Source of the DNA: Burkholderiales bacterium
GTDB taxonomy: Bacteria > Pseudomonadota > Gammaproteobacteria > Burkholderiales > SG8-39
Assembly: GCA_035632415.1 (NCBI GenBank)
Contig: DASQGW010000153.1
Span: 4,821 to 68,820, forward strand
Length of the DNA: 64,000 bases
Reading direction: 5' to 3'
Shown: positions 1-64,000 of the stretch, one piece after another
Layout of the letters: every line of letters begins with the position of its first letter
Numbering within the stretch: the first letter of the stretch is position 1
Position numbers and translations under genes: made by a program
Notes under the pieces: model-generated
What the model was told of the DNA's origin: nothing
Databases searched by the model: none
The model's input: the letters and a program-made list of their open reading frames with translations, nothing else

Positions 1-409
1 TCGACTCGGCGATCGAGCCGAGCCGGCTCGACATCATGGCGATCACCTTCCGCTTGCTCGCCGCCACGTTTTCCACCAGCGCCTCGGCGAGCGCTGCCGC
101 GCCGAGCACGTTGACGCGCAGCAGCTCTTCCCATGAAGAAAAATCGAAGCTGCCGAGCGCGCTGCCGCGCTTGCCGATGATGCCGGCATTGCAGAAGAGG
201 ACATCGAGCGGGACGCCGCGCAGCGCCTTGGCAAGGCTCGCGATCTGCCCGCGATCGGTGACATCCACCCTCTGCCGCTCGACACCGGACGCAAGCTTGG
301 CCTTCGCATCGCGCACGGTGCCGATCACGCGCCAGCCCTCTTCGGCGTATTGCCGGGCGAGCTCGAAGCCAAGGCCGCGACCCGCGCCGCTGATGAGGAT
401 GCTGCTCAA
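1..409 (-). CDS. SDR-family oxidoreductase, N-terminal part (gene runs off the left window edge)
   Basis: Own reverse-strand translation from TTG at 409: LSSILISGAGRGLGFELARQYAEEGWRVIGTVRDAKAKLASGVERQRVDVTD; Rossmann-type GAGRGLG motif. Absent from the ORF track because it is truncated. Start abuts the stop (411) of the upstream gene. Confidence 0.7.
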   Translation of the reverse strand, partial: MSSILISGAGRGLGFELARQYAEEGWRVIGTVRDAKAKLASGVERQRVDVTDRGQIASLAKALRGVPLDVLFCNAGIIGKRGSALGSFDFSSWEELLRVNVLGAAALAEALVENVAASKRKVIAMMSSRLGSIAES

Positions 410-410
410 G

Positions 411-851
411 TCAGTCGGGCACGGGGACGGTGCGAAAGGTCGCCTCGAAGAGCGCGCGCTCGTCGTCGTCGATGAGCGCGCTGCCCAGCGTCTTCGCGCG
501 CTGGTAGTGCATTCTGTGCAGCGACTGCTCGCCATTCGCGGCCGCCGCGTTCGCCATCACGGCATGGGCAAAGGCGACCTGCCACGCGGGGATGTCTTCA
601 TCATCCTCATGGCTCGTCACGAACGCAAAAGCCTCGCGCGCATACTGCAATGCTTGCTTGCCGTTGCCGAGCAGGGCATGCACCTGCCCGAGGAGGATCG
701 CGGCGCGAGCGCGCTCGAGCTCGTCGTCCACCTCGCCCCAGTGCGCCGCGATCGCATTCGCCGCGGCGAGCATCTCCTCGTCCTCTGTCTTTGTCCGAGA
801 GGGCTTCTCGGCGAGCCGCCACGCACGGCCATTGAGCTCGTCGGGTTCCAT
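411..851 (-). CDS. hypothetical acidic, helix-rich protein (146 aa)
   Basis: Track ORF 411..851; non-repetitive, balanced composition, unlike the overlapping Arg/Ala/Ser-rich plus-strand ORFs; tightly packed between neighbouring minus-strand genes. No family recognised. Confidence 0.55.
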   Translation of the reverse strand: MEPDELNGRAWRLAEKPSRTKTEDEEMLAAANAIAAHWGEVDDELERARAAILLGQVHALLGNGKQALQYAREAFAFVTSHEDDEDIPAWQVAFAHAVMANAAAANGEQSLHRMHYQRAKTLGSALIDDDERALFEATFRTVPVPD

Positions 852-861
852 GGCGCGTAAT

Positions 862-1905
862 TTACAGCGCGCCGATCACCGCTGCAGTGACCTCGCGCGT
901 GCGGGCATTGCCGCCGAGGTCCGGCGTGAAGATTCTCCTCGCTGTCACCGCCTCGACGGCCTGCATCAGCCGTGCGGAGCCCCGGGTTTCACCGAGGTGC
1001 TCGAGCATCATCGCAGCGGTCCAGAAGGTGGCGATCGGGTTGGCGACACCTTTCCCGGTGATGTCGAACGCCGAGCCGTGGATCGGCTCGAACATCGAGG
1101 GAAAGCGGCGCTCGGGATTCAGGTTCGCCGTCGGCGCTATGCCGAGCGACCCGGAAAGCGCCGCCGCCAGGTCCGACAGGATGTCCGCGTGCAGGTTGGA
1201 GGCCACGACGGTGTCGAGGGCGCCAGGGTTCAGCACCATGCGGGTTGTCATTGCGTCGACCAACATCCGCTCGGTCTTCACGTCGGGGAAACTCTTGGCG
1301 ACTGCGTAGAAGATCTCGTCCCAAAGCACCATGCCGTGCCGCTGGGCATTGGACTTCGTCACCAGGGTCAGGTGCTTGCGCGGGCGTTTGCGCGCCAGCT
1401 CGAAAGCGAAGCGATGCACGCGCTCGACGCCGCTCCGCGTGAAGGTCGCGATCTCCATCGCCACCTCGTTGTCGAGGCCGGTGTGCACGCGTCCGCCCGC
1501 GCCGGAGTACTCGCCTTCGGTGTTTTCGCGCACGATGACCCAGTCGATCGCGGCGCCCTTGTCCAAGGGCGATTTGATTCCGGGCAGGACTCGCGCCGGC
1601 CGCACATTGGCGTACTGGTCGAAGCCCTGGCAGATCGGCAGGCGCAGGCCCCAGAGCGAGAGATGGTCCGGCACGTCGGGCGCGCCGACGGCGCCGAAGA
1701 AGATGGCGTCGAATGCCTTCAGCTTCTCGAGTCCGCCTTCGGGGATATAGCGGCCGGTCTGCTGGAAGCGCTTCGAGCTCCAGTCGAAGTGCTCGAACTC
1801 GAGGCGAAAGCCGTCCTGCAGCTTCTCGAGGACTTCAATTCCCGCCGGAATGACCTCGTTGCCGATCCCGTCGCCGGGAATGGCAGCGATGCGGTACGTC
1901 TTCAC
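862..1905 (-). CDS. tartrate dehydrogenase/decarboxylase-like (isocitrate/isopropylmalate dehydrogenase family)
   Basis: 347 aa. IAAIPGDGIGNEV N-terminus, LWGLRLPICQGFDQYANVRP, VRENTEGEYSG, ASNLHADILSDLAAAL and FEPIHGSAFDITGKGVANP closely match my recollection of TtuC/D-malate dehydrogenase-type enzymes. Confidence 0.85.
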   Translation of the reverse strand: MKTYRIAAIPGDGIGNEVIPAGIEVLEKLQDGFRLEFEHFDWSSKRFQQTGRYIPEGGLEKLKAFDAIFFGAVGAPDVPDHLSLWGLRLPICQGFDQYANVRPARVLPGIKSPLDKGAAIDWVIVRENTEGEYSGAGGRVHTGLDNEVAMEIATFTRSGVERVHRFAFELARKRPRKHLTLVTKSNAQRHGMVLWDEIFYAVAKSFPDVKTERMLVDAMTTRMVLNPGALDTVVASNLHADILSDLAAALSGSLGIAPTANLNPERRFPSMFEPIHGSAFDITGKGVANPIATFWTAAMMLEHLGETRGSARLMQAVEAVTARRIFTPDLGGNARTREVTAAVIGAL

Positions 1906-2981
1906 GCAGGCACTTTGGACTGCGCGCGAACCGCTTCCGCGACGGCCGCGCCCACTTCGGCGGTGCTCGCCTTGCCCTTCATGTCGGGCGTGTGCGGTCC
2001 GTCGATGATCACCTGCTCGATCGCCTTCACGATGTCGGCGGCCGCCTTGTGATGGCCGAGGTGCTCGAGCATCAGCGCCCCGGACCAGATCGTCGCGAGC
2101 GGGTTGGCGATCTTCTTGCCGGCGATGTCCGGCGCCGAGCCATGCACCGGCTCGAAGATGGAGGGTGCGGTGCGCTCGGGATTGATGTTGCCCGAGGCGG
2201 CGATGCCGATCGTTCCCGCCGTGGCCGGGCCGAGATCGGAAATGATGTCGCCGAAGAGGTTCGAGGCGACGATGACGTCGAAGCGGTCGGGGTTGAGCAC
2301 CATCTGGATGGTGAGCCCGTCGATGTGATACCAGCTCGTGCGCACATCGGGGTAGTTCTTGCTCATCGCGGCGAAGCGCTCGTCCCAGTAAGGCATGGTG
2401 ATCGAGATGCCGTTCGACTTCGTCGCCGAGGTCACGTGCTTTTTCCGCGTGCGCGCGAGCTCGAACGCATACTTCATGATGCGGTCGGTGCCCTTGCGCG
2501 AGAACACGGCCTGCTGCATCACGACCTCATCGGGGGTATTTTCCCTGAAGCGACCACCAATTCCGCCGTATTCGCCCTCGGTGTTCTCGCGGATCACGTA
2601 GTAGTCGATGTCGCCGGGCTTGCGGCCGACGAGCGGGCAGGGCATGCCCTTGAACAGGCGCACCGGCCGCAGGTTCACGTAGAGATCGAAGATGCGGCGG
2701 AAGTCGATCAGCAAGCCCCAGACCGAGATGTGGTCGGGCACGCGTTTCGGATCGCCCACCGCGCCGAAGAAGATCGCGTCGAACGTGCGCAGGATGTCGG
2801 GCGCGTCATCCGGGCGCATTCTTCCGTGCTTCATGTAGTAGTCGCAGCTCCAGTCGAACTCCGTCCAGTTGAGACGGATGCCGTGCTTGGCACCGACCGC
2901 TTCGAGAACGCGCACGCCTTCCGGAATCACTTCGCGGCCGATTCCGTCGCCGGGGATGACTGCTATGCGATGTTCTTTCAT
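1902..2981 (-). CDS. isocitrate/3-isopropylmalate dehydrogenase family protein (second tandem paralog)
   Basis: Part of track ORF 1902..3119. I chose the internal ATG at 2981 (MKEHRIAVIPGDGIGREV) because the family N-terminus starts there. IRENTEGEYGG, ASNLFGDIISDL, FEPVHGSAPDIAGK motifs. Stop overlaps the start of the downstream paralog by 4 nt. Confidence 0.85.
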   Translation of the reverse strand: MKEHRIAVIPGDGIGREVIPEGVRVLEAVGAKHGIRLNWTEFDWSCDYYMKHGRMRPDDAPDILRTFDAIFFGAVGDPKRVPDHISVWGLLIDFRRIFDLYVNLRPVRLFKGMPCPLVGRKPGDIDYYVIRENTEGEYGGIGGRFRENTPDEVVMQQAVFSRKGTDRIMKYAFELARTRKKHVTSATKSNGISITMPYWDERFAAMSKNYPDVRTSWYHIDGLTIQMVLNPDRFDVIVASNLFGDIISDLGPATAGTIGIAASGNINPERTAPSIFEPVHGSAPDIAGKKIANPLATIWSGALMLEHLGHHKAAADIVKAIEQVIIDGPHTPDMKGKASTAEVGAAVAEAVRAQSKVPA

Positions 2982-3005
2982 GGCGGGCAGTATATAGAAT
3001 CGCCC

Positions 3006-3677
3006 ATGCGAGATTTTCGAAAATTCGCGGCTTTCGAAACGTCGAGCGAATGGTGCTCGGTCGCGCTCTCGGTCGATGGAGACATCGTCGGCACCGAGCG
3101 GCGCGCAGGCCATCGCCACTCGGAGCTTGCGCTGCCCATGCTAGAAGACTTGCTGGCGAATGCGAGCTTGCGGATGCCCGATCTCCAGGCGATCGCATTC
3201 GGAGCCGGGCCGGGATCGTTCACCGGCCTGCGTATCGCCTGCGGGCTTGCGCAGGGCCTGGCGCTCGCGCGCGAACTGCCGGTGATCGGCATCTCTTCGC
3301 TGGAGGCGATCGCCGAGGAATCGGGCGAATCGCGCGTCGTGGCTTGCATCGATGCGCGGATGCGCGAAGTGTATTATTCGGCGCTCGAAAAGAAGGGCGA
3401 GCGGTGGCAGGAGGTGGTCGCGGCGCAGTGCCTCGCGCCGGAGAACGCGCCAAGGCCGCCGGGCACGGACTGGATCGGCGTCGGCAACGGCTTCGCGGTG
3501 TATGGAAATCTCGGATTGAAGAAAGTGCTGCCCGAAGTGCATCCCACCGCGATCGCGGTGGCGCGCCTCGCCAGGCCGCGGCTCGCGGCCGGTGAGGGTG
3601 TTGACGCGGCGCGCGCAGCGCCGACCTACGTCCGCGACAGGGTCGCGTTCACCAAGGCGGAGCTTGCAGCCCGATGA
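3006..3677 (+). CDS. tsaB: tRNA threonylcarbamoyladenosine (t6A) biosynthesis protein TsaB
   Basis: C-terminal 223 codons of track ORF 1992..3677, from ATG 3006. FETSSEWCSVAL ... FGAGPGSFTGLRIACGLAQGLA is typical of YeaZ/TsaB. ATGA overlap with rimI, the usual partner. Confidence 0.85.
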   Translation: MRDFRKFAAFETSSEWCSVALSVDGDIVGTERRAGHRHSELALPMLEDLLANASLRMPDLQAIAFGAGPGSFTGLRIACGLAQGLALARELPVIGISSLEAIAEESGESRVVACIDARMREVYYSALEKKGERWQEVVAAQCLAPENAPRPPGTDWIGVGNGFAVYGNLGLKKVLPEVHPTAIAVARLARPRLAAGEGVDAARAAPTYVRDRVAFTKAELAAR

Positions 3678-4135
3678 GCGCGGTCCTCAAGGACGATCCC
3701 GAGCTCGAGCGGATGCGGGATGAAGACCTGGCCGAGGTGATGGCGATCGAGCAGGCGATCTATACGCACCCGTGGACGCAGAACAATTTTGTCGACTCGA
3801 TCCGCGCGGGCTATGAATGCCGCACGTGGCGGCTGAACGGCGAGCTCGTCGGCTACTTCATCCTGATGGTGGCGGCCGGTGAGGCGCACCTTCTCAATCT
3901 TTCGATCGCGCAGCCGCACCAGCGGCGGGGCTACGGCGCGGTGCTGCTCAGCGAGGTGAGCGCGCTTGCACGCGGCCTCGGCGCGATGAATGTCTTCCTG
4001 GAAGTAAGGCCGAGCAATCGTGCCGCGCAGAAGCTCTATACCCGCTTCGGCTTCCGCAAGGTCGCGGTGCGCCGCGGCTACTATCCGGCGCACGCCGGCC
4101 GCGAAGACGCCCTCGTCTTTTCGCTCGCGCTGTGA
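3674..4135 (+). CDS. rimI: ribosomal-protein-alanine N-acetyltransferase RimI (GNAT)
   Basis: 153 aa; GNAT acetyl-CoA motif QPHQRRGYGAVLL ... AQKLYTRFGF; conserved tsaB-rimI pairing. Confidence 0.85.
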   Translation: MSAVLKDDPELERMRDEDLAEVMAIEQAIYTHPWTQNNFVDSIRAGYECRTWRLNGELVGYFILMVAAGEAHLLNLSIAQPHQRRGYGAVLLSEVSALARGLGAMNVFLEVRPSNRAAQKLYTRFGFRKVAVRRGYYPAHAGREDALVFSLAL

Positions 4136-4797
4136 CGCGCCGGCACGAGGTGCTCGCCGAGATGGGCCTCGCGCCGGTCTGGCGGCTGCGCCGCAGCAAT
4201 CAAGGCGGTCCGGCGAGCGAGCCGCTCGTCCCCGCGGAGGCGGGGACCCCGTGGATCGAGATCAAGCGGGCCGTCCCGGCCTGCACCGCCTGCGCTCTGC
4301 ACAAGACGCGCACGCAGACGGTGTTCGGGGTCGGCGACGAGCAGGCCGACTGGATGCTGATCGGCGAAGCGCCGGGTGCGGAGGAAGATCGGCTCGGCGA
4401 GCCTTTCGTCGGCCAGGCCGGGAAGCTCCTCGACAACATGCTCGCGGCGATAAGTCTCAAGCGCGGCGAGAACGTCTACATCGCGAACGTGCTCAAGTGC
4501 CGGCCGCCCGGCAATCGCAATCCGGAGCCCGATGAAGTCGAGAAGTGCACGCCGTTCCTCAAGCAACAGATTGCGCTCGTGCAGCCGAAGCTGATCATCG
4601 CCATGGGGAGGTTCGCGGCCCAGACGCTGCTCGCGAGCGACGCGACCATCGCCAGCCTGCGCGGGCGGGTGTTCCGCTACGAGGGCGTGCCGCTCGTCGT
4701 CACGTATCACCCGGCCTACCTGCTGCGCAACCTTCCCGACAAGGCGAAGGCCTGGGCCGATCTCGTCTTCGCCAGGAAGACGATGGCTGCGCTCTAG
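4132..4797 (+). CDS. uracil-DNA glycosylase, family 4
   Basis: GTG start overlapping the rimI stop. CTACALH cluster Cys residues, GEAPGAEED and HPAYLLR motifs typical of family 4 UDG. Confidence 0.85.
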   Translation: MTRRHEVLAEMGLAPVWRLRRSNQGGPASEPLVPAEAGTPWIEIKRAVPACTACALHKTRTQTVFGVGDEQADWMLIGEAPGAEEDRLGEPFVGQAGKLLDNMLAAISLKRGENVYIANVLKCRPPGNRNPEPDEVEKCTPFLKQQIALVQPKLIIAMGRFAAQTLLASDATIASLRGRVFRYEGVPLVVTYHPAYLLRNLPDKAKAWADLVFARKTMAAL

Positions 4798-6089
4798 CCG
4801 GGGCGCTTCATGTGCGGGTCTTCGGCGCGCGCGAAGGCGAGCAGACGCTCGAGCTCTTCGGCATGCGCGCGGCGGTTGTGCAAGTACCAGAGCTGCACGA
4901 GCCCCATGGTGCAGGAGACGAAGAGGCCGAAGAGCAGCACCACGAGGTAGATCGACTGGCCGACGTTCAGCAGGAGCGAGTACATCGCGATCATCAGGAG
5001 GATCGAGACGTTCTCGTTGAAGTTCTGCACTGCGATCGAGCGCCCGGCGCCGACGAGGTGATGGCCGCGATGCTGGAGCAGCGCGTTCATCGGCACGACG
5101 AAGAAGCCCGCCAGGCCGCCGATCACGATCATGAGTGCCACGGCAAGCCATACCTGGGTGACGAAGATCATGGCGATCACGACGACGCCCATGACGATGC
5201 CGAGCGGAATAACGCGCACCGAGCGGTCGAGCGACACCCAGGCGGACGCAAGGATCGCGCCGATCGCGATGCCGACCGCCGTGACCCCCTGCAGGATCGC
5301 GGCCTTGGAGAGGTCGAAATGCAGTGCGACGCGCGCCCACTCGATGACGATGAACTGGAGCGTCGCGCCTGCGCCCCAGAAGAGCGTGGTGACGCCGAGC
5401 GAGATCTGCCCGAGGCGATCCCTCCAGAGAAGCCCGACGCAGCGCGCGAAGTCGCCGAGCGTCTGCAGCGGATCGGCCGGCAGGTGCTTGAGCGTCACGC
5501 CGGTGCGCGGCACCTCGAGGTTGAAAAGCGCGGCGACGGCGTAGACCACCACGATGATGGCGATCGCCGCTTGGGCCGGCGTGTCGATGCCGGTATCGAT
5601 GAACGGAAAATCGAAGTGCAGCAGCACGCCGGAGACCTTGGCATGCAGCAGCAGCCCGCCGATCATCGTCCCCAGGATGATGGAGGCGACCGTCAGGCCC
5701 TCGATCCAGCCGTTCGCGACGACCAGCTGGCGGTGGGGCAGGTACTCGGTGAGGATGCCGTACTTCGCCGGCGAATACGCCGCGGCGCCGAGGCCGACGA
5801 CCGCGTACGCGGCGAGCGGGTCCAGTCCCCACAGCATGAGCACGCAGCCGACGATCTTCACGCTGTTGGCGAGGAACATCACCTGGCCCTTCGGCAGGCG
5901 ATCGGCGAAAGCGCCGACATACGGCGCGAGCAGGACGTAGGAGATGACGAAGAAGAACTTCAGGTACGGCGTGAGCCAGGAGGGCGCGTCGGCCTGCATG
6001 AGCAGCGCGATCGCCGCGACCAGCAGCGCATTGTCGGCGAGCGACGAGAAAAACTGCGCCGCCATGATGATGTAGAACCCGCGATTCAC
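4794..6089 (-). CDS. lplT: lysophospholipid transporter LplT (MFS)
   Basis: 431 aa, polytopic. N-terminus MNRGFYIIMAAQFFSSLADNALL and GAFADRLPKG are characteristic of LplT. Confidence 0.8.
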   Translation of the reverse strand: MNRGFYIIMAAQFFSSLADNALLVAAIALLMQADAPSWLTPYLKFFFVISYVLLAPYVGAFADRLPKGQVMFLANSVKIVGCVLMLWGLDPLAAYAVVGLGAAAYSPAKYGILTEYLPHRQLVVANGWIEGLTVASIILGTMIGGLLLHAKVSGVLLHFDFPFIDTGIDTPAQAAIAIIVVVYAVAALFNLEVPRTGVTLKHLPADPLQTLGDFARCVGLLWRDRLGQISLGVTTLFWGAGATLQFIVIEWARVALHFDLSKAAILQGVTAVGIAIGAILASAWVSLDRSVRVIPLGIVMGVVVIAMIFVTQVWLAVALMIVIGGLAGFFVVPMNALLQHRGHHLVGAGRSIAVQNFNENVSILLMIAMYSLLLNVGQSIYLVVLLFGLFVSCTMGLVQLWYLHNRRAHAEELERLLAFARAEDPHMKRPG

Positions 6090-6150
6090 GTGGCTTTCAT
6101 GCCCGTCTCCTCCCCCGAGGAGGGCGGGCGTTTATAGCACAATAGGGACC

Positions 6151-7221
6151 ATGCCCCGTCCGATCCGCGCCGCCATCTCGGCGAGCGCTTTCGCACAGAA
6201 TCTTTCCGTCGCTCGCCGCCATGCCGGCGCGGCGAAGATCTGGGCGGTGATCAAGGCGAATGCGTATGGCCATGGCCTCGAGCGCGCGGCGAGCGCGCTT
6301 GCCGCCGCCGATGGCTTCGCCGTGCTCGACTTCCAGGAGGCGGCGCGGCTGCGCCTTGCCGGTGTAACGAAACCGATTCTCATGCTGGAAGGCGTGTTCA
6401 AGCCGCTCGACGTGCCGCTTCTCTCCCAGTACGCGCTCACGCCGGTCATCCACAACGCCGAGCAGGTCGACATGCTGCGCACGGGAGAGCTCCACGGCCC
6501 GCTCGACATTTATCTGAAACTGAATAGCGGCATGAACCGCCTCGGCTTCACCCCGGAGAACCTCGGCGCAAGCTACCGGGCGCTTCGCGAGAATCCGCGG
6601 ATCCGGTCGATCACTCTGATGACGCATTTCGCCGATGCCGATGGTCCTACGGGGGTCAAGGCGCAGCTTGAATGGTTCGGGGAAATGACACAATCTTTCC
6701 CGCACAAGCGCTCGCTCGCGAATTCCGCCGCGCTGCTCAGGTTTCCCGAGGCGCACGGCGAATGGGTGCGGCCCGGAATCATGCTCTATGGGTGCTCGCC
6801 TTTTGCCGATCGTCCCGCGGGGACACTTGACCTCAGGCCCGCGATGACGCTCACCTCCGAGATCATCGCGATGCAGCATCTACAGGCCGGAGAACGCGTC
6901 GGCTACGGCTTCAGTTACGAGGCGGTCGGCGAGCTCGAGATCGGCATCGTCGCCTGCGGCTATGCCGACGGCTATCCGCGCCACGCGCCGGTCGGCACGC
7001 CGGTGCTCGTCAACGGGCAGCGCACCCGCATCGTGGGTCGCGTATCGATGGACATGATCACCGTGGATTTGAGCGGCATGGCCGACGCCGGCGTCGGCTC
7101 GCCGGTCACGCTTTGGGGCGAAGGCCTCTCGGCCGACGAGGTCGCCGCCGCGGCCGGCACGCTCAGCTACGAGCTCCTCTGCGCGCTCGCGCCGCGCGTC
7201 CCGGTCACCGAGGTGCCGTAG
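6151..7221 (+). CDS. alr: alanine racemase
   Basis: 356 aa; PLP-lysine motif AVIKANAYGHG; C-terminal SYELLCAL; typical length. Confidence 0.92.
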   Translation: MPRPIRAAISASAFAQNLSVARRHAGAAKIWAVIKANAYGHGLERAASALAAADGFAVLDFQEAARLRLAGVTKPILMLEGVFKPLDVPLLSQYALTPVIHNAEQVDMLRTGELHGPLDIYLKLNSGMNRLGFTPENLGASYRALRENPRIRSITLMTHFADADGPTGVKAQLEWFGEMTQSFPHKRSLANSAALLRFPEAHGEWVRPGIMLYGCSPFADRPAGTLDLRPAMTLTSEIIAMQHLQAGERVGYGFSYEAVGELEIGIVACGYADGYPRHAPVGTPVLVNGQRTRIVGRVSMDMITVDLSGMADAGVGSPVTLWGEGLSADEVAAAAGTLSYELLCALAPRVPVTEVP

Positions 7222-8576
7222 TGGCGAAGGCGAAGACGGCCTACGTGTGCGCGGAATGCGGCGCCTCCGCGCTGCAATGGTTCGGCACTTGCCCTTCGTG
7301 CGGCGCCGCCGGCACGCTGACGGAGACGGCGGTGGAGAAGGGCGGCGCGACCCACCGCTACGCCGCCGAAGGAGCCAAGGCGATCGCCCTTGAGGCAGTC
7401 AACGCGAGCGAGCTCGAGCGCATGCCAAGCGGCCTGCCGGAGCTCGACCGCGCGCTCGGCAGCGGCCTCGTCGCCGGGCAGGTTGCCCTCCTCGGCGGCG
7501 ATCCCGGCATCGGCAAATCGACGCTGCTGCTGCAGGCGCTCCACGCCGTATCCGGTTCCCTGCCGACGCTCTATGTGACCGGCGAGGAATCGGCCGAGCA
7601 GGTCGCGATGCGCGCGCGCCGCCTCGGGCTGCAGCCAACCGCCCTGCGGCTCTTCGCCGAAACGCAGCTCGAGCGCGTAATTGCAACGCTCGATTCGGCA
7701 AGGCCGCGCGTCGCCGTGGTCGATTCGATCCAGACGCTGTGGTCCGACACGCTGCAATCGGCCCCCGGGTCGGTCGCCCAGGTGCGAGAGTGCGCGGCCC
7801 AGCTCACGCGCCACGCGAAGCGCAATGGCATCGCTCTCCTTCTCATCGGTCACGTGACGAAGGAGGGCGCCATCGCGGGCCCGCGCGTGCTCGAGCATAT
7901 CGTCGACACCGTCCTTTATTTCGAGGGCGATCCGCACTCGGCCTTCCGCCTGGTACGGGCGGTGAAGAACCGGTTCGGCGCGGTGAACGAGCTCGGCGTC
8001 TTCGCGATGACGGAAAAGGGGCTGCGCGGCGTGAGCAATCCGTCGGCGCTCTTCCTTTCCACGCATGAGAAGCCGGTGGCCGGCTCGTGCGTGCTGGTCA
8101 CGATCGAAGGCACCCGTCCCTTGCTGGTCGAGATCCAGGCGCTGGTCGACTCGGCGCACACGCCGAATCCGCGGCGCCTCTCGGTCGGCCTCGAGCAGAA
8201 TCGCCTCGCCATGCTGCTTGCCGTGCTTCACCGCCACGCCGGACTCGCCACTTGGGAGCAGGACGTCTTCGTCAACGCCGTGGGCGGAGTGCGCATCGCC
8301 GAGCCGGCGGCCGATCTCGCGGTCTCGCTTGCCGTGGTCTCTTCGCTCACCGATCGAGCGATCGCCGGCAAGGTCGCGGTGTTTGGCGAGATTGGCCTCG
8401 CCGGCGAAGTTCGCCCCGCGCCGCGCGGCCAGGAGCGGCTGAAGGAAGCCGCCAAGCTCGGCTTCGAGAAGGTCATCATCCCGCGCGCCAATGCGCCGAA
8501 GACAAAGATCGCGAACCTCGAGGTCCTTCCGGTCGAGCGCGTCGACCAGGCCGTTCAGCTGCTGCGCAACCTCTGA
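7221..8576 (+). CDS. radA: DNA repair protein RadA
   Basis: In-frame GTG at 7221 within track ORF 7113..8576 (overlaps the alr TAG by 1 nt). Zinc finger CAECG...CPSCG, Walker A GGDPGIGKSTLLLQ, KNRFG motif, Lon-like C-terminal domain. Confidence 0.92.
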   Translation: MAKAKTAYVCAECGASALQWFGTCPSCGAAGTLTETAVEKGGATHRYAAEGAKAIALEAVNASELERMPSGLPELDRALGSGLVAGQVALLGGDPGIGKSTLLLQALHAVSGSLPTLYVTGEESAEQVAMRARRLGLQPTALRLFAETQLERVIATLDSARPRVAVVDSIQTLWSDTLQSAPGSVAQVRECAAQLTRHAKRNGIALLLIGHVTKEGAIAGPRVLEHIVDTVLYFEGDPHSAFRLVRAVKNRFGAVNELGVFAMTEKGLRGVSNPSALFLSTHEKPVAGSCVLVTIEGTRPLLVEIQALVDSAHTPNPRRLSVGLEQNRLAMLLAVLHRHAGLATWEQDVFVNAVGGVRIAEPAADLAVSLAVVSSLTDRAIAGKVAVFGEIGLAGEVRPAPRGQERLKEAAKLGFEKVIIPRANAPKTKIANLEVLPVERVDQAVQLLRNL

Positions 8577-8596
8577 ATTCCGGACGACGTCCTTAA

Positions 8597-9046
<450 letters not shown>

Positions 9047-10081
9047 CTACACGGCTGGCGGATTGCGGTCGATGAAGGTCGTGCGTTGATGCCAGTAGGG
9101 ATAGGCGAGCTGCACGGCGCTCGCTGCATCGAGCTTCGCCACCTGTTCCGTCGATAGCTTCCAGCCGACGGCACCCAGGTTCTGCTTCAACTGCTCCTCC
9201 GTACGAGCGCCGATGATGACCGTAGCGACCGTCGGCCGCTGCAGTAGCCAGTTGAGCGCGATTTGAGGAACGGTCTTCCCGGTCTCCTTCGCGATTGCAT
9301 CGAGCGCGTCCACGACTTTGTAAAGGTGCTCATCCGGCACCTGCGGCGCGCGGCTCATGGCAAGCTCGCTGCGTGCGCGGCTTACCTTGGGCAGCGGGTC
9401 GCCGCGTCGCACCTTGCCGGTAAGGCGTCCCCAGCCGAGGGGGCTCCAGACGACCGCGGAGACCTTCTGGTCGATGCCGAGCGGCATCAGCTCCCATTCG
9501 TAGTCGCGCCCGATGAGCGAGTAGTAAGCCTGGTGCGCGACGTAGCGCGGCAGCCCGTACTTCTCGGAGCATGCGAGGGACTTCATGAGATGCCAGCCCG
9601 AGAAGTTCGAGCAGCCGACGTAGCGGATCTTGCCGGCACGCACGAAGTCGTCGAGGGTGCGCAGCGCTTCCTCGACCGGCGTGAAGGCGTCAAAGCCGTG
9701 CAGCTGGTAGAGATCGATGTATGCCGTGCCGAGTCGCCGCAGGCTCGCGTCGATTGCTTTGGTGAGGTGGTGGCGCGACGAGCCGAGGTCGTTCGGGCCG
9801 GGGCCGCGGCGGAAGCTGCCTTTCGTGGAGATGAGCACCGACTCGCGGCGGCCCTTGATGGCCTGGCCGAGGATTTCCTCGGCGAGCCCGCTCGAGTAAC
9901 CGTCGGCGGAATCGAACATGTTGACGCCCGCCTCGAGGCAGATGTCGATCAGCCGTTTCGCTTCCGCGACGTCGCTCGAGCCCCAGGCCTTGAAGAACTC
10001 GTTGCCGCCGCCGAAGGTGCCGGTGCCGAACGTGAGCGCGGGGACCATCAGGCCGGACGCGCCGAGTTGCCGATATTCCAA
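9047..10081 (-). CDS. aldo/keto reductase
   Basis: 344 aa; MEYRQLGASGLMVPALTFGTGTFGG N-terminus, DSADGYS and YVGCSNFSGW motifs of the AKR family. Confidence 0.88.
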   Translation of the reverse strand: MEYRQLGASGLMVPALTFGTGTFGGGNEFFKAWGSSDVAEAKRLIDICLEAGVNMFDSADGYSSGLAEEILGQAIKGRRESVLISTKGSFRRGPGPNDLGSSRHHLTKAIDASLRRLGTAYIDLYQLHGFDAFTPVEEALRTLDDFVRAGKIRYVGCSNFSGWHLMKSLACSEKYGLPRYVAHQAYYSLIGRDYEWELMPLGIDQKVSAVVWSPLGWGRLTGKVRRGDPLPKVSRARSELAMSRAPQVPDEHLYKVVDALDAIAKETGKTVPQIALNWLLQRPTVATVIIGARTEEQLKQNLGAVGWKLSTEQVAKLDAASAVQLAYPYWHQRTTFIDRNPPAV

Positions 10082-10090
10082 TTGCTTCTC

Positions 10091-11311
10091 CTAGTTAATG
10101 GCCTGCGCCGCCCGGATGCCGGAGCGCACGGCCGCTTCGAGCGTCGGAGGATATTCGCGATCCGTGTAATCGCCCGCAAAAGACACACCGTCCGCGGCGG
10201 CCGGCAGGGGCTTTGCGCCGGGCGAGCAAGTGATCGTGGCGCGCTTCTCGGCGATGACTCGCGACCATGCCGGTTTGTCTTGCACGATATGCGCCGCAAC
10301 GAGCTCGCGGTGACAACGCTCGGCGAGCTCATCGAGCGAGAGCTGCTGGTGGTCGCCCTGCGCGCTGATCACGCAGGCGAGGCGGCCTTTCTCTCCGAGC
10401 AGCCGCCCGCGATCGAACACCCACTGCACCAGCCCATCGGCGAGGCCGATCATCGGCAGCGGCAGGCCGACGCGCTCGCCATATTGGAGATAGCAGGTAT
10501 AGATCGGCTGGTACGAGTACTCGGGCGCCTCCGCCAGGACGGCCTTCAGCTGGTGCGGCCCGACGGCGACGATCACGCGATCGAAGGACTGGCGCAACGC
10601 ACCGAGATCCTTGACCGGCGTCTGCAATCGGATTTCCCCGCCATGCGAGCGCACGTATTCGACAGCCGGCTCGGGAAACAGGCGCGACAGATCGACGCGC
10701 GGCAGCAGGAGATCGCTCGCCTGGGATTCGCCGCCGAGCGTGTCCCGCAGCACCGCGAGGAAAACGTTGGCGGAGGCGAGCTCGGGCGGCGTGTTGAGCG
10801 CGGAAATGCAGAGCGGCAGCCAAAGGTAGTGCGCGATGCGCCCGTTTTGCCGATGGCGTGCCAGCAGCTCCGTCACCGCCATGTCGGCGGCGAGATGGAA
10901 CTTGGCCTGGCGAAGATGCGCGATGAACCTCGCAGCGCCGAGGCGCTCGGCGAATGAGATGCCGCGCGCCATGAGCAGTCCGCCCGCGAGTCCGAAGGGC
11001 TGGGGGAGCCAGAGCCGCCGGAAGTAGAAGCTCGTCGCGTAGCGGATCTCGAGCGGCATGCGCAGCAGCGCGTTGTCCGGCACGCCGACGCCACGCATCA
11101 GGCGAAAAAGCTCGGTGTACGCGCCGATCAGGATGTGCTGGCCGTTGTCGAGCTCGTTGCCCTGCGACTGGATCCGTCGTGCGCGCCCGCCGGGAACCGG
11201 GCCGGATTCGAAAACGGTGGCGCGAATGCCGCGCTCGGCGAGCGTGACGGCGGCCGCCATGCCGGCATAGCCGGCACCCACGATCGCTATGCCGCGACCC
11301 AGGTCCGCCAT
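10091..11311 (-). CDS. hpnE: hydroxysqualene dehydroxylase HpnE (FAD-dependent desaturase)
   Basis: 406 aa; dinucleotide fold IAIVGAGYAGMAAA; amine-oxidase-like C-terminus FAGDYTDREYPPTLEAAVRSG; sits downstream of hpnC-hpnD and overlaps hpnD by 25 nt. Confidence 0.85.
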   Translation of the reverse strand: MADLGRGIAIVGAGYAGMAAAVTLAERGIRATVFESGPVPGGRARRIQSQGNELDNGQHILIGAYTELFRLMRGVGVPDNALLRMPLEIRYATSFYFRRLWLPQPFGLAGGLLMARGISFAERLGAARFIAHLRQAKFHLAADMAVTELLARHRQNGRIAHYLWLPLCISALNTPPELASANVFLAVLRDTLGGESQASDLLLPRVDLSRLFPEPAVEYVRSHGGEIRLQTPVKDLGALRQSFDRVIVAVGPHQLKAVLAEAPEYSYQPIYTCYLQYGERVGLPLPMIGLADGLVQWVFDRGRLLGEKGRLACVISAQGDHQQLSLDELAERCHRELVAAHIVQDKPAWSRVIAEKRATITCSPGAKPLPAAADGVSFAGDYTDREYPPTLEAAVRSGIRAAQAIN

Positions 11312-12120
11312 GCGATCCAGAACTTGCGAAGTGGAGTGAGCGAAGTGCGCCGCGTGAGGACCTGGAAGCCTTCGCGCTGGATCTCGTCGAGCAGCGTGCG
11401 ATAGATCGCCGCCATGATGAGGCCGGGACGCTGCGCGCGGCGGTCCTCGGCCGGCAGCACCGACATCGCCTTTTGGTAATAGCGGCGCGCACGCTCGGCC
11501 TGGAATGCCATGAGCGCGCGGAAAGCGGGCGTTTCTCTGGACTGGAGCACGTCCGCGGCCGGGACCCCAAAGCGCTGCAAATCTTCCACCGGCAGATACA
11601 CGCGGTTCTTGCGCGCATCCTCGCCGACATCACGGATGATGTTGGTGAGCTGGAAGGCGATGCCGAGGTTCTTGGCGTATTCCAAGGTGCGCTCGTCGCG
11701 GTAGCCGAAGATGCCCGCGGCGAGCAGGCCCACCACGCTTGCCACGTGATAGCAATAGCGCTCGAGCCCGGTCCAGTCGAGGTAACGCGTCTGGCGCAGA
11801 TCCATCTCCATGCCGTCGATGATCTCGTTCAAACGCTGGGCCGTGATGCCGAACGACTTGAGATGAGGTTCGAGCGCGCGCGTCACGGGGTGCTGCGCCC
11901 TGCCGGCGAATAGATTCGCCACCTCGCCGCGCCACCAGACGAGCTTCGCTGCGGCCACTTGCGGATCCAGCCCTTCGTCGACGACGTCATCCACTTCGCG
12001 ACAGAACGCGTACAGCGCAGTGATCGCGCGGCGCCGCTCGGCAGGAAGGAAGAGGAAGGAGTAGTAGAAGCTCGAGCCGCTCGAGACGGCCTTCTGCCGG
12101 CAGTACTCGTCTGGCGACAT
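11287..12120 (-). CDS. hpnD: presqualene diphosphate synthase HpnD
   Basis: Squalene/phytoene synthase fold; Asp-rich motifs FCREVDDVVDE and NIIRDVGEDA. I use the ATG at 12120 (MSPDEYCRQ), because the track ORF extension to 12198 runs into the palindromic repeat. Confidence 0.85.
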   Translation of the reverse strand: MSPDEYCRQKAVSSGSSFYYSFLFLPAERRRAITALYAFCREVDDVVDEGLDPQVAAAKLVWWRGEVANLFAGRAQHPVTRALEPHLKSFGITAQRLNEIIDGMEMDLRQTRYLDWTGLERYCYHVASVVGLLAAGIFGYRDERTLEYAKNLGIAFQLTNIIRDVGEDARKNRVYLPVEDLQRFGVPAADVLQSRETPAFRALMAFQAERARRYYQKAMSVLPAEDRRAQRPGLIMAAIYRTLLDEIQREGFQVLTRRTSLTPLRKFWIAWRTWVAA

Positions 12121-12133
12121 ATCAGCCGGGATC

Positions 12134-12258
12134 TTGACTCGCCCCCCTGACAAGGGGGGAAGCGAGCAGTTGGCGAGCGGGGGGGGTTGCTTTTCCATTT
12201 CTGAAAACCAACCCCCCGTTCGCTTCGCTCACGCCCCCCTTGTCAGGGGGGCAGCAGA
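12134..12258. repeat. nested-palindrome intercistronic element, copy 1 (REP/MITE-like)
   Basis: Terminal hairpins CCCCCCTGACAAGGGGGG (12142-12159) and its exact reverse complement CCCCCCTTGTCAGGGGGG (12234-12251). Inner imperfect inverted repeat GGCGAGCGGGGGG / CCCCCCGTTCGCTTCGC around a central GAAAAC. A second copy lies at 58614-58720. Confidence 0.8.
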
Positions 12259-12267
12259 AATAAATTT

Positions 12268-13071
12268 TCATACCGCGCGGGCGAGAACGAGCGGCCAGTC
12301 GAAGCCGCGCAGCACCGGGCGCCGGCGAAACACATCGTAATTTGCCCGCTCGATCTTCTCGAGAATGCGCAGCCCGCCCTGGATGGTGGCGCGGATCTCG
12401 AGCCCCATGCGTCCGGGCAGCGAGCGAGCCATCGGCTTGCCGCGCAAAATCATGTCGCGGCTGCGCTGCACCTGGAAGGCGAGAAGCGATCGCCAGGCAT
12501 CGTCGCAACGCTGCTCGGCGATGTGCCGCTCGCTCACGCCGTGGCGAGCCATCTCGTCTTGCGGCAGGTAGATGCGGCCCTTGGCGAAATCGAGCTCGAC
12601 GTCCTGCCAGAAGTTGATGAGCTGCAGCGCCGTGCAAACGGCATCGGACCCGGCGAGATCGATTTCAGACGTTCGTTTGAAAAGATGCAGGAGCAGCCGC
12701 CCGACAGGGTTCGCCGAACGCCGGCAGTAGTCCGACAGCTCTGCGAAGTCGGCATAGCGTTTCCTCGCCACGTCCTGCGAGAAGGCGCTGACCAGGTCCG
12801 AGAAGAGCTCGAGCGGCAAGCGATGCTCGCGCACGATGCTTGCCACGTCGGCGAAGAGCGCCTGCGCCGGGGTGCCGCCTGCCGCAATCTGGTCGAGCGC
12901 GCGTTGATAGACGCTTAATTTGGCAAGCCTTACATCATCGGCATCGGATCCTTCGTCGGCGATGTCGTCGGCGCTGCGCGCAAAGCGGTAGATGACCTCG
13001 ATAGGGGCGCGCAAGCGCTTCGGAAGGAGCAGCGAGGCGACCGGAAAATTTTCGTAATGGCTGACGGGCAT
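12268..13071 (-). CDS. hpnC: hydroxysqualene synthase HpnC
   Basis: 267 aa; HYENFPVAS N-terminus; Asp-rich motifs ARSADDIADE and NFWQDVELD; first gene of the hpnCDE order. Confidence 0.88.
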   Translation of the reverse strand: MPVSHYENFPVASLLLPKRLRAPIEVIYRFARSADDIADEGSDADDVRLAKLSVYQRALDQIAAGGTPAQALFADVASIVREHRLPLELFSDLVSAFSQDVARKRYADFAELSDYCRRSANPVGRLLLHLFKRTSEIDLAGSDAVCTALQLINFWQDVELDFAKGRIYLPQDEMARHGVSERHIAEQRCDDAWRSLLAFQVQRSRDMILRGKPMARSLPGRMGLEIRATIQGGLRILEKIERANYDVFRRRPVLRGFDWPLVLARAV

Positions 13072-13134
13072 CAGCTCGAGAATTCATATGGACGGCGAAG
13101 GTATAATACGTTGTTTTTATCTGCTTTTTCGGCG

Positions 13135-13219
13135 GCGAGGGTGGCGGAATTGGTAGACGCACCAGCCTTAGGAGCTGGCGCCGCGAGGCATGTGGGTTCG
13201 AGTCCCTCCCTTCGCACCA
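13135..13219 (+). tRNA. tRNA-Leu (anticodon UAG)
   Basis: Hand-folded cloverleaf. Acceptor GCGAGGG/CCTTCGC (one G-U pair), anticodon arm CCAGC-CTTAGGA-GCTGG, long variable arm GCC-GCGA-GGC, T-loop TTCGAGT (one U-U mismatch in the T stem), encoded CCA. Confidence 0.88.
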
Positions 13220-13236
13220 AGGATGACTAAAAAGGA

Positions 13237-14538
13237 ATGGCAAACGTGGAAACGCTAGAAGGGCTCGAGCGGCGCGTGTCGGTGACGCTGCCGGCCGCCG
13301 ACATCGAGCGCCAGATCGACACGCGGCTGAAGCAGCTCGCGCGCAACATCAAGATGCCCGGCTTCCGGCCCGGAAAAGTGCCGATGAAGCTCGTCGCGCA
13401 GACCTACGGGCCGCAGGTGCGCTCCGAAGTGCTGAGCGATGCCGTGCAGAAATCCTTCAACGATGCAGTGAAGGAGGCGAACCTCAAGGTTGCCGGCTTC
13501 CCGCGCATCGAAAAGAAAGACGGCACGGACACCGCGTCCCTGGAGTTCAGCGCGACGTTCGAGGTCTATCCCGAGGTAAAGGTTGGCGATCTCGCGAGCG
13601 CGACGGTGGAGCGCCCGCAGGTCGCGGTGGATGACGCGGCGGTCGACAAGACGATCGACATCCTGCGCAAGCAGCGCACGCATTTTGTTGCGGTCGAGCG
13701 CGCGGCGAAGGACGGCGATCGCCTAACCGTCGACTTCGAAGGCACGATCGACGGGCAGCCGTTCCAGGGCGGCAAAGCCGAGAATTTCGTCTTCGGCATC
13801 GGCGACGGCCGCATGCTGCCCGAGTTCAACGCCGCGGCGACCGGCATGTCGAGCGGCGAATCGAAGACCTTCGAGCTCACGTTTCCGGCCGACTATCACG
13901 GCAAGGAAGTGGCGGGAAAGAAGGCCGCCTTCACCCTGACCGCAAGGAAGATCGAGGAGCCGCGGCTGCCCGAGCTCGACGCCGATTTCGCGAGGACGCT
14001 GGGCGTGACCGATGGCGACCTAGACAAGATGCGCCAGGAGATTCGCGCGAATGTCGAGCGCGAGACGGCCAAGCGAGTGGAGGCGCGCGTGAAGGCGCAG
14101 GTGTTGCAGACGCTGCTCGACGCTACGCCCATCGAGCTGCCGAAATCGCTCATCCAGATGGAAGCGCAGAGCCTCGTCGAGCGCGCGAGCGCGGACCTGC
14201 AGGCACGGGGCCTCAAGCCGGGACAGGTGCCGCTCGATCCGGCGGCGTTTGAAGCGACGGCGAAGCGCCGCGTCGCGCTCGGCCTCATCATCGGAGAGCT
14301 CGCGCGCACCGAAAACCTCCAGCCCAAGCCCGCGGAAGTGCGCGCAGTAGTCGAGCAGGAGGCGCAAACCTATGAGAGTCCGGCCGAGGTAGTAAAATGG
14401 TTTTACATGCAGCCGCAACGGCTCTCGGAAATGGAAGGCGTCGCGCTGGAAGCCAACGTTGTTAAATGGGTCTTGTCGAAGGTGAAGGTGGAAGACAAGC
14501 CGATGCCGTTCGATGATCTGATGGGAGCCAGCGTATGA
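13237..14538 (+). CDS. tig: trigger factor
   Basis: 433 aa; N-terminal ribosome-binding motif GFRPGKVP; FKBP-type middle domain; tig-clpP-clpX-lon synteny. Confidence 0.95.
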
Positions 14539-15149
14539 GCAGATGGGAGCCGCAAGGCCTGGGGTTGATCCCCATGGTCATCGAGCAGTCGGGGCGGGGC
14601 GAACGCGCCTACGACATCTATTCCCGGCTGCTCAAGGAGCGCGTGGTATTTCTCGTCGGCCCGGTGACCGAGGTCACGGCCAACCTGATCGTGGCGCAGC
14701 TCCTTTTCCTCGAGTCCGAGAACCCTGACAAGGACATCTTCTTCTACATCAATTCACCCGGCGGCTCGGTGTCCGCGGGCCTCGCGATCTACGACACCAT
14801 GCAGTTCATCAAGCCCGACGTGAGCACGCTCTGCGTGGGGCAGGCGGCCAGCATGGGCGCGCTGCTGCTTGCGGCCGGCGACAAGGACAAGCGCTTCTGC
14901 CTGCCCAACTCGCGGGTCATGATCCACCAGCCCATGGGCGGCTTCCAGGGCCAGGCCACGGACATCGAGATCCATGCCAAGGAGATCCTCTACCTGCGCG
15001 GCCGGCTGAATGAAATTCTTGCAAAGCACACCGGCAAGTCGATCGACCTGATTGCCAGGGATACCGAGCGCGACTTTTTCATGGGTGCGCAAGACGCGGT
15101 AAAGTACGGGATAGCGGACAAGGTCCTGGTCAGCCGGGACAACGTCTAA
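14535..15149 (+). CDS. clpP: ATP-dependent Clp protease proteolytic subunit
   Basis: 204 aa; catalytic Ser context [11 protein letters not shown] and MIHQP; 4-nt overlap with tig. Confidence 0.96.
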
Positions 15150-15170
15150 AACGGCAGGGAGAACGTGTAA

Positions 15171-16445
15171 GTGTCGGAAAAGAGCTCGTCAGGGGAAAAG
15201 CTTCTTTACTGCTCCTTCTGCGGCAAGAGCCAGCACGAAGTCCGCAAGCTCATTGCCGGCCCCTCGGTTTTCATCTGCGACGAATGCATCGAGCTCTGCA
15301 ACGACATCATCCGCGAGGAGACGGCCTCCGATAAGGGCGGCAAGGGCGCGAAATCCGACCTGCCGACGCCGCGCGAGATCCGCCAGATCCTCGACTCCTA
15401 TGTGATCGGGCAGGACACGGCGAAGAAGATCCTCTCCGTCGCCGTCTACAACCACTACAAGCGGTTGAAGCACCTGTCGAAGAACGACGAGGTCGAGCTC
15501 GCCAAGTCGAACATCCTGCTGATCGGCCCCACGGGCTCGGGCAAGACGCTGCTCGCGCAGACGCTCGCGCGGCTGTTGAATGTCCCGTTCGTGATCGCGG
15601 ACGCAACCACGCTCACCGAAGCGGGCTACGTGGGTGAAGACGTCGAGAACATCATCCAGAAGCTCTTGCAGAACTGCGACTACGACGTCGACAAGGCGAA
15701 GCGCGGCATCGTCTACATCGATGAAATCGACAAGATCTCGCGCAAGTCGGACAACCCCTCGATCACCCGCGACGTGTCGGGCGAGGGCGTCCAGCAGGCG
15801 CTGCTCAAGCTCGTGGAGGGCACCATCGCCTCCGTGCCGCCCCAGGGCGGGCGCAAGCATCCCAATCAGGATTTTGTGCAGGTCGACACGACCAACATCC
15901 TGTTCATCTGCGGCGGTGCGTTCGACGGGCTCGAGAAGATTGTCCGCAACCGGACCGAGAAAACCGGCATCGGCTTCGGCGCCGAAGTGAAAAGCCCCAA
16001 GAACTCCAAGGCTACTTACGACCTCCTGAAGGCCGTGGAGCCCGAAGACCTGATCAAGTACGGGCTCATTCCGGAGTTCGTCGGCCGCCTGCCGGTGGTC
16101 GCGGCGCTCGAAGAGCTCGACGAGCACGCGCTGATCCAGATCCTCACGGAGCCGAAGAACGCGCTCATCAAGCAGTACCAGCGCCTTTTCCACATGGAAG
16201 GCGTGGAACTCGAGATCCGCACCGGCGCCCTTGGCGCCGTGGCGAAAAAGGCCCTCGCGCGCAAGACGGGCGCGCGTGGCCTGCGCTCGATCCTGGAGCA
16301 GGTCCTGCTCGACACGATGTACGAACTACCGACCCTGGAGAATGTCAGCAAGGTGGTGGTCGACGAGCAGATGATCTCCGCGGACGGCAAGCCCCTCCTC
16401 ATCTACTCCGACAGTCACAAAGTTGCCGGCGGAAGCTCCGCATAG
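15171..16445 (+). CDS. clpX: ATP-dependent Clp protease ATP-binding subunit ClpX
   Basis: GTG start; zinc-binding domain CSFCGK...CDEC; Walker A GPTGSGKT; IGFG loop. Confidence 0.96.
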
Positions 16446-16592
16446 CGGCGCTGTTAGCCGGGCAGCACTACATTTCGTCACCCTTTCCGCATTGCAGCGT
16501 AAGCGCCGTGCGTGTAGGCTTGGCTCATTGATTTTTCTGGGGGAAGGCCGCACTTGCGATGCTGCCCAAACCCCTTGACGAGGCTAATTTAA

Positions 16593-19023
<2,431 letters not shown>

Positions 19024-19028
<5 letters not shown>

Positions 19029-19296
19029 TAAGGCCGACTTAATCGAGCAGATCGCTCAGGCGGCGGAGATCTCCAAGTCCGCCGCCGAGCGCTCGGTCGA
19101 TGCGCTGGTCAACGCAGTGAAGACGAGCCTGCGCAAAGGCGAGGAAGTGACGCTGGTCGGCTTCGGCACCTTCTATGCCGGCGCGCGCGCCGCGCGCACT
19201 GGGCGCAATCCGCGCACCGGAGAGGCAGTGGAGATCAAAGCAGCGAAGCTGCCCAAGTTTCGCGCTGGTAAGGCCCTGAAGGACGCGATAAACTAG
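19024..19296 (+). CDS. hupB: DNA-binding protein HU-beta; apparent ATT start, no canonical initiator
   Basis: Own translation: (I/M)[89 protein letters not shown], a full-length HU. Missing from the ORF track because there is no in-frame ATG/GTG/TTG between the in-frame TGA at 18901 and the ATT at 19024. Overlaps the lon stop (19026-19028). Confidence 0.8.
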
Positions 19297-19340
19297 CGCC
19301 CCTTTTTTCTTGCGAGCGAAGAAGCTCGCTAAGAAGCTAG

Positions 19341-19415
19341 GGGTGCTTAGCTCAGCGGTAGAGCGTCGCCCTTACAAGGCGAATGTCGTAGGTTCGACCC
19401 CTACAGCACCCACCA
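19341..19415 (+). tRNA. tRNA-Val (anticodon UAC)
   Basis: Hand-folded. Acceptor GGGTGCT/AGCACCC, D stem GCTC/GAGC, anticodon arm TCGCC-CTTACAA-GGCGA, T arm GTAGG-TTCGACC-CCTAC, encoded CCA. Confidence 0.92.
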
Positions 19416-19435
19416 GTTGAAGTCGCAGCAGAGAA

Positions 19436-19512
19436 GGAGCGGTAGTTCAGTTGGTTAGAATACCGGCCTGTCACGCCGGGGGTCGCGGGTTCGAGTCCCG
19501 TCCGCTCCGCCA
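19436..19512 (+). tRNA. tRNA-Asp (anticodon GUC)
   Basis: Hand-folded. Acceptor GGAGCGG/CCGCTCC, anticodon arm CCGGC-CTGTCAC-GCCGG, T loop TTCGAGT, encoded CCA. Confidence 0.92.
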
Positions 19513-19545
19513 GATCCAACGCTCACGAAGAAGAAAACGGGAGAG

Positions 19546-20217
19546 ATGGGCATGCGATACGGGCTGTGGATCATCATCGCCGCGGTCCTTGCCCCGGCGG
19601 CTTCGCTAGCTCAGCCCAAATGGGGCGGCGACGCGCCTGCCGCAGTCCCGGCACCTTCCGCCCCATCGAAGCCGGCGCCCGCGGCGGGCAATCGGCCACC
19701 GCCTCCGCCGCCCGCCACGAGCTCCTCGCCGAGTTCGAGCGCCACCACGCCGCCGCCGCGTCCGCCGGGAATGGGCTTGCAGGCGATCGACCCGCTGGCC
19801 ACCGGGTATTCTTTCCGCGGCATCGATATGACTCACGAGATGCGGAACGTCTCGCTTTACGTCGGAGACCAAACCACAATTTGGATGCATCAGGACGTGG
19901 GACTTGTCTCCATCAGGATCAGGAGCAAGCCCTATACGGGAGCGCTGCCCAAGGGTGCCTATACGGTCGGCGTCGAGGTGAGCACCGTCGGATGCAACGC
20001 GGATGCGAAGGAAGCCATCGAGATCTCGTTCATTGCCGCCGGAGGCAGCTCGGTCGTGCAGTCCTGCCCTGTCGCGACGGGTATCCAGCGCTGCATTGGC
20101 TTCAGTACGGGCGTCACGGGCGCAGATACTCGGCTATTCGAGATCAAGGTCAAGCCCGGCAGCAGGCAGTGTCCCGCTCCCGAGCTCAAGAAGATCCTGA
20201 TGGACGTGCCGGTCTAA
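19546..20217 (+). CDS. hypothetical secreted protein: signal peptide + Pro/Ser-rich linker + 4-Cys C-terminal domain
   Basis: Track ORF, 223 aa. N-terminal signal LWIIIAAVLAPAASLAQP; PAPSAPSKPAPAAGNRPPPPPPATSSSPSSSATTPPPRPP linker; ~140 aa C-terminal domain with 4 Cys. GGGAGAG Shine-Dalgarno upstream. No family recognised. Confidence 0.6.
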   Translation: MGMRYGLWIIIAAVLAPAASLAQPKWGGDAPAAVPAPSAPSKPAPAAGNRPPPPPPATSSSPSSSATTPPPRPPGMGLQAIDPLATGYSFRGIDMTHEMRNVSLYVGDQTTIWMHQDVGLVSIRIRSKPYTGALPKGAYTVGVEVSTVGCNADAKEAIEISFIAAGGSSVVQSCPVATGIQRCIGFSTGVTGADTRLFEIKVKPGSRQCPAPELKKILMDVPV

Positions 20218-20237
20218 CTCCTAGCGGAGCGTTTCGC

Positions 20238-22229
20238 GTGGGACAAGCCAGGAATTTCTTAGTCGTCACGGCGTGGCTTCTTGCGCCGCTCGCCGTGCAT
20301 GCGCAGCAGCCCGCCAAGCCGCCAGCGCGACCGCTGGTACCTCTTTACGACGCCGCCGGAGTTACGAAGGCCTGCGATGGCGCACTCGCCCTGGCGCGCA
20401 AGCGCGTCGCCAGCATGGCAGCGAAGCGCGGCGGAGACGGCATCTTCGGCGAATGGAACCGGCTCTCGATCGGCCTCGAGGACGTGGGTGATCCGATCTA
20501 TCTCCTTGGCGAGGTGCATCCGGACAAGGCGGTGCGCGACGCTGCCGAGCCCTGCCTGCAGAAATACACGGCGTTCAACACCGAGCTCTTCCAGAACGAG
20601 AAGCTCTACGCCCGCGTCAAGGCCGCCAAGCCTGCGAACGCTCACCAGGCGAAGCTCAAGAAGGATCTGATCGACGGATTCGAGGACAGCGGGGTGGCGC
20701 TGCCCGCCGAGCGGCGCGCGCGCGCCAAGCAGATCTTCGACAAGCTCGAGGAGCTCCGTCAGGCCTTCGACCGCAACATCCGCGACGATCCGACCAAGGT
20801 CACCTTCACCGCCGCCGAGATGGACGGCATGCCCGAGGCCTACCTGAAGGCGCACGCGGGCAAGCGCGATGCCAGCGGCAATTACGTGCTCGACCTCAAG
20901 TACCCGTCCTACATTCCGTTCATGCAGAACGCGAAGGACGAGGCGGCTCGCAAGCGCTATTACATCGCGAAGCTCAACGAAGGCGGGTCGGCGAATCTCG
21001 AGCTGCTCGATGAAATCTTCAAGCTGCGGAAAGAGCTCGCGGGGCTCTATGACCTGCCTTCCTATGCCCACTACGTGCTGCGCCGGCGTATGGTCGGGAA
21101 GCCGGAGATCGTCTTCAAGTTCCTCGGCGACGTGAAGGCCGCGGTGGGCGATCTGGAGAAGAAAGAGATCGAGGAGCTGCGAGCGGAGAAGGCGAAGGAC
21201 CTGGACGCGACGCTCGCCGCGACGAAGCTCGAGCGCTGGGACGTGAGCTACTACCAGGAGCGCGTGCGGCGCAGCCGCTATTCGGTCGACCAGGAGAAGC
21301 TGCGCGCCTATTTTCCGACCGACAAGTCGGTCGAGTACGTGTTCGCCGTGTCGCAGCGGCTCTATGGCGTGAAGTTCAAGGAGGTGAAGGTCCCCACCTG
21401 GCACCCGGACGTGCGCTATTTCGACGTGCTGGATGCGAAGAGCGGCGCCTTCCTCTCAGGCTTCTACCTCGATCTCTTTCCGCGCGAGGGCAAGTACAAC
21501 CATGCGGCGGCGTTCGGGCTACGCAACGCGAGCCGGGTCGCAGGCCGCACGCCGCTCTCCGCGCTGGTGACCAACTTCAACCGCGAGGGGCTCGATCACC
21601 GCGAGCTCGAGACCCTGATGCACGAATTCGGGCATGTGCTGCACAGGGTCCTGTCGAGGACGGACTACGTGGACGCGGGCAGCGTGAAGCGCGACTTCGT
21701 CGAGGCTCCTTCGCAGATGTTCGAAGAGTGGGCGCGGCGTGAGCAGCCTCTCGCGCTCTTCAAAGCGGTGTGCCCGCAGTGCCCGCAGCTCACGCCGGCC
21801 GAGATCGGGCGCCTCGAATCGGCCCGCAAGTACGGCGCCGGCATCCAGTACGCGCGCCAGTGGCTCTACGCGAGCTTCGATATGGCGCTTTCCACGGAGC
21901 CCCAGCCGCCGCTCGCCCTCTGGAAGAAGCTCGAATCGGCGACGCCGCTCGGCTATGTCGAAGGCACGAGCTTCCCGTCCGCGTTCAGCCATATCGCCGG
22001 CAGCGGCTACGCCGCGGGCTACTACGGCTACATGTGGTCCGAGGTGATCGCGCTCGACATGCTCACGCCGTTCAAGAAGAACATGCTCGACCCGAAGGTC
22101 GGCCTGCGTTACCGCAATGCGATTCTTTCGCAGGGCGGCCAGCAGGAAGAGATGCAGGAGGTGCGCAACTTCCTCGGGCGCGATCCGTCCAGCGAAGCCT
22201 TTTTCGCCGAGATCACCGGCAGGCGCTAG
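20238..22229 (+). CDS. M3-family zinc metallopeptidase (oligopeptidase/dipeptidyl-carboxypeptidase-like), secreted
   Basis: In-frame GTG at 20238 within track ORF 19566..22229 gives a signal-like N-terminus VGQARNFLVVTAWLLAPLAVHAQ. HEFGH zinc motif and the downstream Glu region (FVEAPSQMFE) are typical of thimet/M3 peptidases. Confidence 0.85.
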   Translation: MGQARNFLVVTAWLLAPLAVHAQQPAKPPARPLVPLYDAAGVTKACDGALALARKRVASMAAKRGGDGIFGEWNRLSIGLEDVGDPIYLLGEVHPDKAVRDAAEPCLQKYTAFNTELFQNEKLYARVKAAKPANAHQAKLKKDLIDGFEDSGVALPAERRARAKQIFDKLEELRQAFDRNIRDDPTKVTFTAAEMDGMPEAYLKAHAGKRDASGNYVLDLKYPSYIPFMQNAKDEAARKRYYIAKLNEGGSANLELLDEIFKLRKELAGLYDLPSYAHYVLRRRMVGKPEIVFKFLGDVKAAVGDLEKKEIEELRAEKAKDLDATLAATKLERWDVSYYQERVRRSRYSVDQEKLRAYFPTDKSVEYVFAVSQRLYGVKFKEVKVPTWHPDVRYFDVLDAKSGAFLSGFYLDLFPREGKYNHAAAFGLRNASRVAGRTPLSALVTNFNREGLDHRELETLMHEFGHVLHRVLSRTDYVDAGSVKRDFVEAPSQMFEEWARREQPLALFKAVCPQCPQLTPAEIGRLESARKYGAGIQYARQWLYASFDMALSTEPQPPLALWKKLESATPLGYVEGTSFPSAFSHIAGSGYAAGYYGYMWSEVIALDMLTPFKKNMLDPKVGLRYRNAILSQGGQQEEMQEVRNFLGRDPSSEAFFAEITGRR

Positions 22230-23075
22230 TCACATGCTGCAAGGATCTTCGCGCGCTGCGCGCGGGGTGAACCAGACGTAGTCGTAGCTCTGCGGCTCGT
22301 AGTCCTGCGGCGAGCTCGCGCCTCGCTCGACTTCCAGGAATGCGAGGCTCACGACATCGCCATTCACGTAAATCGGCACGCCGCGGTCGCGCCGAGCGTG
22401 GCCGGCGCCCGCGATGAGGACGGTGTCGCGCTTGAAGACCGAAGCCATGCGCGCATCGCGGGCGCGCTGCGCCTCGACCATGCCGCGCAGGAGCTTCCCC
22501 TCGGGCGGGTGGCCGCAGTGGCTTGCGCTGATGTCGCCGGCAAGCGCCTTCTCGACTGCCGGATCGGCGGGCGGCAGGCCCGAGCGCGCTGGATCGTAGA
22601 CGATGGCGCGCGCATCGCTGCGCGAGAGGTTTGCCGCGGCAAGCGGCCAGCCGAACTCGAGCGCGAACTGCACGAGCGGCTTGTAGAGCGGCCAGTTCCA
22701 CCCCTTCCGATCGAAGTGGCCGGCATTTGCCAGGCCTTCGGCATCGGCGCCGCGCCTGCGGGCCTCATCCAGCTCCTGCTGGTACGGGCTGTCGAACTGC
22801 TCCATCGCAAGCACGGCCTTGCGGCCACGCGCTGCCAGCGCCTCGAGCACGACTCGCTGCAGGCGGTGGTGCTCGGCATTGTCGTGCGTCTCTCCCAGGA
22901 TCACGTAGTGCGACTGGGCGACGCGTTCGAACAGCGCGTCTTGAGAAACAAAAGCAGCGGCACGCGTGTCCCAGATCCGGCCGACAAGCGGGTGGCGATC
23001 GTCGGTCGTCCGGTGAGCGCACGCGGCGACGAGCGCCGCAGCGAAGACGACCCGCAGGGGTTTGGCTGCTAAAAT
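22230..23075 (-). CDS. ChaN-family (haem/iron-associated, Tiki-like) lipoprotein; start codon uncertain
   Basis: C-terminal ~280 codons of track ORF 22230..24500. Lipobox-like LVAAC; YVILGETHDNAEHH and LIAGAGHARRDRGVP motifs as in ChaN-type proteins. The only start that keeps the signal peptide is non-canonical (ATT at 23075 or CTG at 23057). Confidence 0.7.
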   Translation of the reverse strand: MLAAKPLRVVFAAALVAACAHRTTDDRHPLVGRIWDTRAAAFVSQDALFERVAQSHYVILGETHDNAEHHRLQRVVLEALAARGRKAVLAMEQFDSPYQQELDEARRRGADAEGLANAGHFDRKGWNWPLYKPLVQFALEFGWPLAAANLSRSDARAIVYDPARSGLPPADPAVEKALAGDISASHCGHPPEGKLLRGMVEAQRARDARMASVFKRDTVLIAGAGHARRDRGVPIYVNGDVVSLAFLEVERGASSPQDYEPQSYDYVWFTPRAAREDPCSM

Positions 23076-23087
23076 CGCGACCCTTCC

Positions 23088-24947
23088 ATGTTCGATTTCG
23101 TCCAGAAGTACAAGCGCGTGATGCAGATCCTGCTCGGGCTGATCGCGATCACGTTCGCGAGCTGGGGCATCGAATCCTACACGCGCTTCGCCGGCGGCCG
23201 CGACACGGTGGCGAGCGTCAACGGCTCGGATATCACGCAGCGCGAGTTCGATGCGCAGATGGCCGCGCAGCAGGAGCAGCTCCGCCGCATGCTGCAGGGG
23301 CGCTTCGACCCGTCGAGCTTCGATACGCCGGAGGGCCGCCGTGCGGTGCTCGACCAGATGGTCGCGGAGCGCCTCGTCGCGACCGAGACGCTGAAGCGCA
23401 ATCTCCTCATCGATGACAAGCGCCTCACCGAGCTCATCCTCTCCGTGCCGGAGTTCCAGGAGAACGGGCGCTTCTCCGAGGAGGCGTTCGACCGCGTCGC
23501 GCGCTCGCAGAGCCCGCCGCTCAGCGCCCGCGAGTTTGCCGAGCGCCTGCGGCAGAGCTTCGCGTTCCAGCAGCTCGCCGGCTCGATCGCCGACACGGCC
23601 ATCGTTTCGCGCACCGTGGCCGATCGGCTCGCGGCGATCGAGGTGCAGCAGCGCGAGGTTTCCGAGTCGCGCCTCGCGGCGCGCCAGTTCCTCGATAAGG
23701 TCAAGATCGACGATGCCAAGGTGAAGGACTACTACGACGCGAATCCGGCGGAATTCCGCACCCCCGAGCGGGTGCGCGCCGAATACGTCGTGCTGTCGGC
23801 CGAAAACCTCGCAAAGCAGGAGCCGGTGACGGAGCAGGAGATCAAGAAGGCCTACGACGCGCGCGCGTCGGCGTTCAAGGTCGAGGAGCAGCGCCGCGCG
23901 AGCCACATCCTCGTGAAGACGAAGGAGGAGGCCGACAAGATCGTCGCCGAGCTGAAGAAGAACCCGGGCGCCTTTGCGGATCTCGCCAAGAAGCAGTCCC
24001 AGGATGCGGGCTCCGCAGAGAAAGGCGGCGACCTCGGCTGGTTCGCGCGCGGCGCGATGGTGAAGCCGTTCGAGGACGCGGTGTTCTCGATGAAGCCGGG
24101 CGAGATCCGCGTGGCGCAGAGCGAGTTCGGCTTCCACGTCGTCAAGCTCACGGGCATCGAGCCCGGCAAGACGCGGCCGCTCGCCGAAGTGCGCAAGGAG
24201 CTCGCCGCCGACCTCGCGCGGCAGAAGGGCGTGCAGAAATTCGCCGAGTCCTCCGAGGGTTTCAGCAACATGGTCTATGAGCAGTCGGAGAGCCTGAAGC
24301 CCGTCGCCGACAGGTTCAAGCTGCAGATCCAGACGACGGGCTGGATCGCGAAGGGCGGGCCGCCGCAGGAGCTGGGCGCGCTCGATAACCCGAAGCTCCT
24401 GACGGCGCTCTTCTCCCAGGATGCCGTCGTCAACAAGCGCAACACCGACGCGATCGAGGTGGCGCCGAGCACGCTGGTCGCCGCGCGGGTCGTCGAGCAC
24501 CAGCCCGCCGCGCAGCGCAAGTTCGAGGAGGTGAAGGGTCAGATCGCGGAAGAGCTGCGCCGCCGCGAAGCCGTGCGCCTCGCGGAGCAGGAAGGCTCGG
24601 CAAAGCTCGAGCAGCTGAAGAAAGGCGAGAACGTGGCCGTGCAGTGGGGTGCGCCGAAGATGGTGTCACGCCGCAGCGCGCAGGGCCTGCCGGCGGAGAT
24701 CCTCCGCCGGGTCGTGGCCGCCGACACGACCAAGCTGCCTGCGTATATAGGCGTCGGGGTCCCTGACCAGGGCTATGTCATCCTGCGCATCAGCAAGGTG
24801 GTGGAGGGCCAGGCGCCCACCGACGAAAAGCAGGCCGAAGCGCGCGCCGCCTCGGCCCAGGCGGGCGCCGACTACGAGTCCTACGTCGCGACCCTCAAGA
24901 GCCGCGCGAGCATCTCGATCAACTCGGCGAATCTCGAAAAGAAATAA
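23088..24947 (+). CDS. ppiD: periplasmic chaperone / peptidyl-prolyl isomerase PpiD
   Basis: 619 aa; N-terminal membrane anchor (ILLGLIAITFASWG); parvulin domain ASHILVK...GGDLGWF...FGFHVVK; usual location downstream of lon-hupB. Confidence 0.9.
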   Translation: MFDFVQKYKRVMQILLGLIAITFASWGIESYTRFAGGRDTVASVNGSDITQREFDAQMAAQQEQLRRMLQGRFDPSSFDTPEGRRAVLDQMVAERLVATETLKRNLLIDDKRLTELILSVPEFQENGRFSEEAFDRVARSQSPPLSAREFAERLRQSFAFQQLAGSIADTAIVSRTVADRLAAIEVQQREVSESRLAARQFLDKVKIDDAKVKDYYDANPAEFRTPERVRAEYVVLSAENLAKQEPVTEQEIKKAYDARASAFKVEEQRRASHILVKTKEEADKIVAELKKNPGAFADLAKKQSQDAGSAEKGGDLGWFARGAMVKPFEDAVFSMKPGEIRVAQSEFGFHVVKLTGIEPGKTRPLAEVRKELAADLARQKGVQKFAESSEGFSNMVYEQSESLKPVADRFKLQIQTTGWIAKGGPPQELGALDNPKLLTALFSQDAVVNKRNTDAIEVAPSTLVAARVVEHQPAAQRKFEEVKGQIAEELRRREAVRLAEQEGSAKLEQLKKGENVAVQWGAPKMVSRRSAQGLPAEILRRVVAADTTKLPAYIGVGVPDQGYVILRISKVVEGQAPTDEKQAEARAASAQAGADYESYVATLKSRASISINSANLEKK

Positions 24948-25754
24948 TTACGACCCCGAACTAGATTCGGGGCTGGCGATGCCGGCGATGACGTGGCTGA
25001 AGCCGGCGTCGACGTAGAGCACCTCACCGGTAATCGCAGCAGCGAGGTCGGAGAGCAGGAACGCAGCCGCGTTGCCTACGTCGTCGATGGTGACGTTGCG
25101 CCGAAGAGGGGCGTGCTCGGCCACGAACTTGAGGATCTTGCCGAAGCCGCCGATGCCTGCCGCGGCGAGCGTTTTGATCGGGCCGGCGGAGATCGCGTTC
25201 ACCCGCATGCCCTGCGGCCCGAGGCTCGCCGCCATGTAGCGCACCGAGGCTTCCAGGCTCGCCTTGGCGAGGCCCATGGTGTTGTAGTGCGGCAGGACTC
25301 GCACCGCGCCGAGGTAGGTCAAGGTAAGGAGCGCGGCGTTACGCCCCTTCATCATCGGCAGCGCGGCCTTGGCGAGGGCAGGGAAGCTGTAGACGGAGAT
25401 GTCGTGCGCCTGGCGGAACGCCTCGCGGCTGATGCCTTCGAGGAAGTCGCCGTCGATCGCCTCCCGCGGCGCGAAGGCGAGCGCGTGCACCAGGCCGTCC
25501 AGCCCATCCCACTTCGCGCCGAGCGACTTGAAGAGCTGCTCGATCTCGGCATCGCTCGTGACTTCGCACGGCAGCGCTGCGGCGGCGCCCAGCTCCTTCG
25601 CCATGTCTTCAGCGCGTTCGCGGAAGCGCTCGTTCTGGTAGGTGAGGGCGATCTCCGCGCCTTCGCGCCGCGCCGCCTTGGCGATGCCATAGGCGATCGA
25701 GCGATTGGAGAGAAGCCCGGTGACGAGGATCTTCTTGCCGGAGAGCAGTGCCAT
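24948..25754 (-). CDS. fabI: enoyl-[acyl-carrier-protein] reductase (NADH) FabI
   Basis: 268 aa; KILVTGLLSNRSIAYGIA N-terminus; Tyr-x6-Lys region YNTMGLAKASLE; NAISAGPIKTLAA. Confidence 0.93.
   Translation of the reverse strand: MALLSGKKILVTGLLSNRSIAYGIAKAARREGAEIALTYQNERFRERAEDMAKELGAAAALPCEVTSDAEIEQLFKSLGAKWDGLDGLVHALAFAPREAIDGDFLEGISREAFRQAHDISVYSFPALAKAALPMMKGRNAALLTLTYLGAVRVLPHYNTMGLAKASLEASVRYMAASLGPQGMRVNAISAGPIKTLAAAGIGGFGKILKFVAEHAPLRRNVTIDDVGNAAAFLLSDLAAAITGEVLYVDAGFSHVIAGIASPESSSGS
24954..24972. terminator. hairpin shared by convergent ppiD and fabI; U-tract on the fabI side
   Basis: CCCCGAA-ctaga-TTCGGGG (7-bp stem). Read on the minus strand it is followed by tcgTAATTATTTCTTTTC. 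It lies inside the last codons of fabI and 7 nt after the ppiD stop. Confidence 0.45.
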
Positions 25755-25760
25755 CGAGCG

Positions 25761-25766
25761 ATTATA
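25761..25766 (-). promoter_or_regulatory. candidate -10 box (perfect TATAAT) 6 nt upstream of the fabI ATG
   Basis: Minus strand reads gaaagTATAATcgctcgATGgca. There is no Shine-Dalgarno between the box and the ATG. No convincing -35 found. Confidence 0.3.
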
Positions 25767-25777
25767 CTTTCGCCCCC

Positions 25778-27565
25778 ATGAGAGCCTGGTTGGCGGTCTT
25801 GCTCATCGCGTTGGCGCCCGCGGCCATGTTGGAAGCTTCGGCGCAGAGCAAGATCCTGCGCGTCACCTTCCAGGCCGCGGAGACGGGCTTCGATCCCGTG
25901 CGCACCAGCGACTATTACTCCGGCATGGTCGACGAGGCGATCTACGACACGCTGCTCGGCTACGACTATCTCGCGCGCCCGGCGAAGCTCGTCCCGAGTG
26001 CCGCAGAGGCGATGCCGACGGTGTCAGCCGACGGCAAGACCTACACCGTCAGGATAAAGAAGGGCATTTACTTCACCGACGATCCTGCCTTCAAGGGGAA
26101 GAAACGAGAGCTCACCGCACAGGACTTCGCCTACTCGTGGCGCCGGTTCTTCGATCCGAAATACCGCTCGCCCTACGCGTTTCTCTTCACCGGCAAGATC
26201 GTCGGCCTCGACGCGCTCGGCGAGCAGGCGAAGAAAACGGGCAAGTTCGACTACGAGGCGCCGGTGGCCGGCCTGCAGACGCCCGATCGCTATACGCTCG
26301 TCATCCGCCTCACCGAGCCGGACGTCAATTTCCAGTATGTGCTCGCCTTCCCGCTCACTTCGGCCGTGGCACGTGAGGTCATCGATGCGTACGCCGAGGA
26401 ATCGAACGCCCATCCGGTGGGCACCGGGCCGTTCTACCTGAAGCGCTACGTCCGGTCTTCCAAGATAGAGCTCGCCAGGAATCCGGGCTTCCGCGGCATG
26501 ACCTGGAACTTCGATCCCGGCGACAACCCGCGTTTCAAGGAGATCGCCGAGAAGATGAGAGGCAAGAAGCTGCCCGCCATCGACGGCGTCGAGATCAGCA
26601 TCATGGAGGAGACGCAGAGCCGCTGGCTCGCTTTCCAGCGCGGCGAGACCGACATCGAGTACCAGCTCTGGGAGGTTTCGCCGACCTTCATGACCGACGA
26701 CGGGCAGCTCAAGCCCGAGTTCAAGCGCCGCGGCATCAAGCTCGACCGCATCGTCGACCCGGAGATCATCTACATGTTCTTCAACATGCAGGACAAGATC
26801 GACGGCGTGCCCAACCCGGTCGGGGGCTTCGGCAAGGAGCGGATGGCGCTGCGCCGGGCGATCATGATGGCGTACAAGATCGAGGACCAGATCCGCATCA
26901 TCCGCAAGGGCCAGGCGGTGCGCGCGCAATACCCGATCCCGCCGGGTATCGTGGGGCACGACCCTCGGTACCGCTCCAGCATCGTGTACGACCCGCGTGC
27001 GGCGAATGCGCTGCTCGATCGATACGGCTACAAGAAAGGGCGCGACGGCTACCGCCACCAGCCGAACGGCGACTCCCTCGTCATCCGCTACACCTCGACG
27101 CCGACCGAGCGCGATCGGCAGTTCGACGAGCTGATGACGCGCGCCTTCGACTCCATCGGCCTGCGGCTGGAAATCCGGAAGGAGCGCTTCCCGGAATACT
27201 TGAAGTCGCAGAGAAGGTGCCGCGTCATGTTCGGGATCACGGCATGGCTCGCGGACTATCCCGACGGCGACAACTTCATGCAGCTCCTCTACGGCCCGAA
27301 TACCGGCGAGAGCAACAACGCCTGCTACCGGTCTGCGGAGTACGACAAGCGCTACGCGAGATCGCGCCTGCTGCACGACGGCCCGGAGCGCGAGCGCCTG
27401 TACCACGAAATGACGCGGATCATGGAGGTCGACGGCGCGTGGCTGCTGCTCGATAGCCGCATACGCAACTCGCTGCAGCAGCCCAACGTGATCGGCTTTA
27501 CGAAGCACCCGGTGCTGCATTCCGAGTGGCCGTATATCGACCTCGACCCAAGGCCGGCTGACTAG
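25778..27565 (+). CDS. ABC transporter substrate-binding protein, peptide/nickel family 5 (YejA-like)
   Basis: I use the ATG at 25778 (MRAWLAVLLIALAPAAMLEASAQ signal peptide) within track ORF 25748..27565. ~595 aa family-5 SBP followed by two permeases and a fused double ATPase, as in yejABEF. Confidence 0.85.
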   Translation: MRAWLAVLLIALAPAAMLEASAQSKILRVTFQAAETGFDPVRTSDYYSGMVDEAIYDTLLGYDYLARPAKLVPSAAEAMPTVSADGKTYTVRIKKGIYFTDDPAFKGKKRELTAQDFAYSWRRFFDPKYRSPYAFLFTGKIVGLDALGEQAKKTGKFDYEAPVAGLQTPDRYTLVIRLTEPDVNFQYVLAFPLTSAVAREVIDAYAEESNAHPVGTGPFYLKRYVRSSKIELARNPGFRGMTWNFDPGDNPRFKEIAEKMRGKKLPAIDGVEISIMEETQSRWLAFQRGETDIEYQLWEVSPTFMTDDGQLKPEFKRRGIKLDRIVDPEIIYMFFNMQDKIDGVPNPVGGFGKERMALRRAIMMAYKIEDQIRIIRKGQAVRAQYPIPPGIVGHDPRYRSSIVYDPRAANALLDRYGYKKGRDGYRHQPNGDSLVIRYTSTPTERDRQFDELMTRAFDSIGLRLEIRKERFPEYLKSQRRCRVMFGITAWLADYPDGDNFMQLLYGPNTGESNNACYRSAEYDKRYARSRLLHDGPERERLYHEMTRIMEVDGAWLLLDSRIRNSLQQPNVIGFTKHPVLHSEWPYIDLDPRPAD

Positions 27566-27580
27566 GATAAGCGCCTCGCC

Positions 27581-28519
27581 TTGCTCGCCTATACGCTGCG
27601 CCGGCTGTGGCAGTTCGTCCCGACGCTCGCCGGCGTCGTGCTGCTCGTCTTCTTCCTTTTCAACTGGGTAGGCGGCGATCCCGCCTACCTTCTCGCCGGC
27701 AAGATCTCCAACCCGGCGACGATCGAGAACATCCGCAAGCAGCTCGGCGTCGACCAGCCGTACTGGGTGCAGCTCTGGATCTTCGTGAAGCAGATCCTGA
27801 CCGGCGACTTCGGGGCCAGCTGGAACACGAACGAGAGCGTGGCCCACATCTTCCGCACGCGCCTGGGGCCCTCGCTCACCGTGCTCGTGCCGCTGCTCGT
27901 CATCAGCACGCTCCTCGCCATGGCTGCCGCGATGCTCGTCGCCTATGTGCGCGGCTCGCTCACCGATCGTGCCGTGATGGTGGCCTGCACGGTGGCCCAA
28001 TCGATCAGCATCCTCGTCTACATCCTCGTCTTCCAATACGTCCTCGCCTACCTCCTCGGCTGGTTCCCGGTGCAGGGCTGGGGCGTAACGTTCATGGACA
28101 ACCTCTTCCGCTACGCCATGCTCGCCATCATCGTCGGCGTGGCGGTCTCGCTCGCGCCGGATATCCGCCTCTATCGGACGTTTTTTCTCGACGAGATCAA
28201 CCAGGACTACGTGCGCACGGCCCGCGCCAAAGGCCTCTCTGAAGGGCGCGTCATGTGGGTGCATGTGCTGCGCAACGCGGCGATCCCGATCGTCACCAAC
28301 ATCCTGCTGCAGTTGCCGGGACTGCTCGCAGGCGCGTTCCTGATCGAAAGGTTCTTCGGCATCCCGGGCATCGGTCGCGAGGTGATCCTCGCCGTGGAGC
28401 GAAGCGACTTCCCGATCATCAAGGCGGTGACGGTCTACGTGGCCGTGGCGACGATGGTGGTCAATCTGGCGACGGACCTTCTGTACAAGGCGATCGACCC
28501 GCGAGTGCAGCTCAAATGA
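27581..28519 (+). CDS. ABC transporter permease (YejB/DppB-like)
   Basis: TTG start; 312 aa; N-terminus LAYTLRRLWQFVPTLAGVVLLVFFLF is typical of DppB-type permeases. Confidence 0.88.
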   Translation: MLAYTLRRLWQFVPTLAGVVLLVFFLFNWVGGDPAYLLAGKISNPATIENIRKQLGVDQPYWVQLWIFVKQILTGDFGASWNTNESVAHIFRTRLGPSLTVLVPLLVISTLLAMAAAMLVAYVRGSLTDRAVMVACTVAQSISILVYILVFQYVLAYLLGWFPVQGWGVTFMDNLFRYAMLAIIVGVAVSLAPDIRLYRTFFLDEINQDYVRTARAKGLSEGRVMWVHVLRNAAIPIVTNILLQLPGLLAGAFLIERFFGIPGIGREVILAVERSDFPIIKAVTVYVAVATMVVNLATDLLYKAIDPRVQLK

Positions 28520-29523
28520 AGGAAACCGGGGTCTGGGTCCTCGCGTGGCGGCGCTTCAAGCGCGACCGCCTCGGGGTCGCATCGCTCGTCGTAGTGGTCG
28601 TCTACGCCGCGGTCATGCTCGCGGCCGCGGGAGGGCTCATCGTGCGCGACTGGGGCGACGAAGCTGGCGTGAGCTTCGCGCCGCCGACCTTCCTCGGCCC
28701 GGAGGCCGAGTCGCCGCAGCTTGCGCAAATGGCCGATGGCGCGCAGCCGATCGCGGACTATGGCATCCCGGACCCGCTCGCGCCGGACCTCGCCGCAATC
28801 GCGAAGACTCTGGCCGGGAGCGCATCGGGCAACGAGGCAAGGGCATTGACGCTGCCGCTCGGCGGCGACAAATGGGGTCGCGATGTGCTGAAGAAGGCGG
28901 TGAAGGGCACGCAGACTTCGCTCTTCATCGGACTCGCCGCGGCCGCGCTCGCGGCTTTCATCGGCACGCTCTTCGGTGCACTGGCCGGCTATCGCGGCGG
29001 CAAGGTCGACGATTTGTTCAACTGGCTCTACAGCGTCTTCACGTCGATCCCTTACCTGCTGCTCGTGCTTTCGATCGCCGCGGTGGTGAACAGCAAGGGC
29101 GTCGTGCCCGTGATCCTGATCCTCGGGCTCACCGGCTGGACGGGCATCTTCCGGCTGATCCGCGCGGAGTACATGAAGCACAAGGTGCGCGAGTACGTCA
29201 TGGCGGCCGATGCCATCGGGGCGAGCAACGCGCGCCGCATGTTCGTGCACATCCTGCCGAACGTCAGCCACGTGGTGCTGGTCCAGCTATCGCTCCATGT
29301 GGTGCTGTTCATCAAGTCGGAAGTCATCCTCACGTTCCTCGGCTTCGGGGTCGGTGTCGACACCGTCTCCTGGGGCAGCATGCTTGCCGAGGCCGGGAGC
29401 GAGCTGCTGCTGGGCAAGTGGTGGCAGCTGACGACGGCCACCGTCTTCATGGCACTGCTCGTCACGGCATTCAGCCTCCTCACCGACGCCATGCGCGACG
29501 CGCTGGACCCGAGGCTGAAATGA
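28516..29523 (+). CDS. ABC transporter permease (YejE/DppC-like)
   Basis: In-frame ATG at 28516 (ATGA overlap with the previous gene) within track ORF 28255..29523. Polytopic; conserved GALAGYRGGKVD and ILPNV motifs. Confidence 0.85.
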   Translation: MKETGVWVLAWRRFKRDRLGVASLVVVVVYAAVMLAAAGGLIVRDWGDEAGVSFAPPTFLGPEAESPQLAQMADGAQPIADYGIPDPLAPDLAAIAKTLAGSASGNEARALTLPLGGDKWGRDVLKKAVKGTQTSLFIGLAAAALAAFIGTLFGALAGYRGGKVDDLFNWLYSVFTSIPYLLLVLSIAAVVNSKGVVPVILILGLTGWTGIFRLIRAEYMKHKVREYVMAADAIGASNARRMFVHILPNVSHVVLVQLSLHVVLFIKSEVILTFLGFGVGVDTVSWGSMLAEAGSELLLGKWWQLTTATVFMALLVTAFSLLTDAMRDALDPRLK

Positions 29524-31208
29524 ACCTTCTCGAAATCCGCGATCTTTCGATCCGCTTCCGGCTGGACGAGGCCACGACCGTCGACGCGGTGAAGGGCATC
29601 AGCTTCGACGTGCCGGTGCGCAGCTCGGTGGCGCTCGTCGGCGAGTCGGGCAGCGGGAAATCCGTCACCGCGCTCTCGGTGATGGGATTGCTGCCGAAGG
29701 AGAACTCGAGCGTGGGCTCGGCGAGCCGCATCCTCTACCGGGACAAGGACCTGCTCAAGGCGAGGCCCGGCGAGTTGCAGAAGCTGCGCGGCGCCGAGAT
29801 CTCGATGATCTTCCAGGAGCCGATGAGCTCGCTCAATCCGGTCTTCAGCGTCGGCTTCCAGATCGGCGAGGTGCTGCGCAAGCACCTGGGGCTCACGGGC
29901 CGCGCCGTGCGCGACCGGACCATCGAGCTGCTCCAGGAAGTGGGCATTACCGAGCCCGAGCGCCGGCTCGATGTCTATCCGTTCCAGCTTTCCGGCGGCC
30001 AGCAGCAGCGCGTGATGATCGCCATGGCGATCGCCTGCGAGCCGAAGCTCCTCATCGCGGACGAGCCGACCACCGCGCTCGACGTGACGGTGCAGCGCCA
30101 GATCATGGACCTGATCGCCGGCCTGCAGGAGCGCCATGAGATGGCGATGCTCTTCATCACGCACGACCTCGCGCTCGTCTCCGAGATCGCCGACCACGTC
30201 GTCGTGATGCGCGATGGCGAAGTGCGCGAGCAGGCGCCGGCCTCGCAGCTCTTCCGCGACCCGCGCGATGCCTATACGAAAGCGCTGCTCGCCTGCCGGC
30301 CGCCGCGGGACCGACGGCCGAAGCGGCTCCCCGTCATCGACGACTTCATGGGGGATGCGCCAAGAGGCGACACCGGAGAGCGGCGCCGCGGCTTGAGCGG
30401 CAGCGAGCCGACGCTCCTTGAAGCAAAGGGCCTCGCCAAGAGCTTCTACTTCCGCGAGGGGTGGCTTAAGCAGCGCGAGCTGAAGGCCGTGAAGAGCGCA
30501 TCCTTCAAGATCGCCAAGGGCAAGACGCTCGGCGTGGTGGGGGAGTCCGGCTCGGGCAAGACCACCGTCGCGCTGCTCGTCGCAAGGCTGCATCAGGCGA
30601 CCGGCGGGGAAGTGCGCTTCGAGGGCCGTGACCTGCTGAAGGTCGAGCCGAAGGCGGCGATGCCCTACAAGCGGCGCATCCAGATCGTGTTTCAGAACCC
30701 TTACGCCTCGCTCAATCCGCGCTTCACGGTCGGCCAGATCCTCGCCGAACCGATGCTGATCCACGGCATCGGGGCCGACGACGCCGAACGACACTCGCTC
30801 GCAGCCGAGCTCCTCAAGAAAGTCGGCCTGCCGCCGCTGTCGCTCGAGAAGTATCCCCACGAGTTCTCCGGCGGCCAGCGCCAGCGGATCGCCATCGCGC
30901 GGGCCTTGACCCTCAAGCCGGAGCTCCTGATCTGCGATGAATCCGTCTCGGCGCTCGATGTCTCGGTGCAGGCGCAGTTATTGAACCTCCTGCAGGATTT
31001 GCAGGACGAATACGCCATGAGCTACCTCTTCATCTCGCACGACCTGGCGGTGGTGCGGTACATGGCGGACGAAGTCATGGTCATGAAAGACGGCGAAGTG
31101 GTCGAGATCGCCGGCCCCGACGAGCTGTACGCCAACCCGCAGCACCCCTACACCCGCCTCCTGCTGTCGTCGATTCCCGGCCGGGCGAAAGGGGGGGCGC
31201 ATGCTTGA
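29520..31208 (+). CDS. ABC transporter ATP-binding protein, duplicated ATPase (YejF-like)
   Basis: In-frame ATG at 29520 within track ORF 28545..31208. Two Walker A motifs (GESGSGKS, GESGSGKT) and two signature motifs (LSGGQQQRV, FSGGQRQRI). Confidence 0.9.
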   Translation: MNLLEIRDLSIRFRLDEATTVDAVKGISFDVPVRSSVALVGESGSGKSVTALSVMGLLPKENSSVGSASRILYRDKDLLKARPGELQKLRGAEISMIFQEPMSSLNPVFSVGFQIGEVLRKHLGLTGRAVRDRTIELLQEVGITEPERRLDVYPFQLSGGQQQRVMIAMAIACEPKLLIADEPTTALDVTVQRQIMDLIAGLQERHEMAMLFITHDLALVSEIADHVVVMRDGEVREQAPASQLFRDPRDAYTKALLACRPPRDRRPKRLPVIDDFMGDAPRGDTGERRRGLSGSEPTLLEAKGLAKSFYFREGWLKQRELKAVKSASFKIAKGKTLGVVGESGSGKTTVALLVARLHQATGGEVRFEGRDLLKVEPKAAMPYKRRIQIVFQNPYASLNPRFTVGQILAEPMLIHGIGADDAERHSLAAELLKKVGLPPLSLEKYPHEFSGGQRQRIAIARALTLKPELLICDESVSALDVSVQAQLLNLLQDLQDEYAMSYLFISHDLAVVRYMADEVMVMKDGEVVEIAGPDELYANPQHPYTRLLLSSIPGRAKGGAHA

Positions 31209-31569
31209 CCATAGCCTCGACACCGCGCACGGCATCGTCCACCTGCGACCGAAGGGCGCGCTGGAAAAAGAGGACTTCGCCCGTCTGGCGAAGACCGTCG
31301 ATCCCTACCTCGAGAAGCAGGGCGAGCTCGCGGGCATCATCATCGACGCGCCCAGGTTCCCGGGCTGGGACAGCCTGGGCGCCATGGCCGCGCACATCCG
31401 GTTCGTCCGCGAGCATCACAAGCGCGTCAAGAAGATCGCCGTGGTGACCGATGCGAAGGTGGGTGACCTGGCCGAGAAGTTCGCCTCGCACTTCGTTGCC
31501 GCGACCGTGAGGCATTTCCCCGCCGGGCAGACGCAGGCGGCTGAAGAATGGATCGTGGGGAAGAGCTGA
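31201..31569 (+). CDS. STAS/SpoIIAA-like domain protein
   Basis: Track ORF, 122 aa; resemblance to small STAS-fold (DUF3478-type) proteins; 8-nt overlap with the ATPase gene. Assignment by recollection only. Confidence 0.55.
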   Translation: MLDHSLDTAHGIVHLRPKGALEKEDFARLAKTVDPYLEKQGELAGIIIDAPRFPGWDSLGAMAAHIRFVREHHKRVKKIAVVTDAKVGDLAEKFASHFVAATVRHFPAGQTQAAEEWIVGKS

Positions 31570-31578
31570 TTGTCGAGA

Positions 31579-32076
31579 ATGGCCAAGATTCAGGACATTG
31601 CCATTTGCCTGTGGTTCGACAACCAGGCGGAAGAGGCGGCGAAGTTCTATACCGGTATCTTCAAGCGATCGAAGATCATCGCGATCGCGCGCTATAGCAA
31701 GGCCGGATTTGCAATTCATCGTCGGCCGGAAGGCTCGGTGATGACAGTGGAGTTTGAGCTCCAAGGCCAGCGCTTCACGGCACTGAATGGCGGGCCGCTC
31801 TTCAAGTTCAACGAAGCGGTCTCCCTGCAGATCTATTGCAAGGACCAGAAGGAGATTGACTACTACTGGAAGCGGCTAGGCGAGGGCGGCGATCCGCGGG
31901 CGCAGCAATGCGGCTGGCTCAAAGACAAGTTCGGGCTCTCCTGGCAGGTGGTGCCGGAGGGCATGCAGAAGCTGCTGAAGGATCACAAGTCGCCGAAAGC
32001 GCAGCGCGCCATGGCGGCCGTCATGCGGATGAAGAAGCTCGACGTCGCGGCGCTGAAACGTGCCTACGACGGTTAA
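31579..32076 (+). CDS. VOC/PhnB-like (3-demethylubiquinone-9 3-methyltransferase domain) protein
   Basis: I use the ATG at 31579 (MAKIQDIAICLWFDNQAEEAAKFY), which matches the typical family N-terminus. CGWLKDKFGLSWQVVP motif. The track ORF begins at TTG 31570. Confidence 0.75.
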   Translation: MAKIQDIAICLWFDNQAEEAAKFYTGIFKRSKIIAIARYSKAGFAIHRRPEGSVMTVEFELQGQRFTALNGGPLFKFNEAVSLQIYCKDQKEIDYYWKRLGEGGDPRAQQCGWLKDKFGLSWQVVPEGMQKLLKDHKSPKAQRAMAAVMRMKKLDVAALKRAYDG

Positions 32077-33557
32077 CCCGTCTTGCGGGGCTTGCCCTTC
32101 GGCTGCGGCCGCCGCTTCGGCTTCGCGGTGGAGCGCACTTCCATGGTGACGCGCTGGCCCACCACCGCCCCCTTCGGGTTCCACTGTTTCATGTCCTCGA
32201 CGGACACGCGATAGCGCTTGGCGATCGAGGCGAGCGTCTCGCCCGGCTTCACCGTGTGATAGATGCGCCGGTGGGTGATCGGGATCGGCGGCGCGTACAT
32301 GATCGGCAGCTTGCCCATGTCCGCTGCGGCTCGGCTCGATGAGGGCACGACGATCAGGTGCGGCACGCTGCGGGAGCGCGACGGGATGCCATTCACTTCC
32401 TTCAGGTGGCCGACCGTCATGCCGTGCTTGCGGGCGATCGACTCGAGGGTCTCGCCTTTCTTCGGGTAGTAGGGCTTCCACGAGACGAGCGACTGCTCGT
32501 CGAGCTTCTGCAGGTTCTCATGGAAAGTGTCGACCTTGTCGGCCGGCAGCACGATGCGCGGCGTGACCGAGGCGCGGATGAGCGGACGGCTGAACCCGGG
32601 GTTCAGCGCGATGAACTGGTCGACCGACATGTCGGCGAGCTTGGCGGCGAGCTTGACGTCGATATCGCGCAGCTTGGTGTAGGCGACGAAGTACGGCTGG
32701 TTCGGGATCGGATCGAGCACGATGCCGAACGGCCCCGGGTCGTTGATGATGTTCTTCAGCGCCTGCAGCTTCGGCAGGTAGTGGCGCGTCTCGAGCGGCA
32801 TCGTGAGATGCGCGTAGTCGGTCGGCTTGCCTTGCGCCTTGTTCTTGGCGATCGCCCGCGCGACGCCGTTCTCGCCCCAGTTGTAGGAGGCGAGGGCGAG
32901 CTGCCAGTCGCCGTACATGTCGTACAGATATTGGAGGTAGTCGAGCGCGGCGGTAGTCGAGTCGACGATGTCGCGGCGGCCGTCATACCACCAGTTCTGC
33001 TGCAGCTCGAAGCGCCTGCCGGTGCCGGGGATGAATTGCCAGAGACCCGAGGCATGCGCGCGCGAGTAAGCCATCGGGTTGAAGGCGCTCTCCACCACCG
33101 GCAGCAGCGCGATCTCGGTCGGCATGCCGCGTTGCTCGAGCTGGTCGACGATGTGGTACAGGTACATTCGGCTCCGGTCGAAGATGCGTTGCAGATACTC
33201 CGGGCGCGCGGCGTAGTACACCATTTTCTCCCGCACGATGGCGTTATCGATCTCCGGGATCTGGAACCCCTGGCGCACGCGCTGCCAGAGATCCTGCGGC
33301 GGCGTCGTGCGATCGATGAGCGCGATCGGCTCGCGCGGCTGGACCGCCGCGCGTGGGCCCTCGAACGGCGGCAGCGGCGCGGGCGGTTTCGGCGCCGCGG
33401 CCTCAGGTTCAGGCGCAACCGGCTGCGACTCGGGCTTCTCGATCACTGCCTGGTGTGCGGCCTCGCCGCCAGTCGTCGTGGGCTTGCCGGCAGGCGGCGT
33501 AGCGCAGCCGGCGATCAACAACGCGGCGAGGAGGGCGAGCGAGAGCTTCGCGGCCAT
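32073..33557 (-). CDS. mltD: membrane-bound lytic murein transglycosylase D, copy 1 (lipoprotein, LysM repeats)
   Basis: 494 aa; lipobox LLIAGCA; SLT catalytic region LPVVESAFNPMAYSRAHASGLWQFIP; C-terminal LysM-like repeats (YYPKKGETLESIARKHG, HTVKPGETLASIAKRY). Confidence 0.9.
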   Translation of the reverse strand: MAAKLSLALLAALLIAGCATPPAGKPTTTGGEAAHQAVIEKPESQPVAPEPEAAAPKPPAPLPPFEGPRAAVQPREPIALIDRTTPPQDLWQRVRQGFQIPEIDNAIVREKMVYYAARPEYLQRIFDRSRMYLYHIVDQLEQRGMPTEIALLPVVESAFNPMAYSRAHASGLWQFIPGTGRRFELQQNWWYDGRRDIVDSTTAALDYLQYLYDMYGDWQLALASYNWGENGVARAIAKNKAQGKPTDYAHLTMPLETRHYLPKLQALKNIINDPGPFGIVLDPIPNQPYFVAYTKLRDIDVKLAAKLADMSVDQFIALNPGFSRPLIRASVTPRIVLPADKVDTFHENLQKLDEQSLVSWKPYYPKKGETLESIARKHGMTVGHLKEVNGIPSRSRSVPHLIVVPSSSRAAADMGKLPIMYAPPIPITHRRIYHTVKPGETLASIAKRYRVSVEDMKQWNPKGAVVGQRVTMEVRSTAKPKRRPQPKGKPRKTG

Positions 33558-34970
33558 CTAGAGCAGGTTCTTGCGAATGTAGATCTTCTGCCCGATGCGC
33601 AGGGGCTCGCCCACCCGGTTCCAGTGCTCGAGCGCTCCGACGCTGACCTGGTAGCGTCGTGAGATCGACCATAGCGTCTCGCCCTTGCGCACGTGGTGCA
33701 CGATGCCCACCTGGCCGCGCACCGGGATGGGCGGCGCGTACATCACGGGCAGCTTGGCGGCGACGAGCGCCTCGGAGCGCGTCGGCACGACCAGCAGCTT
33801 GGGCAGATGCCATGAGCGCTGCGGGATGCCGTTCACTTTCTTCAGCTCGGCGATCTTGAGGCCGTAGCGCTTGGCGATCTTGCCGAAGGTGTCGCCCTTC
33901 TCCGGGTGGTACACCGTCCACGACACGAGCGAGCGGCCTTTCAGCTTCGCCAGGTTGTCGTAGAAGACCGGCACCTTGTCCGTCGGCAGCACGAGGCGGG
34001 AGGCCTCGGAGGCCCTTATCAGCGGCCGGTTGAAGCCCGGATTCAGGGCGAGGAACTCCTCGACCGGCATCTCGGCGAGCTCGGCGGCAAGCTGCAGGTC
34101 CATCTCGGGCGTCTCGTTGACCTGGACGAAGTAGGGCAGGTTCGGGATCGGATCGAGGTCGATGCCGAAGCTCGCCGGGTCGCGCACGATGTTCTTCAGC
34201 GCCTGCAGCTTCGGCACGTACCAGCGCGTTTCCCTTGGCATGTGCAGGCTCGCATAAGACGTTGGCTTGTGTGCCTTGCGGTTCCTGGCGATCGCGCGCG
34301 CCACCGCGTTCTCGCCGCAGTTGTAGGCAGCGAGCGCGAGCTGCCAGTCGCCATACCTCTCGTGCAGCTGGGTCAGGTAGTCGAGCGCCGCGTTGGTGGA
34401 GTCGACGATGTCGCGACGCTCGTCATACCACCAGTTCTGCTCGAGCTCGAAGCGCTTGCCGGTCGCCGGGATGAATTGCCACAGGCCCGAGGCGTGCGCG
34501 CGGGAATACGCCATCGGGTTGTACGCGCTCTCGACCATCGGCAGGAGCGCGAGCTCGGTGGGCAGGCCGCGCCGCTCGATCTCCGTGACGATGTGATAGA
34601 GGTAGAGCTTGCTGCGGTCGAATACGCGCTGCAGGTACTCCGGGTGCTGCACGTAGTACTGCGTCTGCTTGCGCGCCAGCGGACCTTCGAGCTCCGGCAT
34701 GGCGAAGCCTTTGCGGATGCGTGCCCAGACATCCTGCTTCGGCCGCGTGCCGTCGATCGTGGCGATGGGAGGCCGCGCCGCGATGACCGCTCTTTCGCCG
34801 TCGAACGGGATGCGCTGCTGCGCCTCGCCCTCGACGGCCGGCGCGACCGCTGGCGCTGCAGGTGTCGCCGCTGCCGCAGGCGTCGCTCGCGCGGGCCCGC
34901 TCGCAGGCGGTGTTGCGCAGGCGGGCAGCAACGCGGCGACGCAGCCCGCGATCAGGACGCGCAGTCTCAA
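33558..34970 (-). CDS. mltD: membrane-bound lytic murein transglycosylase D, copy 2 (tandem paralog)
   Basis: In-frame TTG at 34970 (MRLRVLIAGCVAALLPACA lipobox) within track ORF 33558..35837. LPMVESAYNPMAYSRAHASGLWQFIP and LysM repeats. Its TAG is directly followed by the ATG of copy 1. Confidence 0.88.
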   Translation of the reverse strand: MRLRVLIAGCVAALLPACATPPASGPARATPAAAATPAAPAVAPAVEGEAQQRIPFDGERAVIAARPPIATIDGTRPKQDVWARIRKGFAMPELEGPLARKQTQYYVQHPEYLQRVFDRSKLYLYHIVTEIERRGLPTELALLPMVESAYNPMAYSRAHASGLWQFIPATGKRFELEQNWWYDERRDIVDSTNAALDYLTQLHERYGDWQLALAAYNCGENAVARAIARNRKAHKPTSYASLHMPRETRWYVPKLQALKNIVRDPASFGIDLDPIPNLPYFVQVNETPEMDLQLAAELAEMPVEEFLALNPGFNRPLIRASEASRLVLPTDKVPVFYDNLAKLKGRSLVSWTVYHPEKGDTFGKIAKRYGLKIAELKKVNGIPQRSWHLPKLLVVPTRSEALVAAKLPVMYAPPIPVRGQVGIVHHVRKGETLWSISRRYQVSVGALEHWNRVGEPLRIGQKIYIRKNLL

Positions 34971-35749
34971 AACCGGTTCTTCCAGTCCCGGATGGCGGCG
35001 AACACGCCGATGGGATCGGAGATGCGCGGACCGGCGATGCGCGCGCCGAGGTATTTGTTCGCCGACTCGACGACCGCCGGCTCCCGGCAGCGCAGGAAGG
35101 GATTGGTCGCCTTCTCGTCGGCGAGCGTCGAGGGAAGCGTCGGTCTTCCGGCTTCGCGCAGCTTGCGGTCGCGCGCCTCGCGCCGCTCGAGCTCTCGATT
35201 GCCGGGTTCGACGGCCTTGGCGAAGCCGATGTTGGCGAGCGTGTATTCGTGCCCGCAGTACACCTTCGTGTCCTCGGGCAGCGCCGCGAGCTTGGAGAGC
35301 GAAGCGAACATCTGCTCGGCGGTGCCTTCGAACAGGCGTCCGCAGCCGCATGCGAAGAGCGTGTCGCCGCAGAAGAGGGCGCCGGCCCCATAATAGGCAA
35401 TGTGCGCTCGGGTGTGGCCGGGGATGTCGAGCACCGTGAAGGTCACGCCGAGCTCCGGGATGGCGACGCGATCGCCCTCGGCGACCGGCTGGGTAAGGGT
35501 CGGGATCGGCTCGTTCCTCGGACCGAACACCGGCACGCGAAACTTGCCCACCAGCTCGCCAATGCCGCCGACGTGGTCGGGATGGTGATGCGTGGCGAGG
35601 ATCGCGGCGAGCCGCAGCTTCTCGCGCGCGAGGTAGTCGAGCACCGGCGCCGCCTCGCCGGGATCGACCACGGCGGCGTACGTCGCATCGCGCAGCGTCC
35701 AGACATAATTGTCCTTGAACGCTGAAACTGGAACGATACTGACCGGCAT
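34967..35749 (-). CDS. gloB: hydroxyacylglutathione hydrolase (glyoxalase II)
   Basis: I use the ATG at 35749 (MPVSIVPVSAFKDNYVW) within track ORF 34967..35794. Metallo-beta-lactamase motif THHHPDHVGG. Stop overlaps the mltD TTG start. Confidence 0.9.
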   Translation of the reverse strand: MPVSIVPVSAFKDNYVWTLRDATYAAVVDPGEAAPVLDYLAREKLRLAAILATHHHPDHVGGIGELVGKFRVPVFGPRNEPIPTLTQPVAEGDRVAIPELGVTFTVLDIPGHTRAHIAYYGAGALFCGDTLFACGCGRLFEGTAEQMFASLSKLAALPEDTKVYCGHEYTLANIGFAKAVEPGNRELERREARDRKLREAGRPTLPSTLADEKATNPFLRCREPAVVESANKYLGARIAGPRISDPIGVFAAIRDWKNRF

Positions 35750-35760
35750 TTTTCCCATTG

Positions 35761-36528
35761 ATGCGGCACTCTTTCCTGCAAAACGGTGCGCCAAAGTATA
35801 ACGGCGAGCTCTCCTCGCTTTCCGGGTGGTTTTCCACGCCCCAGGGCGCCTACGTCCTTGGCTGGGAGCTCGCCCAGTTTGACAGCGCCGTCGATGATGT
35901 ATTCGGTTTCCGGGCAGTACAGGTCGGCCTACCGGAGGTCGACTTCCTGCGACAGAACCGCATGCCGTTTCGCTTTTCGCTCGCGCTCGAGCCCGGGGCG
36001 GCGATCGCCGCCGACCCGCTGCAGCTGCCGCTTGCCACGCAGAGCGTCGATCTCGTGGCGCTGCCGCACGTGCTGGAGTTCCATCCGAATCCGCACGAAG
36101 TGTTACGCGAAGCCGAACGCGTCCTGATGCCGGAGGGGCAGGTGGTGATTTCCGGCTTCAACACGCTTTCGCTGTGGCGCCTGCGGCAGGCGATGCCGTT
36201 CATGGACAAGCAGGGCGCGCCCTGGGAGGCCCGCTTCATCGGGCTGCTCAGGCTGCGCGACTGGCTGCGCGTGCTCGGCTTCGAGCTGAACGGCGGCGTG
36301 TTCGGCTGCTATGTGCCGCCATTCCAGCAGAAGACCTGGCTCGAACGCTTCTCCTTCATGGACAAGGCCGGGGCGCGCTGGTGGCCGCTCTTCGGCGGCA
36401 TTTATGTCATCCGCGCCGTGAAGCGCGTCCACGGCATGCGGCTCGTGACGCCGGCCTGGCGGCGCGAGCGCGCGCGGCGCCGGGCGCTCGCGCCGGTATC
36501 CCAGCGCTCCCATAAGAACCATGGGTGA
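35761..36528 (+). CDS. class I SAM-dependent methyltransferase (yafS-like position)
   Basis: Track ORF 35758..36528 (TTG at 35758, ATG at 35761). Sits between gloB and rnhA like E. coli yaf[13 protein letters not shown] and [12 protein letters not shown] resemble Methyltransf_11 motifs. Confidence 0.7.
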
Positions 36529-36985
36529 GGACACCGTGGAGGTCTATACCGACGGCGCCTGCAGCGGCAATCCCGGCCCCGGCGGTTGGGGCGCGGTCCT
36601 GCGCTACAAGGGGAAGGAGAAGGAGCTCTGGGGCGGCGAGGCGGCAACCACGAACAACCGCATGGAGCTGCTGGCCGTCATCCGGGCGCTCGAAGCGCTG
36701 AAGCGCCCAAGCCGGGTCCGCCTATATACAGACTCGCAGTACGTCCAGAAGGGCATCTCTTCCTGGATCCACCAGTGGAAGCGCCGCAACTGGCGCACCG
36801 CGGACAGGAAGGACGTGAGGAACGTCGACCTCTGGCAGGAGCTCGACGGGCTCGCGGCCAGACATGAGGTAGAGTGGCACTGGGTGCGTGGGCATGCCGG
36901 GCATCCGGAAAACGAGCGCGCAGACGCGTTAGCTAACAGGGGAATTCCAAAGAACAATGACGCGCCAGGTAGTGCTGGACACTGA
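36521..36985 (+). CDS. rnhA: ribonuclease HI
   Basis: 154 aa; [35 protein letters not shown] and [11 protein letters not shown] catalytic motifs. Confidence 0.94.
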
Positions 36986-37667
36986 AACGACCGGCCTCAA
37001 CGCCAAGCTCGGCGACCGCATCATCGAAATCGGCTGCACCGAGATCCTCTCCCGCCGGGTCGCGGACCGGCACTTCCATGCTTATCTCAATCCCGAGCGG
37101 GACGTAGACCTCGGCGCGACTCGCGTCCACGGACTGACGCTGGAGGACCTGAGGCAAAAGCCGAAGTTCGCCGACGTGGCGAAGGAGCTGCTCGACTTCG
37201 TCTCCGGAGCCGAGGTCCTGATCCACAACGCCGAGTTCGACCTCGAGTTCCTCGACCTCGAGCTCGGCCGCTGCCGCCTCGGCCGGTTCGCCGACCACGT
37301 CGCCAAGGTGAGCGATACCCTCGCTTTCGCGCGCGAGCTTCATCCCGGCAAGAAGAACACGCTCGACGCGCTGTGCGAGCGGTATTTCGTCAATAACGCG
37401 CGCCGCACCTTGCACGGCGCGCTGCTGGACGCCCAGCTTCTCGCCGAGTGCTACCTCGCCATGACGCGCGGCCAGGAGAGCCTGCTGATGATGGAGCTCG
37501 AGACGCCGGCCCAGGCAGCCGCGGCGGCGGCGCTCATGCAGGTTGACGTCTCCAGCCTGATCGTCTTGCCAGCGCTGCCCGAGGAGAGGGCGCTCCATGA
37601 GCAATACCTCGACGCCATGGAGAAGGAGAGCAAAGGCAAGAGCCTCTGGCGCAAGCTGGCCGCCTAG
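36957..37667 (+). CDS. dnaQ: DNA polymerase III subunit epsilon (proofreading exonuclease)
   Basis: 236 aa; Exo [10 protein letters not shown], Exo [12 protein letters not shown], Exo [17 protein letters not shown]; 29-nt overlap with rnhA. Confidence 0.94.
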
Positions 37668-38434
37668 TTTGAGTAGCGCGCGTTGCGCGGCATCCACTCG
37701 GCCCCGGCCATTTCCCGCCGGGCCGCAGGCAGCGTGATCTGGTAGTTGATCAGGTACACCGGCGCATCGGCGGCGAATTCCTCGAGGTGCTTCGGCTCGA
37801 CCACGTGCTCGAACACGCGCTCGAGCTTGGGCGAGCGGTTGGCCGTGGATTTCACGAAGAGCTCGAAGGCGTAACGCCCTGGGCGCAGCGTAAGCCCGGG
37901 AGCGTGTCTCTTTTCCGCGAGATCGAAGAGCACGAACTTGGCCAGTGCCCGCTTGCCTTCGAGCGGGAAGGCGGTAAAGGGCTCGACGGCGGTGTCGTCC
38001 AGGCGGCGCTTCGCCTGGATGAAGCGCTGCATGTCGACCTCCGCCACCGGGGAGAGCAGCACCGAGCGCTCGATGTTGCCGTCTATGGTGAGGCGAAGCG
38101 CCACCCACTCGATCACGCCGTCGACCGAGCCCGCGTTGGTGAACTGCAGCGGCAGCAGGAGCTTGACTTCGCGGCCGGCCCGGCTCGGGCGCGGCACGAT
38201 CACGTCGCCGGCGATGACCTCCGGGGCGAACTCGAGGAGGTGCAGGCGCAGGGCGCACATCACGGCGATGGCAAGCGCCCCGAGGGCGAGGCCCGCAACG
38301 ATCCACGCCGGCAGCGGACCGAAATCGGCGAGCGCCATGGCGAGGACCAGCGACAGGACAATGAGCCCCGCGGCATCGCGCGCGGTCCTGCGAAGTACGG
38401 TGGCATTCATGAGCGCCATTCGACCGCCGGGCAT
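37664..38434 (-). CDS. hypothetical membrane protein (two N-terminal TM helices + ~170 aa soluble domain)
   Basis: Track ORF, 256 aa. TM segments GLIVLSLVLAMALADF and WIVAGLALGALAIAVMCAL. The remainder has non-biased composition. No family recognised. Start may be an internal ATG (38419). Confidence 0.55.
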   Translation of the reverse strand: MPGGRMALMNATVLRRTARDAAGLIVLSLVLAMALADFGPLPAWIVAGLALGALAIAVMCALRLHLLEFAPEVIAGDVIVPRPSRAGREVKLLLPLQFTNAGSVDGVIEWVALRLTIDGNIERSVLLSPVAEVDMQRFIQAKRRLDDTAVEPFTAFPLEGKRALAKFVLFDLAEKRHAPGLTLRPGRYAFELFVKSTANRSPKLERVFEHVVEPKHLEEFAADAPVYLINYQITLPAARREMAGAEWMPRNARYSN

Positions 38435-38470
38435 GTGAATCCGCTACCGGCGCAGGGCTATACTTGGCTC

Positions 38471-40111
38471 ATGGCAGCATCGATTTTCGATCACAATCTC
38501 GAAAAGAATCCCGCCAACTACGCGCCCCTGACGCCGCTCTCGTTCCTCGAGCGCGCCGCCTATGTGTATCCGCAGCGCACCTCCGTGATCCACGGGGCCG
38601 AGCGCTATACCTGGAGTGAGACTTACCGGCGTTGCCGCCGGCTGGCCTCCGCGCTCGCCAGGCGCGGCATCGGGGTCGGGGACACCGTGGCGGTGATGCT
38701 GCCCAATGTTCCGCCGATGTACGAGGCGCATTTCGGCGTGGCGATGACCGGCGCGGTGCTGAACACGCTCAACACGCGGCTCGATGGCGAGGCGATCGCC
38801 TTCATGCTGGAGCATGGCGAGGCTCGCCTTCTCATCACCGACAGGGAATTCTCACCGACGATCGAGGCGGCGCTGAAGCTCGTGAAGCGCAAGATCACCG
38901 TCGTCGACGCGGAGGATGCGCAGTTCACCGGCGGGAAGCGGCTCGGCGAGATCACTTACGAGCAGCTCCTGGCCGAGGGTGATCCGCAGTACGCGTGGCG
39001 GTGGCCGGCGGACGAGTGGGATGCGATTTCGCTCAACTACACCTCGGGCACCACGGGCAACCCGAAGGGCGTCGTCTATCACCACCGTGGCGCCTATCTG
39101 AATGGCGTCGGCAACATCCTCGTCTGGGGCATGCCGCATCATTCGGTCTACCTCTGGACGCTGCCGATGTTCCACTGCAACGGCTGGTGCTTCCCGTGGA
39201 CGATGGCGGCGAACGCCGGCACGAATGTCTGCCTGCGCAAGGTCGAGCCGGCGGCAATCTTCAAGCTCGTCCGGGAGCATCGCGTCACGCACTATTGCGG
39301 CGCGCCGATCGTGCACCAGACGCTGATCAACGCGCCCGACGAGATGAAGCGGGGCATCGAGCACAAGGTGAGCGCCCTCGTCGCGGCCGCGGCACCGCCC
39401 GCGGCGATGATCGAGGGCATGGCGAAGATGGGCTTCGACATCACGCATGTCTATGGGCTCACGGAAACCTACGGTCCGGCGACCGTATGCGCACGCCACT
39501 CGGAGTGGGAAGCGATGCCGCTCGCCGAGCAGGTGCGCCTCAATGGCCGCCAGGGCGTGCGCTACACGGTGGAAGAAGGGCTCACCGTGATGGACTCCGA
39601 GACCCTGAAGCCCGTGCCCCCCGATGGCGAGACGATGGGCGAGATCATGTTCCGCGGCAACATCACGATGAAAGGCTATCTCAAGAACAAGAAGGCGACC
39701 GAGGAGGCCTTCGCCGGCGGCTGGTTCCATTCCGGCGACCTCGCGGTGATGCAGCCCGACGGCTACGTCAAGATCCGCGACCGATCGAAGGACGTGATCA
39801 TTTCCGGCGGCGAGAACATTTCATCGCTCGAGGTCGAGGACGTGCTGTACCGCCATCCGGCGGTGCTGGCCGCTGCCGTGGTGGCAAAGCCCGATGCCAA
39901 ATGGGGCGAGACGCCCTGCGCTTTCGTCGAGCTCAAGCCGAACGCAGCCGTGACCGAGCAGGAGCTGATCGAGTTCTGCCGCGGGCAGCTCGCCCGGTTC
40001 AAGGCGCCGCGGGCGGTGGTATTCGGCGAGCTGCCCAAGACTTCGACCGGCAAGATCCAGAAGTTCGTGCTGCGCGACAAGGCGAAATCGGCCACGGCGA
40101 TCGATACATGA
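38471..40111 (+). CDS. acyl-CoA synthetase (AMP-forming, medium-chain/DmdB-like)
   Basis: In-frame ATG at 38471 within track ORF 37787..40111. AMP-binding motif YTSGTTGNPKGV, GLTETYGP, SGDLAV...DRSKD, TSTGKIQK. Confidence 0.9.
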   Translation: MAASIFDHNLEKNPANYAPLTPLSFLERAAYVYPQRTSVIHGAERYTWSETYRRCRRLASALARRGIGVGDTVAVMLPNVPPMYEAHFGVAMTGAVLNTLNTRLDGEAIAFMLEHGEARLLITDREFSPTIEAALKLVKRKITVVDAEDAQFTGGKRLGEITYEQLLAEGDPQYAWRWPADEWDAISLNYTSGTTGNPKGVVYHHRGAYLNGVGNILVWGMPHHSVYLWTLPMFHCNGWCFPWTMAANAGTNVCLRKVEPAAIFKLVREHRVTHYCGAPIVHQTLINAPDEMKRGIEHKVSALVAAAAPPAAMIEGMAKMGFDITHVYGLTETYGPATVCARHSEWEAMPLAEQVRLNGRQGVRYTVEEGLTVMDSETLKPVPPDGETMGEIMFRGNITMKGYLKNKKATEEAFAGGWFHSGDLAVMQPDGYVKIRDRSKDVIISGGENISSLEVEDVLYRHPAVLAAAVVAKPDAKWGETPCAFVELKPNAAVTEQELIEFCRGQLARFKAPRAVVFGELPKTSTGKIQKFVLRDKAKSATAIDT

Positions 40112-40899
40112 GTGCCATACCCAGATCCGACGAATCCATTCTCTTGCGGACCGACCGCGACGGGATCTGCACGCTGGTGATGAACCGGCCGCAGCAGATG
40201 AACCTGCTGACGGGCGAGATGCTCGAAGCGCTGCAGGAAGCCTTCGAAGCGATCGCCCAGGACCCGCGCGTCCGCGTGGTCGTGCTCGGAGCACAGGGCA
40301 GGGGATTCTGCGCCGGGCACGACATCAAGGAGATCCGCGCGCTGAAGGATCAGCCGAAGATCGAGGAGCTCTTCGCGAAATGCAGCCGCATGATGCAGAC
40401 CATCACGGCGCTGCCGCAGCCGGTGATCGCGCGCGTGCAGGGCGCGGCCGCGGCCGCGGGCTGCCAGCTTGTCGCGCAATGCGATCTCGCCATCGCCTCG
40501 GAGGTCGCGAAGTTCACCACGCCGGGCGTGACGTGGGGGTTCTTCTGCTCCACGCCAGGGGTCGCGGTCGGCCGCAACCTCTCGCGCAAGCGGGCGATGG
40601 AAATGCTGCTCACCGGGGATGTCATCGATGCGCAGAAAGGGCTCGAATGGGGCCTCGTGAACAAGGTGGTGCCGGCCGCGGAGCTCGAAGCGGCGACGAT
40701 CGCGCTCGCGACGAAGATCGCCGAAAAGCCGCCGGTCACGGTCGCCACCGGGAAGCGCGCGTTCTACGAGCAGATGGAGCTCGGCGCGGCCAAGGCCTAT
40801 GAGCTTGCCTCGTGCGCCATCTCGGCGAGCTTCGCCCACGAGGAAGGCCGGCAGGGTATGGAAGCTTTCCTTGAGAAAAGGCAACCGCCCAAGCACTGA
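40108..40899 (+). CDS. enoyl-CoA hydratase/isomerase family protein
   Basis: In-frame ATG at 40108 (ATGA overlap) within track ORF 38995..40899. Crotonase motifs GRGFCAGHDIKE and ARVQGAAAAAGCQL. Confidence 0.88.
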   Translation: MSAIPRSDESILLRTDRDGICTLVMNRPQQMNLLTGEMLEALQEAFEAIAQDPRVRVVVLGAQGRGFCAGHDIKEIRALKDQPKIEELFAKCSRMMQTITALPQPVIARVQGAAAAAGCQLVAQCDLAIASEVAKFTTPGVTWGFFCSTPGVAVGRNLSRKRAMEMLLTGDVIDAQKGLEWGLVNKVVPAAELEAATIALATKIAEKPPVTVATGKRAFYEQMELGAAKAYELASCAISASFAHEEGRQGMEAFLEKRQPPKH

Positions 40900-40949
40900 A
40901 GCGGTCTAGTATCGGCCTCTGCGCTGCGCCGCAGCAAAGAGGAGGGCGG

Positions 40950-41705
40950 TTGGCCGAGGAGACGATCCTAGAAACGCGAGACCTGACGAAGGAGTTCAAG
41001 GGCTTCGTCGCCGTCAAAGACGTGTCCCTCAAGGTCCGGCGCGGCAGCATCCATGCGCTGATCGGCCCGAACGGCGCGGGCAAGACCACCTGCTTCAACC
41101 TGCTGACGCATTTCCTCGCGCCGACGCGGGGCCAGATCTTCTACAACGGCCGGGAAATCACCGGCTCGAGCCCATCGAGCATCGTGCGCATGGGCCTCGT
41201 GCGCTCGTTCCAGATCTCGGCGGTGTTTCCGCACCTCACTGTCCTCGAGAACGTGCGCATCGCGCTGCAAAGGAAGCGCGGTCATTCGTTCGACTTCTGG
41301 CGCTCGCATGAGGTGCTCGACGGGCTGAACGGTCCGGCACGGGAGCTGATCGATGCCGTCGGCCTGTCCGAGTTCGAATCCACGGTGGCAGTCGAGCTGC
41401 CGTACGGGCGCAAGCGTGCGCTCGAGATCGCCACGACGCTCGCGCTCGACCCCGAGATGATGCTGCTCGACGAGCCGACCGCCGGCATGACGCACACCGA
41501 CGTCGAGCGCATCACGGCGCTCGTGAAGCGCGTCGCCGCCAATCGGACCGTGCTGATGGTCGAGCACAACCTGTCCGTCGTTTCGACGCTTTCCGATCGC
41601 ATCACCGTCCTCCAGCGCGGCGAAATCCTGGCGGAAGGCGACTACCAGACCGTCTCGAAGGACTCTCGTGTGGTCGAGGCGTACCTGGGGGCGGGGCATG
41701 GCTAA
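40950..41705 (+). CDS. ABC transporter ATP-binding protein (LivG-like)
   Basis: TTG start; Walker [10 protein letters not shown]; signature LPYGRKRALE; Walker B MLLDEP. Confidence 0.9.
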   Translation: MAEETILETRDLTKEFKGFVAVKDVSLKVRRGSIHALIGPNGAGKTTCFNLLTHFLAPTRGQIFYNGREITGSSPSSIVRMGLVRSFQISAVFPHLTVLENVRIALQRKRGHSFDFWRSHEVLDGLNGPARELIDAVGLSEFESTVAVELPYGRKRALEIATTLALDPEMMLLDEPTAGMTHTDVERITALVKRVAANRTVLMVEHNLSVVSTLSDRITVLQRGEILAEGDYQTVSKDSRVVEAYLGAGHG

Positions 41706-42399
41706 CCTCCTCGAGGCCCGGGGCCTCAACGCCTGGTACGGCGAATCGCACATCCTGCACGGCATGGACTTCGACGTCGCCGAAGGCGAGCTGGTCACGC
41801 TGCTCGGGCGCAACGGCGCCGGCAAGACCACGACGCTGAAGTCGATCATGGGCATGGTCGGGCGCCGCTCCGGCTCGATCCGCTTTCGCGGCGCAGAGCT
41901 CATCGCGGCACCGTCGAACCGCGTCGCGCGCGCGGGGATCGCATTCTGCCCGGAAGAGCGCGGCATCTTTGCGAGCCTCGACGTGGAGGAGAACCTGCTG
42001 CTTCCGCCGCAGGTCGCGCCGGGCGGGCTGCCGCTCGCGCAGATCTTCGAGCTGTTCCCGAACTTGAGGGAGCGGCTGCGCAGCCAGGGGACCAAGCTCT
42101 CGGGCGGAGAGCAGCAGATGCTCGCCATCGGCCGCATCCTGCGCACCGGCGCGCGCATGTTGCTGCTCGATGAGCCGACCGAAGGCCTCGCGCCGGTGAT
42201 CGTGCAGCAGATCGGCCGCACGCTCGAGCGGCTCAAGCGCGAGGGCTTCACCATCCTGCTGGTCGAGCAGAACTTCCGCTTCGCGCAGAAGCTCGCCGAT
42301 CGTCATTACATCGTGGAGCACGGCAAGGTGGTCGAGTCCATCGCCGGGCGGGACCTCGAAAGCCACATGGAGCGCGTCCACGAATATCTCGGTGTCTGA
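41698..42399 (+). CDS. ABC transporter ATP-binding protein (LivF-like)
   Basis: ATG at 41698 (MANLLEARGL) within track ORF 41668..42399. Walker A GRNGAGKTT; signature LSGGEQQML. Confidence 0.9.
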   Translation: MANLLEARGLNAWYGESHILHGMDFDVAEGELVTLLGRNGAGKTTTLKSIMGMVGRRSGSIRFRGAELIAAPSNRVARAGIAFCPEERGIFASLDVEENLLLPPQVAPGGLPLAQIFELFPNLRERLRSQGTKLSGGEQQMLAIGRILRTGARMLLLDEPTEGLAPVIVQQIGRTLERLKREGFTILLVEQNFRFAQKLADRHYIVEHGKVVESIAGRDLESHMERVHEYLGV

Positions 42400-42433
42400 A
42401 CCTTTCAACCTGGTCAAGTGAATGGAGGAAGCG

Positions 42434-43645
42434 ATGTCTAAGTGGAAGAAATTGAGTGCAGCGGTTGCGTTGGCGCTTTGCGCCGGGGGAGTGCAAGCCC
42501 AGATCTCGGGCGGCGTCGTCAAGATCGGCGTGCTGAACGACATGTCGAGCCTGTACGCCGACATCGGCGGTCCGGGATCGGTGGCCGCGGCCAAGATGGC
42601 GGTCGAAGACTTCCTGAAGAGCTCGAAATCGGGCCTCAAGGTGGAGGTGGTGTTTGCCGACCACCAGAACAAGCCCGACGTCGGCTCGCAGATCGCGCGC
42701 CAGTGGTACGACGTGGACGGCGTGGATGCCATTTTCGACGTGCCGAACTCCGGCGTCGCCCTCGCCATCAACCAGATCACCAAGGACAAGGGCAAGGCCT
42801 TCATCAACACGGGTGCGGCAAGCTCGGACCTCACGGGCAAGGCGTGCTCGCCGAACACCGTGCACTGGCTCTACGACACCTGGATGCTCGCGCACGGCAC
42901 CGGCGGAGCGATGGTGAAGACGGGCGGTGACACCTGGTTCTTCCTCACGGCCGACTATGCGTTCGGCCATGCGCTCGAGCGCGACACTGCCGAGGTCGTG
43001 AAGGCGAACGGCGGCAAGGTGCTCGGCGCGGTGCGCCATCCGCTGAACACGCAGGATTTCTCGTCCTTCCTGCTGCAGGCGCAATCGTCGAAGGCGAAGG
43101 TGATCGGGCTCGCCAATGCCGGCGGTGACACGGTCAATTCGATCAAGCAGGCGTCCGAGTTCGGCATCACCAAAGGCGGCCAGCAGCTCGCGGGCCTGCT
43201 CGTGTTCCTCACCGACGTGCATGGCCTCGGGCTCGAGAAGGCGCAGGGGCTTGTGCTTACGGAGACCTTCTACTGGGACATGAACGACGGCACGCGCGCC
43301 TGGGCGAAGCGCTTCGCGCCTCTCAACAAGGGCCAGTACCCGAGCATGGACCATGCGGGCGTCTACGCCGCGGTGTTGCACTACCTGAAGGCGGTTGCCT
43401 CCGCGAAGACGGACGACGGCACGAAGGTGATTGCCGAAATGAAGAGGCTGCCGACCGATGATCCGCTCTTTGGCAAGGGGCGCGTGCGCCAGGACGGCCG
43501 CAAGATCCACCCGGCTTATCTCTTCGAGGTGAAGAAGCCTTCCGAGTCGAAGTACGCGTACGACTACTACAAGCTGCGCGCCACCATCCCGGCCGAGCAG
43601 GCGTTCCGGCCCGAGAAGGAAGGCGGCTGCGACCTGGTGAAGTAA
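42434..43645 (+). CDS. ABC transporter substrate-binding protein (LivK/amide-type, periplasmic)
   Basis: ATG at 42434 (MSKWKKLSAAVALALCAGGVQAQ signal) within track ORF 42422..43645. Type I periplasmic-binding-fold pattern VKIGVLNDMSSLYADIGG. Confidence 0.88.
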   Translation: MSKWKKLSAAVALALCAGGVQAQISGGVVKIGVLNDMSSLYADIGGPGSVAAAKMAVEDFLKSSKSGLKVEVVFADHQNKPDVGSQIARQWYDVDGVDAIFDVPNSGVALAINQITKDKGKAFINTGAASSDLTGKACSPNTVHWLYDTWMLAHGTGGAMVKTGGDTWFFLTADYAFGHALERDTAEVVKANGGKVLGAVRHPLNTQDFSSFLLQAQSSKAKVIGLANAGGDTVNSIKQASEFGITKGGQQLAGLLVFLTDVHGLGLEKAQGLVLTETFYWDMNDGTRAWAKRFAPLNKGQYPSMDHAGVYAAVLHYLKAVASAKTDDGTKVIAEMKRLPTDDPLFGKGRVRQDGRKIHPAYLFEVKKPSESKYAYDYYKLRATIPAEQAFRPEKEGGCDLVK

Positions 43646-43654
43646 GCAGTCGAA

Positions 43655-44539
43655 ATGCCCGAGATCTTCGGCATCCCCACGGCGGCGCTCTTCGGCCAGC
43701 TTCTGATCGGGCTGATCAACGGCTCGTTCTACGCGCTGCTGTCGCTCGGCCTCGCCGTGATCTTCGGGCTGCTCAACATCATCAACTTCACCCATGGCGC
43801 CCAGTACATGCTGGGCGCCTTCACCGCCTATCTGCTCTTGAACAAACTGGGCATCGGCTATTGGCCCTCGCTCCTGATCGCGCCGGTGGTGGTCGGTATC
43901 ACCGGCGTGATCATCGAGCGATTCATGCTCAAGCACCTCTACAAGCTCGACCACCTGTACGGGCTGCTGCTCACCTTCGGCCTCGCGCTCATCATCCAGG
44001 GGGTGTTCCGCAACGAGTACGGCTCTTCCGGACAGCCTTATCCGATTCCCGAGCAGCTTTCGGGCGGCCATAACCTCGGCTTCATGTTCCTGCCGAACTA
44101 TCGCGCCTGGGTCATCGTCGCGTCGCTCGTCGTCTGCTTCGCCACCTGGTTCGCGATCGAGAAGACCAAGCTTGGCTCGTATCTTCGCGCGGCGACCGAG
44201 AACCCGGCGCTCGTCCAGGCCTTCGGCATCAACGTGCCCCGGATGATCACGATCACCTACGGCTTCGGCGTGGGGCTCGCCGCGTTCGCCGGAGTGATGG
44301 CCGGGCCGATCTACCAGGTGAGCCCGCAGATGGGGGCCGACCTGATCATCGTCGTGTTTGCGGTGGTGGTGATCGGCGGCATGGGCTCGATCATGGGATC
44401 GATCGTCACCGGCTTCGGCCTCGGCGTCATCGAGGGCTTTACCAAGGTCTTCTACCCGGAGGCTTCGAATACCGTGATCTTCATCATCATGGCCATCGTC
44501 CTGATGATCAAGCCCGCGGGCCTGTTCGGTCAGAGATGA
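43655..44539 (+). CDS. branched-chain amino acid-type ABC permease (LivH-like)
   Basis: 294 aa, polytopic; GLINGSFYALLSLGLAVIFG and INFTHGA motifs. Confidence 0.9.
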   Translation: MPEIFGIPTAALFGQLLIGLINGSFYALLSLGLAVIFGLLNIINFTHGAQYMLGAFTAYLLLNKLGIGYWPSLLIAPVVVGITGVIIERFMLKHLYKLDHLYGLLLTFGLALIIQGVFRNEYGSSGQPYPIPEQLSGGHNLGFMFLPNYRAWVIVASLVVCFATWFAIEKTKLGSYLRAATENPALVQAFGINVPRMITITYGFGVGLAAFAGVMAGPIYQVSPQMGADLIIVVFAVVVIGGMGSIMGSIVTGFGLGVIEGFTKVFYPEASNTVIFIIMAIVLMIKPAGLFGQR

Positions 44540-44552
44540 GCGGCGCCCGTCA

Positions 44553-45473
44553 ATGAAGCATCACCGCATCGCTTTCCTCGTGATGGTGGCCGTGTTCGTG
44601 CTTGCGCCGCTCGCGATGTACCCGGTGTTCCTGATGAAGGTGATGTGCTTCGCGCTCTTCGCCTGCGCATTCAACCTGCTCATCGGCTACGGCGGCCTGC
44701 TTTCCTTCGGCCATGCCATGTTCCTCGGTACCGCCGGCTACGCCTCGGCGCATTCGGCGAAGCTCTGGGGCTTTGCGCCCGAGTTCGCGATCCTCTTCGG
44801 CACCGCCGCCGCGGCGCTCCTCGGCATCGCCACCGGGCTGATCGCGATCCGTCGCCAGGGCATCTACTTCGCCATGATCACGCTCGCGCTCGCGCAGATG
44901 ATCTTCTTCTTCTACCTGCAGGCGAAGTTCACGGGCGGCGAGGACGGCATCCAGGCCGTGCCGCGAGGGCGCCTGTTCGGCCTTGTCGACCTGTCGAATA
45001 TCTGGGCGATGTACGCGACGGTGTTTGCCGTCTTCGTGGGCGGTTTCCTGATCATCTACCGGGTGATCCACTCGCCCTTCGGCCAGGTGCTGCAGGCGAT
45101 TCGCGAGAACGAGGCCCGCGCGACCTCGCTGGGCTACGACACGGCGCGCTACAAGCTGCTCGCCTACGTGCTCTCTGCCACACTCGCCGGGCTCGCCGGG
45201 GCGACGAAGGCGATCGTCTTCCAGCTCGCTTCGCTCACCGACGTGCACTGGTCGATGTCGGGCGAAGTGGTGTTGATGACCCTCCTCGGCGGCCTTGGCA
45301 CCGTGTTCGGTCCCGTGGTGGGCGCGCTCGCCGTCGTCTCGATGGAGAACTACCTCGCGCAGCTCGGTGCGTGGGTCACCGTCGTGCAGGGCGTCATCTT
45401 CGTGATCTGCGTGCTCGCCTTCCGCCGGGGCATCATCGGCGAGCTCGCGCGGCTAATAAAGAAACCGCTCTGA
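44553..45473 (+). CDS. branched-chain amino acid-type ABC permease (LivM-like)
   Basis: 306 aa, polytopic; NLLIGYGGLLSFGHAMFLGTAGY motif. Confidence 0.9.
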   Translation: MKHHRIAFLVMVAVFVLAPLAMYPVFLMKVMCFALFACAFNLLIGYGGLLSFGHAMFLGTAGYASAHSAKLWGFAPEFAILFGTAAAALLGIATGLIAIRRQGIYFAMITLALAQMIFFFYLQAKFTGGEDGIQAVPRGRLFGLVDLSNIWAMYATVFAVFVGGFLIIYRVIHSPFGQVLQAIRENEARATSLGYDTARYKLLAYVLSATLAGLAGATKAIVFQLASLTDVHWSMSGEVVLMTLLGGLGTVFGPVVGALAVVSMENYLAQLGAWVTVVQGVIFVICVLAFRRGIIGELARLIKKPL

Positions 45474-45837
45474 GCGCCTCGAGCAAGCTGCCGCGGTAAT
45501 ACCAGACGAGCCCGCACATCGCATACAGGGAGAGCGAAGCGGGGAAGTTCGCTTCGCGCATCAAGTCCAGCGCGATGGGGTTCTTGAAGCGCCAGTAGAG
45601 CCAGTAGCAGCCGTCGACGCTGAACCAAGTCGCGAAAAGCATGAGCGGCCACCAGCGCCATCGGCGCTCGACAATCACCCGCAGGCTCCATGGCGCCGTG
45701 AGGTAGGCAAAGAACGCCATGATCAGGCTGATCGGGATGTCCCAGTCTGGCGCGGGCGTGAAGTAAGAGCCAGCGATGAGTAATGCGACGCCGATGCCGA
45801 GCGTCGCTAGCTTCCAGGGCCGCAGATACTCCCGCAT
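45433..45837 (-). CDS. hypothetical small membrane protein (134 aa)
   Basis: Internal ATG at 45837 (MREYLRPWKLATLGIGVALLIAGSYF) of track ORF 45433..46344. 3-4 hydrophobic, Trp-rich segments. ATGA overlap with the upstream SDR stop. 3' end overlaps the convergent LivM-like gene by 41 nt. Confidence 0.55.
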   Translation of the reverse strand: MREYLRPWKLATLGIGVALLIAGSYFTPAPDWDIPISLIMAFFAYLTAPWSLRVIVERRWRWWPLMLFATWFSVDGCYWLYWRFKNPIALDLMREANFPASLSLYAMCGLVWYYRGSLLEALRAVSLLAARARR

Positions 45838-46565
45838 CAGGCGCCGAGGTTGAGCACGACCCCCGACAGCTGGCCGGCGCGAGCCGAGGCGAGGAAGCAG
45901 ACCGTGTCGCCGACCTGCTCGGGCTCGATGACGCTGCCCATCAGCTCCGCGTAGCGGCTTTCGTCGCCGAACTTCATCTTCGCCTGGGTCTTCATCAGGG
46001 TGATGATCCGGTCGGTCCTGGTGGACGGCGGATGCACGCCGACGACGCGCACGCCGTTCTGCGCATACCCACGCCCCAGGGCCTTGGTGAAGTTGGCCAG
46101 GCCTGCATTGGCGGTGGCGCCGCAGATGTACTCGAAGCTGCCGTGCTCGCCCGCCATGCCGATGACGTTGACGATGACGCCGTCCTTCCGGGCCTTCATC
46201 TTCGGGTAGATCTCGCGCGTGAGGTTGATGAAGCCGAACACCTTGAGCTCCCAGGCATGGCGCCACTTCGCCTCGTCGACCGACTCGATCGTGCCGCCGG
46301 GAATGTCGCCGGCGTTGTTCACCAGGATGTCGACCTCTGCGCATTCCTTGGCGAGGCTGCGCAGGGCCGCGCCGTCTCGTAGGTCGACCGAATGCGTCTT
46401 CACGCTCCCGCCGAGGCCGCGGGCGGCCTGGGCCAGCCGATCCTTGTCCCGCGCGGCAAGGTGCACCGTGCAGCCCTCGGCGACGAAAGCCTTGGCGCAG
46501 GCGAGGCCAATGCCCTTCGAGCCACCGGTGACGAGAACTGATTTACTCTTCAAGCCGAGGTCCAT
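45837..46565 (-). CDS. SDR-family oxidoreductase
   Basis: 242 aa; VLVTGGSKGIGLA cofactor motif and NNAG. Active-site region not clearly canonical by eye. Confidence 0.8.
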   Translation of the reverse strand: MDLGLKSKSVLVTGGSKGIGLACAKAFVAEGCTVHLAARDKDRLAQAARGLGGSVKTHSVDLRDGAALRSLAKECAEVDILVNNAGDIPGGTIESVDEAKWRHAWELKVFGFINLTREIYPKMKARKDGVIVNVIGMAGEHGSFEYICGATANAGLANFTKALGRGYAQNGVRVVGVHPPSTRTDRIITLMKTQAKMKFGDESRYAELMGSVIEPEQVGDTVCFLASARAGQLSGVVLNLGA

Positions 46566-46591
46566 TCGTTTGTCCCTAAAGGAGAGAGTTG

Positions 46592-46885
46592 ATGCCGGCC
46601 TATATCATCGCAATGGTCAACATAAAAGACCCGCAGAAATACCAGGAATATGCGAAACGGGCGGGTCCCGCCAATGCGAAACACGGCAGCCGCTTCCTGG
46701 TGCGGGGCGGCAAGAAGACCACGCTCGAAGGCGACATTCCCTTCGAGCGCATCGTCGTCAGCGAATTTCCCGACGTGGAAAGCGCGAAGAAGTTCTATGA
46801 CTCGCCCGAGTACCAGGACGCCCGCAAGCACCGCCTGGGCGCCGCCGACTTCCACATGGTCATCGTCGAGGGCGCGCAGCCTTGA
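46592..46885 (+). CDS. DUF1330 domain protein
   Basis: ATG at 46592 (track ORF begins at TTG 46589), preceded by an AAAGGAGAG Shine-Dalgarno. MPAYIIAMVNIKDPQKYQEY...FPDVESAKKFYDSPEYQ is characteristic of DUF1330. Confidence 0.8.
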   Translation: MPAYIIAMVNIKDPQKYQEYAKRAGPANAKHGSRFLVRGGKKTTLEGDIPFERIVVSEFPDVESAKKFYDSPEYQDARKHRLGAADFHMVIVEGAQP

Positions 46886-46917
46886 GGCGGTATTCCTCAG
46901 TTAGGCGTTACCGCCTC
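46884..46917. terminator. hairpin between convergent genes (putative bidirectional terminator)
   Basis: GAGGCGGTA (46884-46892) pairs with TACCGCCTC (46909-46917), 16-nt loop. It fills the 36-bp gap between the DUF1330 stop and the flavoprotein stop. No strong U-tract. Confidence 0.4.
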
Positions 46918-46921
46918 TTAG

Positions 46922-48217
46922 CTAGGGTCGGGCTGGAGCGTTCTTAGCAGCCGAAGTGCCGGCGATCCGCCCGAGCGCGACGGCGCAGAGCAGCCCGTTG
47001 CCCGAGAGATAGCCCCACACATGCGCGCCCGAGACGCCGCGCGCCGCGCCGCCGCCCGCGAACACGTTCGGCAGCGGCAGCACGCGCGCCGACTCGTCTA
47101 TGACCAGACCGCCTTGCGTGTGGAAGAGGGCGCCGGTGACCTTGATGCCGTAGTACGGCGCGACAAGCTTCGGCTTCGTCGTGAAGTCGCGGCCAAAGGG
47201 GTCGCGCCCCTTGCCTTCGGCGAAGCGCTCAACCCGACGCAGCGTCTCCCCCAGCTTCGGCAGCTCGTGTGCCGGGCGCACCGCGCCGGCGGCCTGCGCA
47301 TCGCGATAGTCGGGAAAGGTCATGCCGAGCTCGTGCAGTCGCTGGTCGTAGATGCACCAGGCGATGCCGCCAGGCTGGCGAATCACCGGGAGGCATTGCT
47401 CGGAGTAGCCGAGGTGCTCGTTCGAGAAGCGTTCGCCGTTCTCGTTGACCTGGATGCCGCCCTCGGTCATCAGCGCCCACGTAATCAGCACGCCATGCGG
47501 CGTCGCGACGGAGCCGTGGCCCTGGTAGGCGCTCATGTCCGCAACCGACGCGCCGATCGCAGTGCCCCATCTCATGGCGTCGCCCTGGTTGCCGACGTGC
47601 CCGAAGAAGAGCGCCGAGGAAATGTCCGGCAGGTAGCGTGCCACCATCTCCTTGTTGCCGCCGAAGCCCGAGCAGGCAAGGACGAGCGCCCCGTACTCCA
47701 CTTCCTCGAAGCTTCCGTCCGGCCGCTCGAACCGCACGCGCTCGCGATCGACGTCGGTGACGCGGGCGGAGGTCAGGATGTCCACCTCCGAGCACGCGCG
47801 CAGCAACGCCGCCATCAGCGCTTCGCCCGTCTTCTCCTGCAGCGCATGCATGCGCAGCACGCGGTGCCCGGGGTAGGTGAAGCCCTGAAGCACGTCGAAG
47901 CGCAGGCCATGGCAATCGTCCAGCCACTCGAGCGTCGGCCCAATGCTGCGCGTGACGCTGTCGACGATGCGCGGATCGGCTTCGCCGTGGTTCTTGCGCC
48001 GCACGTCGGCCGCGAAGAGCTCCGGCGAATCGTCGATGCCGGCGGCGCGCTGGTAACGCGTGCCGGCGGCGGGAATGAAACCGGAGGAGAGCGCCGTCGA
48101 GCCGGATGGACTTGCATCGCGCTCCAGGACCAGCACCTCGGCGCCGGCATCGCGCGCCGCCAGCGCGGCGGTGAGGCCGCAAGCGCCGGCGCCGACGATG
48201 ACGACCGGAACCTTCAA
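46922..48217 (-). CDS. FAD-dependent oxidoreductase (fumarate reductase / KstD-type flavoprotein family)
   Basis: 431 aa; VVIVGAGACGLTAALAARDAG dinucleotide fold; GSTALSSGFIPAAG; C-terminal FAGGGAARGVSG. Last gene of the long operon. Confidence 0.8.
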   Translation of the reverse strand: MKVPVVIVGAGACGLTAALAARDAGAEVLVLERDASPSGSTALSSGFIPAAGTRYQRAAGIDDSPELFAADVRRKNHGEADPRIVDSVTRSIGPTLEWLDDCHGLRFDVLQGFTYPGHRVLRMHALQEKTGEALMAALLRACSEVDILTSARVTDVDRERVRFERPDGSFEEVEYGALVLACSGFGGNKEMVARYLPDISSALFFGHVGNQGDAMRWGTAIGASVADMSAYQGHGSVATPHGVLITWALMTEGGIQVNENGERFSNEHLGYSEQCLPVIRQPGGIAWCIYDQRLHELGMTFPDYRDAQAAGAVRPAHELPKLGETLRRVERFAEGKGRDPFGRDFTTKPKLVAPYYGIKVTGALFHTQGGLVIDESARVLPLPNVFAGGGAARGVSGAHVWGYLSGNGLLCAVALGRIAGTSAAKNAPARP

Positions 48218-49689
48218 CTGGTCGGCCGGTGCAGGTAGCGTCCGCGCGGCTTTCCCGTCACGTTGCCGTTCTCGCAGGCAAGCTCGCCGCGCAGGAACGT
48301 AGCTTTCACCCGGGCCGAGAGCTCGATGCCCTCGAACGGCGTATAGCCTTGGGTCGACTCGGACTCCTTCGCGCGGATCGTCCAGCTCTCGGCCGGATCG
48401 ACGAGGGCGATATCCGCGTCCAGCCCTTCGGCGATGTCGCCTTTGGAGTTCAGGCCGAAGCGCCGCGCCGGGTTGTAGCTCGTCAGCGCAGCCATCCGGT
48501 TATAGGACAGGCCTCGCTTGCTTCCTTCCGAGACGAGCGCCGGCAGCAGGTATTCGGTGCCCCCGAAGCCCGATTTCGCCAGCCAGATGTTGCCGAAGGC
48601 CTTCTTTGCCACCTTGGTCTCGTGGCGGCAGCAGGCATGGTCGCTGACGACCCAGTGCACATTGCCCGCGAGCACCTGCTCCCACAAGTACTCGACGTCC
48701 TCGCGCGGCCGGATGGGCGGGTTCACCTTGGCAAGCGGCCCGGCCTTCGAATTCACGTCGAGAACGAGATGGCCGACGGTGACCTCGCGGCGGAAGTCGA
48801 TGTGCGGAAAGACCGCCTGCATCTGCAGCGCCGCGCTCAGCGCCTTGCGCGAGGACAGGTGCAGCAGGTTGATATTGGGCAACGCCGCCTCGTTAGCGAG
48901 GTAGGAGGCAATGAACACCGCCAGGCCTTCCGAATGCGGCGGCCGCGCCGCGTGGTAAGCCTCGAGGCCTTTCAGCTTGCCGGCGGTCTCCACCATCTTG
49001 GTGTACGCAGTCATGATCTCCGCGGTCTCGCAATGAAGCGACAGGCTGATCTGCGAGGCTTTCTCCGGGAAGCGCTCGCGCGCCTTCTGGACGCCCCGCA
49101 TGACGAACTCGAAGTGCGCGTAGTCGTAGCGCTCTTCGGGCCCGATCATCAGGAAGTCGCGCTGGGCATCGGAGCGGCCGTGCAGGCCGTGCGAGCCGTA
49201 GAACATGAAGATCTTGAAGGACGGCACGCCGTGCTTTTCCACCAATGATGGAATTTCGGAAATGTGCATGCGGTCCATCGGCGCCAGGTGATAACCATAG
49301 TCGGCGTGGTAGCGGCCCTTGGAGATGTCGAGCACCTCGGGGAAGAACTTGCGATACGGCCCGCCCTTGTTGAGGTAGTACTGCCCGGTGCGGAAGTAGG
49401 TCAGCATCGAGGTGACGCCGCCCTGCGCGGCGGCTCGGCTTTCGCTTGCCGCGTCTTCGCGCAGCGGCGAATAGATGCCGGCGTGCATGTGGGCGTCGAC
49501 CACGCCCGGGAAGGCGAGCCGGCCCTTGCCGTCGTAGACCTGCTTTGCCTCCTTCGCGGGGATTCCGGCGCCGATCTTCGCGAACTTGCCGCCGCGGACG
49601 GCGATGTCGGCATCATGGATCGCGTGGCCCTGCGGCCGCACGACGCGCACGTTCTTGATGAGCAAATCCCATTTCTTTGCGGTTGCCAT
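48214..49689 (-). CDS. cyclic amidohydrolase (hydantoinase/dihydropyrimidinase/enamidase-like)
   Basis: 491 aa; DLLIKNVRVV...GVVDAHMH metal-binding HxH at the expected N-terminal position; VSDHACC late motif; ADIALVDP. 4-nt overlap with the downstream gene. Confidence 0.8.
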   Translation of the reverse strand: MATAKKWDLLIKNVRVVRPQGHAIHDADIAVRGGKFAKIGAGIPAKEAKQVYDGKGRLAFPGVVDAHMHAGIYSPLREDAASESRAAAQGGVTSMLTYFRTGQYYLNKGGPYRKFFPEVLDISKGRYHADYGYHLAPMDRMHISEIPSLVEKHGVPSFKIFMFYGSHGLHGRSDAQRDFLMIGPEERYDYAHFEFVMRGVQKARERFPEKASQISLSLHCETAEIMTAYTKMVETAGKLKGLEAYHAARPPHSEGLAVFIASYLANEAALPNINLLHLSSRKALSAALQMQAVFPHIDFRREVTVGHLVLDVNSKAGPLAKVNPPIRPREDVEYLWEQVLAGNVHWVVSDHACCRHETKVAKKAFGNIWLAKSGFGGTEYLLPALVSEGSKRGLSYNRMAALTSYNPARRFGLNSKGDIAEGLDADIALVDPAESWTIRAKESESTQGYTPFEGIELSARVKATFLRGELACENGNVTGKPRGRYLHRPTS

Positions 49690-49698
49690 GTCTTCTCC

Positions 49699-50544
49699 CT
49701 ATTTTTCGTATCGTTTCCCGAGCTCCAGCATCTGCGGCGTACCGATCACGCCATTGAGACCCTGGAAGTCGAGCATGCGGTTGCGCAGGGCGGCGGTCGT
49801 GCCGTCGCGCTTCAGCACGGCGAAATATTCCTGCGCGGCGAAGGCGAGGCAGCGCGCGAGTCCTCCCGGGAAGATGGCAATGCGGTAGCCGAGCGACTGC
49901 AGGCTCTTCGCATCGAGCACCGGCGTCTTGCCGCCCTCCACCATGTTGGCGAGCATGGGAACGCGCTTGGCGAAGCGGCCAGTGATGGTCTTCATCTGCG
50001 CTTCGCTTTGCGGCGCCTCGATGAAGAGCACATCGGCGCCCGCTTCGACATACCGTTCGGCGCGCTCCACGGCCTTGTCGAGGCCTTCAACGGCAATCGC
50101 GTCGGTGCGCGCCATGATGAGCGCGCCAGTCCTCGCGTCCAATGCTGCCTGGATCTTGCCGACCATTTCTTCGGCGCTGACGAGCGCCTTGCCGTCGAGA
50201 TGCCCGCAGCGCTTCGGCGTGACCTGGTCCTCGAGCTGGATCACCGTCGCGCCGGCGCGCTCGAACTGCTTCACGGTGCGCGCAACGTTGAGCGCATTGC
50301 CGAAGCCGGTGTCGGCGTCGACGATGACCGGGAGCCCGATCCGCTCGCGGATGTTCTCCAGCGTGTCGGCCACTTCGCTCGCGGTCACGAGCCCGATATC
50401 GGGCCGACCAAGGCGCGTATAGGCGATGCTCGCGCCCGAGACGTACACCGCCTCGAACCCTGCCTGCTCGGCGAGAAGCGCCGTCAGCGCGTCGTAGACG
50501 CCGGGGGCGAGGAGGAGCGGATCACGCTCAAGCCTTTCGCGCAA
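49699..50544 (-). CDS. isocitrate lyase/PEP mutase superfamily lyase (methylisocitrate / 2,3-dimethylmalate lyase-like)
   Basis: 281 aa; GASIAYT...PVIVDADTGFGN and the catalytic loop KRCGH, which marks the lyase rather than the mutase branch. Confidence 0.82.
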   Translation of the reverse strand: MRERLERDPLLLAPGVYDALTALLAEQAGFEAVYVSGASIAYTRLGRPDIGLVTASEVADTLENIRERIGLPVIVDADTGFGNALNVARTVKQFERAGATVIQLEDQVTPKRCGHLDGKALVSAEEMVGKIQAALDARTGALIMARTDAIAVEGLDKAVERAERYVEAGADVLFIEAPQSEAQMKTITGRFAKRVPMLANMVEGGKTPVLDAKSLQSLGYRIAIFPGGLARCLAFAAQEYFAVLKRDGTTAALRNRMLDFQGLNGVIGTPQMLELGKRYEK

Positions 50545-51010
50545 GTTTCTTCTCCAGGTGGGGAAGCAGACCGCCGTCGCGGATGATGGCCATCAGGAAT
50601 GCCGGGATCGGCTCGCAGGCGAGCGTCTCGCCGGTGGTGCGATTCACCACCTTGCCGCGCTCGGCATCAACGTCGAGTTCGTCGCCGACCCGGATGCGCT
50701 TCGCATCGGCGCAGACGACGGCGGGCAGGCCGAGGTTGATCGCGTTGCGGTAGAAGAGCCCGGCGAACGATTCGGCGATGAGCACCGCGACACCCAGATG
50801 CTTGAGCGCTTCGGGTGCCTGCTCGCGCGAGGAGCCGGCGCCGAAGTTGCGGCCGCCGACGACGATGTCGCCCGGCTTCACTTCCCTGGCGAACGCAGGC
50901 GAGACCGATTCCAGGCAGTGCTTCGCGATTTCCTCGATGCCGAACTTCATGTAGCGGCCGGGCGCGATGACGTCCGTGTCCAGGTTGTCGCCGAAGACCC
51001 AGGCTTTCAC
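50528..51010 (-). CDS. aconitase-family hydratase small subunit (LeuD/HacB/DmdB type)
   Basis: In-frame GTG at 51010 (VKAWVFGDNLDTDVI) within track ORF 50528..51196. GGRNFGAGSSREQAP motif. GTGA overlap with the large-subunit stop. Confidence 0.85.
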   Translation of the reverse strand: MKAWVFGDNLDTDVIAPGRYMKFGIEEIAKHCLESVSPAFAREVKPGDIVVGGRNFGAGSSREQAPEALKHLGVAVLIAESFAGLFYRNAINLGLPAVVCADAKRIRVGDELDVDAERGKVVNRTTGETLACEPIPAFLMAIIRDGGLLPHLEKKLARKA

Positions 51011-52242
51011 GCGAGCAGATCCCGGGGGTCGGTGATGCGTCCGGTGATCGCCGAGGCCGCCACCGTGTAAGGCGAGGCGAGGTAGACCTGCGCCGCCGGA
51101 TCGCCCATGCGGCCCTTGAAGTTGCGCGCGGTGGTGGAGATGGTCACGGTATTCGCGGCGAGCAGGTTGGGGCCATAGCCTGCGCACATGCCGCACGAGT
51201 TGGCGAGCAGCTCCGCGCCGGCATCGAGCAGGACGCGGAGCGTGCCTTCGCGCTCTGCGGCCTGCTGGTCGCGCAGGCTCGCCGGTGCTACGAGCAGGCG
51301 AGTCTTCGCCTTGCGGCTTTTAAGCACCTTGGCGGCCATGCGCAGGTCGTCGAGCTTGGCCCCGGTGCACGCTCCTATGTAGGCGAGGTCGATCTTCTCG
51401 CTGAAGTCGCCCACGGGCTTGGTATTGGCGGGGCTGTGCGGCGCCGCGACCTGGGGCGCGAGCTCAGTTGCGTTGAATCGATGGTGCTGGAGCATCGGGG
51501 CGCCCGGGTCGCTGTCCCAGATCTCGCCTTTGCCGAGGTACTTCAGGGTGACCTCGTCTGAGGCGACCAGCCCGGTCTGGCCGCCGAGCTCGGCCGTCAT
51601 GTTGCAGAGGGTCATGCGCTCCTGCATCGAGAGTGCGCGGATCGCCGGGCCGCGGTATTCGACGGCTTGATACTGGCCGCCGTCCATGCCGAAGCGGCCG
51701 ATAAGGAAAAGCATGATGTCCTTCGCCGAGACGCCCGGAGCGAGCGCGCCGTCGAAGTCCATCGCAATCGTGTGCGGGACTTTGAGCCAGATCTCTCCGG
51801 TGACGACTACGCCGAGCATCTCGGTCGCGCCGATGCCGAACATGTACGTAGCGAAGGCGCCGCCGGTGGGCGAGTGGCTGTCGCCGCCGACGGCGAACAT
51901 GCCCGGACGCAGGTGGCCGCGCTCGGGGAGCACGACATGGCAGATGCCTTGCGCGTCGTAGAACGCGTCGACGCCGGCTTCCTTCACCCAGTCCTGCGCG
52001 ATCCGGATGATCTTGCGGCTCTCGTCGTCGTAGGCGGGAAGGTAGTGGTCGGTGATGACCACGAGCTTCGACGGATCCCAGACCTTTGCGCCGAGGCGCT
52101 CGAGCCTGGGCTTCAGCCTCCGCGGGCCGCTCGAGTCGTGCACCATCGCGAGGTCGACCTTGCAGGTGACGATCTCCCCCGGCGTCACCGATGCACGGCC
52201 GGCGGCGCGGGCGACGAGTTTCTGTGCGAGCGTTTGTGCCAT
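51007..52242 (-). CDS. aconitase-family hydratase large subunit (LeuC/HacA/DmdA type, ~410 aa short form)
   Basis: In-frame ATG at 52242 (MAQTLAQKLV) within track ORF 51007..52383. VGGDSHSPTGGAF; Fe-S ligand contexts IGACTG and NSCGMCAG. Confidence 0.85.
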   Translation of the reverse strand: MAQTLAQKLVARAAGRASVTPGEIVTCKVDLAMVHDSSGPRRLKPRLERLGAKVWDPSKLVVITDHYLPAYDDESRKIIRIAQDWVKEAGVDAFYDAQGICHVVLPERGHLRPGMFAVGGDSHSPTGGAFATYMFGIGATEMLGVVVTGEIWLKVPHTIAMDFDGALAPGVSAKDIMLFLIGRFGMDGGQYQAVEYRGPAIRALSMQERMTLCNMTAELGGQTGLVASDEVTLKYLGKGEIWDSDPGAPMLQHHRFNATELAPQVAAPHSPANTKPVGDFSEKIDLAYIGACTGAKLDDLRMAAKVLKSRKAKTRLLVAPASLRDQQAAEREGTLRVLLDAGAELLANSCGMCAGYGPNLLAANTVTISTTARNFKGRMGDPAAQVYLASPYTVAASAITGRITDPRDLLA

Positions 52243-52243
52243 C

Positions 52244-52945
52244 TCAGAGTCCCAGATACGCGCGCTTGAGCTCCGCGTTCGCGAGGAGCTCGGCCGGCGT
52301 GCCCTGGAAGACGATGGCGCCGTTCTCGAGGACGTAGGCGCGATTGGCGATCTCGAGGGACTGGCCGACGTTCTGCTCGACAAGCAGGATCGGCAGTCCC
52401 TCCTTGTTCAGCCGGGCGATGAGCGCAAAGAGCTCCTCGACGGCGACCGGCGAGAGGCCGAGCGACGGCTCATCGAGGATCAGCAGCCGCGGCTCTGCCA
52501 TCAGGCCGCGGCCAATCGCCAGCATCTGCTGCTCTCCGCCCGAGAGCGTGCCGGCGCGCTGGGCCGTGCGCTCCTTCAGCTTGGGGAACACGCTGAACAC
52601 GTGCTCGAGGTTCCTCTCGCGGTTCGCGCGGGCGCGGCGATAACTGCCGAGCTCGAGATTCTCGTGCACGGTGAGATTGGGAAAGACGCGGCGGCCTTCT
52701 GGAACATGGATGAGCCCCGCGGCGACGATATCCGTGTACCGCGAGCCCGCAATACTGCGATCTTCGAACTCGATTGTGCCGGAAAAGGCCGGCAGCAGGC
52801 CGGAGAGCGTGTTGTTGAGCGTGGTCTTTCCCGCGCCATTGGAGCCGAGGAGCGCGACCACTTCGCCCGGGCGGACGGCGAGGTCGATGCCGCGGAGGAC
52901 TTCGACCCGCCCATAGCCGCCGCGCAGCGCCGCGACTTCAAGCAT
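52244..52945 (-). CDS. ABC transporter ATP-binding protein (LivF-like), operon-embedded
   Basis: 233 aa; Walker A GSNGAGKTT; signature LSGGEQQML. Confidence 0.9.
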   Translation of the reverse strand: MLEVAALRGGYGRVEVLRGIDLAVRPGEVVALLGSNGAGKTTLNNTLSGLLPAFSGTIEFEDRSIAGSRYTDIVAAGLIHVPEGRRVFPNLTVHENLELGSYRRARANRERNLEHVFSVFPKLKERTAQRAGTLSGGEQQMLAIGRGLMAEPRLLILDEPSLGLSPVAVEELFALIARLNKEGLPILLVEQNVGQSLEIANRAYVLENGAIVFQGTPAELLANAELKRAYLGL

Positions 52946-53678
52946 AGGCGGCCCTCATGCGTGCGGCGGTTCCATGGCCGAGATACGCCTCGACGACGGC
53001 GGGGTCCGACGTGACTTCGCGCGGCGTGCCGTGCGCGATCAAGCGGCCGTTCGAGAGGACCCACGCCTCGTCCGAGAGGTTCATGACCGCGCGCAATACG
53101 TGCTCGACCATCAGGACGCTGATGCCGCCATCGCGGATGCCACGGATCACCGGGAGCACTTCATCGATCTCCCGCGGGTTTAGGCCGGCGAGAACCTCGT
53201 CGAGCAGCAAGAGGCGGGGCTCGGTCGCCAGCGCTCGTGCGAGCTCGAGCCGCTTGCGACCTGCGATGGTGAGGTTCGCCGCCAGCTTGTCGAGCTGTAC
53301 CGCGAGGCCGACCCGCGCCGCGACGGCTTCGGCTGCGCCGAGCGCGCTCGCTCGCGAAGGATGGCGAAGGTGGGCGCCGACCGCGATGTTTTCGCGCACG
53401 GTCTGGGCACCGAAGGGCTGCACGATCTGGAACGTCCGCGCCATGCCGAGGCGGCAAGCCTCGTGCGGCGGGATGCCGGTGATGTCGCGTCCTTCGAGCC
53501 GGACGCGACCGTGATCGGGCCGGACGAAACCGGAGATCAGGTTGAACACGGTGGTCTTGCCCGCGCCGTTCGGGCCGATCAGGGCCACGATCTTTCCCCG
53601 AGGCAAGGCGAGCGACACGTCGTCTACGGCGGCGAGGCCGCCGAAGCGCACAGAGAGCTTTTCGGCCTCGAGGATCAC
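52938..53678 (-). CDS. ABC transporter ATP-binding protein (LivG-like), operon-embedded
   Basis: In-frame GTG at 53678 ([14 protein letters not shown]) within track ORF 52938..54485. Walker [14 protein letters not shown] overlap with the permease stop. Confidence 0.88.
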
Positions 53679-54703
53679 GCCTTCCGCCGCAGCAGGCCGA
53701 GGACACCGCTCGGCATGAAGGTGATCATGAGCACGAGGAGGGCGCCGTAGAGCATGAGGCTCACGCCCGGCGCGTTCTCGAAGAGCCCGCGCGTGCCTTC
53801 GCCGAGGAGCTGCAGCAGCACGGCGCCGAGCACCGGTCCCCACAGCGTGCCGAGCCCGCCGACGATCGGCGCAAGAAGCGCTTCGATCGAGACCCCCGGG
53901 CCATAGGCGAGCCCGGGATCGATGTACTGGAAATATTGCGCGTAGAACACGCCGCCCAGCGCCATGAGCGCCCCGGAGAGGGCAATCGCGCCGAGCTTCA
54001 CCCGAAAGACGTTCACGCCGAGCGCCGCGGCCGAATCCTCGTTGTCCCGTACGGCTTGCAGCCAGGCGCCGTAGCGCGAATTCTTCAGCCACCAGCCGAC
54101 GACGAGGCCGGCCAGCACGAAGGCGAGGATCACGTAGAGGTAACCTGTTTTCGTGGCGAACTGGAAGTTCTCCGGCCCGGCCTTCAGCTTCACCATGATG
54201 CCCACGCCTGCGCCGGTAAAGTCCACGTTGTTCGCGAGTATGCGGAACACTTCCGCGAAGGCGAGGGTGACGAGCGCGAAGTACGAGCCGCGCAGCCCGT
54301 AGCGGAAGGAAAGGGCGCCGATGAAGGCGCCGACTGCAGCACCGAGCAGGAGAGCCGCGGGCAGCGTCGCCCAGGCATTCCATCCGAGCTTCGCCTGCAA
54401 GACGGCAGCCGCATAGGCGCCGGTGCCGAAGAACACCGCATGGCCGAAAGAGAACTGGCCGCCGAAGCCGGCGAGGATGTTCCATGCGAGGCCGAGCAGC
54501 GCCGTATACAGGACCATGATCGCGGCGTTCAGCAGGAAGCCCGAGCTCGCCACCATCGGCAGGGCCGCGACGAGAGCTCCAAAAACCGCGATGGGAACGA
54601 GCTGCTTCAGGCGCGCGCTCCGAAGAGGCCCTGCGGGCGAAAGAGCAGCACCGCGATGAAGATGAGGAAGATGCCGATCTGGCCGAGCGATTCGCCGAGC
54701 CAC
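53675..54703 (-). CDS. ABC permease (LivM-like), operon-embedded; start uncertain
   Basis: [23 protein letters not shown] motif. The GTG at 54703 would overlap the upstream permease by 97 nt. The first TM helix ([15 protein letters not shown]) begins right after a CTG at 54610 that forms a CTGA overlap with the upstream stop. Confidence 0.8.
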
Positions 54704-55479
54704 AGGCTACCCACGGACTCCACCACCCCTATGAGGAGCCCACCGACCAGCGCGCCCGCGAAGCTGCCCATCCCGCCCAGCACGACGATCGTGAAAGCGA
54801 TCAGGACGAAGCCGTTGCCGACGGTCGGATTCACGTAATAGGCGGGCAGGAGGAAGCAAGCCGCTGCGCCGAGGCAGGCGAGACCGATGCCGAAGCTCAT
54901 CGCGAAGACGTGCTCGACGTCGATGCCGACCAGCCGGGCACCCTGCCTCTCCTTGGCGCACGCGCGTATCGCGCGGCCGAGGTCGGTGGTGCGCATGATG
55001 GTGAGCAGCACACCGGCCGTGGCGCCGGCGCCAAAGAAGGCCACGATCTTGGGCAGCGCGATCATCGCCGGGCCGATCGGCACCGTGGTGAAGGTGTACG
55101 CGGTGTCGATGGTGCGCGTGTCCGACTTGAAGAGGAAGAGCGCCAGGTTCTCGAGCACGATGGCGAGCCCCAGGGTGACGAGCAGGATGTTCTCGTCGCG
55201 CCCGTGGCTCGCCACGCCGATCACGTAGCGGTAGGCGAGGTACCCCGCCGCGAACATGGCGGGCACCATGACGACGATGGATACGTACGGATCGAGGCCC
55301 AGGCTCCTCTGCAGGTAGTACACGCCATAGAGCGCCATCATCAGCGCCGCGCCGTGCGCGAAGTTGATGATGTGCAGCACGCCGTAGATCAGCGTGAGCC
55401 CGAGCGCGATCAGCGCATAGACCGCCCCGGTCGTGAGTCCGTTAAGGAGCGAGGGCCATAGGATCGAGAGCTCGAACAA
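54607..55479 (-). CDS. ABC permease (LivH-like), operon-embedded
   Basis: 290 aa; LNGLTTGAVYALIALGLTLIYG and INFAHGA motifs. Confidence 0.9.
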   Translation of the reverse strand: MFELSILWPSLLNGLTTGAVYALIALGLTLIYGVLHIINFAHGAALMMALYGVYYLQRSLGLDPYVSIVVMVPAMFAAGYLAYRYVIGVASHGRDENILLVTLGLAIVLENLALFLFKSDTRTIDTAYTFTTVPIGPAMIALPKIVAFFGAGATAGVLLTIMRTTDLGRAIRACAKERQGARLVGIDVEHVFAMSFGIGLACLGAAACFLLPAYYVNPTVGNGFVLIAFTIVVLGGMGSFAGALVGGLLIGVVESVGSLWLGESLGQIGIFLIFIAVLLFRPQGLFGARA

Positions 55480-55485
55480 TCCCGC

Positions 55486-56697
55486 TCAGCCCTTCCACGG
55501 GAACGAGGGCTGCGTCTCGGCGTAGGTCTTGGGCAGCACGACTTTGATGTCGTTCTTCAGCACCTGCATCATCAGCGGCTGCGCTCCCTGGTTCTGACCG
55601 TTCACGAACTTGGTCGGGCCGTACGGCATGAAGTGCTTGTCCCAGGTCGAGCCTGCGAGCGCGTTGACGATGTCGTCGCGCTTCGTCGACTTCGCCCGCT
55701 CGATCGCGTCGGCGAGGAGGTGCACCGCCGAGTAGTTGAGGTATACCTCGTAGGTGAAGAACTGATCCTTCATCGCGTCGACGCGCTTCTTCAGCGCCCA
55801 GGCGCGCTTGTCCTTCGGGTTGAACCAGTGGTTCACGTCGAGCACGCCGTTCGCGGCGTCGGAGAATTCTCTTACGAACTTGTACGACGAGGCGGCGCCG
55901 CCGAGCACCGAGTAGATCGCCTTCGGCACCACGTTCTGCTGCTTCATCGTGCGCACGAAGAGCGCGTACTCGTTGTAGTAGTTCGCCGGGATGACGATGT
56001 CGGGATTGACCGCCTTCACCCGCAGCACGATGTTGTTGAAGTCCCGCGTCGGGTTGGCGTGCTTGATCACTTCCTTGACTTCGAAGCCGAGGTGCGGCAG
56101 CTGCTGCGAGAGGAGGTTCGCCGTCCCCGTGCCGAAAAGCGACTCCTCGTGCACGATGACGACGGTCTTGGCCGGCTTGCCCGCGAGGTTGTTGAGCAGG
56201 ACGAGGTGGTTCATCGCCGTGTCGGCGCAGACCTTGTAGCCGGGGGCGAAGCGGAAGGTGTTGGCAAGCCCGCGCTCGACGATCTGGTCGGCGACGCCGA
56301 CGTCCACCACGTGAGGGATGTTGTACTTCGCGGCAGCCTGCGTCGTGGCGAGGCAGATGGCGGAGGCATAGGCGCCGACGATGGCGGACACGCCCGCCTC
56401 GTTCATCTTCTCGACTTCGGCGGCGCCGATTTCAGGCTTGGACTGCGCGTCGCCCAGCACCGCCTCGAGCTTGGCGCCGCCGAGCGACTTGATGCCGCCC
56501 GCCTTGTTGATGTCGTCGATCGCCATCTGGGCGCCGAGGCGCGAGAGGTTTCCGGAGTAGGCGAGGAAGCCGGTCACCGGATGCAAGACGCCGACCTTGA
56601 TGGCCTGGCCCTGGGCGCGTACGCCGAGCGGCAGCGCCGCGGTCGCGGCCAGCGCGGTGGTATTGATGAGGAACTGCCTGCGGTTCGTGGTGTTCAT
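55486..56697 (-). CDS. ABC substrate-binding protein (LivK-type fold) with twin-arginine-like signal
   Basis: 403 aa; N-terminus MNTTNRRQFLINTTALAATAALPLGVRAQG; IKVGVLHPVTGFLAYSG type I PBP pattern. Confidence 0.88.
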   Translation of the reverse strand: MNTTNRRQFLINTTALAATAALPLGVRAQGQAIKVGVLHPVTGFLAYSGNLSRLGAQMAIDDINKAGGIKSLGGAKLEAVLGDAQSKPEIGAAEVEKMNEAGVSAIVGAYASAICLATTQAAAKYNIPHVVDVGVADQIVERGLANTFRFAPGYKVCADTAMNHLVLLNNLAGKPAKTVVIVHEESLFGTGTANLLSQQLPHLGFEVKEVIKHANPTRDFNNIVLRVKAVNPDIVIPANYYNEYALFVRTMKQQNVVPKAIYSVLGGAASSYKFVREFSDAANGVLDVNHWFNPKDKRAWALKKRVDAMKDQFFTYEVYLNYSAVHLLADAIERAKSTKRDDIVNALAGSTWDKHFMPYGPTKFVNGQNQGAQPLMMQVLKNDIKVVLPKTYAETQPSFPWKG

Positions 56698-57059
56698 TTC
56701 TTCTCTCCGTTTAGTGATTCGCCCATGTCATTCCATACCTTCTGGTCCACGAGCTTGCCTGCGCGCACCGTGAACCGGTCGATGAAGCGGATGCCCTCGT
56801 ACCTGCTGCCGTCGAGGCGCTCGCCGTACAGCGTGCCGAAACAATAGACGACGTCGCCGGCGATGTCGAAGCGCTCGTAAGCCTTGCGCGCGCTGCGGTA
56901 GCGGCCTTTTGAGAACTCGACCAGGGCCTCCAGGGAATCGAAGCGCCGGCCGCCCGGGAAGACCATGTGGAATCCCGGGGCGAGGCGATCGCGCGCGGCG
57001 GCGAGATCGCGGCGCTCCATCGCCGCAAGATAGCTCTTGACTGTCTCCTCGGGCGTCAT
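56694..57059 (-). CDS. SnoaL-like / NTF2-fold protein
   Basis: 121 aa; N-terminal TPEETVKSYLAAMERRDLAAARDRLAPGF pattern typical of SnoaL/NTF2-like proteins. 4-nt overlaps on both sides. Confidence 0.65.
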   Translation of the reverse strand: MTPEETVKSYLAAMERRDLAAARDRLAPGFHMVFPGGRRFDSLEALVEFSKGRYRSARKAYERFDIAGDVVYCFGTLYGERLDGSRYEGIRFIDRFTVRAGKLVDQKVWNDMGESLNGEKK

Positions 57060-57832
57060 CCCTGCTCGATGAATTCCTTCAGCGCCTTCTCGGGCGGTTT
57101 GACGTAGTTGGAGCGCCGGCTCACCGCTGCCATGCCGGCCGACTCGCGCAGCCTGACGGCCATCTCGGCGCTCTTCGCGATCAGCGTGATGCCGTTGACG
57201 ATCGGCGCTCCTTCATAGTTCGCGCCGCGCTCGGAGCCGAAGAGCATCATCGGCAGTCCGCCTGCGGGCACGATGACGTCGGCACCCGCATCGAGCAGGA
57301 TGCGGCACTCGCGCTCCCAAAGCGGTTTCAATTTCTCGAGACCCTTGGGAGAGGCGAAAGCGTCGATGAAATCGGCGACCGTCGCCTGCACGGCGCGCAC
57401 CCCGACGACCCGGCTTTGCAGACCGTAGCGAATGACCTGATCTTCGTGCCATGGGATGAACACAGGATTGATCGTGATCAAGCCGAGCTTGCGTCCGAGC
57501 GTGCACGCGTGGAAGAGCGTCGTCTCGCCCAGCCCGAGCACCGGGATGTCGACCACCGATTTCACCTCGGCGAGTCCCGCATCCTGGAAGTGGGTGATGG
57601 CCACCGCCGCGTAGCCTTGCTGCTCGGCCTGCACGGCGTTCTTGATCAGGTTGCGCCCGATGCGGTACTCGGTGATCGCATGCGTGGTGGTCGCCGGCGG
57701 TGTCGTCGTATGGAACGTTGCGGAGAACTCGGGGTCCAGGATGCTCGTCAGGTGCGCCTCGACCTTCGCGATATACGGTGCCGTGAACTGCCGATCGGTG
57801 GCGCCCTGAAACCACAACTTGTATTTGCTCAT
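57056..57832 (-). CDS. Asp/Glu/hydantoin racemase-family protein (divergent)
   Basis: 258 aa. AVAITHFQDAGLAEVKSVVDIPVLGLGETTLFHACTLGRKLGLITIN follows the hydantoin-racemase pattern (xIACFGDPGLxAxRExxxxPVxGIxEA), and DVIVPAGGLPMM matches the second active-site stretch. Confidence 0.7.
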   Translation of the reverse strand: MSKYKLWFQGATDRQFTAPYIAKVEAHLTSILDPEFSATFHTTTPPATTTHAITEYRIGRNLIKNAVQAEQQGYAAVAITHFQDAGLAEVKSVVDIPVLGLGETTLFHACTLGRKLGLITINPVFIPWHEDQVIRYGLQSRVVGVRAVQATVADFIDAFASPKGLEKLKPLWERECRILLDAGADVIVPAGGLPMMLFGSERGANYEGAPIVNGITLIAKSAEMAVRLRESAGMAAVSRRSNYVKPPEKALKEFIEQG

Positions 57833-58611
57833 TTACTCTCCACAAGGGCCAATACGCGCAGCGGACTGCCGCTGCCATTGCGGATTTTCAACGGCGCCGC
57901 AAGAACGATTGCGCCGGTTGCCGGCAGCTTGTCCAGATTCTTGAGGCATTGCAGACCGTAACGCCCCGCGCCATGCATGTAATAGTGGCAAGGATAGGGC
58001 GGCCGCAGATGATAGGCCTGGCCCGCATCGGTGCCGATCGATTCGGTGCCGAAGCCGAGGATGTCGCGCTCCTCGACGAGGAAGCGCACCGCGTCCGTGT
58101 CCGGCCCCGGCGTGTGCTGGCCGGTCTCGTCGTAGTTCTGGTAGGCGACCGGGTCGCCGCTCTTCTTCGACCAGTCGGTGCGCATCAGGACCCAGGAACG
58201 CGGCGAGATGCGCCCGTGGCCCTTTTCCCATTTCAGCAGGAAAGGCTTGGTCAGCAGGAAGTCCGGATCCTTCGCCGCCTGCTTGCTGCAATCGATGACG
58301 AATGCCGGCCCGATGAAGCGCTCCGGCGCGATGCTGTCGACCGCATTGTTGGGCAGGTCCTTGCCGGAGACCCAGTGGATCGGCGCGTCGAAATGCGTTC
58401 CGGTGTGCTCGCCGCAGGAAAAATTGTTCCAGTACCAGGCCGGTCCGCGCTCGTCGTAGTGCGAGACCTCTTCGATGCGGAAAGGCCACGCCTGGCCCAT
58501 CTCCGGCGGCAGCGAGATGGAAGGAAACTCGGGCGAGAGCGTCTCGGTGAGATCGATGACCTTGATCTTTCCGGCGGTCAGCTCTTTGGCCAGCTGCGCG
58601 AGCGCGCTCAT
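57829..58611 (-). CDS. cyclase-family metal hydrolase (kynurenine formamidase/isatin hydrolase-like)
   Basis: 260 aa; signature HTGTHFDAPIHW (HxGTHxDxPxH). Confidence 0.82.
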   Translation of the reverse strand: MSALAQLAKELTAGKIKVIDLTETLSPEFPSISLPPEMGQAWPFRIEEVSHYDERGPAWYWNNFSCGEHTGTHFDAPIHWVSGKDLPNNAVDSIAPERFIGPAFVIDCSKQAAKDPDFLLTKPFLLKWEKGHGRISPRSWVLMRTDWSKKSGDPVAYQNYDETGQHTPGPDTDAVRFLVEERDILGFGTESIGTDAGQAYHLRPPYPCHYYMHGAGRYGLQCLKNLDKLPATGAIVLAAPLKIRNGSGSPLRVLALVESK

Positions 58612-58613
58612 GG

Positions 58614-58720
58614 TCTTGACCCCCTGACAAGGGGGTCGTGAGCGGCAGGCGAGCGGGAGGTTTGATTTTCGAAAACCCCCCGGCGCTTCGCGCCACCCCC
58701 CTTATCAGGGGGGCAATAGC
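58614..58720. repeat. nested-palindrome intercistronic element, copy 2
   Basis: CCCCCTGACAAGGGGG (58620-58635) ... GGCGAGCGGGAGG ... GAAAAC ... CCCCCCTTATCAGGGGGG (58696-58713). Same orientation, same flanks (TCTTGAC ... GCAGAA) and same architecture as the copy at 12134-12258. Confidence 0.8.
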
Positions 58721-58726
58721 AGAACC

Positions 58727-59959
58727 TCATGTGGAGAGTTCCTTTTCCAAAGCCTTCGGATTGTCGCGCCAACGGGCGAGCCACTCCTGCGCCACATCGC
58801 CGGGATACACGTCTTCGACCCCTTCGCGCAGCGCCTTGACTACGGCGTTGGCCAGCGCTGCCGGCGCGACCTTCGGCGGCGGCAGGAGCTGGTTCCACTC
58901 GTCGTCGAGCGGGCCGGGGAAGACGTTGATGACCCGGACGCCGGCAGGGCGCATTTCGGCGCGCAGGCACTGCGACAGCGAATGCGCCGCCGCCTTCGAT
59001 GCCGAGAAGGTGCCGTGTGGCGGGAAATTGGCGAGTGCGTAGATCGACAGCACATTGACCCAGGCGGTGGCGCTCGCAAGGCCGTCGGCGCCGCGGCCGC
59101 GCATCGCAGGGCCGAATTCCTGCGCGAGGCGCAGGAGGCCGAAGTAGTTGACGTCCATCTCGGCGCGCGCCGTGTCGACGCCCGAGCGATTGCTGATGCC
59201 GTAGGCGCGATGGTATTCGGCATTGTTGACGAGGATGTCGACCTTGCCGCCGATCTCGGCCGCGACCTCGCGTACGTTCTTCGAGTCCGTTACATCCAGC
59301 GGCAGGAGCGTCACCTGCTTGATCTTCTCCAGCTCGTCGAAGCCGGCAAATTTCTTCCAGGGCTCGGCATGCCCGACCCAGATGAGGTCTGCGCCGGCCG
59401 CGGCGAGCGCCTTGACGAGCGCTTGTCCGGCTGCGGTCTTGCCGTCAGTGACGAGCACCTTGCGAAACTTCGGGTCGCAGGTGAATTCGCGAAGCTGGCG
59501 ATCTTCAGCCATGTTTTCCTCCTTGCCGGGCAGGGCGACCATGACGGCCTGGCCGGCGCGGTCGAGCTTCGCCGCCACCGTGACCTTGCCGGGCGCTTGT
59601 GCCACCCGTTCATGCAAATGCGCGACCACCGTGGGGCCGCAGTCGAGCTTCACGAGCCCCAGCCGCCACGGCAGGCGCTCGCGAAAGAAGAGATCGTTGC
59701 TGTGGTGAAGCACCGTATCGGAGAGCAGCTCGCCGGTCTGCGGCTGCGGCTTCCAGTCCAGCCGGATGGAGAGGCACTGCTGGCACGCCTCGCGCGGCGG
59801 GTACTGCACGGTGCCGCAATCGCGGCATTGCTGCAGCTCGAAGCGACCGAGCGCGGCGGCAGCCGTCAGGCCGAGCGCGATGCGGCTCCGCGCCGCGGGC
59901 GGCAGCGTCGGCTGCCGTGTACGAAGGACTGGATTCTTTCTCTTTGGCCGCTCTAGCAC
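58727..59959 (-). CDS. DUF35 (Zn-ribbon + OB-fold) fused in frame to an SDR-like domain
   Basis: In-frame GTG at 59959 within track ORF 58727..61027. DUF35 part: GRFELQQCRDCGTVQYPPREACQQCLS (CxxC...CxxC) plus an OB-fold. There is no stop before MAEDRQLREF...VLVTDGKTAAG...NNAEY...SIYA...GTFSASKAA (SDR fold with FxxxK instead of YxxxK). Confidence 0.75.
   Translation of the reverse strand: MLERPKRKNPVLRTRQPTLPPAARSRIALGLTAAAALGRFELQQCRDCGTVQYPPREACQQCLSIRLDWKPQPQTGELLSDTVLHHSNDLFFRERLPWRLGLVKLDCGPTVVAHLHERVAQAPGKVTVAAKLDRAGQAVMVALPGKEENMAEDRQLREFTCDPKFRKVLVTDGKTAAGQALVKALAAAGADLIWVGHAEPWKKFAGFDELEKIKQVTLLPLDVTDSKNVREVAAEIGGKVDILVNNAEYHRAYGISNRSGVDTARAEMDVNYFGLLRLAQEFGPAMRGRGADGLASATAWVNVLSIYALANFPPHGTFSASKAAAHSLSQCLRAEMRPAGVRVINVFPGPLDDEWNQLLPPPKVAPAALANAVVKALREGVEDVYPGDVAQEWLARWRDNPKALEKELST
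59518..59524 (-). promoter_or_regulatory. internal Shine-Dalgarno (AAGGAGG) 5 nt upstream of the in-frame ATG at 59512
   Basis: Minus strand reads ctgcccggcAAGGAGGaaaacATGgctgaa, exactly at the DUF35/SDR domain boundary. Confidence 0.55.
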
Positions 59960-61113
59960 GAAACAATGGCGGCGCCCGAGCCGAGGCCGCGGTCGAAGTT
60001 GATCATGCCGAATCCGCTCACGAGACCGAGTTTCGCATCCTTGACCTGCCGAGCCCCCGCGGCGCTTGTGAGCTGGCGCAATGCCTCCACCATGCCGAGC
60101 GAGCCGCCCGCGGCGCCGGCCTGGCCCACGGAAAGCTGGCCGCCGGATGTGTTGAGCGGGAAGGAGCCCTCGCAGGTAAAGGTGTGGTTGCGGATGAATT
60201 CCGGGCCTTCTCCTTTCGCGCAGAAGCCGAGATCCTCGATCTGCATGAGCGAGATCACCGGATAGTCGTCGTAGGTCTGGACGAAGTCCATGTCCTCGGG
60301 CGCCGCGCCAGCCTGCTCGTAGAGGTCGGCGCGATCGAGCACCCAACCGGCGCGCATCTGCACCGGGTCGGAAGCAAAGGCGTTGTGGCGCTCGATCGTT
60401 CCGAGCAGCCGCGCATACTGCAGGCCCAATGCCTTCGCCCGTTGCTCGCTCAGCACCAGGAACCCGTCGGCGCCGGCGCAGGGCATCACGCAATCGAAGA
60501 GATGCAGCGGATCGGCGATCGGCCGTGCGCCCATGTACTCGTCCAGCGTGAGCGGCTTCTTGAAAAGCGCATGCTCGAACTTGAGCGCATTCGCACGCTG
60601 AGCCACGCACAGCTTGCCGAAGTCCTCCCGCGTCGCCCCATGCGTTCGCATGTAGTACGCCGTGAGGAAAGCAAAGCTCGCATTCGGCCCGCCGGCACCA
60701 TAGGGATACACCGCGTCGCGGGCGAACTGGCTGAAGTTGGCGAGCGTGAGGCGAAAGGAGTCCACATGGTTCGTGTCGCCGGCAATGCAGGCGACGACAT
60801 CGGCATCTCCGGCCTGCACCGCTCGCGCGGCGCGCCGGAGCATCACCACGCCGCTCGCGCCGCCGAAAGGCACGTGGTCGAGCCAGCGCGGCGAAAGGCC
60901 GAGATGCTGGGTCAGGCCGATGGCGGTGTCCGGGGCGAGCGTGAAGCTCGAAACGGCGAGGCCGTCGATGTCGGCCTTGTTGAGCCTGCTTTGCTTCAAC
61001 AGGTCGGAGAGGCACCTTGCCAGCCACCAGTGCGCCGAGCGAATTGAATAGCGCACATAGGGAACGGTAACGGGCACGGCCACGGCGACACCTTCGTAGC
61101 TACGCCGGGTCAT
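59953..61113 (-). CDS. thiolase-fold protein, SCP-x/Ltp type (nucleophilic Cys apparently absent)
   Basis: In-frame ATG at 61113 (MTRRSYEGVAVAV) within track ORF 59953..61272. HVPFGGASGVVMLRRAARAVQAGDADVVACIAGD aligns by eye to the thiolase xxxCASGxxA...G...D.V.V.G.E region with Gly in place of Cys. C-terminal NTSGGQLS...GFGMI. ATGA overlap with the ligase stop. Confidence 0.8.
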   Translation of the reverse strand: MTRRSYEGVAVAVPVTVPYVRYSIRSAHWWLARCLSDLLKQSRLNKADIDGLAVSSFTLAPDTAIGLTQHLGLSPRWLDHVPFGGASGVVMLRRAARAVQAGDADVVACIAGDTNHVDSFRLTLANFSQFARDAVYPYGAGGPNASFAFLTAYYMRTHGATREDFGKLCVAQRANALKFEHALFKKPLTLDEYMGARPIADPLHLFDCVMPCAGADGFLVLSEQRAKALGLQYARLLGTIERHNAFASDPVQMRAGWVLDRADLYEQAGAAPEDMDFVQTYDDYPVISLMQIEDLGFCAKGEGPEFIRNHTFTCEGSFPLNTSGGQLSVGQAGAAGGSLGMVEALRQLTSAAGARQVKDAKLGLVSGFGMINFDRGLGSGAAIVSC

Positions 61114-62579
61114 TTCCGTCGTTTGCGGTCGCGCAGATCGAAGCTCTCCGCGGGGTTGAGCGCGAAGTCGGCGAGCTTCGCCTTCTGCACCTTGTTGGTG
61201 GAGGTCACGGGAAGCTCCCGCAGGAAGGCCACATGCCCCGGCGCCTTGAAGTAGGCGAGGCGCTCGAGGCACCAGTCCTGGATCGACAGCGCGGTCTCGC
61301 GACTGGCGCCGGTCCCGGGGTTGAGCACAACGCAGGCCATCACTTCCTCGTCGCGCACTTCATCCGGCCTGGCGATCACGGCGACCTGGGCGATCAGCGG
61401 ATGCCCGGCGAGCGCGGCCTCGACCTCGAGCGCGGCGATGTTCTCGCCCGCCCGGCGGATGATGTTCTTGCGGCGATCGACGAAGTGCAGGCTGCCATCG
61501 GGTCCGCGGCGCACGCAGTCGCCGGTATGGAACCAGCCCTCGCGCCACGCTTGCACGGTCGCCTCGTCGTCTTTCAGGTAGCCGGAGAAGAAGCCACGCC
61601 GGGGATCCGGGCCGGCCTGGCGCACCAGCAGCTCGGAGTTTCCATCGATGGAAACTTCCAGGCCCGGCGGCTCCCTTCCGATGCACCGCGTGCCCACATG
61701 CCGCGGCTCGCGGCTCGCCGCGATGAGCGCGCCGCCTCCGGTTTCCGTCATTGCCCAGGCTTCGATCAGGGGAAAGCCGAAACGGGCTTCGAAAGCAGCG
61801 TGATCTTTCGGATTGGCGTTCGCGCCGTAGCCGAAGCGCACCCGATGCGCACGGTCTTGGACGCTCGGCGGAAGCTGGAGCAGGATCGCGGGCATCACGC
61901 CAAGATAGTGGACGATGGTCGCGCGCGAGTCGACGACGTCGTTCCACCAGGTCTTCGGATGGAACCGATCGAGCTGCACCACGCAGCCGGCGGCAAGGAT
62001 CATCGCCGTGGTCGAGACGGCGAGCGCGTTCATATGGAAGAGGGGCAGCGGCGTGATGAGCCGCTCCTCGCCGAAGCGCAGCGCGCACAGGCCGCCTTCA
62101 TCGACATAGCGCCGGCCGACGTTCAGGAAATAGAAGTTGCCGAGCAGGCAGCCCTTCGGCTTGCCGGTGGTGCCCGAGGTGTAGAGGAGGGCGCATTCCT
62201 CGGCCTTGCCGCGTGCCGGGGCCGCCGGCGGGTCGAACCGCACGAGCCTGTCGGAGTCGACGACGAGCGCGGCCTCGCTATGCGCAACCACGTAGTCCGA
62301 TTCATTCTTCTGGTAGTCCGGATTCATCGGCACCACGGCGATGCCGAGCGAGTTGAGCGCGAGGAAGTGCAGCAGGAACTCGGGGCAGTTGGGTAGCCTC
62401 AGGGCGACGCGATGTCCGGGCGCGTAGCCCTTCCCAGCGTACAGGCGAGCGATCTCTGCGATGCGCTCGTGCGCCTGCGCATACGAGAGCTCGACCTTCT
62501 GCGGCGGGAAGTGCAGGAATGGCTTGGCGCCGTACGCGCGGGCGGTTTGCTCGAACGCCGAGAAGACCGTCGTCGTCAC
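61110..62579 (-). CDS. acyl-CoA synthetase / AMP-dependent ligase (first gene of the long operon)
   Basis: In-frame GTG at 62579 within track ORF 61110..63404. LYTSGTTGKPKGC, AMTETGG, TGDCV...DRRKN, TSTNKVQK motifs. Confidence 0.85.
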   Translation of the reverse strand: MTTTVFSAFEQTARAYGAKPFLHFPPQKVELSYAQAHERIAEIARLYAGKGYAPGHRVALRLPNCPEFLLHFLALNSLGIAVVPMNPDYQKNESDYVVAHSEAALVVDSDRLVRFDPPAAPARGKAEECALLYTSGTTGKPKGCLLGNFYFLNVGRRYVDEGGLCALRFGEERLITPLPLFHMNALAVSTTAMILAAGCVVQLDRFHPKTWWNDVVDSRATIVHYLGVMPAILLQLPPSVQDRAHRVRFGYGANANPKDHAAFEARFGFPLIEAWAMTETGGGALIAASREPRHVGTRCIGREPPGLEVSIDGNSELLVRQAGPDPRRGFFSGYLKDDEATVQAWREGWFHTGDCVRRGPDGSLHFVDRRKNIIRRAGENIAALEVEAALAGHPLIAQVAVIARPDEVRDEEVMACVVLNPGTGASRETALSIQDWCLERLAYFKAPGHVAFLRELPVTSTNKVQKAKLADFALNPAESFDLRDRKRRK

Positions 62580-62657
62580 CGGACCGGATGTTAAGATGCC
62601 GCGCGCTTGCCAGACAACGGGACTTCGCGCGGCCGGCGATGAGCCACTAGGAGAAGC

Positions 62658-63431
62658 ATGTCCACCGTTGGAATGACACCCGGCAAGGAATTGGCAGGCA
62701 AGGTGGCGATCGTGACCGGCGCTGCGCGCAACATCGGCCGTGCCATCGCGCGCTCGCTCGCCTTGGGCGGCGCCGCCGTCATGGTGAACGCCAAGACCTC
62801 GCGTCCGCAGGCCGAGGAAACGGTGGCGATGATCCAGCGGGCAGGCGGCACGGCGGCGGTGCATATCGCCGACGTCACCGACCCGCGTGCCGTCGCCCAG
62901 ATGGTCGAAGCGACGCTCAAGCAATTCGGACGCATCGACGCTTTGGTGAACAACGCCGCGGTGCGCATGGAAACGCCCTTCGGCGAGATCAAGCTCGAAG
63001 ACTGGCGCAAGGTCATTTCCATCGTCCTCGACGGCGCCTTCCTCTGCACGCAGGCCTGCGTGCCGCACATGGCGAAGGCGGGAGACGGCACGGTGATCAA
63101 TATCGGCGGCCTCACGGGGCACCGCGGGGCCACCGGGCGCGCACATGTGATTGCCGCCAAGGCGGGGCTCGCGGGAATGACCAAGGCCCTGGCGCTCGAC
63201 CTCGCGCCGCAGCGCATCACGGTGAATTGCGTGGTGCCGGGCACGATCGAGAGCCAGCGCGGCCTGCCCGGCGCACCCGAGCGGCCGGCGCATCGCGCAG
63301 CGCCGCCGCCGATCGGCAGGCGGGGCGAACCGGAGGAGATCGCCGCGATGGTGCGCATGCTTTGCGGCCCGGACGCACGGTACATCACCGGCCAGGCGAT
63401 CCACGTCAACGGCGGCGGATACATGCCGTGA
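62658..63431 (+). CDS. SDR-family protein (FabG-like fold, atypical active-site region)
   Basis: 257 aa; AGGAGAA Shine-Dalgarno upstream; cofactor motif VTGAARNIGRAIA; NNAA. The expected Ser...YxxxK region reads INIGGLTGHRGATGRAHVIAAKAG. Confidence 0.8.
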   Translation: MSTVGMTPGKELAGKVAIVTGAARNIGRAIARSLALGGAAVMVNAKTSRPQAEETVAMIQRAGGTAAVHIADVTDPRAVAQMVEATLKQFGRIDALVNNAAVRMETPFGEIKLEDWRKVISIVLDGAFLCTQACVPHMAKAGDGTVINIGGLTGHRGATGRAHVIAAKAGLAGMTKALALDLAPQRITVNCVVPGTIESQRGLPGAPERPAHRAAPPPIGRRGEPEEIAAMVRMLCGPDARYITGQAIHVNGGGYMP

Positions 63432-64000
63432 CGGTCTCGGCGGTCATGCAGCGCCTGGCGAACTACATCGTGCGGGCGCCGAAGAAGCGGCTGCCCCCAG
63501 CGGTCGCCGAGAAGACGAAGCACCACATCCTCGACACGATCGCAGCAATGGTCTCCGGCGCGCCGTTGCCGCCGGGCAGGAAGGCGATTTCCTACGCACG
63601 CACCCGCGGTGGCACCCGGGAAGCGTGCGTCGTAGCGACCGGCATCATCACCACCGCCGAGAACGCGGCGCTTGCGAACGGCATGCTGGCGCATGCCGAC
63701 GAGACGGACGACTCGCATGCGCCGTCGCTTACGCATCCCGGCTGCGGCATCGTTCCAGCGGCGCTTGCCATGGCCGAACGGGAAGGGGCGAGCGGCGAAG
63801 CGCTGATCCGCGCGGTGGCGCTCGGCTACGACATCGGCTGCCGGCTGACGATGTCGCTCGACGCCTACCAGTTCCGGGAGGACGGGCACTCCACGCACAG
63901 CTTCGGTCCGATGTTCGGTGCCGCTGCCGCGAGCGCTGCGCTTGCCCGTCTCGATGCTCGCGCGGTGAGGCACTGTCTCTCGTTCACCGCCCAGCAGGCC
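63428..64000 (+). CDS. MmgE/PrpD-family protein (2-methylcitrate dehydratase family), 5' part; runs off the right edge
   Basis: Own translation from GTG 63428 (GTGA overlap with the SDR stop): VTVSAVMQRLANYIVRAPKKRLPPAVAEKTKHHILDTIAAMVSGA...NGMLAHADETDDSH...HPG, typical of the PrpD N-terminal domain. Not in the ORF track because it is truncated. Confidence 0.8.
   Translation, partial: MTVSAVMQRLANYIVRAPKKRLPPAVAEKTKHHILDTIAAMVSGAPLPPGRKAISYARTRGGTREACVVATGIITTAENAALANGMLAHADETDDSHAPSLTHPGCGIVPAALAMAEREGASGEALIRAVALGYDIGCRLTMSLDAYQFREDGHSTHSFGPMFGAAAASAALARLDARAVRHCLSFTAQQA

Follow-up and report, generated by a model that had tools for sequence, protein, structure and literature searches.

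A probable variant of the iad auxin-degradation locus, with an importer and a second module, in uncultured soil Burkholderiales

The closest described systems are the iad loci for degradation of auxin (indole-3-acetic acid), whose IadF, IadG, IadH and IadI names are used here (bioRxiv 10.1101/2025.10.25.684584). In Variovorax, genetics and metabolomics assign to IadF, IadG and IadH the loss of the acetate side chain from dioxindole-3-acetate (DOAA); IadI was placed downstream of them, in a route that ends in anthranilate (bioRxiv 10.1101/2025.10.25.684584; PMC9613470). The Roseibium aggregatum locus has the order MarR, reductase, Rieske alpha, Rieske beta, AMP-ligase, thiolase, DUF35-SDR, cyclase and SDR, and the ligase/thiolase/DUF35-SDR/cyclase order is also found in Sulfitobacter and Sagittula. 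The Rieske oxygenase is defining for the described pathway, whereas the operon analysed here retains iadFGHI and carries a second module and an importer instead. We consider it probable that this block is a single co-transcribed catabolic operon of uncultured soil Burkholderiales, a variant of the iad locus by which an oxidised auxin derivative would be imported and degraded via isatin.

Sixteen genes, each translating as an open frame with one terminal stop, run on the minus strand from 62579 to 46922 of the window (the whole 64-kb stretch of DNA that was analysed). A recount of the 15 junctions agreed with the initial annotation: 11 start/stop overlaps, three gaps of 1-9 nt (6, 1 and 9 nt) and one gap of 115 nt. 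Ten overlaps measure 4, 7, 4, 4, 4, 4, 8, 4, 17 and 4 nt. The G08/G09 junction depends on the start of LivM (G09), which is ambiguous: GTG 54703 gives a 97-nt overlap, ATG 54556 a 50-nt gap. Terminator-like sites are not enriched within the block (8 observed vs 10.4 expected), and its reading as a tightly packed single uptake-plus-degradation operon was held correct. The non-coding features are as follows:

58612..58726, no strand: palindromic, dispersed REP/MITE-like repeat with 25-nt inverted arms, filling the 115-nt gap
46720..46751, minus strand: 12-bp stem-loop, best in the terminator scan, 170 nt past the G16 stop
62580..62657, no strand: divergent intergenic region of 78 bp, presumed promoter region, without an adjacent regulator gene

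The only real gap had been described as holding a palindromic element (58614-58720), which was borne out. The repeat forms a long hairpin (-64.7 kcal/mol, z = -5.96; five motif matches vs 0 expected) and is not specific to the operon, because a second copy lies at ~12135-12255. The stem-loop is a possible operon end and counts as a pattern match only, because its T-tail is weak. No sigma-70-like site in 62580..62657 passed the scan. As noted earlier, no regulator is present among the annotated ORFs.

Profile annotation with Pfam agreed with all earlier family calls. The first four genes are:

G01, 61110..62579, minus strand: acyl-CoA ligase, IadF orthologue (Pfam AMP-binding and AMP-binding_C)
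G02, 59953..61113, minus strand: thiolase-fold protein, IadG orthologue, Ltp2-like (Pfam Thiolase_C_1)
G03, 58727..59959, minus strand: fusion of DUF35 (Zn ribbon and OB fold) with an SDR-like domain, IadH orthologue (Pfam zf-ChsH2, OB_ChsH2_C, adh_short)
G04, 57829..58611, minus strand: cyclase-family isatin hydrolase orthologue, IadI (PDB matches)

They are collinear with Roseibium aggregatum iadFGHI, with identities of 50% (G01, full length, against the gene in the IadF position; 48% in Sagittula), 67% (G02), 52% (G03) and 62% (G04). By homology and gene order, G01-G04 are the IadF-G-H-I stage of the iad pathway. G04 matches the isatin hydrolase A structure 5nnb with E = 1.6e-112 and 5nmp with 2.8e-112 (~62-66% identity), both crystallised and assayed isatin hydrolases. 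It keeps all seven catalytic and metal residues listed for Labrenzia aggregata isatin hydrolase A (H69, H73, D75, H79, D193, H207, Q219; PMC6117287) and is, judged by its sequence, an isatin hydrolase orthologue. G02 had been called Cys-less; the nucleophilic Cys is indeed absent, with GGASG (84-88) in place of xCxSG, but eight Cys are present overall. Its YDDY aligns with Y294 of Ltp2 (PDB 6ok1). Both motifs are common to G02 and every IadG homologue checked, and the predicted IadG-family active site resembles the aldolase type of the steroid aldolase Ltp2. Residues 45-62 of G03 contain CxxC...CxxC. None of the six homologues aligned has the Tyr of the SDR YxxxK motif: G03, Roseibium and the related metagenomic loci L001 and L002 have Phe there, and Sagittula and Sulfitobacter have Thr or Ser.

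By homology, G01 would activate a 3-hydroxy-2-oxindole-3-acetate-type acid (DOAA) to its CoA thioester, on which G02 would act together with the DUF35 part of the G03 fusion. In DOAA-CoA the carbon that bears the hydroxyl is tertiary, with no oxidation to a 3-keto group possible; C-C cleavage would probably be retro-aldol and not thiolysis, yielding isatin and acetyl-CoA. G04 would then convert isatin to isatinate.

Homologues of IadC, IadD, IadE (Rieske oxygenase) and MarR were not found in the whole window, and neither was IadJ (best match 31% identity). In Roseibium the Rieske oxygenase and MarR stand beside iadFGHI. A gene for the oxygenase may lie in another part of the genome. The thiolase-to-racemase core block was found in 52 loci, two of which have a Rieske oxygenase and lack both LeuC and G15. 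LeuC and/or G15 occur in 32 of the 52, none of them with a Rieske oxygenase; these counts are inflated by shared descent, because the LeuCD/G15 and iadFGHI synteny all comes from one uncultured lineage. In the preferred reading, that of an iad variant fed by an importer, the absent first steps (IadCDE, IadJ, MarR) would be replaced by the importer, the second module, the PrpD-family protein and SDRs nearby, and these two genes:

G05, 57056..57832, minus strand: Asp/Glu/hydantoin-racemase-family protein (Pfam Asp_Glu_race)
G06, 56694..57059, minus strand: small SnoaL/NTF2-like protein, accessory (Pfam SnoaL_2)

G05 lacks both catalytic Cys of the allantoin/hydantoin racemases: in the alignment (3qvj), His81 stands in the place of C79 and Ala190 in that of C184. 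It adjoins iadFGHI-type genes in the 52 loci from uncultured genomes, and also in Sagittula, Sulfitobacter and Agrobacterium plasmids. Its close relatives come from uncultured genomes only, chiefly soil Burkholderiales; it also stands beside iadFGHI in cultured Alphaproteobacteria, which, unlike the operon here, lack LeuCD, G15 and G16. G06 homologues (68-76% identity) occur in about a quarter of the related loci (14/52), and the Sagittula cluster is adjoined by a non-orthologous NTF2-family gene.

The importer is encoded by five genes:

G07, 55486..56697, minus strand: Liv-type periplasmic binding protein (Pfam Peripla_BP_6, 176 bits) with a twin-arginine signal, RRQFL at 6-10
G08, 54607..55479, minus strand: LivH-type permease (Pfam BPD_transp_2)
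G09, 53675..54703, minus strand: LivM-type permease (Pfam BPD_transp_2), with the two candidate starts given above
G10, 52938..53678, minus strand: LivG-type ATPase (Pfam ABC_tran and BCA_ABC_TP_C)
G11, 52244..52945, minus strand: LivF-type ATPase (Pfam ABC_tran)

Among characterised proteins nothing is close to G07 (top PDB match only 127 bits); homologues at 90% identity occur in L009 and L010. The complete importer, from binding protein to LivF, stands at the equivalent position only in L010, and the L009 contig stops within the binding-protein gene. Most relatives have a divergent TRAP transporter in place of the Liv-type ABC system, and this swap points to a carboxylate substrate. The suggestion of an N-heterocyclic carboxylate was a good guess, the heterocycle being probably the oxindole/isatin ring. 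The substrate would be imported already oxidised, with 2-oxindole-3-acetate, DOAA or a ring isomer as candidates.

The block extends functionally past 62579, where a divergent SDR and a PrpD-family gene recur in relatives. The flanking genes are:

U1, 62658..63431, plus strand: FabG-like SDR, divergent from the operon (Pfam adh_short_C2, 196 bits)
63428..64000, plus strand: 5' part of an MmgE/PrpD-family gene, start GTG 63428 or ATG 63446, cut by the window end
D1, 45837..46565, minus strand: SDR downstream of the operon (Pfam adh_short; NCBIfam NF004779, 317 bits)

In 12 related loci a U1 homologue (67-83% identity) lies in the equivalent divergent place, with a TRAP transporter between U1 and the ligase; identity of U1 to IadJ is only 28-31%. 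The PrpD-family frame (MQRLANYIV...HADETDDSH...HPG) is 70-87% identical to the gene after the U1 SDR in nine of these 12 loci and 39% identical to its counterpart in a Rhodococcus gordoniae locus; the L001 homologue carries Pfam MmgE_PrpD_N/C. D1 is a recurrent G15 neighbour in relatives: homologues (68-79% identity) follow G15 directly or after a few kb in L015, L023, L031, L038, L051 and L076, and occur at unmapped positions in L037 and L054.

The second module comprises the last five genes:

G12, 51007..52242, minus strand: Fe-S hydratase of the LeuC/HacA family (archaeal type), large subunit (509 bits to NCBIfam subfamily NF001614)
G13, 50528..51010, minus strand: LeuD/DmdB-family small subunit (NCBIfam TIGR02087, 184 bits)
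G14, 49699..50544, minus strand: PrpB-like C-C lyase of the PEP-mutase/isocitrate-lyase superfamily (Pfam PEP_mutase)
G15, 48214..49689, minus strand: cyclic amidohydrolase of the allantoinase/hydantoinase/dihydroorotase class (PDB matches)
G16, 46922..48217, minus strand: soluble fumarate-reductase-like flavoprotein with a non-fumarate active site (Pfam FAD_binding_2)

G12 has the Cys ligand motifs GACTG and SCGMC, and in 28 of the 52 related loci its type of LeuC comes next after G05. G12 is distinct from the housekeeping LeuC; its scores fall below the equivalog cutoffs (LEU2 351 vs 611, leuC 238 vs 560). The specificity-loop region of G13 reads GRYMKF. G14 reaches 302 bits against the prpB equivalog cutoff of 354 and has KRCGH at residues 111-115; the lyase is present in 5 of the 21 loci with adequate flanks, as is G16. 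In the PDB, G16 is closest to flavocytochrome c3 fumarate reductases and urocanate reductase. In the alignment the H365 and H504 equivalents are kept, and those of R402 and R545, which we take to be the catalytic, fumarate-binding arginines, are both Tyr, so G16 is presumably not a fumarate reductase. Second-module genes recur in other contexts: L057 has the order TRAP, G05-like, LeuC, LeuD, HyuB, HyuA, isochorismatase and G16-like gene, and in Rhodococcus gordoniae a pair of G16-like (38%) and G15-like (65%) genes stands beside PrpD, CoA-ester lyase, cyclase and HyuAB.

G15 is closest in the PDB to allantoinase 3e74 (141 bits) and L-hydantoinase 1gkr, reaches no NCBIfam equivalog and has the metal-site motifs DAHMH (65-69), FKIF (158-161), HCE, HLS and SDHA. 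Its adjacency to the operon could be positional rather than functional: three related genomes (L092-L094) have it alone, at 84-85% identity, next to cysK and chemosensory genes in a cluster, in a matching chromosomal neighbourhood. G15 adjoins the core block in 15 of the 21 loci with adequate flanks, and its junctions are tight or overlapping in three arrangements (LeuD/G15, lyase/G15 and racemase/G15). Chance juxtaposition of the whole arrangement was not borne out, because gene order is kept in dozens of loci, the co-conservation lying within one lineage.

The block had been regarded as an orphan that maps to no named pathway. This does not apply to four of its 16 genes, which match a characterised cluster, nor fully to a fifth, G05, which recurs there. 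It stands for G12-G16: no pathway combining a LeuCD-type hydratase, PrpB-like lyase, cyclic amidohydrolase and flavoprotein is described in the searchable literature, and the searchable iad papers contain no description of the genes outside iadFGHI and G05. The variant as a whole, with ring-opening, hydratase and lyase genes where the oxygenase is usual, thus appears undescribed within that literature. From family membership and gene order, we infer that the second module acts on ring-opened (2-aminophenyl)succinate, -maleate or -malate, by lactam opening, C-C desaturation and water addition. Opening of the lactam in a 2-oxindole-acetate thioester has a parallel in the hydantoinase-type "2-oxoindoleacetyl-CoA gamma-lactamases" of anaerobic indoleacetate metabolism, themselves predictions (PMC5214803). 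At the DOAA level the product of the second module would feed back into the G01-G04 route, or it would be split directly to isatinate and acetate. If this route is true, the C3 oxygen would come from water instead of O2.

The genes and sites concerned are listed below.

46922-62579, minus strand: sixteen-gene operon, read from 62579 to 46922, encoding a ligase (G01), a thiolase-fold protein (G02), a DUF35-SDR fusion (G03), a cyclase (G04), a racemase-like protein (G05), a SnoaL-like protein (G06), a Liv-type ABC importer (G07-G11, with G07 as binding protein), LeuC- and LeuD-type proteins (G12 and G13), a PrpB-like lyase (G14), a cyclic amidohydrolase (G15) and a fumarate-reductase-like flavoprotein (G16)
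59953-61113, minus strand: G02
58612-58726: the operon's only real gap, with a palindromic repeat
62658-63431, plus strand: divergent SDR gene U1, followed by a PrpD-family gene that is cut by the window end
45837-46565: downstream SDR gene D1

The sixteen minus-strand genes translate as clean open frames. The window has a G+C content of ~66%, and its composition is unbroken across the operon block. The junctions agree with the initial annotation, which had described almost continuous stop/start overlaps: ten are clear overlaps of 4-17 nt, three are gaps of 6, 1 and 9 nt, and one is a gap of 115 nt. The G08/G09 junction is ambiguous, as the LivM start is either the GTG at 54703 or the ATG at 54556. 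All family calls made in that annotation were upheld by Pfam, and no catabolic protein of the operon reached an NCBIfam equivalog cutoff. Terminator-like sites are not enriched within the block; the best stem-loop is located 170 nt past the last gene.

The 115-nt gap folds into a long hairpin (z = -5.96). In its palindrome of ~110 nt, inverted GCCCCCCTGACAAGGGGG motifs form the two ends and enclose a G/C-rich palindrome. The repeat occurs twice in the window, the second time at ~12135-12255, between two squalene/phytoene-synthase genes. Because it is dispersed, a role as an operon-specific operator was ruled out, and it looks like a REP/MITE-type element of the host genome. The two adjacent synthase-family genes (11287-13071) belong to the HpnC/HpnD type and suggest that the host makes hopanoids. 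Other genes of the window are housekeeping ones (ClpP, UDG, FabI-like, SLT, RNase T). At 37787-45473, just downstream of the operon and on the opposite strand, lie the gene for a long AMP-binding protein (37787-40111) and a further Liv-type ABC system, whose binding protein is encoded at 42422-43645 and whose permeases are encoded at 43655-45473. Two related loci (L092 and L093) share this Liv system and the AMP-binding neighbours; in a third (L002), the Liv genes are missing and the genes for the AMP-binding protein, RNase T and RNase H remain. This looks like conserved chromosomal context and not a part of the operon.

The operon had been described as an orphan, which is right only in part: G01-G04 form a known iadFGHI-type module, and the second half matches no module described in the literature searched. 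The four genes are collinear with iadF (AMP ligase), iadG (thiolase-fold), iadH (DUF35-SDR) and iadI (cyclase) of the auxin (IAA) degradation locus, with 50, 67, 52 and 62% identity, respectively, to the Roseibium aggregatum proteins. On the Roseibium (Labrenzia) aggregatum plasmid, the order MarR, reductase, Rieske alpha, Rieske beta, AMP-ligase, thiolase, SDR, cyclase, SDR is the iad layout, and the ligase-to-cyclase order is also kept in Sagittula and Sulfitobacter. In Variovorax, genetics and metabolomics indicate that IadF, IadG and IadH strip the acetate side chain of dioxindole-3-acetate (DOAA), and that IadI acts downstream, with isatin, isatinate and anthranilate as later intermediates and product (bioRxiv 10.1101/2025.10.25.684584; PMC9613470).

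In the case of G04, the match to the crystallised isatin hydrolases is strong (E = 1e-112, ~62-66% identity), and all seven catalytic and metal residues of the Labrenzia enzyme are present (PMC6117287). The G04 segments EHTGTHFDAPIH (68-79), GTDAGQ (193-198), PCHY (207-210) and GLQC (219-222) align with H69, H73, D75, H79, D193, H207 and Q219 of Labrenzia aggregata isatin hydrolase A (LaIHA). This PF04199 protein therefore contains the Mn-binding HxxxHxD and Gln as well as the catalytic His79 and Asp193-His207. LaIHA, LaIHB and RsIH (PDB 5NNB, 5NNA, 4J0N, 5NMP) have the same fold, Mn ligands and Asp-His dyad, the identity of 62-66% being that to the A isoforms; the genomic context of the putative hydrolase G04 differs from that of the Labrenzia/Roseibium enzyme. 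Homology thus supports activation with CoA, a C-C cleavage that yields isatin and the hydrolysis of isatin to isatinate as predicted steps, and we consider it very probable that the operon runs through isatin by IadFGHI chemistry.

The residues of a degradative SCP2-type thiolase were not found in G02: the Cys of xCxSG and the His and Cys of HDCF are missing, and the protein has GGASG (84-88) and YDDY (281-284) instead. The same replacements were found in every IadG homologue checked (L086-L088 and L091). We take Y294 and Y344 to be the two catalytic tyrosines of the steroid aldolase Ltp2. Like Ltp2-ChsH2(DUF35) (PDB 6OK1) and the Cys-less SCP2-thiolase-like proteins 9MYR and 4U4E, G02 has a thiolase fold, Gly in place of the nucleophilic Cys, a YDxY/F motif with the Tyr294 equivalent, and the DUF35 partner that these systems require, here fused in G03. 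It differs in that the Tyr344 equivalent is Gly, which makes its placing in the Ltp2 aldolase family tentative, the DUF35 domain is fused to an SDR-like domain and not to a MaoC hydratase, and the substrate would be an oxindole, not a steroid. As the hydroxyl carbon of dioxindole-3-acetyl-CoA is tertiary and the residue pattern is Ltp2-like, we infer a retro-aldol cleavage to isatin and acetyl-CoA and not thiolysis. The IadG family has no nucleophilic Cys and carries YDDY, and the published ketothiolase annotation is therefore probably wrong; judging from these residues, retro-aldol cleavage appears more likely for the family than ketothiolase action. The YxxxK Tyr of the IadH-family SDR domain (residues 318-322 in G03) is replaced in six of six aligned proteins: four have Phe there, and the other two have Thr or Ser. 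The Lys is kept in G03 and its counterparts in two related loci (L001, L002); Roseibium has Asn at this position, and Sagittula and Sulfitobacter have Ala. The published pathway gives IadH the role of an 'alcohol dehydrogenase', an activity that may be absent or atypical.

Related loci (n = 80) were obtained from a scan with one genome per species, and the window proteins were compared by tblastn. All 80 come from uncultured genomes or single cells, mostly of soil Burkholderiales, and none from a cultured isolate. The recurrent order is ligase, thiolase-fold, DUF35-SDR, cyclase, racemase-like, LeuC, LeuD and amidohydrolase genes, with optional SnoaL-like (before LeuC), lyase (after LeuD) and terminal flavoprotein or D1-type SDR genes. 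The operon, from an uncultured lineage, is of the iad type without the oxygenase and carries an undescribed module in addition. In the recurrent arrangement, the divergent SDR gene and a TRAP transporter lie upstream, and the pair of U1 and PrpD-family gene is present in nine related loci. An embedded Liv-type ABC importer was found at the same position in only one of the related loci (L010); another (L009) has the same binding-protein gene as G07 at a contig end, and two (L005, L011) have a more distant Liv-type set on the opposite strand. Such a swap between ABC and TRAP transporters suggests that the substrate is a carboxylate.

No gene accompanies the iadFGHI-type genes more faithfully than G05, which takes varied orientations in the uncultured-genome loci. 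A G05-like gene beside iadFGHI is also present in cultured Sagittula stellata, Sulfitobacter sp. THAF37 and Agrobacterium pusense plasmids, and in the searchable iad literature it goes unmentioned in the published descriptions. The family comprises 1,235 proteins at E <= 1e-10, the best 120 having at least 79% identity. G05 belongs to the hydantoin/allantoin-racemase branch, and the catalytic C79 and C184 of 3QVJ align with His81 and Ala190, also in a 17-homologue profile, so both catalytic cysteines of such a racemase are replaced. AlphaFold modelling with 17 close homologues gave no usable structure (mean pLDDT 46.6). Distant homologues (42-62% identity) occur in unrelated settings, with TRAP and beta-oxidation genes or with luciferase-like monooxygenase and sulfatase genes. 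On the Sulfitobacter plasmid pTHAF37_e (L091), the full iadCDEFGHIJ set is followed by the G05-like gene, a second thiolase-fold/OB-fold pair, TRAP genes and a second acyl-CoA ligase gene; adjoining cupin, FAH-family, C-N hydrolase and Asp/Glu-racemase genes on the opposite strand may degrade the aromatic product.

The iad loci of Variovorax paradoxus CL14, Achromobacter, Bradyrhizobium and Roseibium share with the window the G01-G04 order, a predicted isatin intermediate and attached Liv-type or TRAP uptake (PMC9613470; PMC10374108; bioRxiv 10.1101/2025.10.25.684584). In contrast to the iadABCDEFGHIJK-R locus, the window lacks IadAB, IadCDE, an IadJ orthologue and the MarR regulator IadR, adds G05, SnoaL-like, LeuCD, PrpB-like lyase, cyclic amidohydrolase and fumarate-reductase-like flavoprotein genes and a nearby PrpD-family gene, and has its ABC importer embedded in the middle of the operon. 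Roseibium IadC, IadD and IadE used as tblastn queries (E <= 1e-10) gave no match in the 64-kb window, nor was there a match to MarR; the best IadJ match there was the U1 SDR, with 31% identity over 165 residues. Because the oxygenase is absent and the importer is unlike that of canonical loci, the operon probably acts on a derivative of indole-3-acetate that is oxidised beforehand.

The absence could also mean that the organism degrades IAA by the canonical route from a split locus, having IadCDE and IadJ elsewhere in the genome and IAA itself as the substrate, in which case LeuCD, the lyase, G15 and G16 would act after isatinate or on a by-product and not as a front end. The Variovorax iadCDE genes alone work in trans and are separable from the rest of the locus (bioRxiv 10.1101/2025.10.25.684584). 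Contigs from uncultured genomes are fragmentary, which means that failing to find a gene within +/-10 kb is no proof of its absence, and G05 also accompanies the complete Sulfitobacter set. The core block (thiolase to racemase genes) was found in 52 loci. Two of them (L024, L082) have Rieske genes beside it, which would agree with a split locus; however, both are without LeuC and G15, and none of the 32 loci with LeuC and/or G15 has a Rieske gene within reach. The other 18 have neither LeuC, G15 nor Rieske genes, and most are short contigs ending near the block. The importer also argues against a split locus, being unlike those of canonical loci (TRAP binding protein at most 29% identical, in one locus), and the operon has no enzyme for the conversion of isatinate to anthranilate (no ThDP decarboxylase and no aldehyde dehydrogenase). 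We therefore regard a split locus as unlikely.

The proteins of the second half were compared with the enzymes that they resemble. G15 contains the cyclic-amidohydrolase motifs DAHMH, FKIF, HCE, HLS and SDHA, which presumably form the binuclear metal site (HxH, carbamylated Lys, His, His, Asp). It scored below the equivalog cutoffs for allantoinase (215 vs. 358) and D-hydantoinase (184 vs. 393), and an exact-sequence look-up gave no match on record. The Fe-S cysteine motifs are kept in G12, and G12/G13 matched only the subfamily models NF001614 and TIGR02087 (LeuD/DmdB), with scores under the equivalog cutoffs (leuC 238 vs. 560, LEU2 351 vs. 611). G14 has the KRCGH motif and reached 302 bits with the PrpB equivalog TIGR02317 (cutoff 354). 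G16 is similar to urocanate reductase and to fumarate reductases of the soluble type. It keeps His365 and His504 (Shewanella numbering), and Arg402 and Arg545 are both Tyr (LGYSE, GYLSGN); we take these four to be the substrate-binding and catalytic residues of fumarate reductase, which G16 accordingly does not match.

For the preferred reading, with an oxidised auxin derivative as substrate, the following order of steps can be proposed. The oxindole lactam would be opened to (2-aminophenyl)succinate, with G15 as the candidate metal lactamase, and this skeleton would be desaturated by G16 with its Tyr-based active site. The cysteine-free racemase-fold G05 may set geometry or stereochemistry. 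The LeuCD-type Fe-S hydratase would then add water to give (2-aminophenyl)malate, that is, ring-opened DOAA, with the C3 hydroxyl coming from water. The final cleavage would be made either by the CoA-dependent Ltp2-like aldolase, giving isatin, or by the PrpB-like lyase, giving isatinate and acetate. Together, the PrpD-family, aconitase-family and PrpB-like enzymes would repeat methylcitrate-cycle logic. This role of the second module is tentative, and we rate it as possible rather than probable. That an abundant uncultured soil Burkholderiales lineage catabolises plant oxidised auxin end products (2-oxindole-3-acetate (oxIAA), DOAA or a quinolone isomer) without an oxygenase, via G15, G16, G05 and LeuCD, is a conjecture that we hold to be rather unlikely. 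Quinolone-4-carboxylate is formed by plants from oxidised IAA, and such quinolones are reduced by bacteria. Our literature search found nothing on a link between quinolone-4-carboxylate and IAA, on this gene combination or on bacterial oxIAA catabolism with hydantoinase-type enzymes, and the supplements of PMC9613470 contain no gene table mentioning the second-module families.

The methylcitrate cycle (PrpD, aconitase, PrpB) uses the same families in the same logical order as the PrpD-family dehydratase, LeuCD-type hydratase and KRCGH lyase of the window, which differ in falling short of the equivalog thresholds, the LeuC models by far, and in having no synthase with them. The dimethylmaleate hydratase and dimethylmalate lyase of nicotinate fermentation are likewise parallel in enzyme families and order. 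In the anaerobic indoleacetate (iaa) pathway of Aromatoleum/Azoarcus, a B12 mutase and beta-oxidation lead to 2-aminobenzoyl-CoA. The proposed opening of the 2-oxindole-acetate lactam to an (aminophenyl)succinate skeleton and CoA activation are common to that pathway and our scheme (PMC5214803), whereas its lactamases are ATP-dependent and of the HyuAB type, and the window operon has a metal amidohydrolase candidate and no mutase.

It was also considered that the operon is a positional composite, in which an iadFGHI-G05-LeuCD island was inserted beside resident G15, G16 and D1 genes of unrelated function (e.g., hydantoin-, pyrimidine- or imide-type metabolism), so that the genes would be co-transcribed only incidentally and would not make up one 16-gene pathway. 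In three related Betaproteobacteria (L092-L094) whose chromosomal neighbourhood is that of the window, a G15 homologue (84-85% identity) has no catabolic partner and is flanked by a Che/Pil-type chemosensory cluster on one side and cysteine synthase A (cysK) on the other. The downstream genes (Liv ABC, AMP-binding, RNase T, RNase H) match those of the window, which speaks for a resident gene. An enoyl-CoA hydratase gene present there and in L002 is not among the annotated window ORFs. The PLP-enzyme gene that often follows G15 in relatives was rejected as a pathway member, being housekeeping cysteine synthase A (549 bits vs. a cutoff of 387). The G15 family is also far larger than that of G05 (more than 7,400 matches at E <= 1e-60 vs. 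1,235 at E <= 1e-10). G16 and the lyase were each found in only five of the 21 loci with adequate flanks, and synteny of LeuCD/G15 with iadFGHI is confined to one lineage.

In Actinobacteria, a G16/G15 pair occurs without any iad gene: a Rhodococcus gordoniae plasmid carries G16-like (38%) and G15-like (65%) genes with PrpD, CoA-ester lyase, cyclase, HyuAB and amidase genes. Such identity across phyla suggests horizontal transfer of the amidohydrolase. On this plasmid (pDND3A, 121375-146817), the G15-like gene is accompanied by FAD-binding protein, CoA transferase and MFS transporter genes, beside which lie IclR, CoA-ester lyase, cyclase and PrpD genes, then amidase and hydantoinase A/B genes. 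The recurrence of a PrpD-family gene in both the window and this locus argues against a chance composite, and in each of at least three upstream arrangements the junction to G15 either overlaps or spans 0-32 nt, which is unexpected for a promoter-bearing resident gene that merely adjoins. At 8739-18279 of L057, where iadFGHI is absent, genes for TRAP, a G05-like protein, LeuC, LeuD, hydantoinase B, hydantoinase A, an isochorismatase-family protein and a G16-like flavoprotein lie together, suggesting a functional set. An ATP-dependent HyuAB lactam hydrolase of a different family may fill the G15 role there, in a sister pathway. A composite is thus improbable in our judgement. Since evidence for and against functional linkage both stand, one functional module for the second half is only probable.

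A non-auxin substrate, with G04 and the CoA module acting on another alpha-keto-lactam or 3-hydroxy-lactam carboxylate (e.g., from indole, quinoline-4-carboxylate or another plant or microbial alkaloid), would fit the importer and second half that differ from canonical iad loci, the other substrates reported for the cyclase family (kynurenine formamidase, a phosphotriesterase) and the general reasoning of the initial annotation, but the identity and complete catalytic and metal residues of G04 argue for isatin or a close analogue, and the intermediates should be those of the loci that genetics has linked to IAA, with which the four genes are collinear, so that a non-auxin substrate is very unlikely. 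Once G04 had matched isatin hydrolase, several other candidates were dropped, none of which had an equivalog fit: nicotinate fermentation (with enamidase, dimethylmaleate hydratase and dimethylmalate lyase), the use of hydantoin or allantoin, cyclic imides formed when tetrapyrroles are oxidised, and biotin.

Destruction of auxin by rhizosphere bacteria alters root growth, and the Variovorax iad locus is now being engineered for that purpose. The isatin-forming half without an oxygenase seems common in soil metagenomes, and surveys of degraders keyed on oxygenase or iadA/iadB markers would miss this lineage. Even if the route through the second module is wrong, the published iad model is affected by an aldolase-like IadG, an IadH SDR without the catalytic Tyr and a cysteine-free racemase-fold gene that travels with iadFGHI. 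If the oxygenase-free route is true, it would be a third aerobic-independent logic for auxin-ring catabolism, and functions would follow for several uncharacterised enzyme subfamilies, including the first for the G05 family and for aryl-substrate LeuCD enzymes. If the second module indeed makes the 3-hydroxy-oxindole from water, this would explain how soil bacteria use the oxidised auxin catabolites released by plants.

Follow-up and report, generated by a model that had tools for sequence, protein, structure and literature searches.

The five genes at 46922-52242 of the window (the whole 64,000-nucleotide stretch of Burkholderiales DNA analysed here) are a real, widely conserved, and uncharacterised bacterial catabolic module. 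They probably encode one pathway, with a general chemistry that would lead from the opening of a cyclic amide to the cleavage of a substituted malate. The explanation that we favour as a whole, a conserved catabolic module acting on 2-oxindole-3-acetate (oxIAA, oxidised auxin) or a close relative, has about an even chance of being right. The identity of the substrate as oxIAA or a similar oxindole is by itself a tentative proposal, made from the neighbouring genes only. The genes of the module and those upstream of it are the following:

46922-48217, minus strand: FAD protein, 431 aa
48214-49689, minus strand: binuclear-metal cyclic amidohydrolase, 491 aa
49699-50544, minus strand: isocitrate lyase (ICL)/PEP-mutase family protein with KRCGH loop, 281 aa
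50528-51010, minus strand: LeuD-like small subunit of a short-form aconitase-family hydratase, 160 aa
51007-52242, minus strand: LeuC-like large hydratase subunit with three Fe-S cysteines, 411 aa
52244-56697, minus strand: Liv-type ABC transporter (two ATPases, two permeases, substrate-binding protein; internal boundaries approximate)
55486-56697, minus strand: substrate-binding protein of this transporter (Peripla_BP_6, 176 bits)
56694-57059, minus strand: SnoaL-like NTF2-fold protein (SnoaL_2), 121 aa
57056-57832, minus strand: Asp/Glu/hydantoin-racemase-family protein (Asp_Glu_race, 80 bits), 258 aa
57829-58611, minus strand: isatin hydrolase, iadI homologue (5nnb/5nmp/5nna, 377-379 bits, E about 1e-112), 260 aa
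58727-59956, minus strand: iadH homologue, a ChsH2-type zinc-ribbon/OB-fold (DUF35)-SDR fusion (start approximate)
59953-61113, minus strand: iadG homologue, SCP-x-type thiolase-like (Thiolase_C_1)
61110-62593, minus strand: iadF homologue, AMP-forming acyl-CoA synthetase (start approximate)

All five open reading frames proposed by the initial annotation are present on the minus strand at the coordinates above, and their translations contain the motifs it had quoted: IGACTG and NSCGMCAG with the three Fe-S cysteines, GGRNFGAGSSREQAP, KRCGH, and DAHMH. The families it assigned agree with the profile scores (Aconitase, Aconitase_C, TIGR02087, PEP_mutase, Amidohydro_1/3, and FAD_binding_2), the catalytic motifs of all five proteins are intact, and none of the five proteins reached an equivalog cut-off in the model search. 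Consecutive genes in the string either overlap or lie no more than 9 nt apart, and this tight coupling extends upstream past the ABC transporter as far as 58611. Hence, the five genes are indeed the distal part of a longer string.

We gathered 85 related loci through LeuC and counted genes within the fetched flanks. The association of the five gene families far exceeds chance. The lyase is present in 49 of these loci and the flavoprotein in 37. The carriers are Burkholderiales, Rhodobacteraceae, Rhizobiaceae, Deltaproteobacteria MAGs, and others; they include many aquatic bacteria, as well as Variovorax (L032, L087), and among the named strains are Variovorax sp. PDNC026, Paraburkholderia largidicola, and Burkholderia plantarii KACC 18964. 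The module recurs with a GntR/UTRA regulator in other genomes and often with a SnoaL-like gene, and the ABC transporter is collinear with LeuCD in 34 of the 85 loci (53-96% identity).

The ring-opening enzyme comes from three unrelated families across these loci. A hydantoinase/allantoinase-like amidohydrolase is found in 40, the ATP-dependent HyuAB in 22 (Pfam Hydantoinase_B and Hydantoinase_A, 552 and 290 bits), and a PuuE-like deacetylase in five, whereas the amidohydrolase and HyuAB never occur together in any of the 85. This exchange among families suggests one pathway from the cyclic amide onward. Relatives of HyuAB are described as ATP-dependent lactamases (PMC8453981). In the window, the amidohydrolase matches Amidohydro_1/3 and stays below the equivalog cut-offs of allantoinase (215 for a cut-off of 358) and D-hydantoinase (184 for 393). 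Its matches among solved structures include allantoinase 3e74 (141 bits) and L- and D-hydantoinases (120-130 bits), with which the metal ligands HxH, Lys, His, His, and Asp all align. It is, as judged from sequence, an allantoinase/hydantoinase-type enzyme, and we propose that it opens the ring of a lactam or cyclic amide. Solitary homologues (84-85% identity) adjoin a cysK-type gene in two genomes, which speaks against the favoured reading.

The hydratase pair matches Aconitase (293 bits) and Aconitase_C. The large subunit passes NF001614 (509 for a cut-off of 385), which is informative at the subfamily level only, fails the leuC equivalog (238 for 560), and matches solved structure 4nqy with 331 bits. 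The small subunit passes TIGR02087, the "LeuD/DmdB family" (184 for 109), and matches the small subunit of the M. jannaschii isopropylmalate/citramalate isomerase (3vba) with 174 bits. Its specificity loop, GRYMKFG, differs between clades: it has Lys at the position of the homoaconitase Arg, where other clades carry Q, H, or R. Since the pair falls short of each of the equivalog models leuC, leuD, LEU2, and leud and the catabolic operon is conserved in Beta-, Alpha-, and Deltaproteobacteria, the pair is not a housekeeping enzyme.

The lyase matches PEP_mutase (153 bits) and lies below the prpB model cut-off (302 for 354). Among solved structures, it scores 209-216 bits with PrpB-type enzymes, 185 with the petal death protein, and 173 with 2,3-dimethylmalate lyase 3fa3. 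It is a C-C lyase of the isocitrate-lyase/PEP-mutase superfamily, and we propose a substituted-malate lyase. When aligned with PrpB, it keeps the equivalents of Arg241, F186, and P236, whereas those of Thr212 and Phe214 are V and G. The flavoprotein matches FAD_binding_2 (150 bits), is below the cut-offs of the flavocytochrome c (185 for 285) and TcuA (120 for 369) models, and resembles soluble fumarate-reductase/TcuA-like proteins. Its top solved-structure match is the flavocytochrome c3 fumarate reductase 1qo8 (165 bits); in the alignment the equivalents of His365, Arg402, and His504 are retained, whereas those of Glu378, Arg381, and Arg545 are W, M, and Y. We propose that it is a substituted-succinate (arylsuccinate) dehydrogenase. 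Its active-site motifs are kept in 40 orthologues, and the lyase motifs PKRCGH, ANMVEGG, and IFPGG..R in 51. Such near-invariance in all variants of the module argues for one specificity.

The enzyme families and gene neighbourhoods thus suggest a linear scheme. The amidohydrolase would open the cyclic amide to give a 2-substituted succinate, which the flavoprotein would desaturate to a substituted maleate or fumarate. The LeuCD-like Fe-S enzyme would then add water to yield a substituted malate, and the KRCGH lyase would split this malate in a retro-aldol step that releases a 2-oxo acid and a carboxylic acid.

The genes upstream may point to the substrate. The region 57841-62570 follows the same gene order as iadF, G, H, and I in the Roseibium aggregatum operon MarR-iadCDEFGHIJ, whose gene roles we took from published work (bioRxiv 10.1101/2025.10.25.684584; PMC9613470). 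Identities to the Roseibium proteins are 50% over 515 aa for iadF, 67% over 382 aa for iadG, and 52% over 409 aa for iadH (Pfam zf-ChsH2, OB_ChsH2_C, and adh_short), and the isatin hydrolase gene is 62% identical to the cyclase gene of that operon. The fused arrangement iadFGHI-racemase-(SnoaL)-LeuCD-(lyase)-amidohydrolase was found in 17 species-level genomes of soil Burkholderiales. Against the auxin link, the five-gene module is missing from the plasmid-borne canonical iad loci of Roseibium and Sulfitobacter, and most carriers of the module (Comamonadaceae, Alphaproteobacteria) have no iad gene near it. Every iad-fused locus, and also locus L082, carries the racemase-family gene; its product matches allantoin/hydantoin racemases only remotely (29 bits) and is possibly a racemase for a chiral cyclic amide or arylsuccinate. 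In 10 loci, some of them distant Alpha- and Deltaproteobacterial ones without iad genes, a SnoaL-like homologue (36-79% identity) adjoins the LeuCD module. MmgE/PrpD-family genes adjoin the module in seven loci and also lie at the end of the window.

Because the module is fused behind iadF-G-H-I homologues, here and in the 17 related genomes, we favour oxIAA or a close relative as the substrate. It would be converted successively to 2-(2-aminophenyl)succinate, (2-aminophenyl)maleate, and 2-(2-aminophenyl)malate, which is dioxindole-3-acetate with its ring opened, and then to isatinate and acetate; isatin hydrolase and the remaining iad route would lead on to anthranilate. However, the residues F186 and P236, whose equivalents are kept in the lyase, line the small C2-methyl pocket of PrpB, and this would favour cleavage of a 3-aryl-malate to glyoxylate and 2-aminophenylacetate over the isatinate route. 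In anaerobic indoleacetate degradation, (2-aminophenyl)succinate is reportedly made by a hydantoinase-like enzyme, as Ebenau-Jehle is said to have described in 2012. It is an accepted intermediate of that process (PMC8360864). Variovorax consumes 2-hydroxy-IAA/oxIAA in the medium (PMC9613470), yet oxIAA is not on the iad route (bioRxiv 10.1101/2025.10.25.684584), so that a separate oxIAA route is needed. The linear scheme leaves unexplained five iad-fused loci where LeuCD and the amidohydrolase are present but the flavoprotein and lyase are absent within 10 kb.

The best-surviving alternative, although improbable, is the catabolism of cyclic imides. The imidase-type enzyme would open an alkyl- or carboxyalkyl-substituted succinimide or maleimide, such as methylsuccinimide, dimethylmaleimide, or the tetrapyrrole-derived methyl-ethyl-maleimide or hematinic acid. 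Once the half-amide had been hydrolysed, desaturation, hydration, and cleavage of the substituted succinate would follow, with pyruvate and propionate or glutarate as possible products. An isochorismatase-family hydrolase travels with the HyuAB or PuuE-like genes in 20 of its 23 occurrences. This family includes maleamate and N-carbamoylsarcosine amidases. Such a companion has no step in the linear scheme, and an imide or N-carbamoyl substrate would account for it better than a simple lactam does. For members of two of the three swapped families, hydantoinases and a PuuE-like enzyme, hydrolysis of one and the same cyclic imide has been reported (PMC11424739), which also fits their exchange at the ring-opening step. 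The occurrence of the module in many aquatic bacteria is also consistent with imides, as is the Burkholderia plantarii plasmid locus, which runs on into ETF, an acyl-CoA dehydrogenase, and a CoA-transferase that reaches 542 bits with the succinate-glutarate CoA-transferase model. However, the commonest variant, with the amidohydrolase, has no second amidase in the operon, an activated imide would not require the ATP-dependent HyuAB, the repeated iadFGHI fusion is left without a reason, and we found no such pathway reported in the literature.

The presence of the isochorismatase family also bears on hydantoin or ureide catabolism, which we consider unlikely. An acetate-bearing 5-substituted hydantoin or dihydropyrimidine would give an N-carbamoyl-aspartate-like compound, whose decarbamoylation would leave an aspartate or succinate analogue for further processing. 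Among named models, the ring openers score best with allantoinase AllB (215 bits), allantoinase PuuE (128-142 bits), and hydantoinase A/B, and the racemase-family gene has its remote resemblance to allantoin/hydantoin racemases. Yet every score is far under the equivalog cut-off, the amidohydrolase variant is without a decarbamoylase, and products that are central metabolites need no dedicated flavoprotein, hydratase, and lyase.

Slightly less probable still are two further readings. One, built on the initial annotation, is an aerobic route akin to the nicotinate-fermentation branch, in which an enamidase-like opener, a DmdAB-like dimethylmaleate hydratase, and a Dml-like 2,3-dimethylmalate lyase would process a pyridine-derived substrate. 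All three superfamilies do occur here, the KRCGH loop is intact, and the model passed by the small subunit bears the name DmdB besides LeuD. The annotation's idea of one catabolic route from the amidohydrolase through hydration of a substituted maleate/malate to retro-aldol cleavage stands, but a specific kinship with the Eubacterium barkeri enzymes is not supported: enamidase is absent from the best 60 solved-structure matches of the amidohydrolase, and 3fa3 ranks below the PrpB-type lyases. As the annotation had recognised, the window has no molybdenum hydroxylase, B12 mutase, or methylitaconate isomerase; the adjoining genes are those of auxin degradation and point to an oxindole and not a pyridine metabolism. 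The link to nicotinate and dimethylmaleate thus seems only an analogy, not a relic of nicotinate fermentation. An equally doubtful tricarboxylate route would take a tricarballylate-like acid (or its cyclic imide) through aconitate and isocitrate analogues to pyruvate or glyoxylate plus succinate, using a TcuA-like flavoprotein, the aconitase-family pair, and a PrpB-like lyase. The TcuA match, the lyase nearest methylisocitrate lyases with its Arg241 equivalent, the loop Lys, and the MmgE/PrpD-family genes agree with it. Nonetheless, the TcuB partner is absent, the loop Lys is not conserved, Thr212 and Phe214 are replaced, the flavoprotein is without the second carboxylate-binding Arg, and dedicated enzymes would be superfluous for cis-aconitate or isocitrate. 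Finally, ordinary metabolism, with a leucine-biosynthesis LeuCD and a methylcitrate-cycle PrpB merely lying beside unrelated genes, is very improbable. In its favour, isopropylmalate/citramalate isomerase and methylisocitrate lyase are the nearest matches among solved structures, but all equivalog cut-offs are missed, leuA, leuB, prpC, and acnD are absent from the operon, and the conservation of the gene set across classes with transporter, regulator, and ring-opening enzymes contradicts it.

Under the favoured reading, in which oxIAA or a close relative is the substrate, the module may serve the breakdown of oxidised plant auxin.

All five open reading frames of the initial annotation, and every motif that it quoted, are present in our translations, and their families were confirmed with Pfam and NCBIfam. 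The window has a G+C content of ~66%, and at each junction the genes overlap or are separated by at most 9 nt:

51007-52242, reverse strand: LeuC-like protein, 411 aa
50528-51010, reverse strand: LeuD-like protein, 160 aa
49699-50544, reverse strand: isocitrate-lyase/PEP-mutase family protein, 281 aa
48214-49689, reverse strand: amidohydrolase, 491 aa
46922-48217, reverse strand: FAD protein (flavoprotein), 431 aa

The two hydratase subunits missed all equivalog cut-offs (leuC, 238 against 560; leuD, 50 against 116; LEU2, 351 against 611; leud, 163 against 246) and passed only subfamily models, NF001614 for the large subunit and the "LeuD/DmdB family" model TIGR02087 for the small one (184, cut-off 109). 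Their nearest solved relative is the isopropylmalate/citramalate isomerase of Methanocaldococcus (331 and 174 bits), with full-length alignments to 4nqy and 3vba. The translations have the hallmarks of the aconitase superfamily, namely three Fe-S cysteines in IGACTG and NSCGMCAG, and the GxGSSRE motif as GAGSSREQAP. The lyase scored below the prpB models (TIGR02317, 302 against 354; NF008455, 256 against 353). Its nearest solved structures are PrpB-type methylisocitrate lyases (209-216 bits), followed by the petal death protein (185 bits), the Aspergillus 2,3-dimethylmalate lyase 3fa3 (173 bits), and oxaloacetate acetylhydrolase (154 bits). The K(K/R)CGH catalytic loop, with its general-acid cysteine, occurs as PKRCGH and is nearly constant across 51 aligned orthologues (PKKCGH in one). 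The NITEFG motif of PrpB is NMVEGG in the window lyase and in the 51 orthologues, and the alignments show altered leaving-group pocket residues relative to PrpB.

The amidohydrolase aligns end to end with the Escherichia coli allantoinase 3e74 and keeps a complete set of ligands for the binuclear metal site (HxH, carboxylated Lys, His, His, and Asp, in DAHMH, FKIF, LHCE, LLHLSS, and SDHA). It attained the equivalog cut-off of no named member (allantoinase, 215 against 358; D-hydantoinase, 184 against 393), and an exact look-up of its sequence gave no matching record. Its best 60 solved matches are allantoinases, hydantoinases, dihydropyrimidinases, and dihydroorotases (141 to 54 bits), with no enamidase among these 60. 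The flavoprotein is nearest to soluble flavocytochrome c fumarate reductases (165 bits; urocanate reductase, 121 bits), below the cut-offs for flavocytochrome c (185 against 285) and TcuA (NF006130, 120 against 369; TIGR02485, 71 against 373). It keeps the equivalents of His365, Arg402, and His504, but has W, M, and Y at the positions of Glu378, Arg381, and Arg545, and is therefore no plain fumarate or succinate enzyme. A scan for promoters and terminators gave no more sites than in shuffled sequence.

Given the established properties of these families, the flavoprotein, the hydratase, and the lyase probably desaturate, hydrate, and cleave a free 1,2-dicarboxylic acid, being fed a 2-substituted succinate. 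Under such a triad, the ring opener must yield a 2-substituted succinate, and its substrate would thus be a succinimide, or a cyclic amide with CH2-COOH on the carbon adjacent to the carbonyl.

We scanned species-representative genomes with the LeuC-like protein and counted the neighbouring genes in the 85 resulting loci from tblastn maps. LeuD was found in 82 of them, the lyase in 49, the flavoprotein in 37, the same Liv-type ABC transporter in 34, an upstream GntR/UTRA regulator in 28 (by Pfam), and a SnoaL-like gene in 10, all of these counts being lower bounds because of contig ends. The substrate-binding protein pointed to no particular ligand: its best solved match is a Leu/Ile/Val-binding protein (127 bits), with no ligand in its name. 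Module homologues are 46-96% identical and occur in Comamonadaceae, Burkholderiaceae, Rhodobacteraceae, Rhizobiaceae, Deltaproteobacteria MAGs, and others. The carriers, which include Variovorax, Polaromonas, Rhodoferax, Paraburkholderia, a Burkholderia plantarii plasmid, Rhizobiaceae, and Rhodobacteraceae, are soil, freshwater, marine, and plant-associated Proteobacteria. Across all variants the motifs of the lyase (PKRCGH, ANMVEGG, IFPGG..R) and of the flavoprotein (QGHGS, RF, LFHTQGG, GYLSGNG) are almost unchanging; the specificity loop of LeuD varies between loci.

The ring opener is the element that is exchanged. The amidohydrolase was found in 40 of the 85 loci. Hydantoinase_B and Hydantoinase_A (HyuAB; Pfam, 552 and 290 bits, and NCBIfam), of the ATP-dependent hydantoinase/oxoprolinase/caprolactamase family, stand at the equivalent place in 22 loci, and PuuE-like polysaccharide-deacetylase genes were found in 5, one of them transposon-flanked on the B. 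plantarii plasmid. No locus has both the amidohydrolase and HyuAB. Where at least 8 kb of sequence follow LeuC, the lyase and flavoprotein are both present in 17 loci with the amidohydrolase, 10 with HyuAB, and 2 with PuuE-like genes. The same cyclic imide has been reported as a substrate both of hydantoinases and of a PuuE-like enzyme (PMC11424739). This pattern is the mark of one pathway step filled by non-orthologous enzymes of three unrelated families, and ties the amidohydrolase functionally to LeuCD, the lyase, and the flavoprotein. The comparative genomics thus backs the initial annotation in its proposal of a single route of ring opening, hydration, and retro-aldol cleavage.

Of the 23 isochorismatase-family hydrolase genes in these loci, 20 occur together with HyuAB or PuuE-like genes, and the family is almost never found with the amidohydrolase variant. 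The gene always lies after HyuA, or else beside the PuuE-like genes, in loci L034, L053, L056, L066, L072, L080-L084, L087, L089, and others. The organism label of L056 (WNWL01000002.1, titled Oceanobacillus sp. HTM 045) is probably wrong, or its assembly contaminated, because the contig has 72% G+C and an alphaproteobacterial-type gene order. On the conjugative plasmid p1 of the rice pathogen B. plantarii (L088, NZ_CP066800.1), GntR, LeuCD, flavoprotein, and lyase are flanked by IS6/IS481/Tn-type genes. Two PuuE-like genes, an isochorismatase gene, and an MFS transporter are divergent from that module, and a porin, ETF, acyl-CoA dehydrogenase, and succinate-glutarate-type CoA-transferase lie downstream.

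Parts of the module also occur separately, which taken alone would speak against a single unit, but the 85 loci decide for one. Among close homologues of the amidohydrolase (84-91% identity), two genomes have the gene alone beside a PLP-enzyme gene, and two others have the flavoprotein next to it, without LeuCD and the lyase. We dropped the PLP-enzyme gene as a pathway partner since it passes the cysteine synthase A (cysK) equivalog cut-off (548, cut-off 387). Three Cupriavidus loci (L046, L057, and L086, including the C. metallidurans CH34 megaplasmid) have LeuCD homologues of 62-63% identity and GntR, with lyase, flavoprotein, and ring opener all absent within 8-10 kb, and may represent a different use of the hydratase. 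A TPP enzyme beside an Allorhizobium locus, considered as an isatinate (2-aminobenzoylformate) decarboxylase, resembles only acetolactate synthases, below cut-off. Other genes that we inspected around the alphaproteobacterial and iad-fused loci differed from locus to locus and gave no further information.

The surroundings of the module point to oxindole or auxin metabolism instead of nicotinate. A "cyclase" gene at 57829-58611, co-directional with the module string, matches solved isatin hydrolases (377-379 bits, E ~1e-112). The canonical iad operon (degradation of the auxin indole-3-acetate, IAA) on a Roseibium aggregatum plasmid comprises MarR, iadC (PDR/VanB reductase), iadDE (Rieske oxygenase), iadF (AMP-binding), iadG (thiolase-like), iadH (SDR fusion), iadI (cyclase), and iadJ (SDR). 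Its iadF, G, H, and I are collinear with window 62570-57841 (50, 67, 52, and 62% identity), where the genes for a CoA ligase, a thiolase-like protein, a DUF35-SDR, and a cyclase-type amidase follow the same order:

57829-62593, reverse strand: homologues of iadF-G-H-I, without the IAA oxygenase iadCDE, iadJ, and MarR

With the Roseibium queries, iadC, iadD, iadE, and MarR had no tblastn match in the window, and iadJ had a single weak one (29%), to a divergent SDR on the other strand. From the collinear matches, the string reads iadF-G-H-I, racemase-family gene, SnoaL, ABC transporter, LeuC, LeuD, lyase, amidohydrolase, flavoprotein. The same fusion occurs in 17 species-level genomes of soil Burkholderiales, with a divergent TRAP transporter and often without lyase and flavoprotein; five well-flanked iad-fused loci keep LeuCD and the amidohydrolase with neither flavoprotein nor lyase. 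Most carriers of the module have no iad genes nearby, and the module was not found near the iad genes on the canonical plasmids of Roseibium and Sulfitobacter. In a close relative (L005, 6536-9998), a LeuD remnant of 82 aa and a piece of TctC come after iadFGHI and the racemase gene, and next are an FAD_binding_3 monooxygenase, an Amdase-like gene, TctC, the amidohydrolase, and the flavoprotein. There, an oxygenase-based cassette seems to stand in place of the hydratase/lyase part.

2-Oxindole-3-acetate (oxIAA) is the main product of auxin inactivation by plants, and as a lactam that yields a 2-substituted succinate on ring opening it matches the substrate type deduced above. We tentatively propose, at less than even confidence, that the module is the missing bacterial route for oxIAA, from lactam opening to (2-aminophenyl)succinate through isatinate to anthranilate. 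Three unrelated lactamase families, recruited in different lineages, would open the lactam ring to give 2-(2-aminophenyl)succinate. In anaerobic indoleacetate degradation, a HyuAB-like hydantoinase reportedly opens 2-oxo-indoleacetate to form (2-aminophenyl)succinate, a finding attributed to Ebenau-Jehle (2012). In the module, the free acid would then be desaturated by the flavoprotein and hydrated by the Fe-S enzyme to 2-(2-aminophenyl)malate, which is dioxindole-3-acetate with its ring opened, so that the hydroxyl otherwise installed by the iad oxygenase and IadJ would be introduced without oxygen. Retro-aldol cleavage by the isocitrate-lyase-type enzyme would yield isatinate and acetate, so that the module would meet the iad pathway at isatin hydrolase, and isatinate would be converted to anthranilate. 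In genomes without the lyase, IadFGH might remove the two-carbon side chain after re-cyclisation to dioxindole-3-acetate. Starting from oxIAA and not from auxin, the module would replace the absent oxygenase and IadJ.

In the published iad route, IadCDE and IadJ make dioxindole-3-acetate from indole-3-acetate, IadF, G, and H take off the acetate side chain, IadI is an amidase, and isatin and isatinate precede anthranilate (bioRxiv 10.1101/2025.10.25.684584; Conway et al., PMC9613470). Isatinate, the proposed end product of the module, is thus an iad intermediate. The revised iad route bypasses oxIAA (bioRxiv 10.1101/2025.10.25.684584). Variovorax uses up 2-hydroxy-IAA/oxIAA in media (PMC9613470), and two of the loci with the module are from Variovorax (L032 and L087). 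The window shares iadF-G-H-I homologues (57841-62570) with the iad operons of Variovorax, Achromobacter, Bradyrhizobium, and Roseibium (iadABCDEFGHIJK..R), but has the racemase-like gene, SnoaL, the ABC transporter, and the five-gene module instead of iadCDE/MarR. None of these features in the iad papers, and canonical iad descriptions (PMC9613470 and others) have no LeuCD, lyase, or hydantoinase among the genes.

The anaerobic indoleacetate pathway (iaa cluster of Aromatoleum/Azoarcus) offers another parallel, since HyuAB, reportedly its ring opener, belongs to the family found in 22 of the related loci. (2-Aminophenyl)succinate is an accepted intermediate of this pathway, which proceeds through it or its CoA ester (PMC8360864). 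However, that pathway uses a CoA transferase, a B12 mutase, and a benzylmalonyl-CoA dehydrogenase (PMC8360864), whereas the module would process the succinate derivative as the free acid with the flavoprotein, the hydratase, and the lyase.

Other substrates have to be weighed because the carriers without iad genes, the five partial loci, the isochorismatase-type hydrolase, and the lyase pocket fit poorly with oxIAA. The lyase keeps residues that form a small C2 pocket in PrpB, which would favour cleavage of a 3-aryl-malate to glyoxylate and 2-aminophenylacetate. No proposed step calls for the isochorismatase-family hydrolase, which suits an imide or carbamoyl substrate better. Substituted cyclic imides, the likeliest of the rival substrates, are still rather unlikely. 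Hydantoin or ureide compounds are improbable. With hydantoin-utilisation clusters and cyclic-imide metabolism the loci share interchangeable cyclic-amide hydrolases, the racemase-family gene, and, in many cases, an isochorismatase-type amidase. However, hydantoin clusters (hydantoinase, hydantoin racemase, and carbamoylase) and imidase/half-amidase systems lead no further than an amino acid or a plain dicarboxylate, without the triad of flavoprotein, Fe-S hydratase, and lyase.

We give slightly less credence still to a tricarballylate-like tricarboxylate. A flavoprotein of the TcuA/fumarate-reductase type that desaturates a substituted succinate recalls tricarballylate oxidation, and PrpB-type cleavage after aconitase-family hydration recalls the end of the methylcitrate cycle (aconitase/AcnD, then PrpB), but scores are below cut-off, the leaving-group pocket of the lyase differs, and so does the flavoprotein's carboxylate-binding Arg. 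The operon has no prpC, tcuB, or aconitase gene.

A nicotinate-type substrate, as in the nicotinate fermentation of Eubacterium barkeri, is no more probable than the tricarboxylate. There is a likeness to its dimethylmaleate hydratase (DmdAB) and 2,3-dimethylmalate lyase (Dml): a LeuCD-type Fe-S hydratase and an isocitrate-lyase-superfamily retro-aldol lyase act downstream of a ring-opening amidohydrolase, the window lyase has the KRCGH loop, and the LeuD-like protein passes the LeuD/DmdB model. However, the amidohydrolase belongs to the allantoinase/hydantoinase group and not with enamidase, which is outside its best 60 solved matches. The lyase is nearer to PrpB than to the solved Dml 3fa3, an Aspergillus and not a bacterial enzyme. 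The double bond would come from a flavoprotein and not from a mutase/isomerase sequence, and there are no pyridine-hydroxylating genes. We also found no molybdenum hydroxylase, B12 mutase, or methylitaconate isomerase in the string 46922-62593, and identified none among the window ORFs, as the initial annotation had noted. Moreover, the hosts are, we presume, aerobic Proteobacteria, unlike E. barkeri. The proposed kinship is hence chemical analogy and not membership. A housekeeping function is very improbable, since the catabolic context and the missed leucine equivalogs agree that this is no plain LeuCD.

Further genes surround the string in the window. A MmgE/PrpD-family gene starts at 63446-63856 (forward strand) and runs off the window end, divergent from the iadF-like gene and preceded by an SDR gene (62658-63431, forward strand). 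It has 31% identity to a module neighbour in locus L038, and PrpD-family genes flank the module in 7 distant loci. On the other side, the flavoprotein gene and an SDR gene (45837-46565) seem to be 357 nt apart, but most of that stretch is taken up by a DUF1330 gene (46589-46885, forward strand, 122 bits) convergent with the operon; L003 and L005 have the same pair, DUF1330 and SDR, after the amidohydrolase region. The window also holds a second operon for a Liv-type ABC transporter (36957-45473, forward strand; two ATPases, binding protein, two permeases), with an AMP-binding and an RNase T-like gene ahead of it. In L001 and L002, where the amidohydrolase stands alone, the adjoining region is syntenic with this operon, which suggests a conserved chromosomal insertion site for differing catabolic cassettes.

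Our searches of the literature on the module enzymes, on lactams, imidases, and maleate hydratase, on tricarballylate dehydrogenase, and on oxIAA found no description of the operon; one paper that they gave, on riboflavin catabolism, has no bearing on it. The enzyme families and reaction types are all known already. The module is notable for how widely it is distributed, for the clear-cut way in which three unrelated families displace one another at a single metabolic step, and for a link to the fate of oxidised auxin that can be tested. If that link is true, it would explain the consumption of oxidised auxin by root and algal microbiomes, which the known iad and iac routes leave unaccounted for, and would provide new genes for engineering auxin-balancing commensals. 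Even with another substrate, the operon defines a CoA-free route that desaturates, hydrates, and cleaves substituted succinates, and that is testable in cultured strains.

Follow-up and report, generated by a model that had tools for sequence, protein, structure and literature searches.

A single gene on the reverse strand of the 64,000-nucleotide stretch of Burkholderiales DNA analysed here (the window) joins a DUF35 module to an SDR-like domain in which the catalytic tyrosine is replaced, and it raises the question of what such a protein does and with which partner it does it. The initial annotation had proposed an in-frame DUF35-SDR fusion; indeed, the translation runs free of stop codons to 410 amino acids, Pfam recognises the domains of both modules, and the motifs lie where that annotation had placed them (CRDC at residues 45-48, CQQC at 59-62, VTDGKTAAG at 170-178, FSASK at 318-322 and AAGGAGG-aaaac-ATG at the boundary between the domains). 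The gene and its domains are the following.

58727-59959, (-) strand: iadH orthologue, DUF35 (zinc ribbon and OB fold) fused to an SDR-like domain, 410 amino acids, stop codon included
59768-59863, (-) strand: four-Cys zinc ribbon, residues 33-64 (C45, C48, C59, C62), zf-ChsH2, PF12172, E = 4e-11
59528-59755, (-) strand: OB fold of the DUF35 module, residues 69-144, OB_ChsH2_C, PF01796, E = 1e-10 for residues 69-121
58730-59461, (-) strand: SDR-fold (Rossmann) domain, residues 167-410, adh_short at residues 167-354, E = 1.5e-25

None of the 91 orthologues has lost any of the four zinc-ribbon cysteines. In the PDB, the DUF35 module (query residues 1-149, aligned over 34-128) is matched best by ChsH2-DUF35 (6ok1_B, 2.6e-7). 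The IadH orthologue contains no MaoC domain, and its DUF35 is placed N-terminal to the SDR-like domain. In the AF2 model of the IadH orthologue (pLDDT 90.7, pTM 0.89) the β-strands of the OB part span residues 67-144 with pLDDT >90, and the pTM of the model suggests that the arrangement of the two domains is fixed.

The gene can be identified as iadH of the auxin-degradation (iad) operon, in a copy from an uncultured soil bacterium. Its product is 72% identical over the full length (residues 5-417 of P0346) to Variovorax boronicumulans IadH (ATA56146.1), which has the same Pfam set and is encoded within the order iadA-B-C-D-E-F-G-H-I-J-K2 (iad gene table in PMC12852158). The order MarR-iadCDEFGHIJ is found on replicons of Ruegeria pomeroyi and Roseibium aggregatum, and iadF-G-H-I synteny is seen in 70+ loci. 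The window encodes the same four-gene cassette, with iadH accompanied by three orthologues.

61110-62609 (start approximate), (-) strand: iadF orthologue, AMP-forming acyl-CoA synthetase (AMP-binding and AMP-binding_C), 50% identical to Variovorax IadF
59953-61113, (-) strand: iadG orthologue, thiolase-fold protein (Thiolase_C_1), 70% identical to Variovorax IadG
57829-58611, (-) strand: iadI orthologue, isatin hydrolase (PF04199 'cyclase' family), 72% identical to Variovorax IadI

The IadI orthologue matches isatin hydrolase A in the PDB (5nnb) over its full length with an E-value of 1.6e-112. The GTG at 59959 is the start of iadH and overlaps the TAG stop codon (59955-59953) of the upstream thiolase-fold gene; the proposed coupling of the fusion to this gene stands, the two being neighbours, with stop and start codons that overlap, in 70+ loci. 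Homologues of iadC, iadD, iadE and iadK2 are absent from the 64-kb window, within which IadJ has only a generic SDR similarity of 30%, and iadCDE and iadJ may lie elsewhere in the genome. Since the window is without iadCDE and iadJ, the physiological substrate of its cassette is one that we can only infer. From the truncated iadFGHI set it would seem that what some soil bacteria scavenge is oxidised catabolites of auxin and not auxin itself. Complete iad loci have an active SDR, IadJ (YSATK), adjacent. The neighbours of the cassette in the window include an Asp/Glu-racemase-family gene, a SnoaL-like gene and a Liv-type ABC transporter, and the SDR encoded nearby at 62658-63431 is itself without Asn, Ser and Tyr. 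A scan of 58400-63000 for promoters and terminators returned nothing beyond shuffled expectation. The ipf (ibuprofen) cluster, which also joins a Rieske oxygenase, an SCPx-type thiolase, a DUF35 protein and a CoA ligase, was considered as the identity of the locus and was dropped on the exact iad synteny and the isatin hydrolase.

In V. paradoxus CL014, deletion of iadF, iadG, iadH or iadI leads in each case to the accumulation of C10H9NO4, that is, dioxindole-3-acetate, and IadH is genetically required for the conversion of IAA to anthranilate (PMC12633357). The fusion had at first been taken as not described, and this has to be withdrawn for the gene, which is the iadH required in Variovorax and whose JGI name already carries both domains. 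The gene family is therefore known, and it is the architecture and the reading of the mechanism that are absent from the literature searched. In the iad literature IadH goes solely by the names 'alcohol dehydrogenase' or SDR and IadG by that of a ketothiolase, without mention of DUF35, of the missing motifs or of the internal Shine-Dalgarno (SD) and ATG, and the literature searched was likewise found to be silent on the DUF35 module, on the absence of the Tyr and on any role as an aldolase.

Is the C-terminal domain the dehydrogenase that its published name implies? The top Foldseek match of the domain is 5u4s, with a target-normalised TM-score (TMt) of 0.92-0.95, and its score against the NCBIfam PRK08264-type model falls under the cut-off of that model. 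Two motifs of the classical SDR enzymes are altered.

59426-59449, (-) strand: dinucleotide-binding remnant, TDGKTAAG in place of TGxxxGxG with Asp172 at the first Gly, from the alignment of orthologues
58994-59008, (-) strand: FSASK in place of YxxxK (Phe318, Lys322), the Phe codon being TTC at 59008-59006

All but one of the 91 orthologues have Asp172, the second Gly position varies, and NNAG reads NNAE in the window protein, with E, R, D or Q in place of this Gly in most orthologues. The positions of the catalytic tetrad are occupied by N271, S305, F318 and K322 in the window protein. Among the 69 close orthologues, the Tyr position is Phe in 56 and Tyr in 13, and the Lys position is Lys in 64, Gln in 3 and Met in 2. 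Across 91 diverse orthologues the Tyr position is taken by Phe (43), Thr (12), His (10), Met (8), Ser (7), Ala (7), Gln (2) and Tyr (1) and the Lys position by Ala (34), Lys (32), Gln (11) and others, so that the tetrad Tyr is retained in 1/91 and the Lys in 32/91, next to Asn in 67/91 and Ser in 78/91; R. pomeroyi IadH has none of the four residues. The related fusions P0160 and P0165 and the stand-alone 5u4s keep the canonical TGxxxGxG and NNAG, and the motif changes in IadH are therefore derived. The initial view of the SDR part as non-catalytic is supported by the loss of the classical catalytic and cofactor motifs and by catalytic positions that drift freely across orthologues. Judged from its sequence, the SDR domain of IadH looks like a pseudoenzyme and not the annotated 'alcohol dehydrogenase'.

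The best PDB matches of the partner, IadG, are the CtSal aldolase (9myr_A, 1.3e-52) and TcLtp2 (6ok1_A, 5.5e-37). In the alignments, G85 of IadG falls at the position of the Cys in 7yvy and of the Gly in 9myr and 6ok1, and its YDDY motif (residues 281-284) corresponds to the catalytic YDCY in Sal and YDHF in Ltp2. None of G85, Y281, D283, Y284 and Q331 varies among 73 orthologues. Y281 aligns with Tyr294 of Ltp2 and Tyr302 of Sal (Sal and Ltp2 residues from PMC12329534), and the GQAG segment aligns with Gln352 of Sal, the position of Ltp2 Tyr344 falling within GQAG as it does in Sal. Asp283 is found where Sal has its essential Cys304 and Ltp2 a His, and the second Tyr of Ltp2 is missing; a different catalytic acid would be needed in IadG, for which Asp283 is a possible candidate. 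As IadG has no thiolase nucleophile and carries YDDY, we infer a retro-aldolase of the Sal/Ltp2 type that would convert dioxindole-3-acetyl-CoA into isatin and acetyl-CoA. The tertiary alcohol of this substrate is not oxidisable to the 3-keto form that a thiolase needs. An ancestral dehydrogenase acting with a true thiolase was also considered and was rejected, the partner of the canonical-motif fusions (L083, L084) being likewise Cys-less with YDDY.

In the mechanism that we propose, IadF would join CoA to dioxindole-3-acetate (3-hydroxy-2-oxindole-3-acetate), and the N-terminal DUF35 of IadH, with its four-Cys zinc ribbon and OB fold, would dock on IadG in the manner of other DUF35 domains on thiolase-fold enzymes. 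IadG would act as a Cys-less retro-aldolase of the Sal/Ltp2 type with YDDY and not as a thiolase, the IadG-IadH complex would split the tertiary β-hydroxyacyl-CoA into acetyl-CoA and isatin, and IadI, encoded directly downstream, would open isatin to isatinate. The C-terminal SDR fold of IadH, having presumably lost NAD(P) binding, would be kept as a rigidly packed structural or ligand-handling module with the role of a scaffold. We regard it as fairly probable that IadG-IadH is a DUF35-anchored retro-aldolase with an SDR domain void of classical redox function, a reading that conflicts with the published annotation of 'ketothiolase plus alcohol dehydrogenase'.

A second question is whether the fusion is the only product of iadH. 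Compatible with the retro-aldolase is a reading in which the gene makes two products, a start at Met150 also yielding a free SDR-like protein of 261 amino acids, and we hold the chances for and against it to be evenly balanced. The free protein could supply dimer partners for the DUF35-tethered SDR domains. The signal lies at the domain boundary.

59510-59524, (-) strand: candidate internal translation start, AAGGAGG (59524-59518), 5-nt spacer and ATG of Met150 (59512-59510)

The near-ideal quality that had been ascribed to this internal SD and ATG is borne out by the anti-SD duplex of -11.4 kcal/mol, a value that no other codon position of the gene reaches and that exceeds what chance would give. 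Among 70 sequences (the window and 69 aligned full-length orthologues from GTDB loci, a set separate from the 91-sequence alignment), an SD-like element of <= -6 kcal/mol located 5-10 nt before the ATG is present in 65 of the 70, window included, and ranks in the top 0-2% of gene positions; distant alphaproteobacterial copies also have the site, with -12.1 kcal/mol in Paracoccus and -8.2 kcal/mol in Ruegeria. Its median is -8.5 kcal/mol, in comparison to -2.7 for the fusion start, -2.9 for iadG, -5.5 for iadI and -6.4 for the racemase gene (sampled starts). Met150 is present in 90/91 sequences of the 91-sequence alignment and in 67/69 GTDB-locus orthologues. More distant members of the family have Leu at this position, however, and a hydrophobic structural role could therefore explain the Met. 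K146 is encoded by AAG in 44 of 44 cases (77% gene-wide) and E147 by GAG in 59 of 63 (63% gene-wide), a synonymous bias that is the highest of all conserved Lys and Glu columns, although Lys-Glu is also conserved at the protein level and a charged linker will by nature be rich in purines and poor in GC. Local mRNA folding at the Met150 site is -8.0 kcal/mol, as opposed to a gene median of -13.9 kcal/mol, and in 90% of orthologues the mRNA around the ATG is in the least folded quarter of the transcript. As the sequences are phylogenetically related, these orthologue counts overstate the independent support for an internal start.

It also weighs against two products that no natural split pair of DUF35 and SDR genes was found among the representatives checked, and none of those seeming to start at Met150 or to end at the linker was a genuine split version. 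Where this could be checked, the apparent stand-alone halves are fragments at contig edges. P0181, a candidate stand-alone SDR, is on a 1.6-kb contig on which the upstream sequence continues in frame through the OB fold, P0170 and P0145, which lack an initial Met, have the look of fragments, and in P0157 a frameshift seems to have occurred. A further-reaching version, in which iadH is a programmed two-product gene with coupling to iadG giving the full chain and the internal ribosome-binding site giving the free pseudo-SDR, and in which a YDDY-retro-aldolase metabolon passes isatin, a reactive product, straight to the hydrolase, seems to us rather improbable. In such a metabolon, as pictured from the sequence, the dead dehydrogenase may be a stoichiometry-tuned scaffold or product-handling module.

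The published scheme gives the SDR domain a catalytic task. With Variovorax IadF, IadG and IadH together, the sole detected product was C8H7NO2 (isatin + 2H, i.e. dioxindole), from which the authors infer a reductive step by IadH (PMC12633357). IadH would accordingly be an atypical but active oxidoreductase that reduces isatin to dioxindole after removal of the side chain, and C8H7NO2 does accumulate on expression of iadCDEFGH+J and in delta-iadI. The window protein retains Asn271, Ser305 and Lys322, and with Tyr in 13/69 close orthologues some residual activity in its clade is possible; moreover, 5u4s, of the same SDR subfamily, binds NADP although it is Tyr-less, and P0160 and P0165 have fully canonical SDR motifs beside the same Cys-less thiolase-fold partner, which makes an active ancestor that processed the carbonyl product plausible. 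Nevertheless, we consider an active reductase unlikely. Among orthologues in the same conserved operon the losses of Tyr, Lys, Ser and Asn come in many combinations, the practically invariant Asp172 and the frequent Glu248 sit inside the dinucleotide-binding motifs, reduction would take away the substrate of the isatin hydrolase encoded next, and the downstream intermediate C8H7NO3 matches the formula of isatinate. As an activated ketone, isatin could in the absence of IadI be reduced by unrelated reductases of the cell.

That the fusion is an artefact of assembly or a frameshift, or arose when the DUF35 gene very recently lost its stop codon, as had initially been entertained, can be given next to no credence: the start-like signal at the domain boundary is all that speaks for it, whereas the same single ORF is kept to ~40% identity across Alpha-, Beta- and Gammaproteobacteria and recurs in some 70 genomes at species level and, in metagenomes, among thousands of proteins, one unbroken tblastn segment covers both domains in 69 species-level genomes, 407-420-aa proteins with all four Pfam domains occur in hundreds of clusters, complete genomes and cultured strains among their sources, and the linker, too, is conserved in its residues.

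Work is under way to engineer the iad pathway into root bacteria for auxin control, and for its middle steps, IadF, IadG and IadH, database names are so far the sole basis of assignment. Should IadG-IadH be a DUF35-anchored retro-aldolase with a dead SDR, the published scheme of 'ketothiolase plus alcohol dehydrogenase, reductive removal' would need revising, removal of the side chain would proceed without NAD(P)H, and the true intermediate would be isatin and not dioxindole. YDDY would then be a third active-site variant of the Ltp2/Sal aldolases, and DUF35 would gain a pseudo-SDR as a new type of cargo, one that can be compared with relatives that retain the canonical motifs. With its conserved internal start, iadH is a candidate, open to test, for a bacterial gene from which one domain is produced in both fused and free form.

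Among known systems, the closest is Variovorax IadH, which shares with the window protein the zinc ribbon/OB/SDR architecture, TDGK and FSASK, the linker Met and the flanking iadF, iadG and iadI, although the window cassette, unlike the Variovorax iad locus, is without iadC, iadD, iadE, iadJ and iadK2. The Ltp2-ChsH2(DUF35) (6OK1) and Sal-Shy(DUF35) (9MYR) complexes resemble IadG-IadH in having a thiolase-fold partner with a Gly at the nucleophile position and the base Tyr in YDxx, in encoding a four-Cys DUF35 beside the aldolase, and in acting on a β-hydroxyacyl-CoA that is barred from the 3-keto route (PMC12329534). In contrast, the DUF35 of the steroid aldolases is C-terminal on a MaoC hydratase and that of IadH is N-terminal on an SDR-like domain, IadG has YDDY and not YDHF or YDCY, and its presumed substrate is an oxindole and not a steroid. 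IadH is predicted by AF2 to be a compact two-domain protein (pTM 0.89), whereas for Shy-Sal a flexible tether is described, from an AlphaFold model.

The Bbs system, whose structures 7pxp and 7pcs are among the PDB matches, also has a DUF35 subunit (BbsA) on a thiolase-fold enzyme and, in the same pathway, a dead SDR (BbsC) kept for structural reasons, as described in PMC10818641, where the BbsAB thiolase and the BbsCD dehydrogenase are credited to von Horsten 2021 and Weidenweber 2022. The Bbs DUF35 and pseudo-SDR are, however, separate proteins in two complexes, whereas IadH is one polypeptide; BbsB has remained a thiolase, whereas IadG looks like an aldolase, and the partner of BbsC is its active paralogue BbsD, whereas the window encodes no active SDR partner. 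In a Sulfolobus acidocaldarius assembly, a DUF35 protein similarly links a thiolase-fold enzyme to an SDR ketoacyl-CoA reductase (bioRxiv 10.1101/2024.07.05.601840), but this archaeal assembly is non-covalent and biosynthetic, and both its SDR and its thiolase are active. Finally, the PRK08264-type SDR of Burkholderia cenocepacia (5U4S) is 33% identical to the SDR domain, shares the PGPxD...PPPK segment and is also without the Tyr (Leu there); unlike IadH, with its TDGK and NNAE, it is a stand-alone protein with VTGADRGLG and NNAG, and it has NADP bound.

The reading frame at 58727..59959 (-) is open through 410 codons and encodes zinc-ribbon, OB-fold and adh_short domains, confirming the in-frame DUF35-SDR fusion without a stop codon that was proposed in the initial annotation; the motifs quoted there were all found at their positions. 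The gene starts with GTG at 59959, before the upstream thiolase-fold gene has ended (TAG stop, 59955-59953), an overlap typical of translational coupling.

Features of the fusion gene and its product, IadH
Residues 33-64: zf-ChsH2 (Pfam, E 4e-11)
Residues 69-121: OB_ChsH2_C (Pfam, E 1e-10)
Residues 167-354: adh_short (Pfam, E 1.5e-25)
CRDC and CQQC: the four zinc-ribbon cysteines
Residues 170-178: VTDGKTAAG
Residues 318-322: FSASK
59524-59518 (-): AAGGAGG, followed by five bases and the ATG of Met150 at 59512-59510 (-)

The AlphaFold2 model of IadH is confident (pLDDT 90.7, pTM 0.89), which argues for a predicted fixed packing of the two halves over a loose tether.

Comparison of neighbourhoods revealed a conserved order of AMP-ligase, thiolase-fold gene, DUF35-SDR fusion and PF04199 'cyclase'. 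In many loci Rieske oxygenase alpha and beta genes precede this set, and the cyclase is adjoined by a canonical SDR. Variovorax boronicumulans CP023284 carries, in sequence, iorA, iorB, Fer2 reductase, Rieske alpha, Rieske beta, AMP-ligase, Thiolase_C_1, zf-ChsH2+OB+adh_short (417 aa), Cyclase, adh_short, SBP and penicillin amidase; since this order matches the published iadA...iadL table, which lists iadH (ATA56146.1) as 'short-chain dehydrogenase/reductase', iadG as 'thiolase' and iadI as 'cyclase family protein' (PMC12852158), the window cassette belongs to the iad (indole-3-acetic acid, IAA, degradation) locus type. The Ruegeria and Roseibium loci read MarR-iadCDEFGHIJ. Identity between window and Variovorax proteins is 50% for IadF, 70% for IadG and 72% for both IadH and IadI, and Variovorax IadH shares TDGKTETGQA, HGTFSASK and the linker Met. 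Within the 64-kb window no homologues of iadC, D, E or K2 were found, and IadJ gave generic SDR similarity only. Each of the V. paradoxus CL014 deletion mutants in iadF, G, H and I makes less anthranilate and builds up C10H9NO4 (dioxindole-3-acetate) (PMC12633357); that work assigned the 'ketothiolase' and 'alcohol dehydrogenase' roles to IadG and IadH on the basis of annotation alone (PMC12633357 and its 2026 version). The iadH family is already known and named, and the window adds one more orthologue, which lies within a truncated iadFGHI cassette. The earlier remark that no described DUF35-pseudo-SDR fusion was known is not supported as regards the gene, which is named and has both domains in public annotation; the papers naming IadH do not mention DUF35, the OB fold or the missing SDR motifs, and no description of IadH as a decayed SDR joined to a DUF35 anchor was found in the literature searched.

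The strong internal Shine-Dalgarno sequence and start noted at the domain boundary were borne out across orthologues. An SD-like element (AAGGAG, GAGGAG or GAGGTG), pairing with the anti-Shine-Dalgarno sequence at -6 kcal/mol or below, lies 5-10 nt before the Met150 ATG in 65 of 70 orthologues, although these sequences are related and the counts not independent. Its median is -8.5 kcal/mol, within the top 0-2% of codon positions in the gene, and it is stronger than every sampled real start in these loci (medians of -2.7 for the fusion's own, -2.9 for iadG, -5.5 for iadI and -6.4 for the racemase gene). Codon choice is biased, AAG being used for Lys146 in 44/44 (77% gene-wide) and GAG for Glu147 in 59/63 (63% gene-wide), the most extreme values among conserved Lys and Glu columns. 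The 45-nt mRNA window at this ATG folds at -8.0 kcal/mol against a gene median of -13.9, and in 90% of orthologues it belongs to the quartile with least structure. Distant alphaproteobacterial copies often retain the element (Paracoccus -12.1, Ruegeria -8.2, Neorhizobium -6.6, Sulfitobacter -6.3). However, more distant homologues tolerate Leu at Met150, as in the Azospirillum and Agrobacterium copies, and the charged linker is naturally purine-rich. By these measures the Met150 region bears the hallmarks of a translation-initiation region, and we consider the odds of functional internal initiation to be even. In known complexes each end of the thiolase-fold dimer bears a DUF35 module, and dimers are the usual state of SDR folds; one speculation is that the free SDR-like chains complete dimers of the DUF35-tethered SDR domains. 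No description of a conserved internal SD-ATG in iadH was found in the literature searched.

The solved structures that best match the partner protein IadG, encoded at 59953-61113 (-), are listed below; true thiolases such as BbsB and the archaeal thiolase scored far lower.

Best PDB matches of window IadG
9MYR_A: CtSal, bile-acid side-chain aldolase (E 1.3e-52)
4U4E: thiolase-fold protein (E 8.7e-42)
6OK1_A: TcLtp2, steroid side-chain aldolase (E 5.5e-37)

Gly85 of IadG aligns with the thiolase nucleophile Cys, Tyr281 of its YDDY motif (residues 281-284) with the Tyr that serves as catalytic base in YDHF (Ltp2) and YDCY (Sal), and its GQAG with the Sal Gln352 region (GQSG); the functions of the corresponding Ltp2 and Sal residues have been described (PMC12329534). 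All 73 orthologues keep G85, Y281, D283, Y284 and Q331, and Variovorax IadG has the same motifs. We infer that IadG is an aldolase-type protein and not a thiolase, in which the invariant Asp of YDDY may be the general acid; no description of IadG with a Sal/Ltp2 aldolase signature and YDDY variant was found in the literature searched. The iad papers name IadG a ketothiolase (EC 2.3.1.16) despite the Gly at the nucleophile position. The DUF35 part of IadH matches best the ChsH2-DUF35 of the Ltp2 complex (2.6e-7), followed by archaeal DUF35, Shy-DUF35 and PhlB.

Dioxindole-3-acetyl-CoA has a tertiary beta-hydroxyl and is not oxidisable to the 3-ketoacyl-CoA required by a thiolase. Its retro-aldol cleavage, a chemistry that is established, would here yield acetyl-CoA and isatin, in keeping with the aldolase reading of IadG. 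The product of iadI, directly downstream, is a near full-length homologue of isatin hydrolases, both crystallised (5NNB, E 1.6e-112; 4J0N, 9.5e-86), and a later Variovorax intermediate, C8H7NO3, has the formula of isatinate.

In the 69 closest orthologues the SDR region is strongly conserved while the catalytic positions vary, with F (56) or Y (13) at the Tyr position and K (64), Q (3) or M (2) at the Lys position. A wider alignment of 91 orthologues (41-97% identity) gave the counts below.

Residues at key IadH positions in 91 orthologues
Catalytic Tyr: F43 T12 H10 M8 S7 A7 Q2 Y1
Catalytic Lys: A34 K32 Q11 N5 and others
Catalytic Asn: N67 E12 G7 and others
Catalytic Ser: S78 P13
Gly of NNAG: mostly E, R, D or Q
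Four zinc-ribbon Cys: kept in 91/91
Asp172, at the first Gly of TGxxxGxG: 90/91
Met150: 90/91

R. pomeroyi IadH has 0/4 tetrad residues and in Roseibium the Gly-rich motif is entirely gone. As the fold is conserved while the catalytic residues are unconstrained, the alignments support a non-redox structural or ligand-handling role for the SDR domain. The degenerate motifs and drifting residues uphold the earlier reading of this domain as non-catalytic, although it may still bind a cofactor. The nearest solved structure, 5U4S, an uncharacterised SDR of B. cenocepacia solved in complex with NADP (33% identity; aligned to window residues 174-397; target-normalised TM-score 0.92-0.95 to the SDR domain), keeps VTGADRGLG, NNAG, Asn, Ser and Lys with Leu at the Tyr position (LSASK), so Tyr-less PRK08264-like members do occur as stand-alone cofactor-binding proteins.

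A still-active reductase appears unlikely. The sole product detected from Variovorax IadF+G+H had the formula of dioxindole (C8H7NO2), not isatin, for which the authors suggest a reduction carried out by IadH (PMC12633357 and its 2026 version); activity is likelier especially in the beta/gamma clade, where Asn, Ser and Lys are still present. However, the catalytic residues decay freely among same-operon orthologues, the cofactor motifs carry acidic substitutions, reduction of isatin would take away the substrate of the adjoining isatin hydrolase, and isatinate-formula material is found further down the pathway. A simple alternative is that the dioxindole may have arisen by adventitious reduction of isatin accumulated in delta-iadI strains.

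Related fusion clusters (representatives P0160 and P0165) have fully canonical TGxxGGIG, NNAG and YCASK motifs. Their neighbours are a Cys-less YDDY partner of the same kind, a CoA-transferase and a TctCBA transporter. Because these fusions and 5U4S keep canonical motifs, the alignments place the DUF35-SDR architecture as older than the motif decay, with the Iad clade as the degenerate branch. Two JGI metagenome contigs, L083 (2949-9574) and L084, carry such a Cys-less YDDY thiolase-fold gene, DUF35-SDR fusion (TGANGGIG, NNAG, YCASK), family-III CoA-transferase and TctCBA tricarboxylate transporter, probably an uncharacterised acid-degradation module whose fused SDR is still active.

The architecture is widespread. 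Every protein returned by the initial search was 395-420 aa with all four Pfam domains, a scan of one genome per species gave 79 loci, and HMMER, run exhaustively over representatives clustered at 50% identity, gave 258 proteins at E <= 1e-30. The hosts of the 79 loci are MAGs of Burkholderiales, Steroidobacterales, Pseudomonadales, Xanthobacteraceae and other Alphaproteobacteria; iadH also lies on replicons of cultured Ruegeria pomeroyi DSS-3, Roseibium aggregatum, Sulfitobacter, Paracoccus, Agrobacterium and Azospirillum, and in many Variovorax genomes. An assembly error at the junction is excluded by these replicons and by 69 of the 79 loci, where one unbroken tblastn segment (57-94% identity) spans both domains, and recent loss of a DUF35 stop codon is contradicted by full-length fusions down to about 36% identity in the HMMER search. 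The apparent stand-alone half P0181 was rejected, its 1.6-kb contig running in frame upstream through the OB fold, as were other halves where checkable (no start Met, or an end at the contig edge). Annotation of iadH is inconsistent: Agrobacterium pusense pR76 lists a CDS of only 292 aa (652-1530) against an intact 447-codon ORF including the zinc ribbon, and Azospirillum thermophilum and Neorhizobium sp. SOG26 list no gene beneath the match, which may reflect an incomplete PLSDB gene table.

The window clade (52247-58611 (-) and sister loci) has iadF-G-H-I without iadCDE or iadJ, followed by these genes.

Genes downstream of iadI
57056-57832 (-): Asp/Glu/hydantoin-racemase family
56694-57059 (-): SnoaL-like
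55486-56697 (-): Liv-type ABC transporter SBP
54607-55479 (-): Liv-type ABC transporter permease
52938-54485 and 52244-52945 (-): Liv-type ABC transporter ATPases

Sister MAGs have instead a TRAP transporter (DctP/DctM) between iadF and the atypical SDR described next. This gene content, with transporters nearby, suggests that the cassette may take up an already oxidised auxin catabolite, e.g. dioxindole-3-acetate, rather than IAA. The divergently transcribed gene at 62658-63431 (+) encodes a FabG-like SDR (NCBIfam PRK12826.1-2 above cut-off, intact TGAARNIG) in which, against FabG 4dml, Val, Gly and Val (VLDGAF, NIGG, RAHVIAAK) replace the catalytic Asn, Ser and Tyr and only Lys is left, a pattern shared by 10 sister MAG loci at 74-85% identity; the protein counts as a second atypical or pseudo-SDR adjoining the cassette. 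The 115-nt iadH-iadI spacer (58612-58726 (-)) contains G/C-run inverted repeats CCCCCCTGATAAGGGGGG, then GGCGCGAAGCGCC and GGGGGGTTTTCG, and the terminator scan of 58400-63000 made no call there; as iadH and iadI abut or overlap in many sister loci, it looks like an inserted element or local hairpin. Gammaproteobacterial iad loci of Pseudomonadales and Ca. Azophilus MAGs (L045, 2197-5185, and relatives) have a class I/II aminotransferase gene directly upstream of Rieske alpha/beta, iadJ between iadH and iadI in an order unlike Variovorax, and Tyr at the catalytic position of IadH.

The finding is real and partly already known, and its mechanistic reinterpretation is directly testable. IadH differs from known DUF35 systems in its fusion to a pseudo-SDR: in ChsH2 and Shy the DUF35 is fused to a MaoC hydratase, BbsA, PhlB and archaeal DUF35 are stand-alone proteins, and in Sulfolobus KT/DUF35 the SDR is bound non-covalently, whereas in IadH it is covalently joined. 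BbsCD shares the pseudo-SDR idea, but in IadH the pseudo-SDR is fused to the zinc-ribbon subunit.
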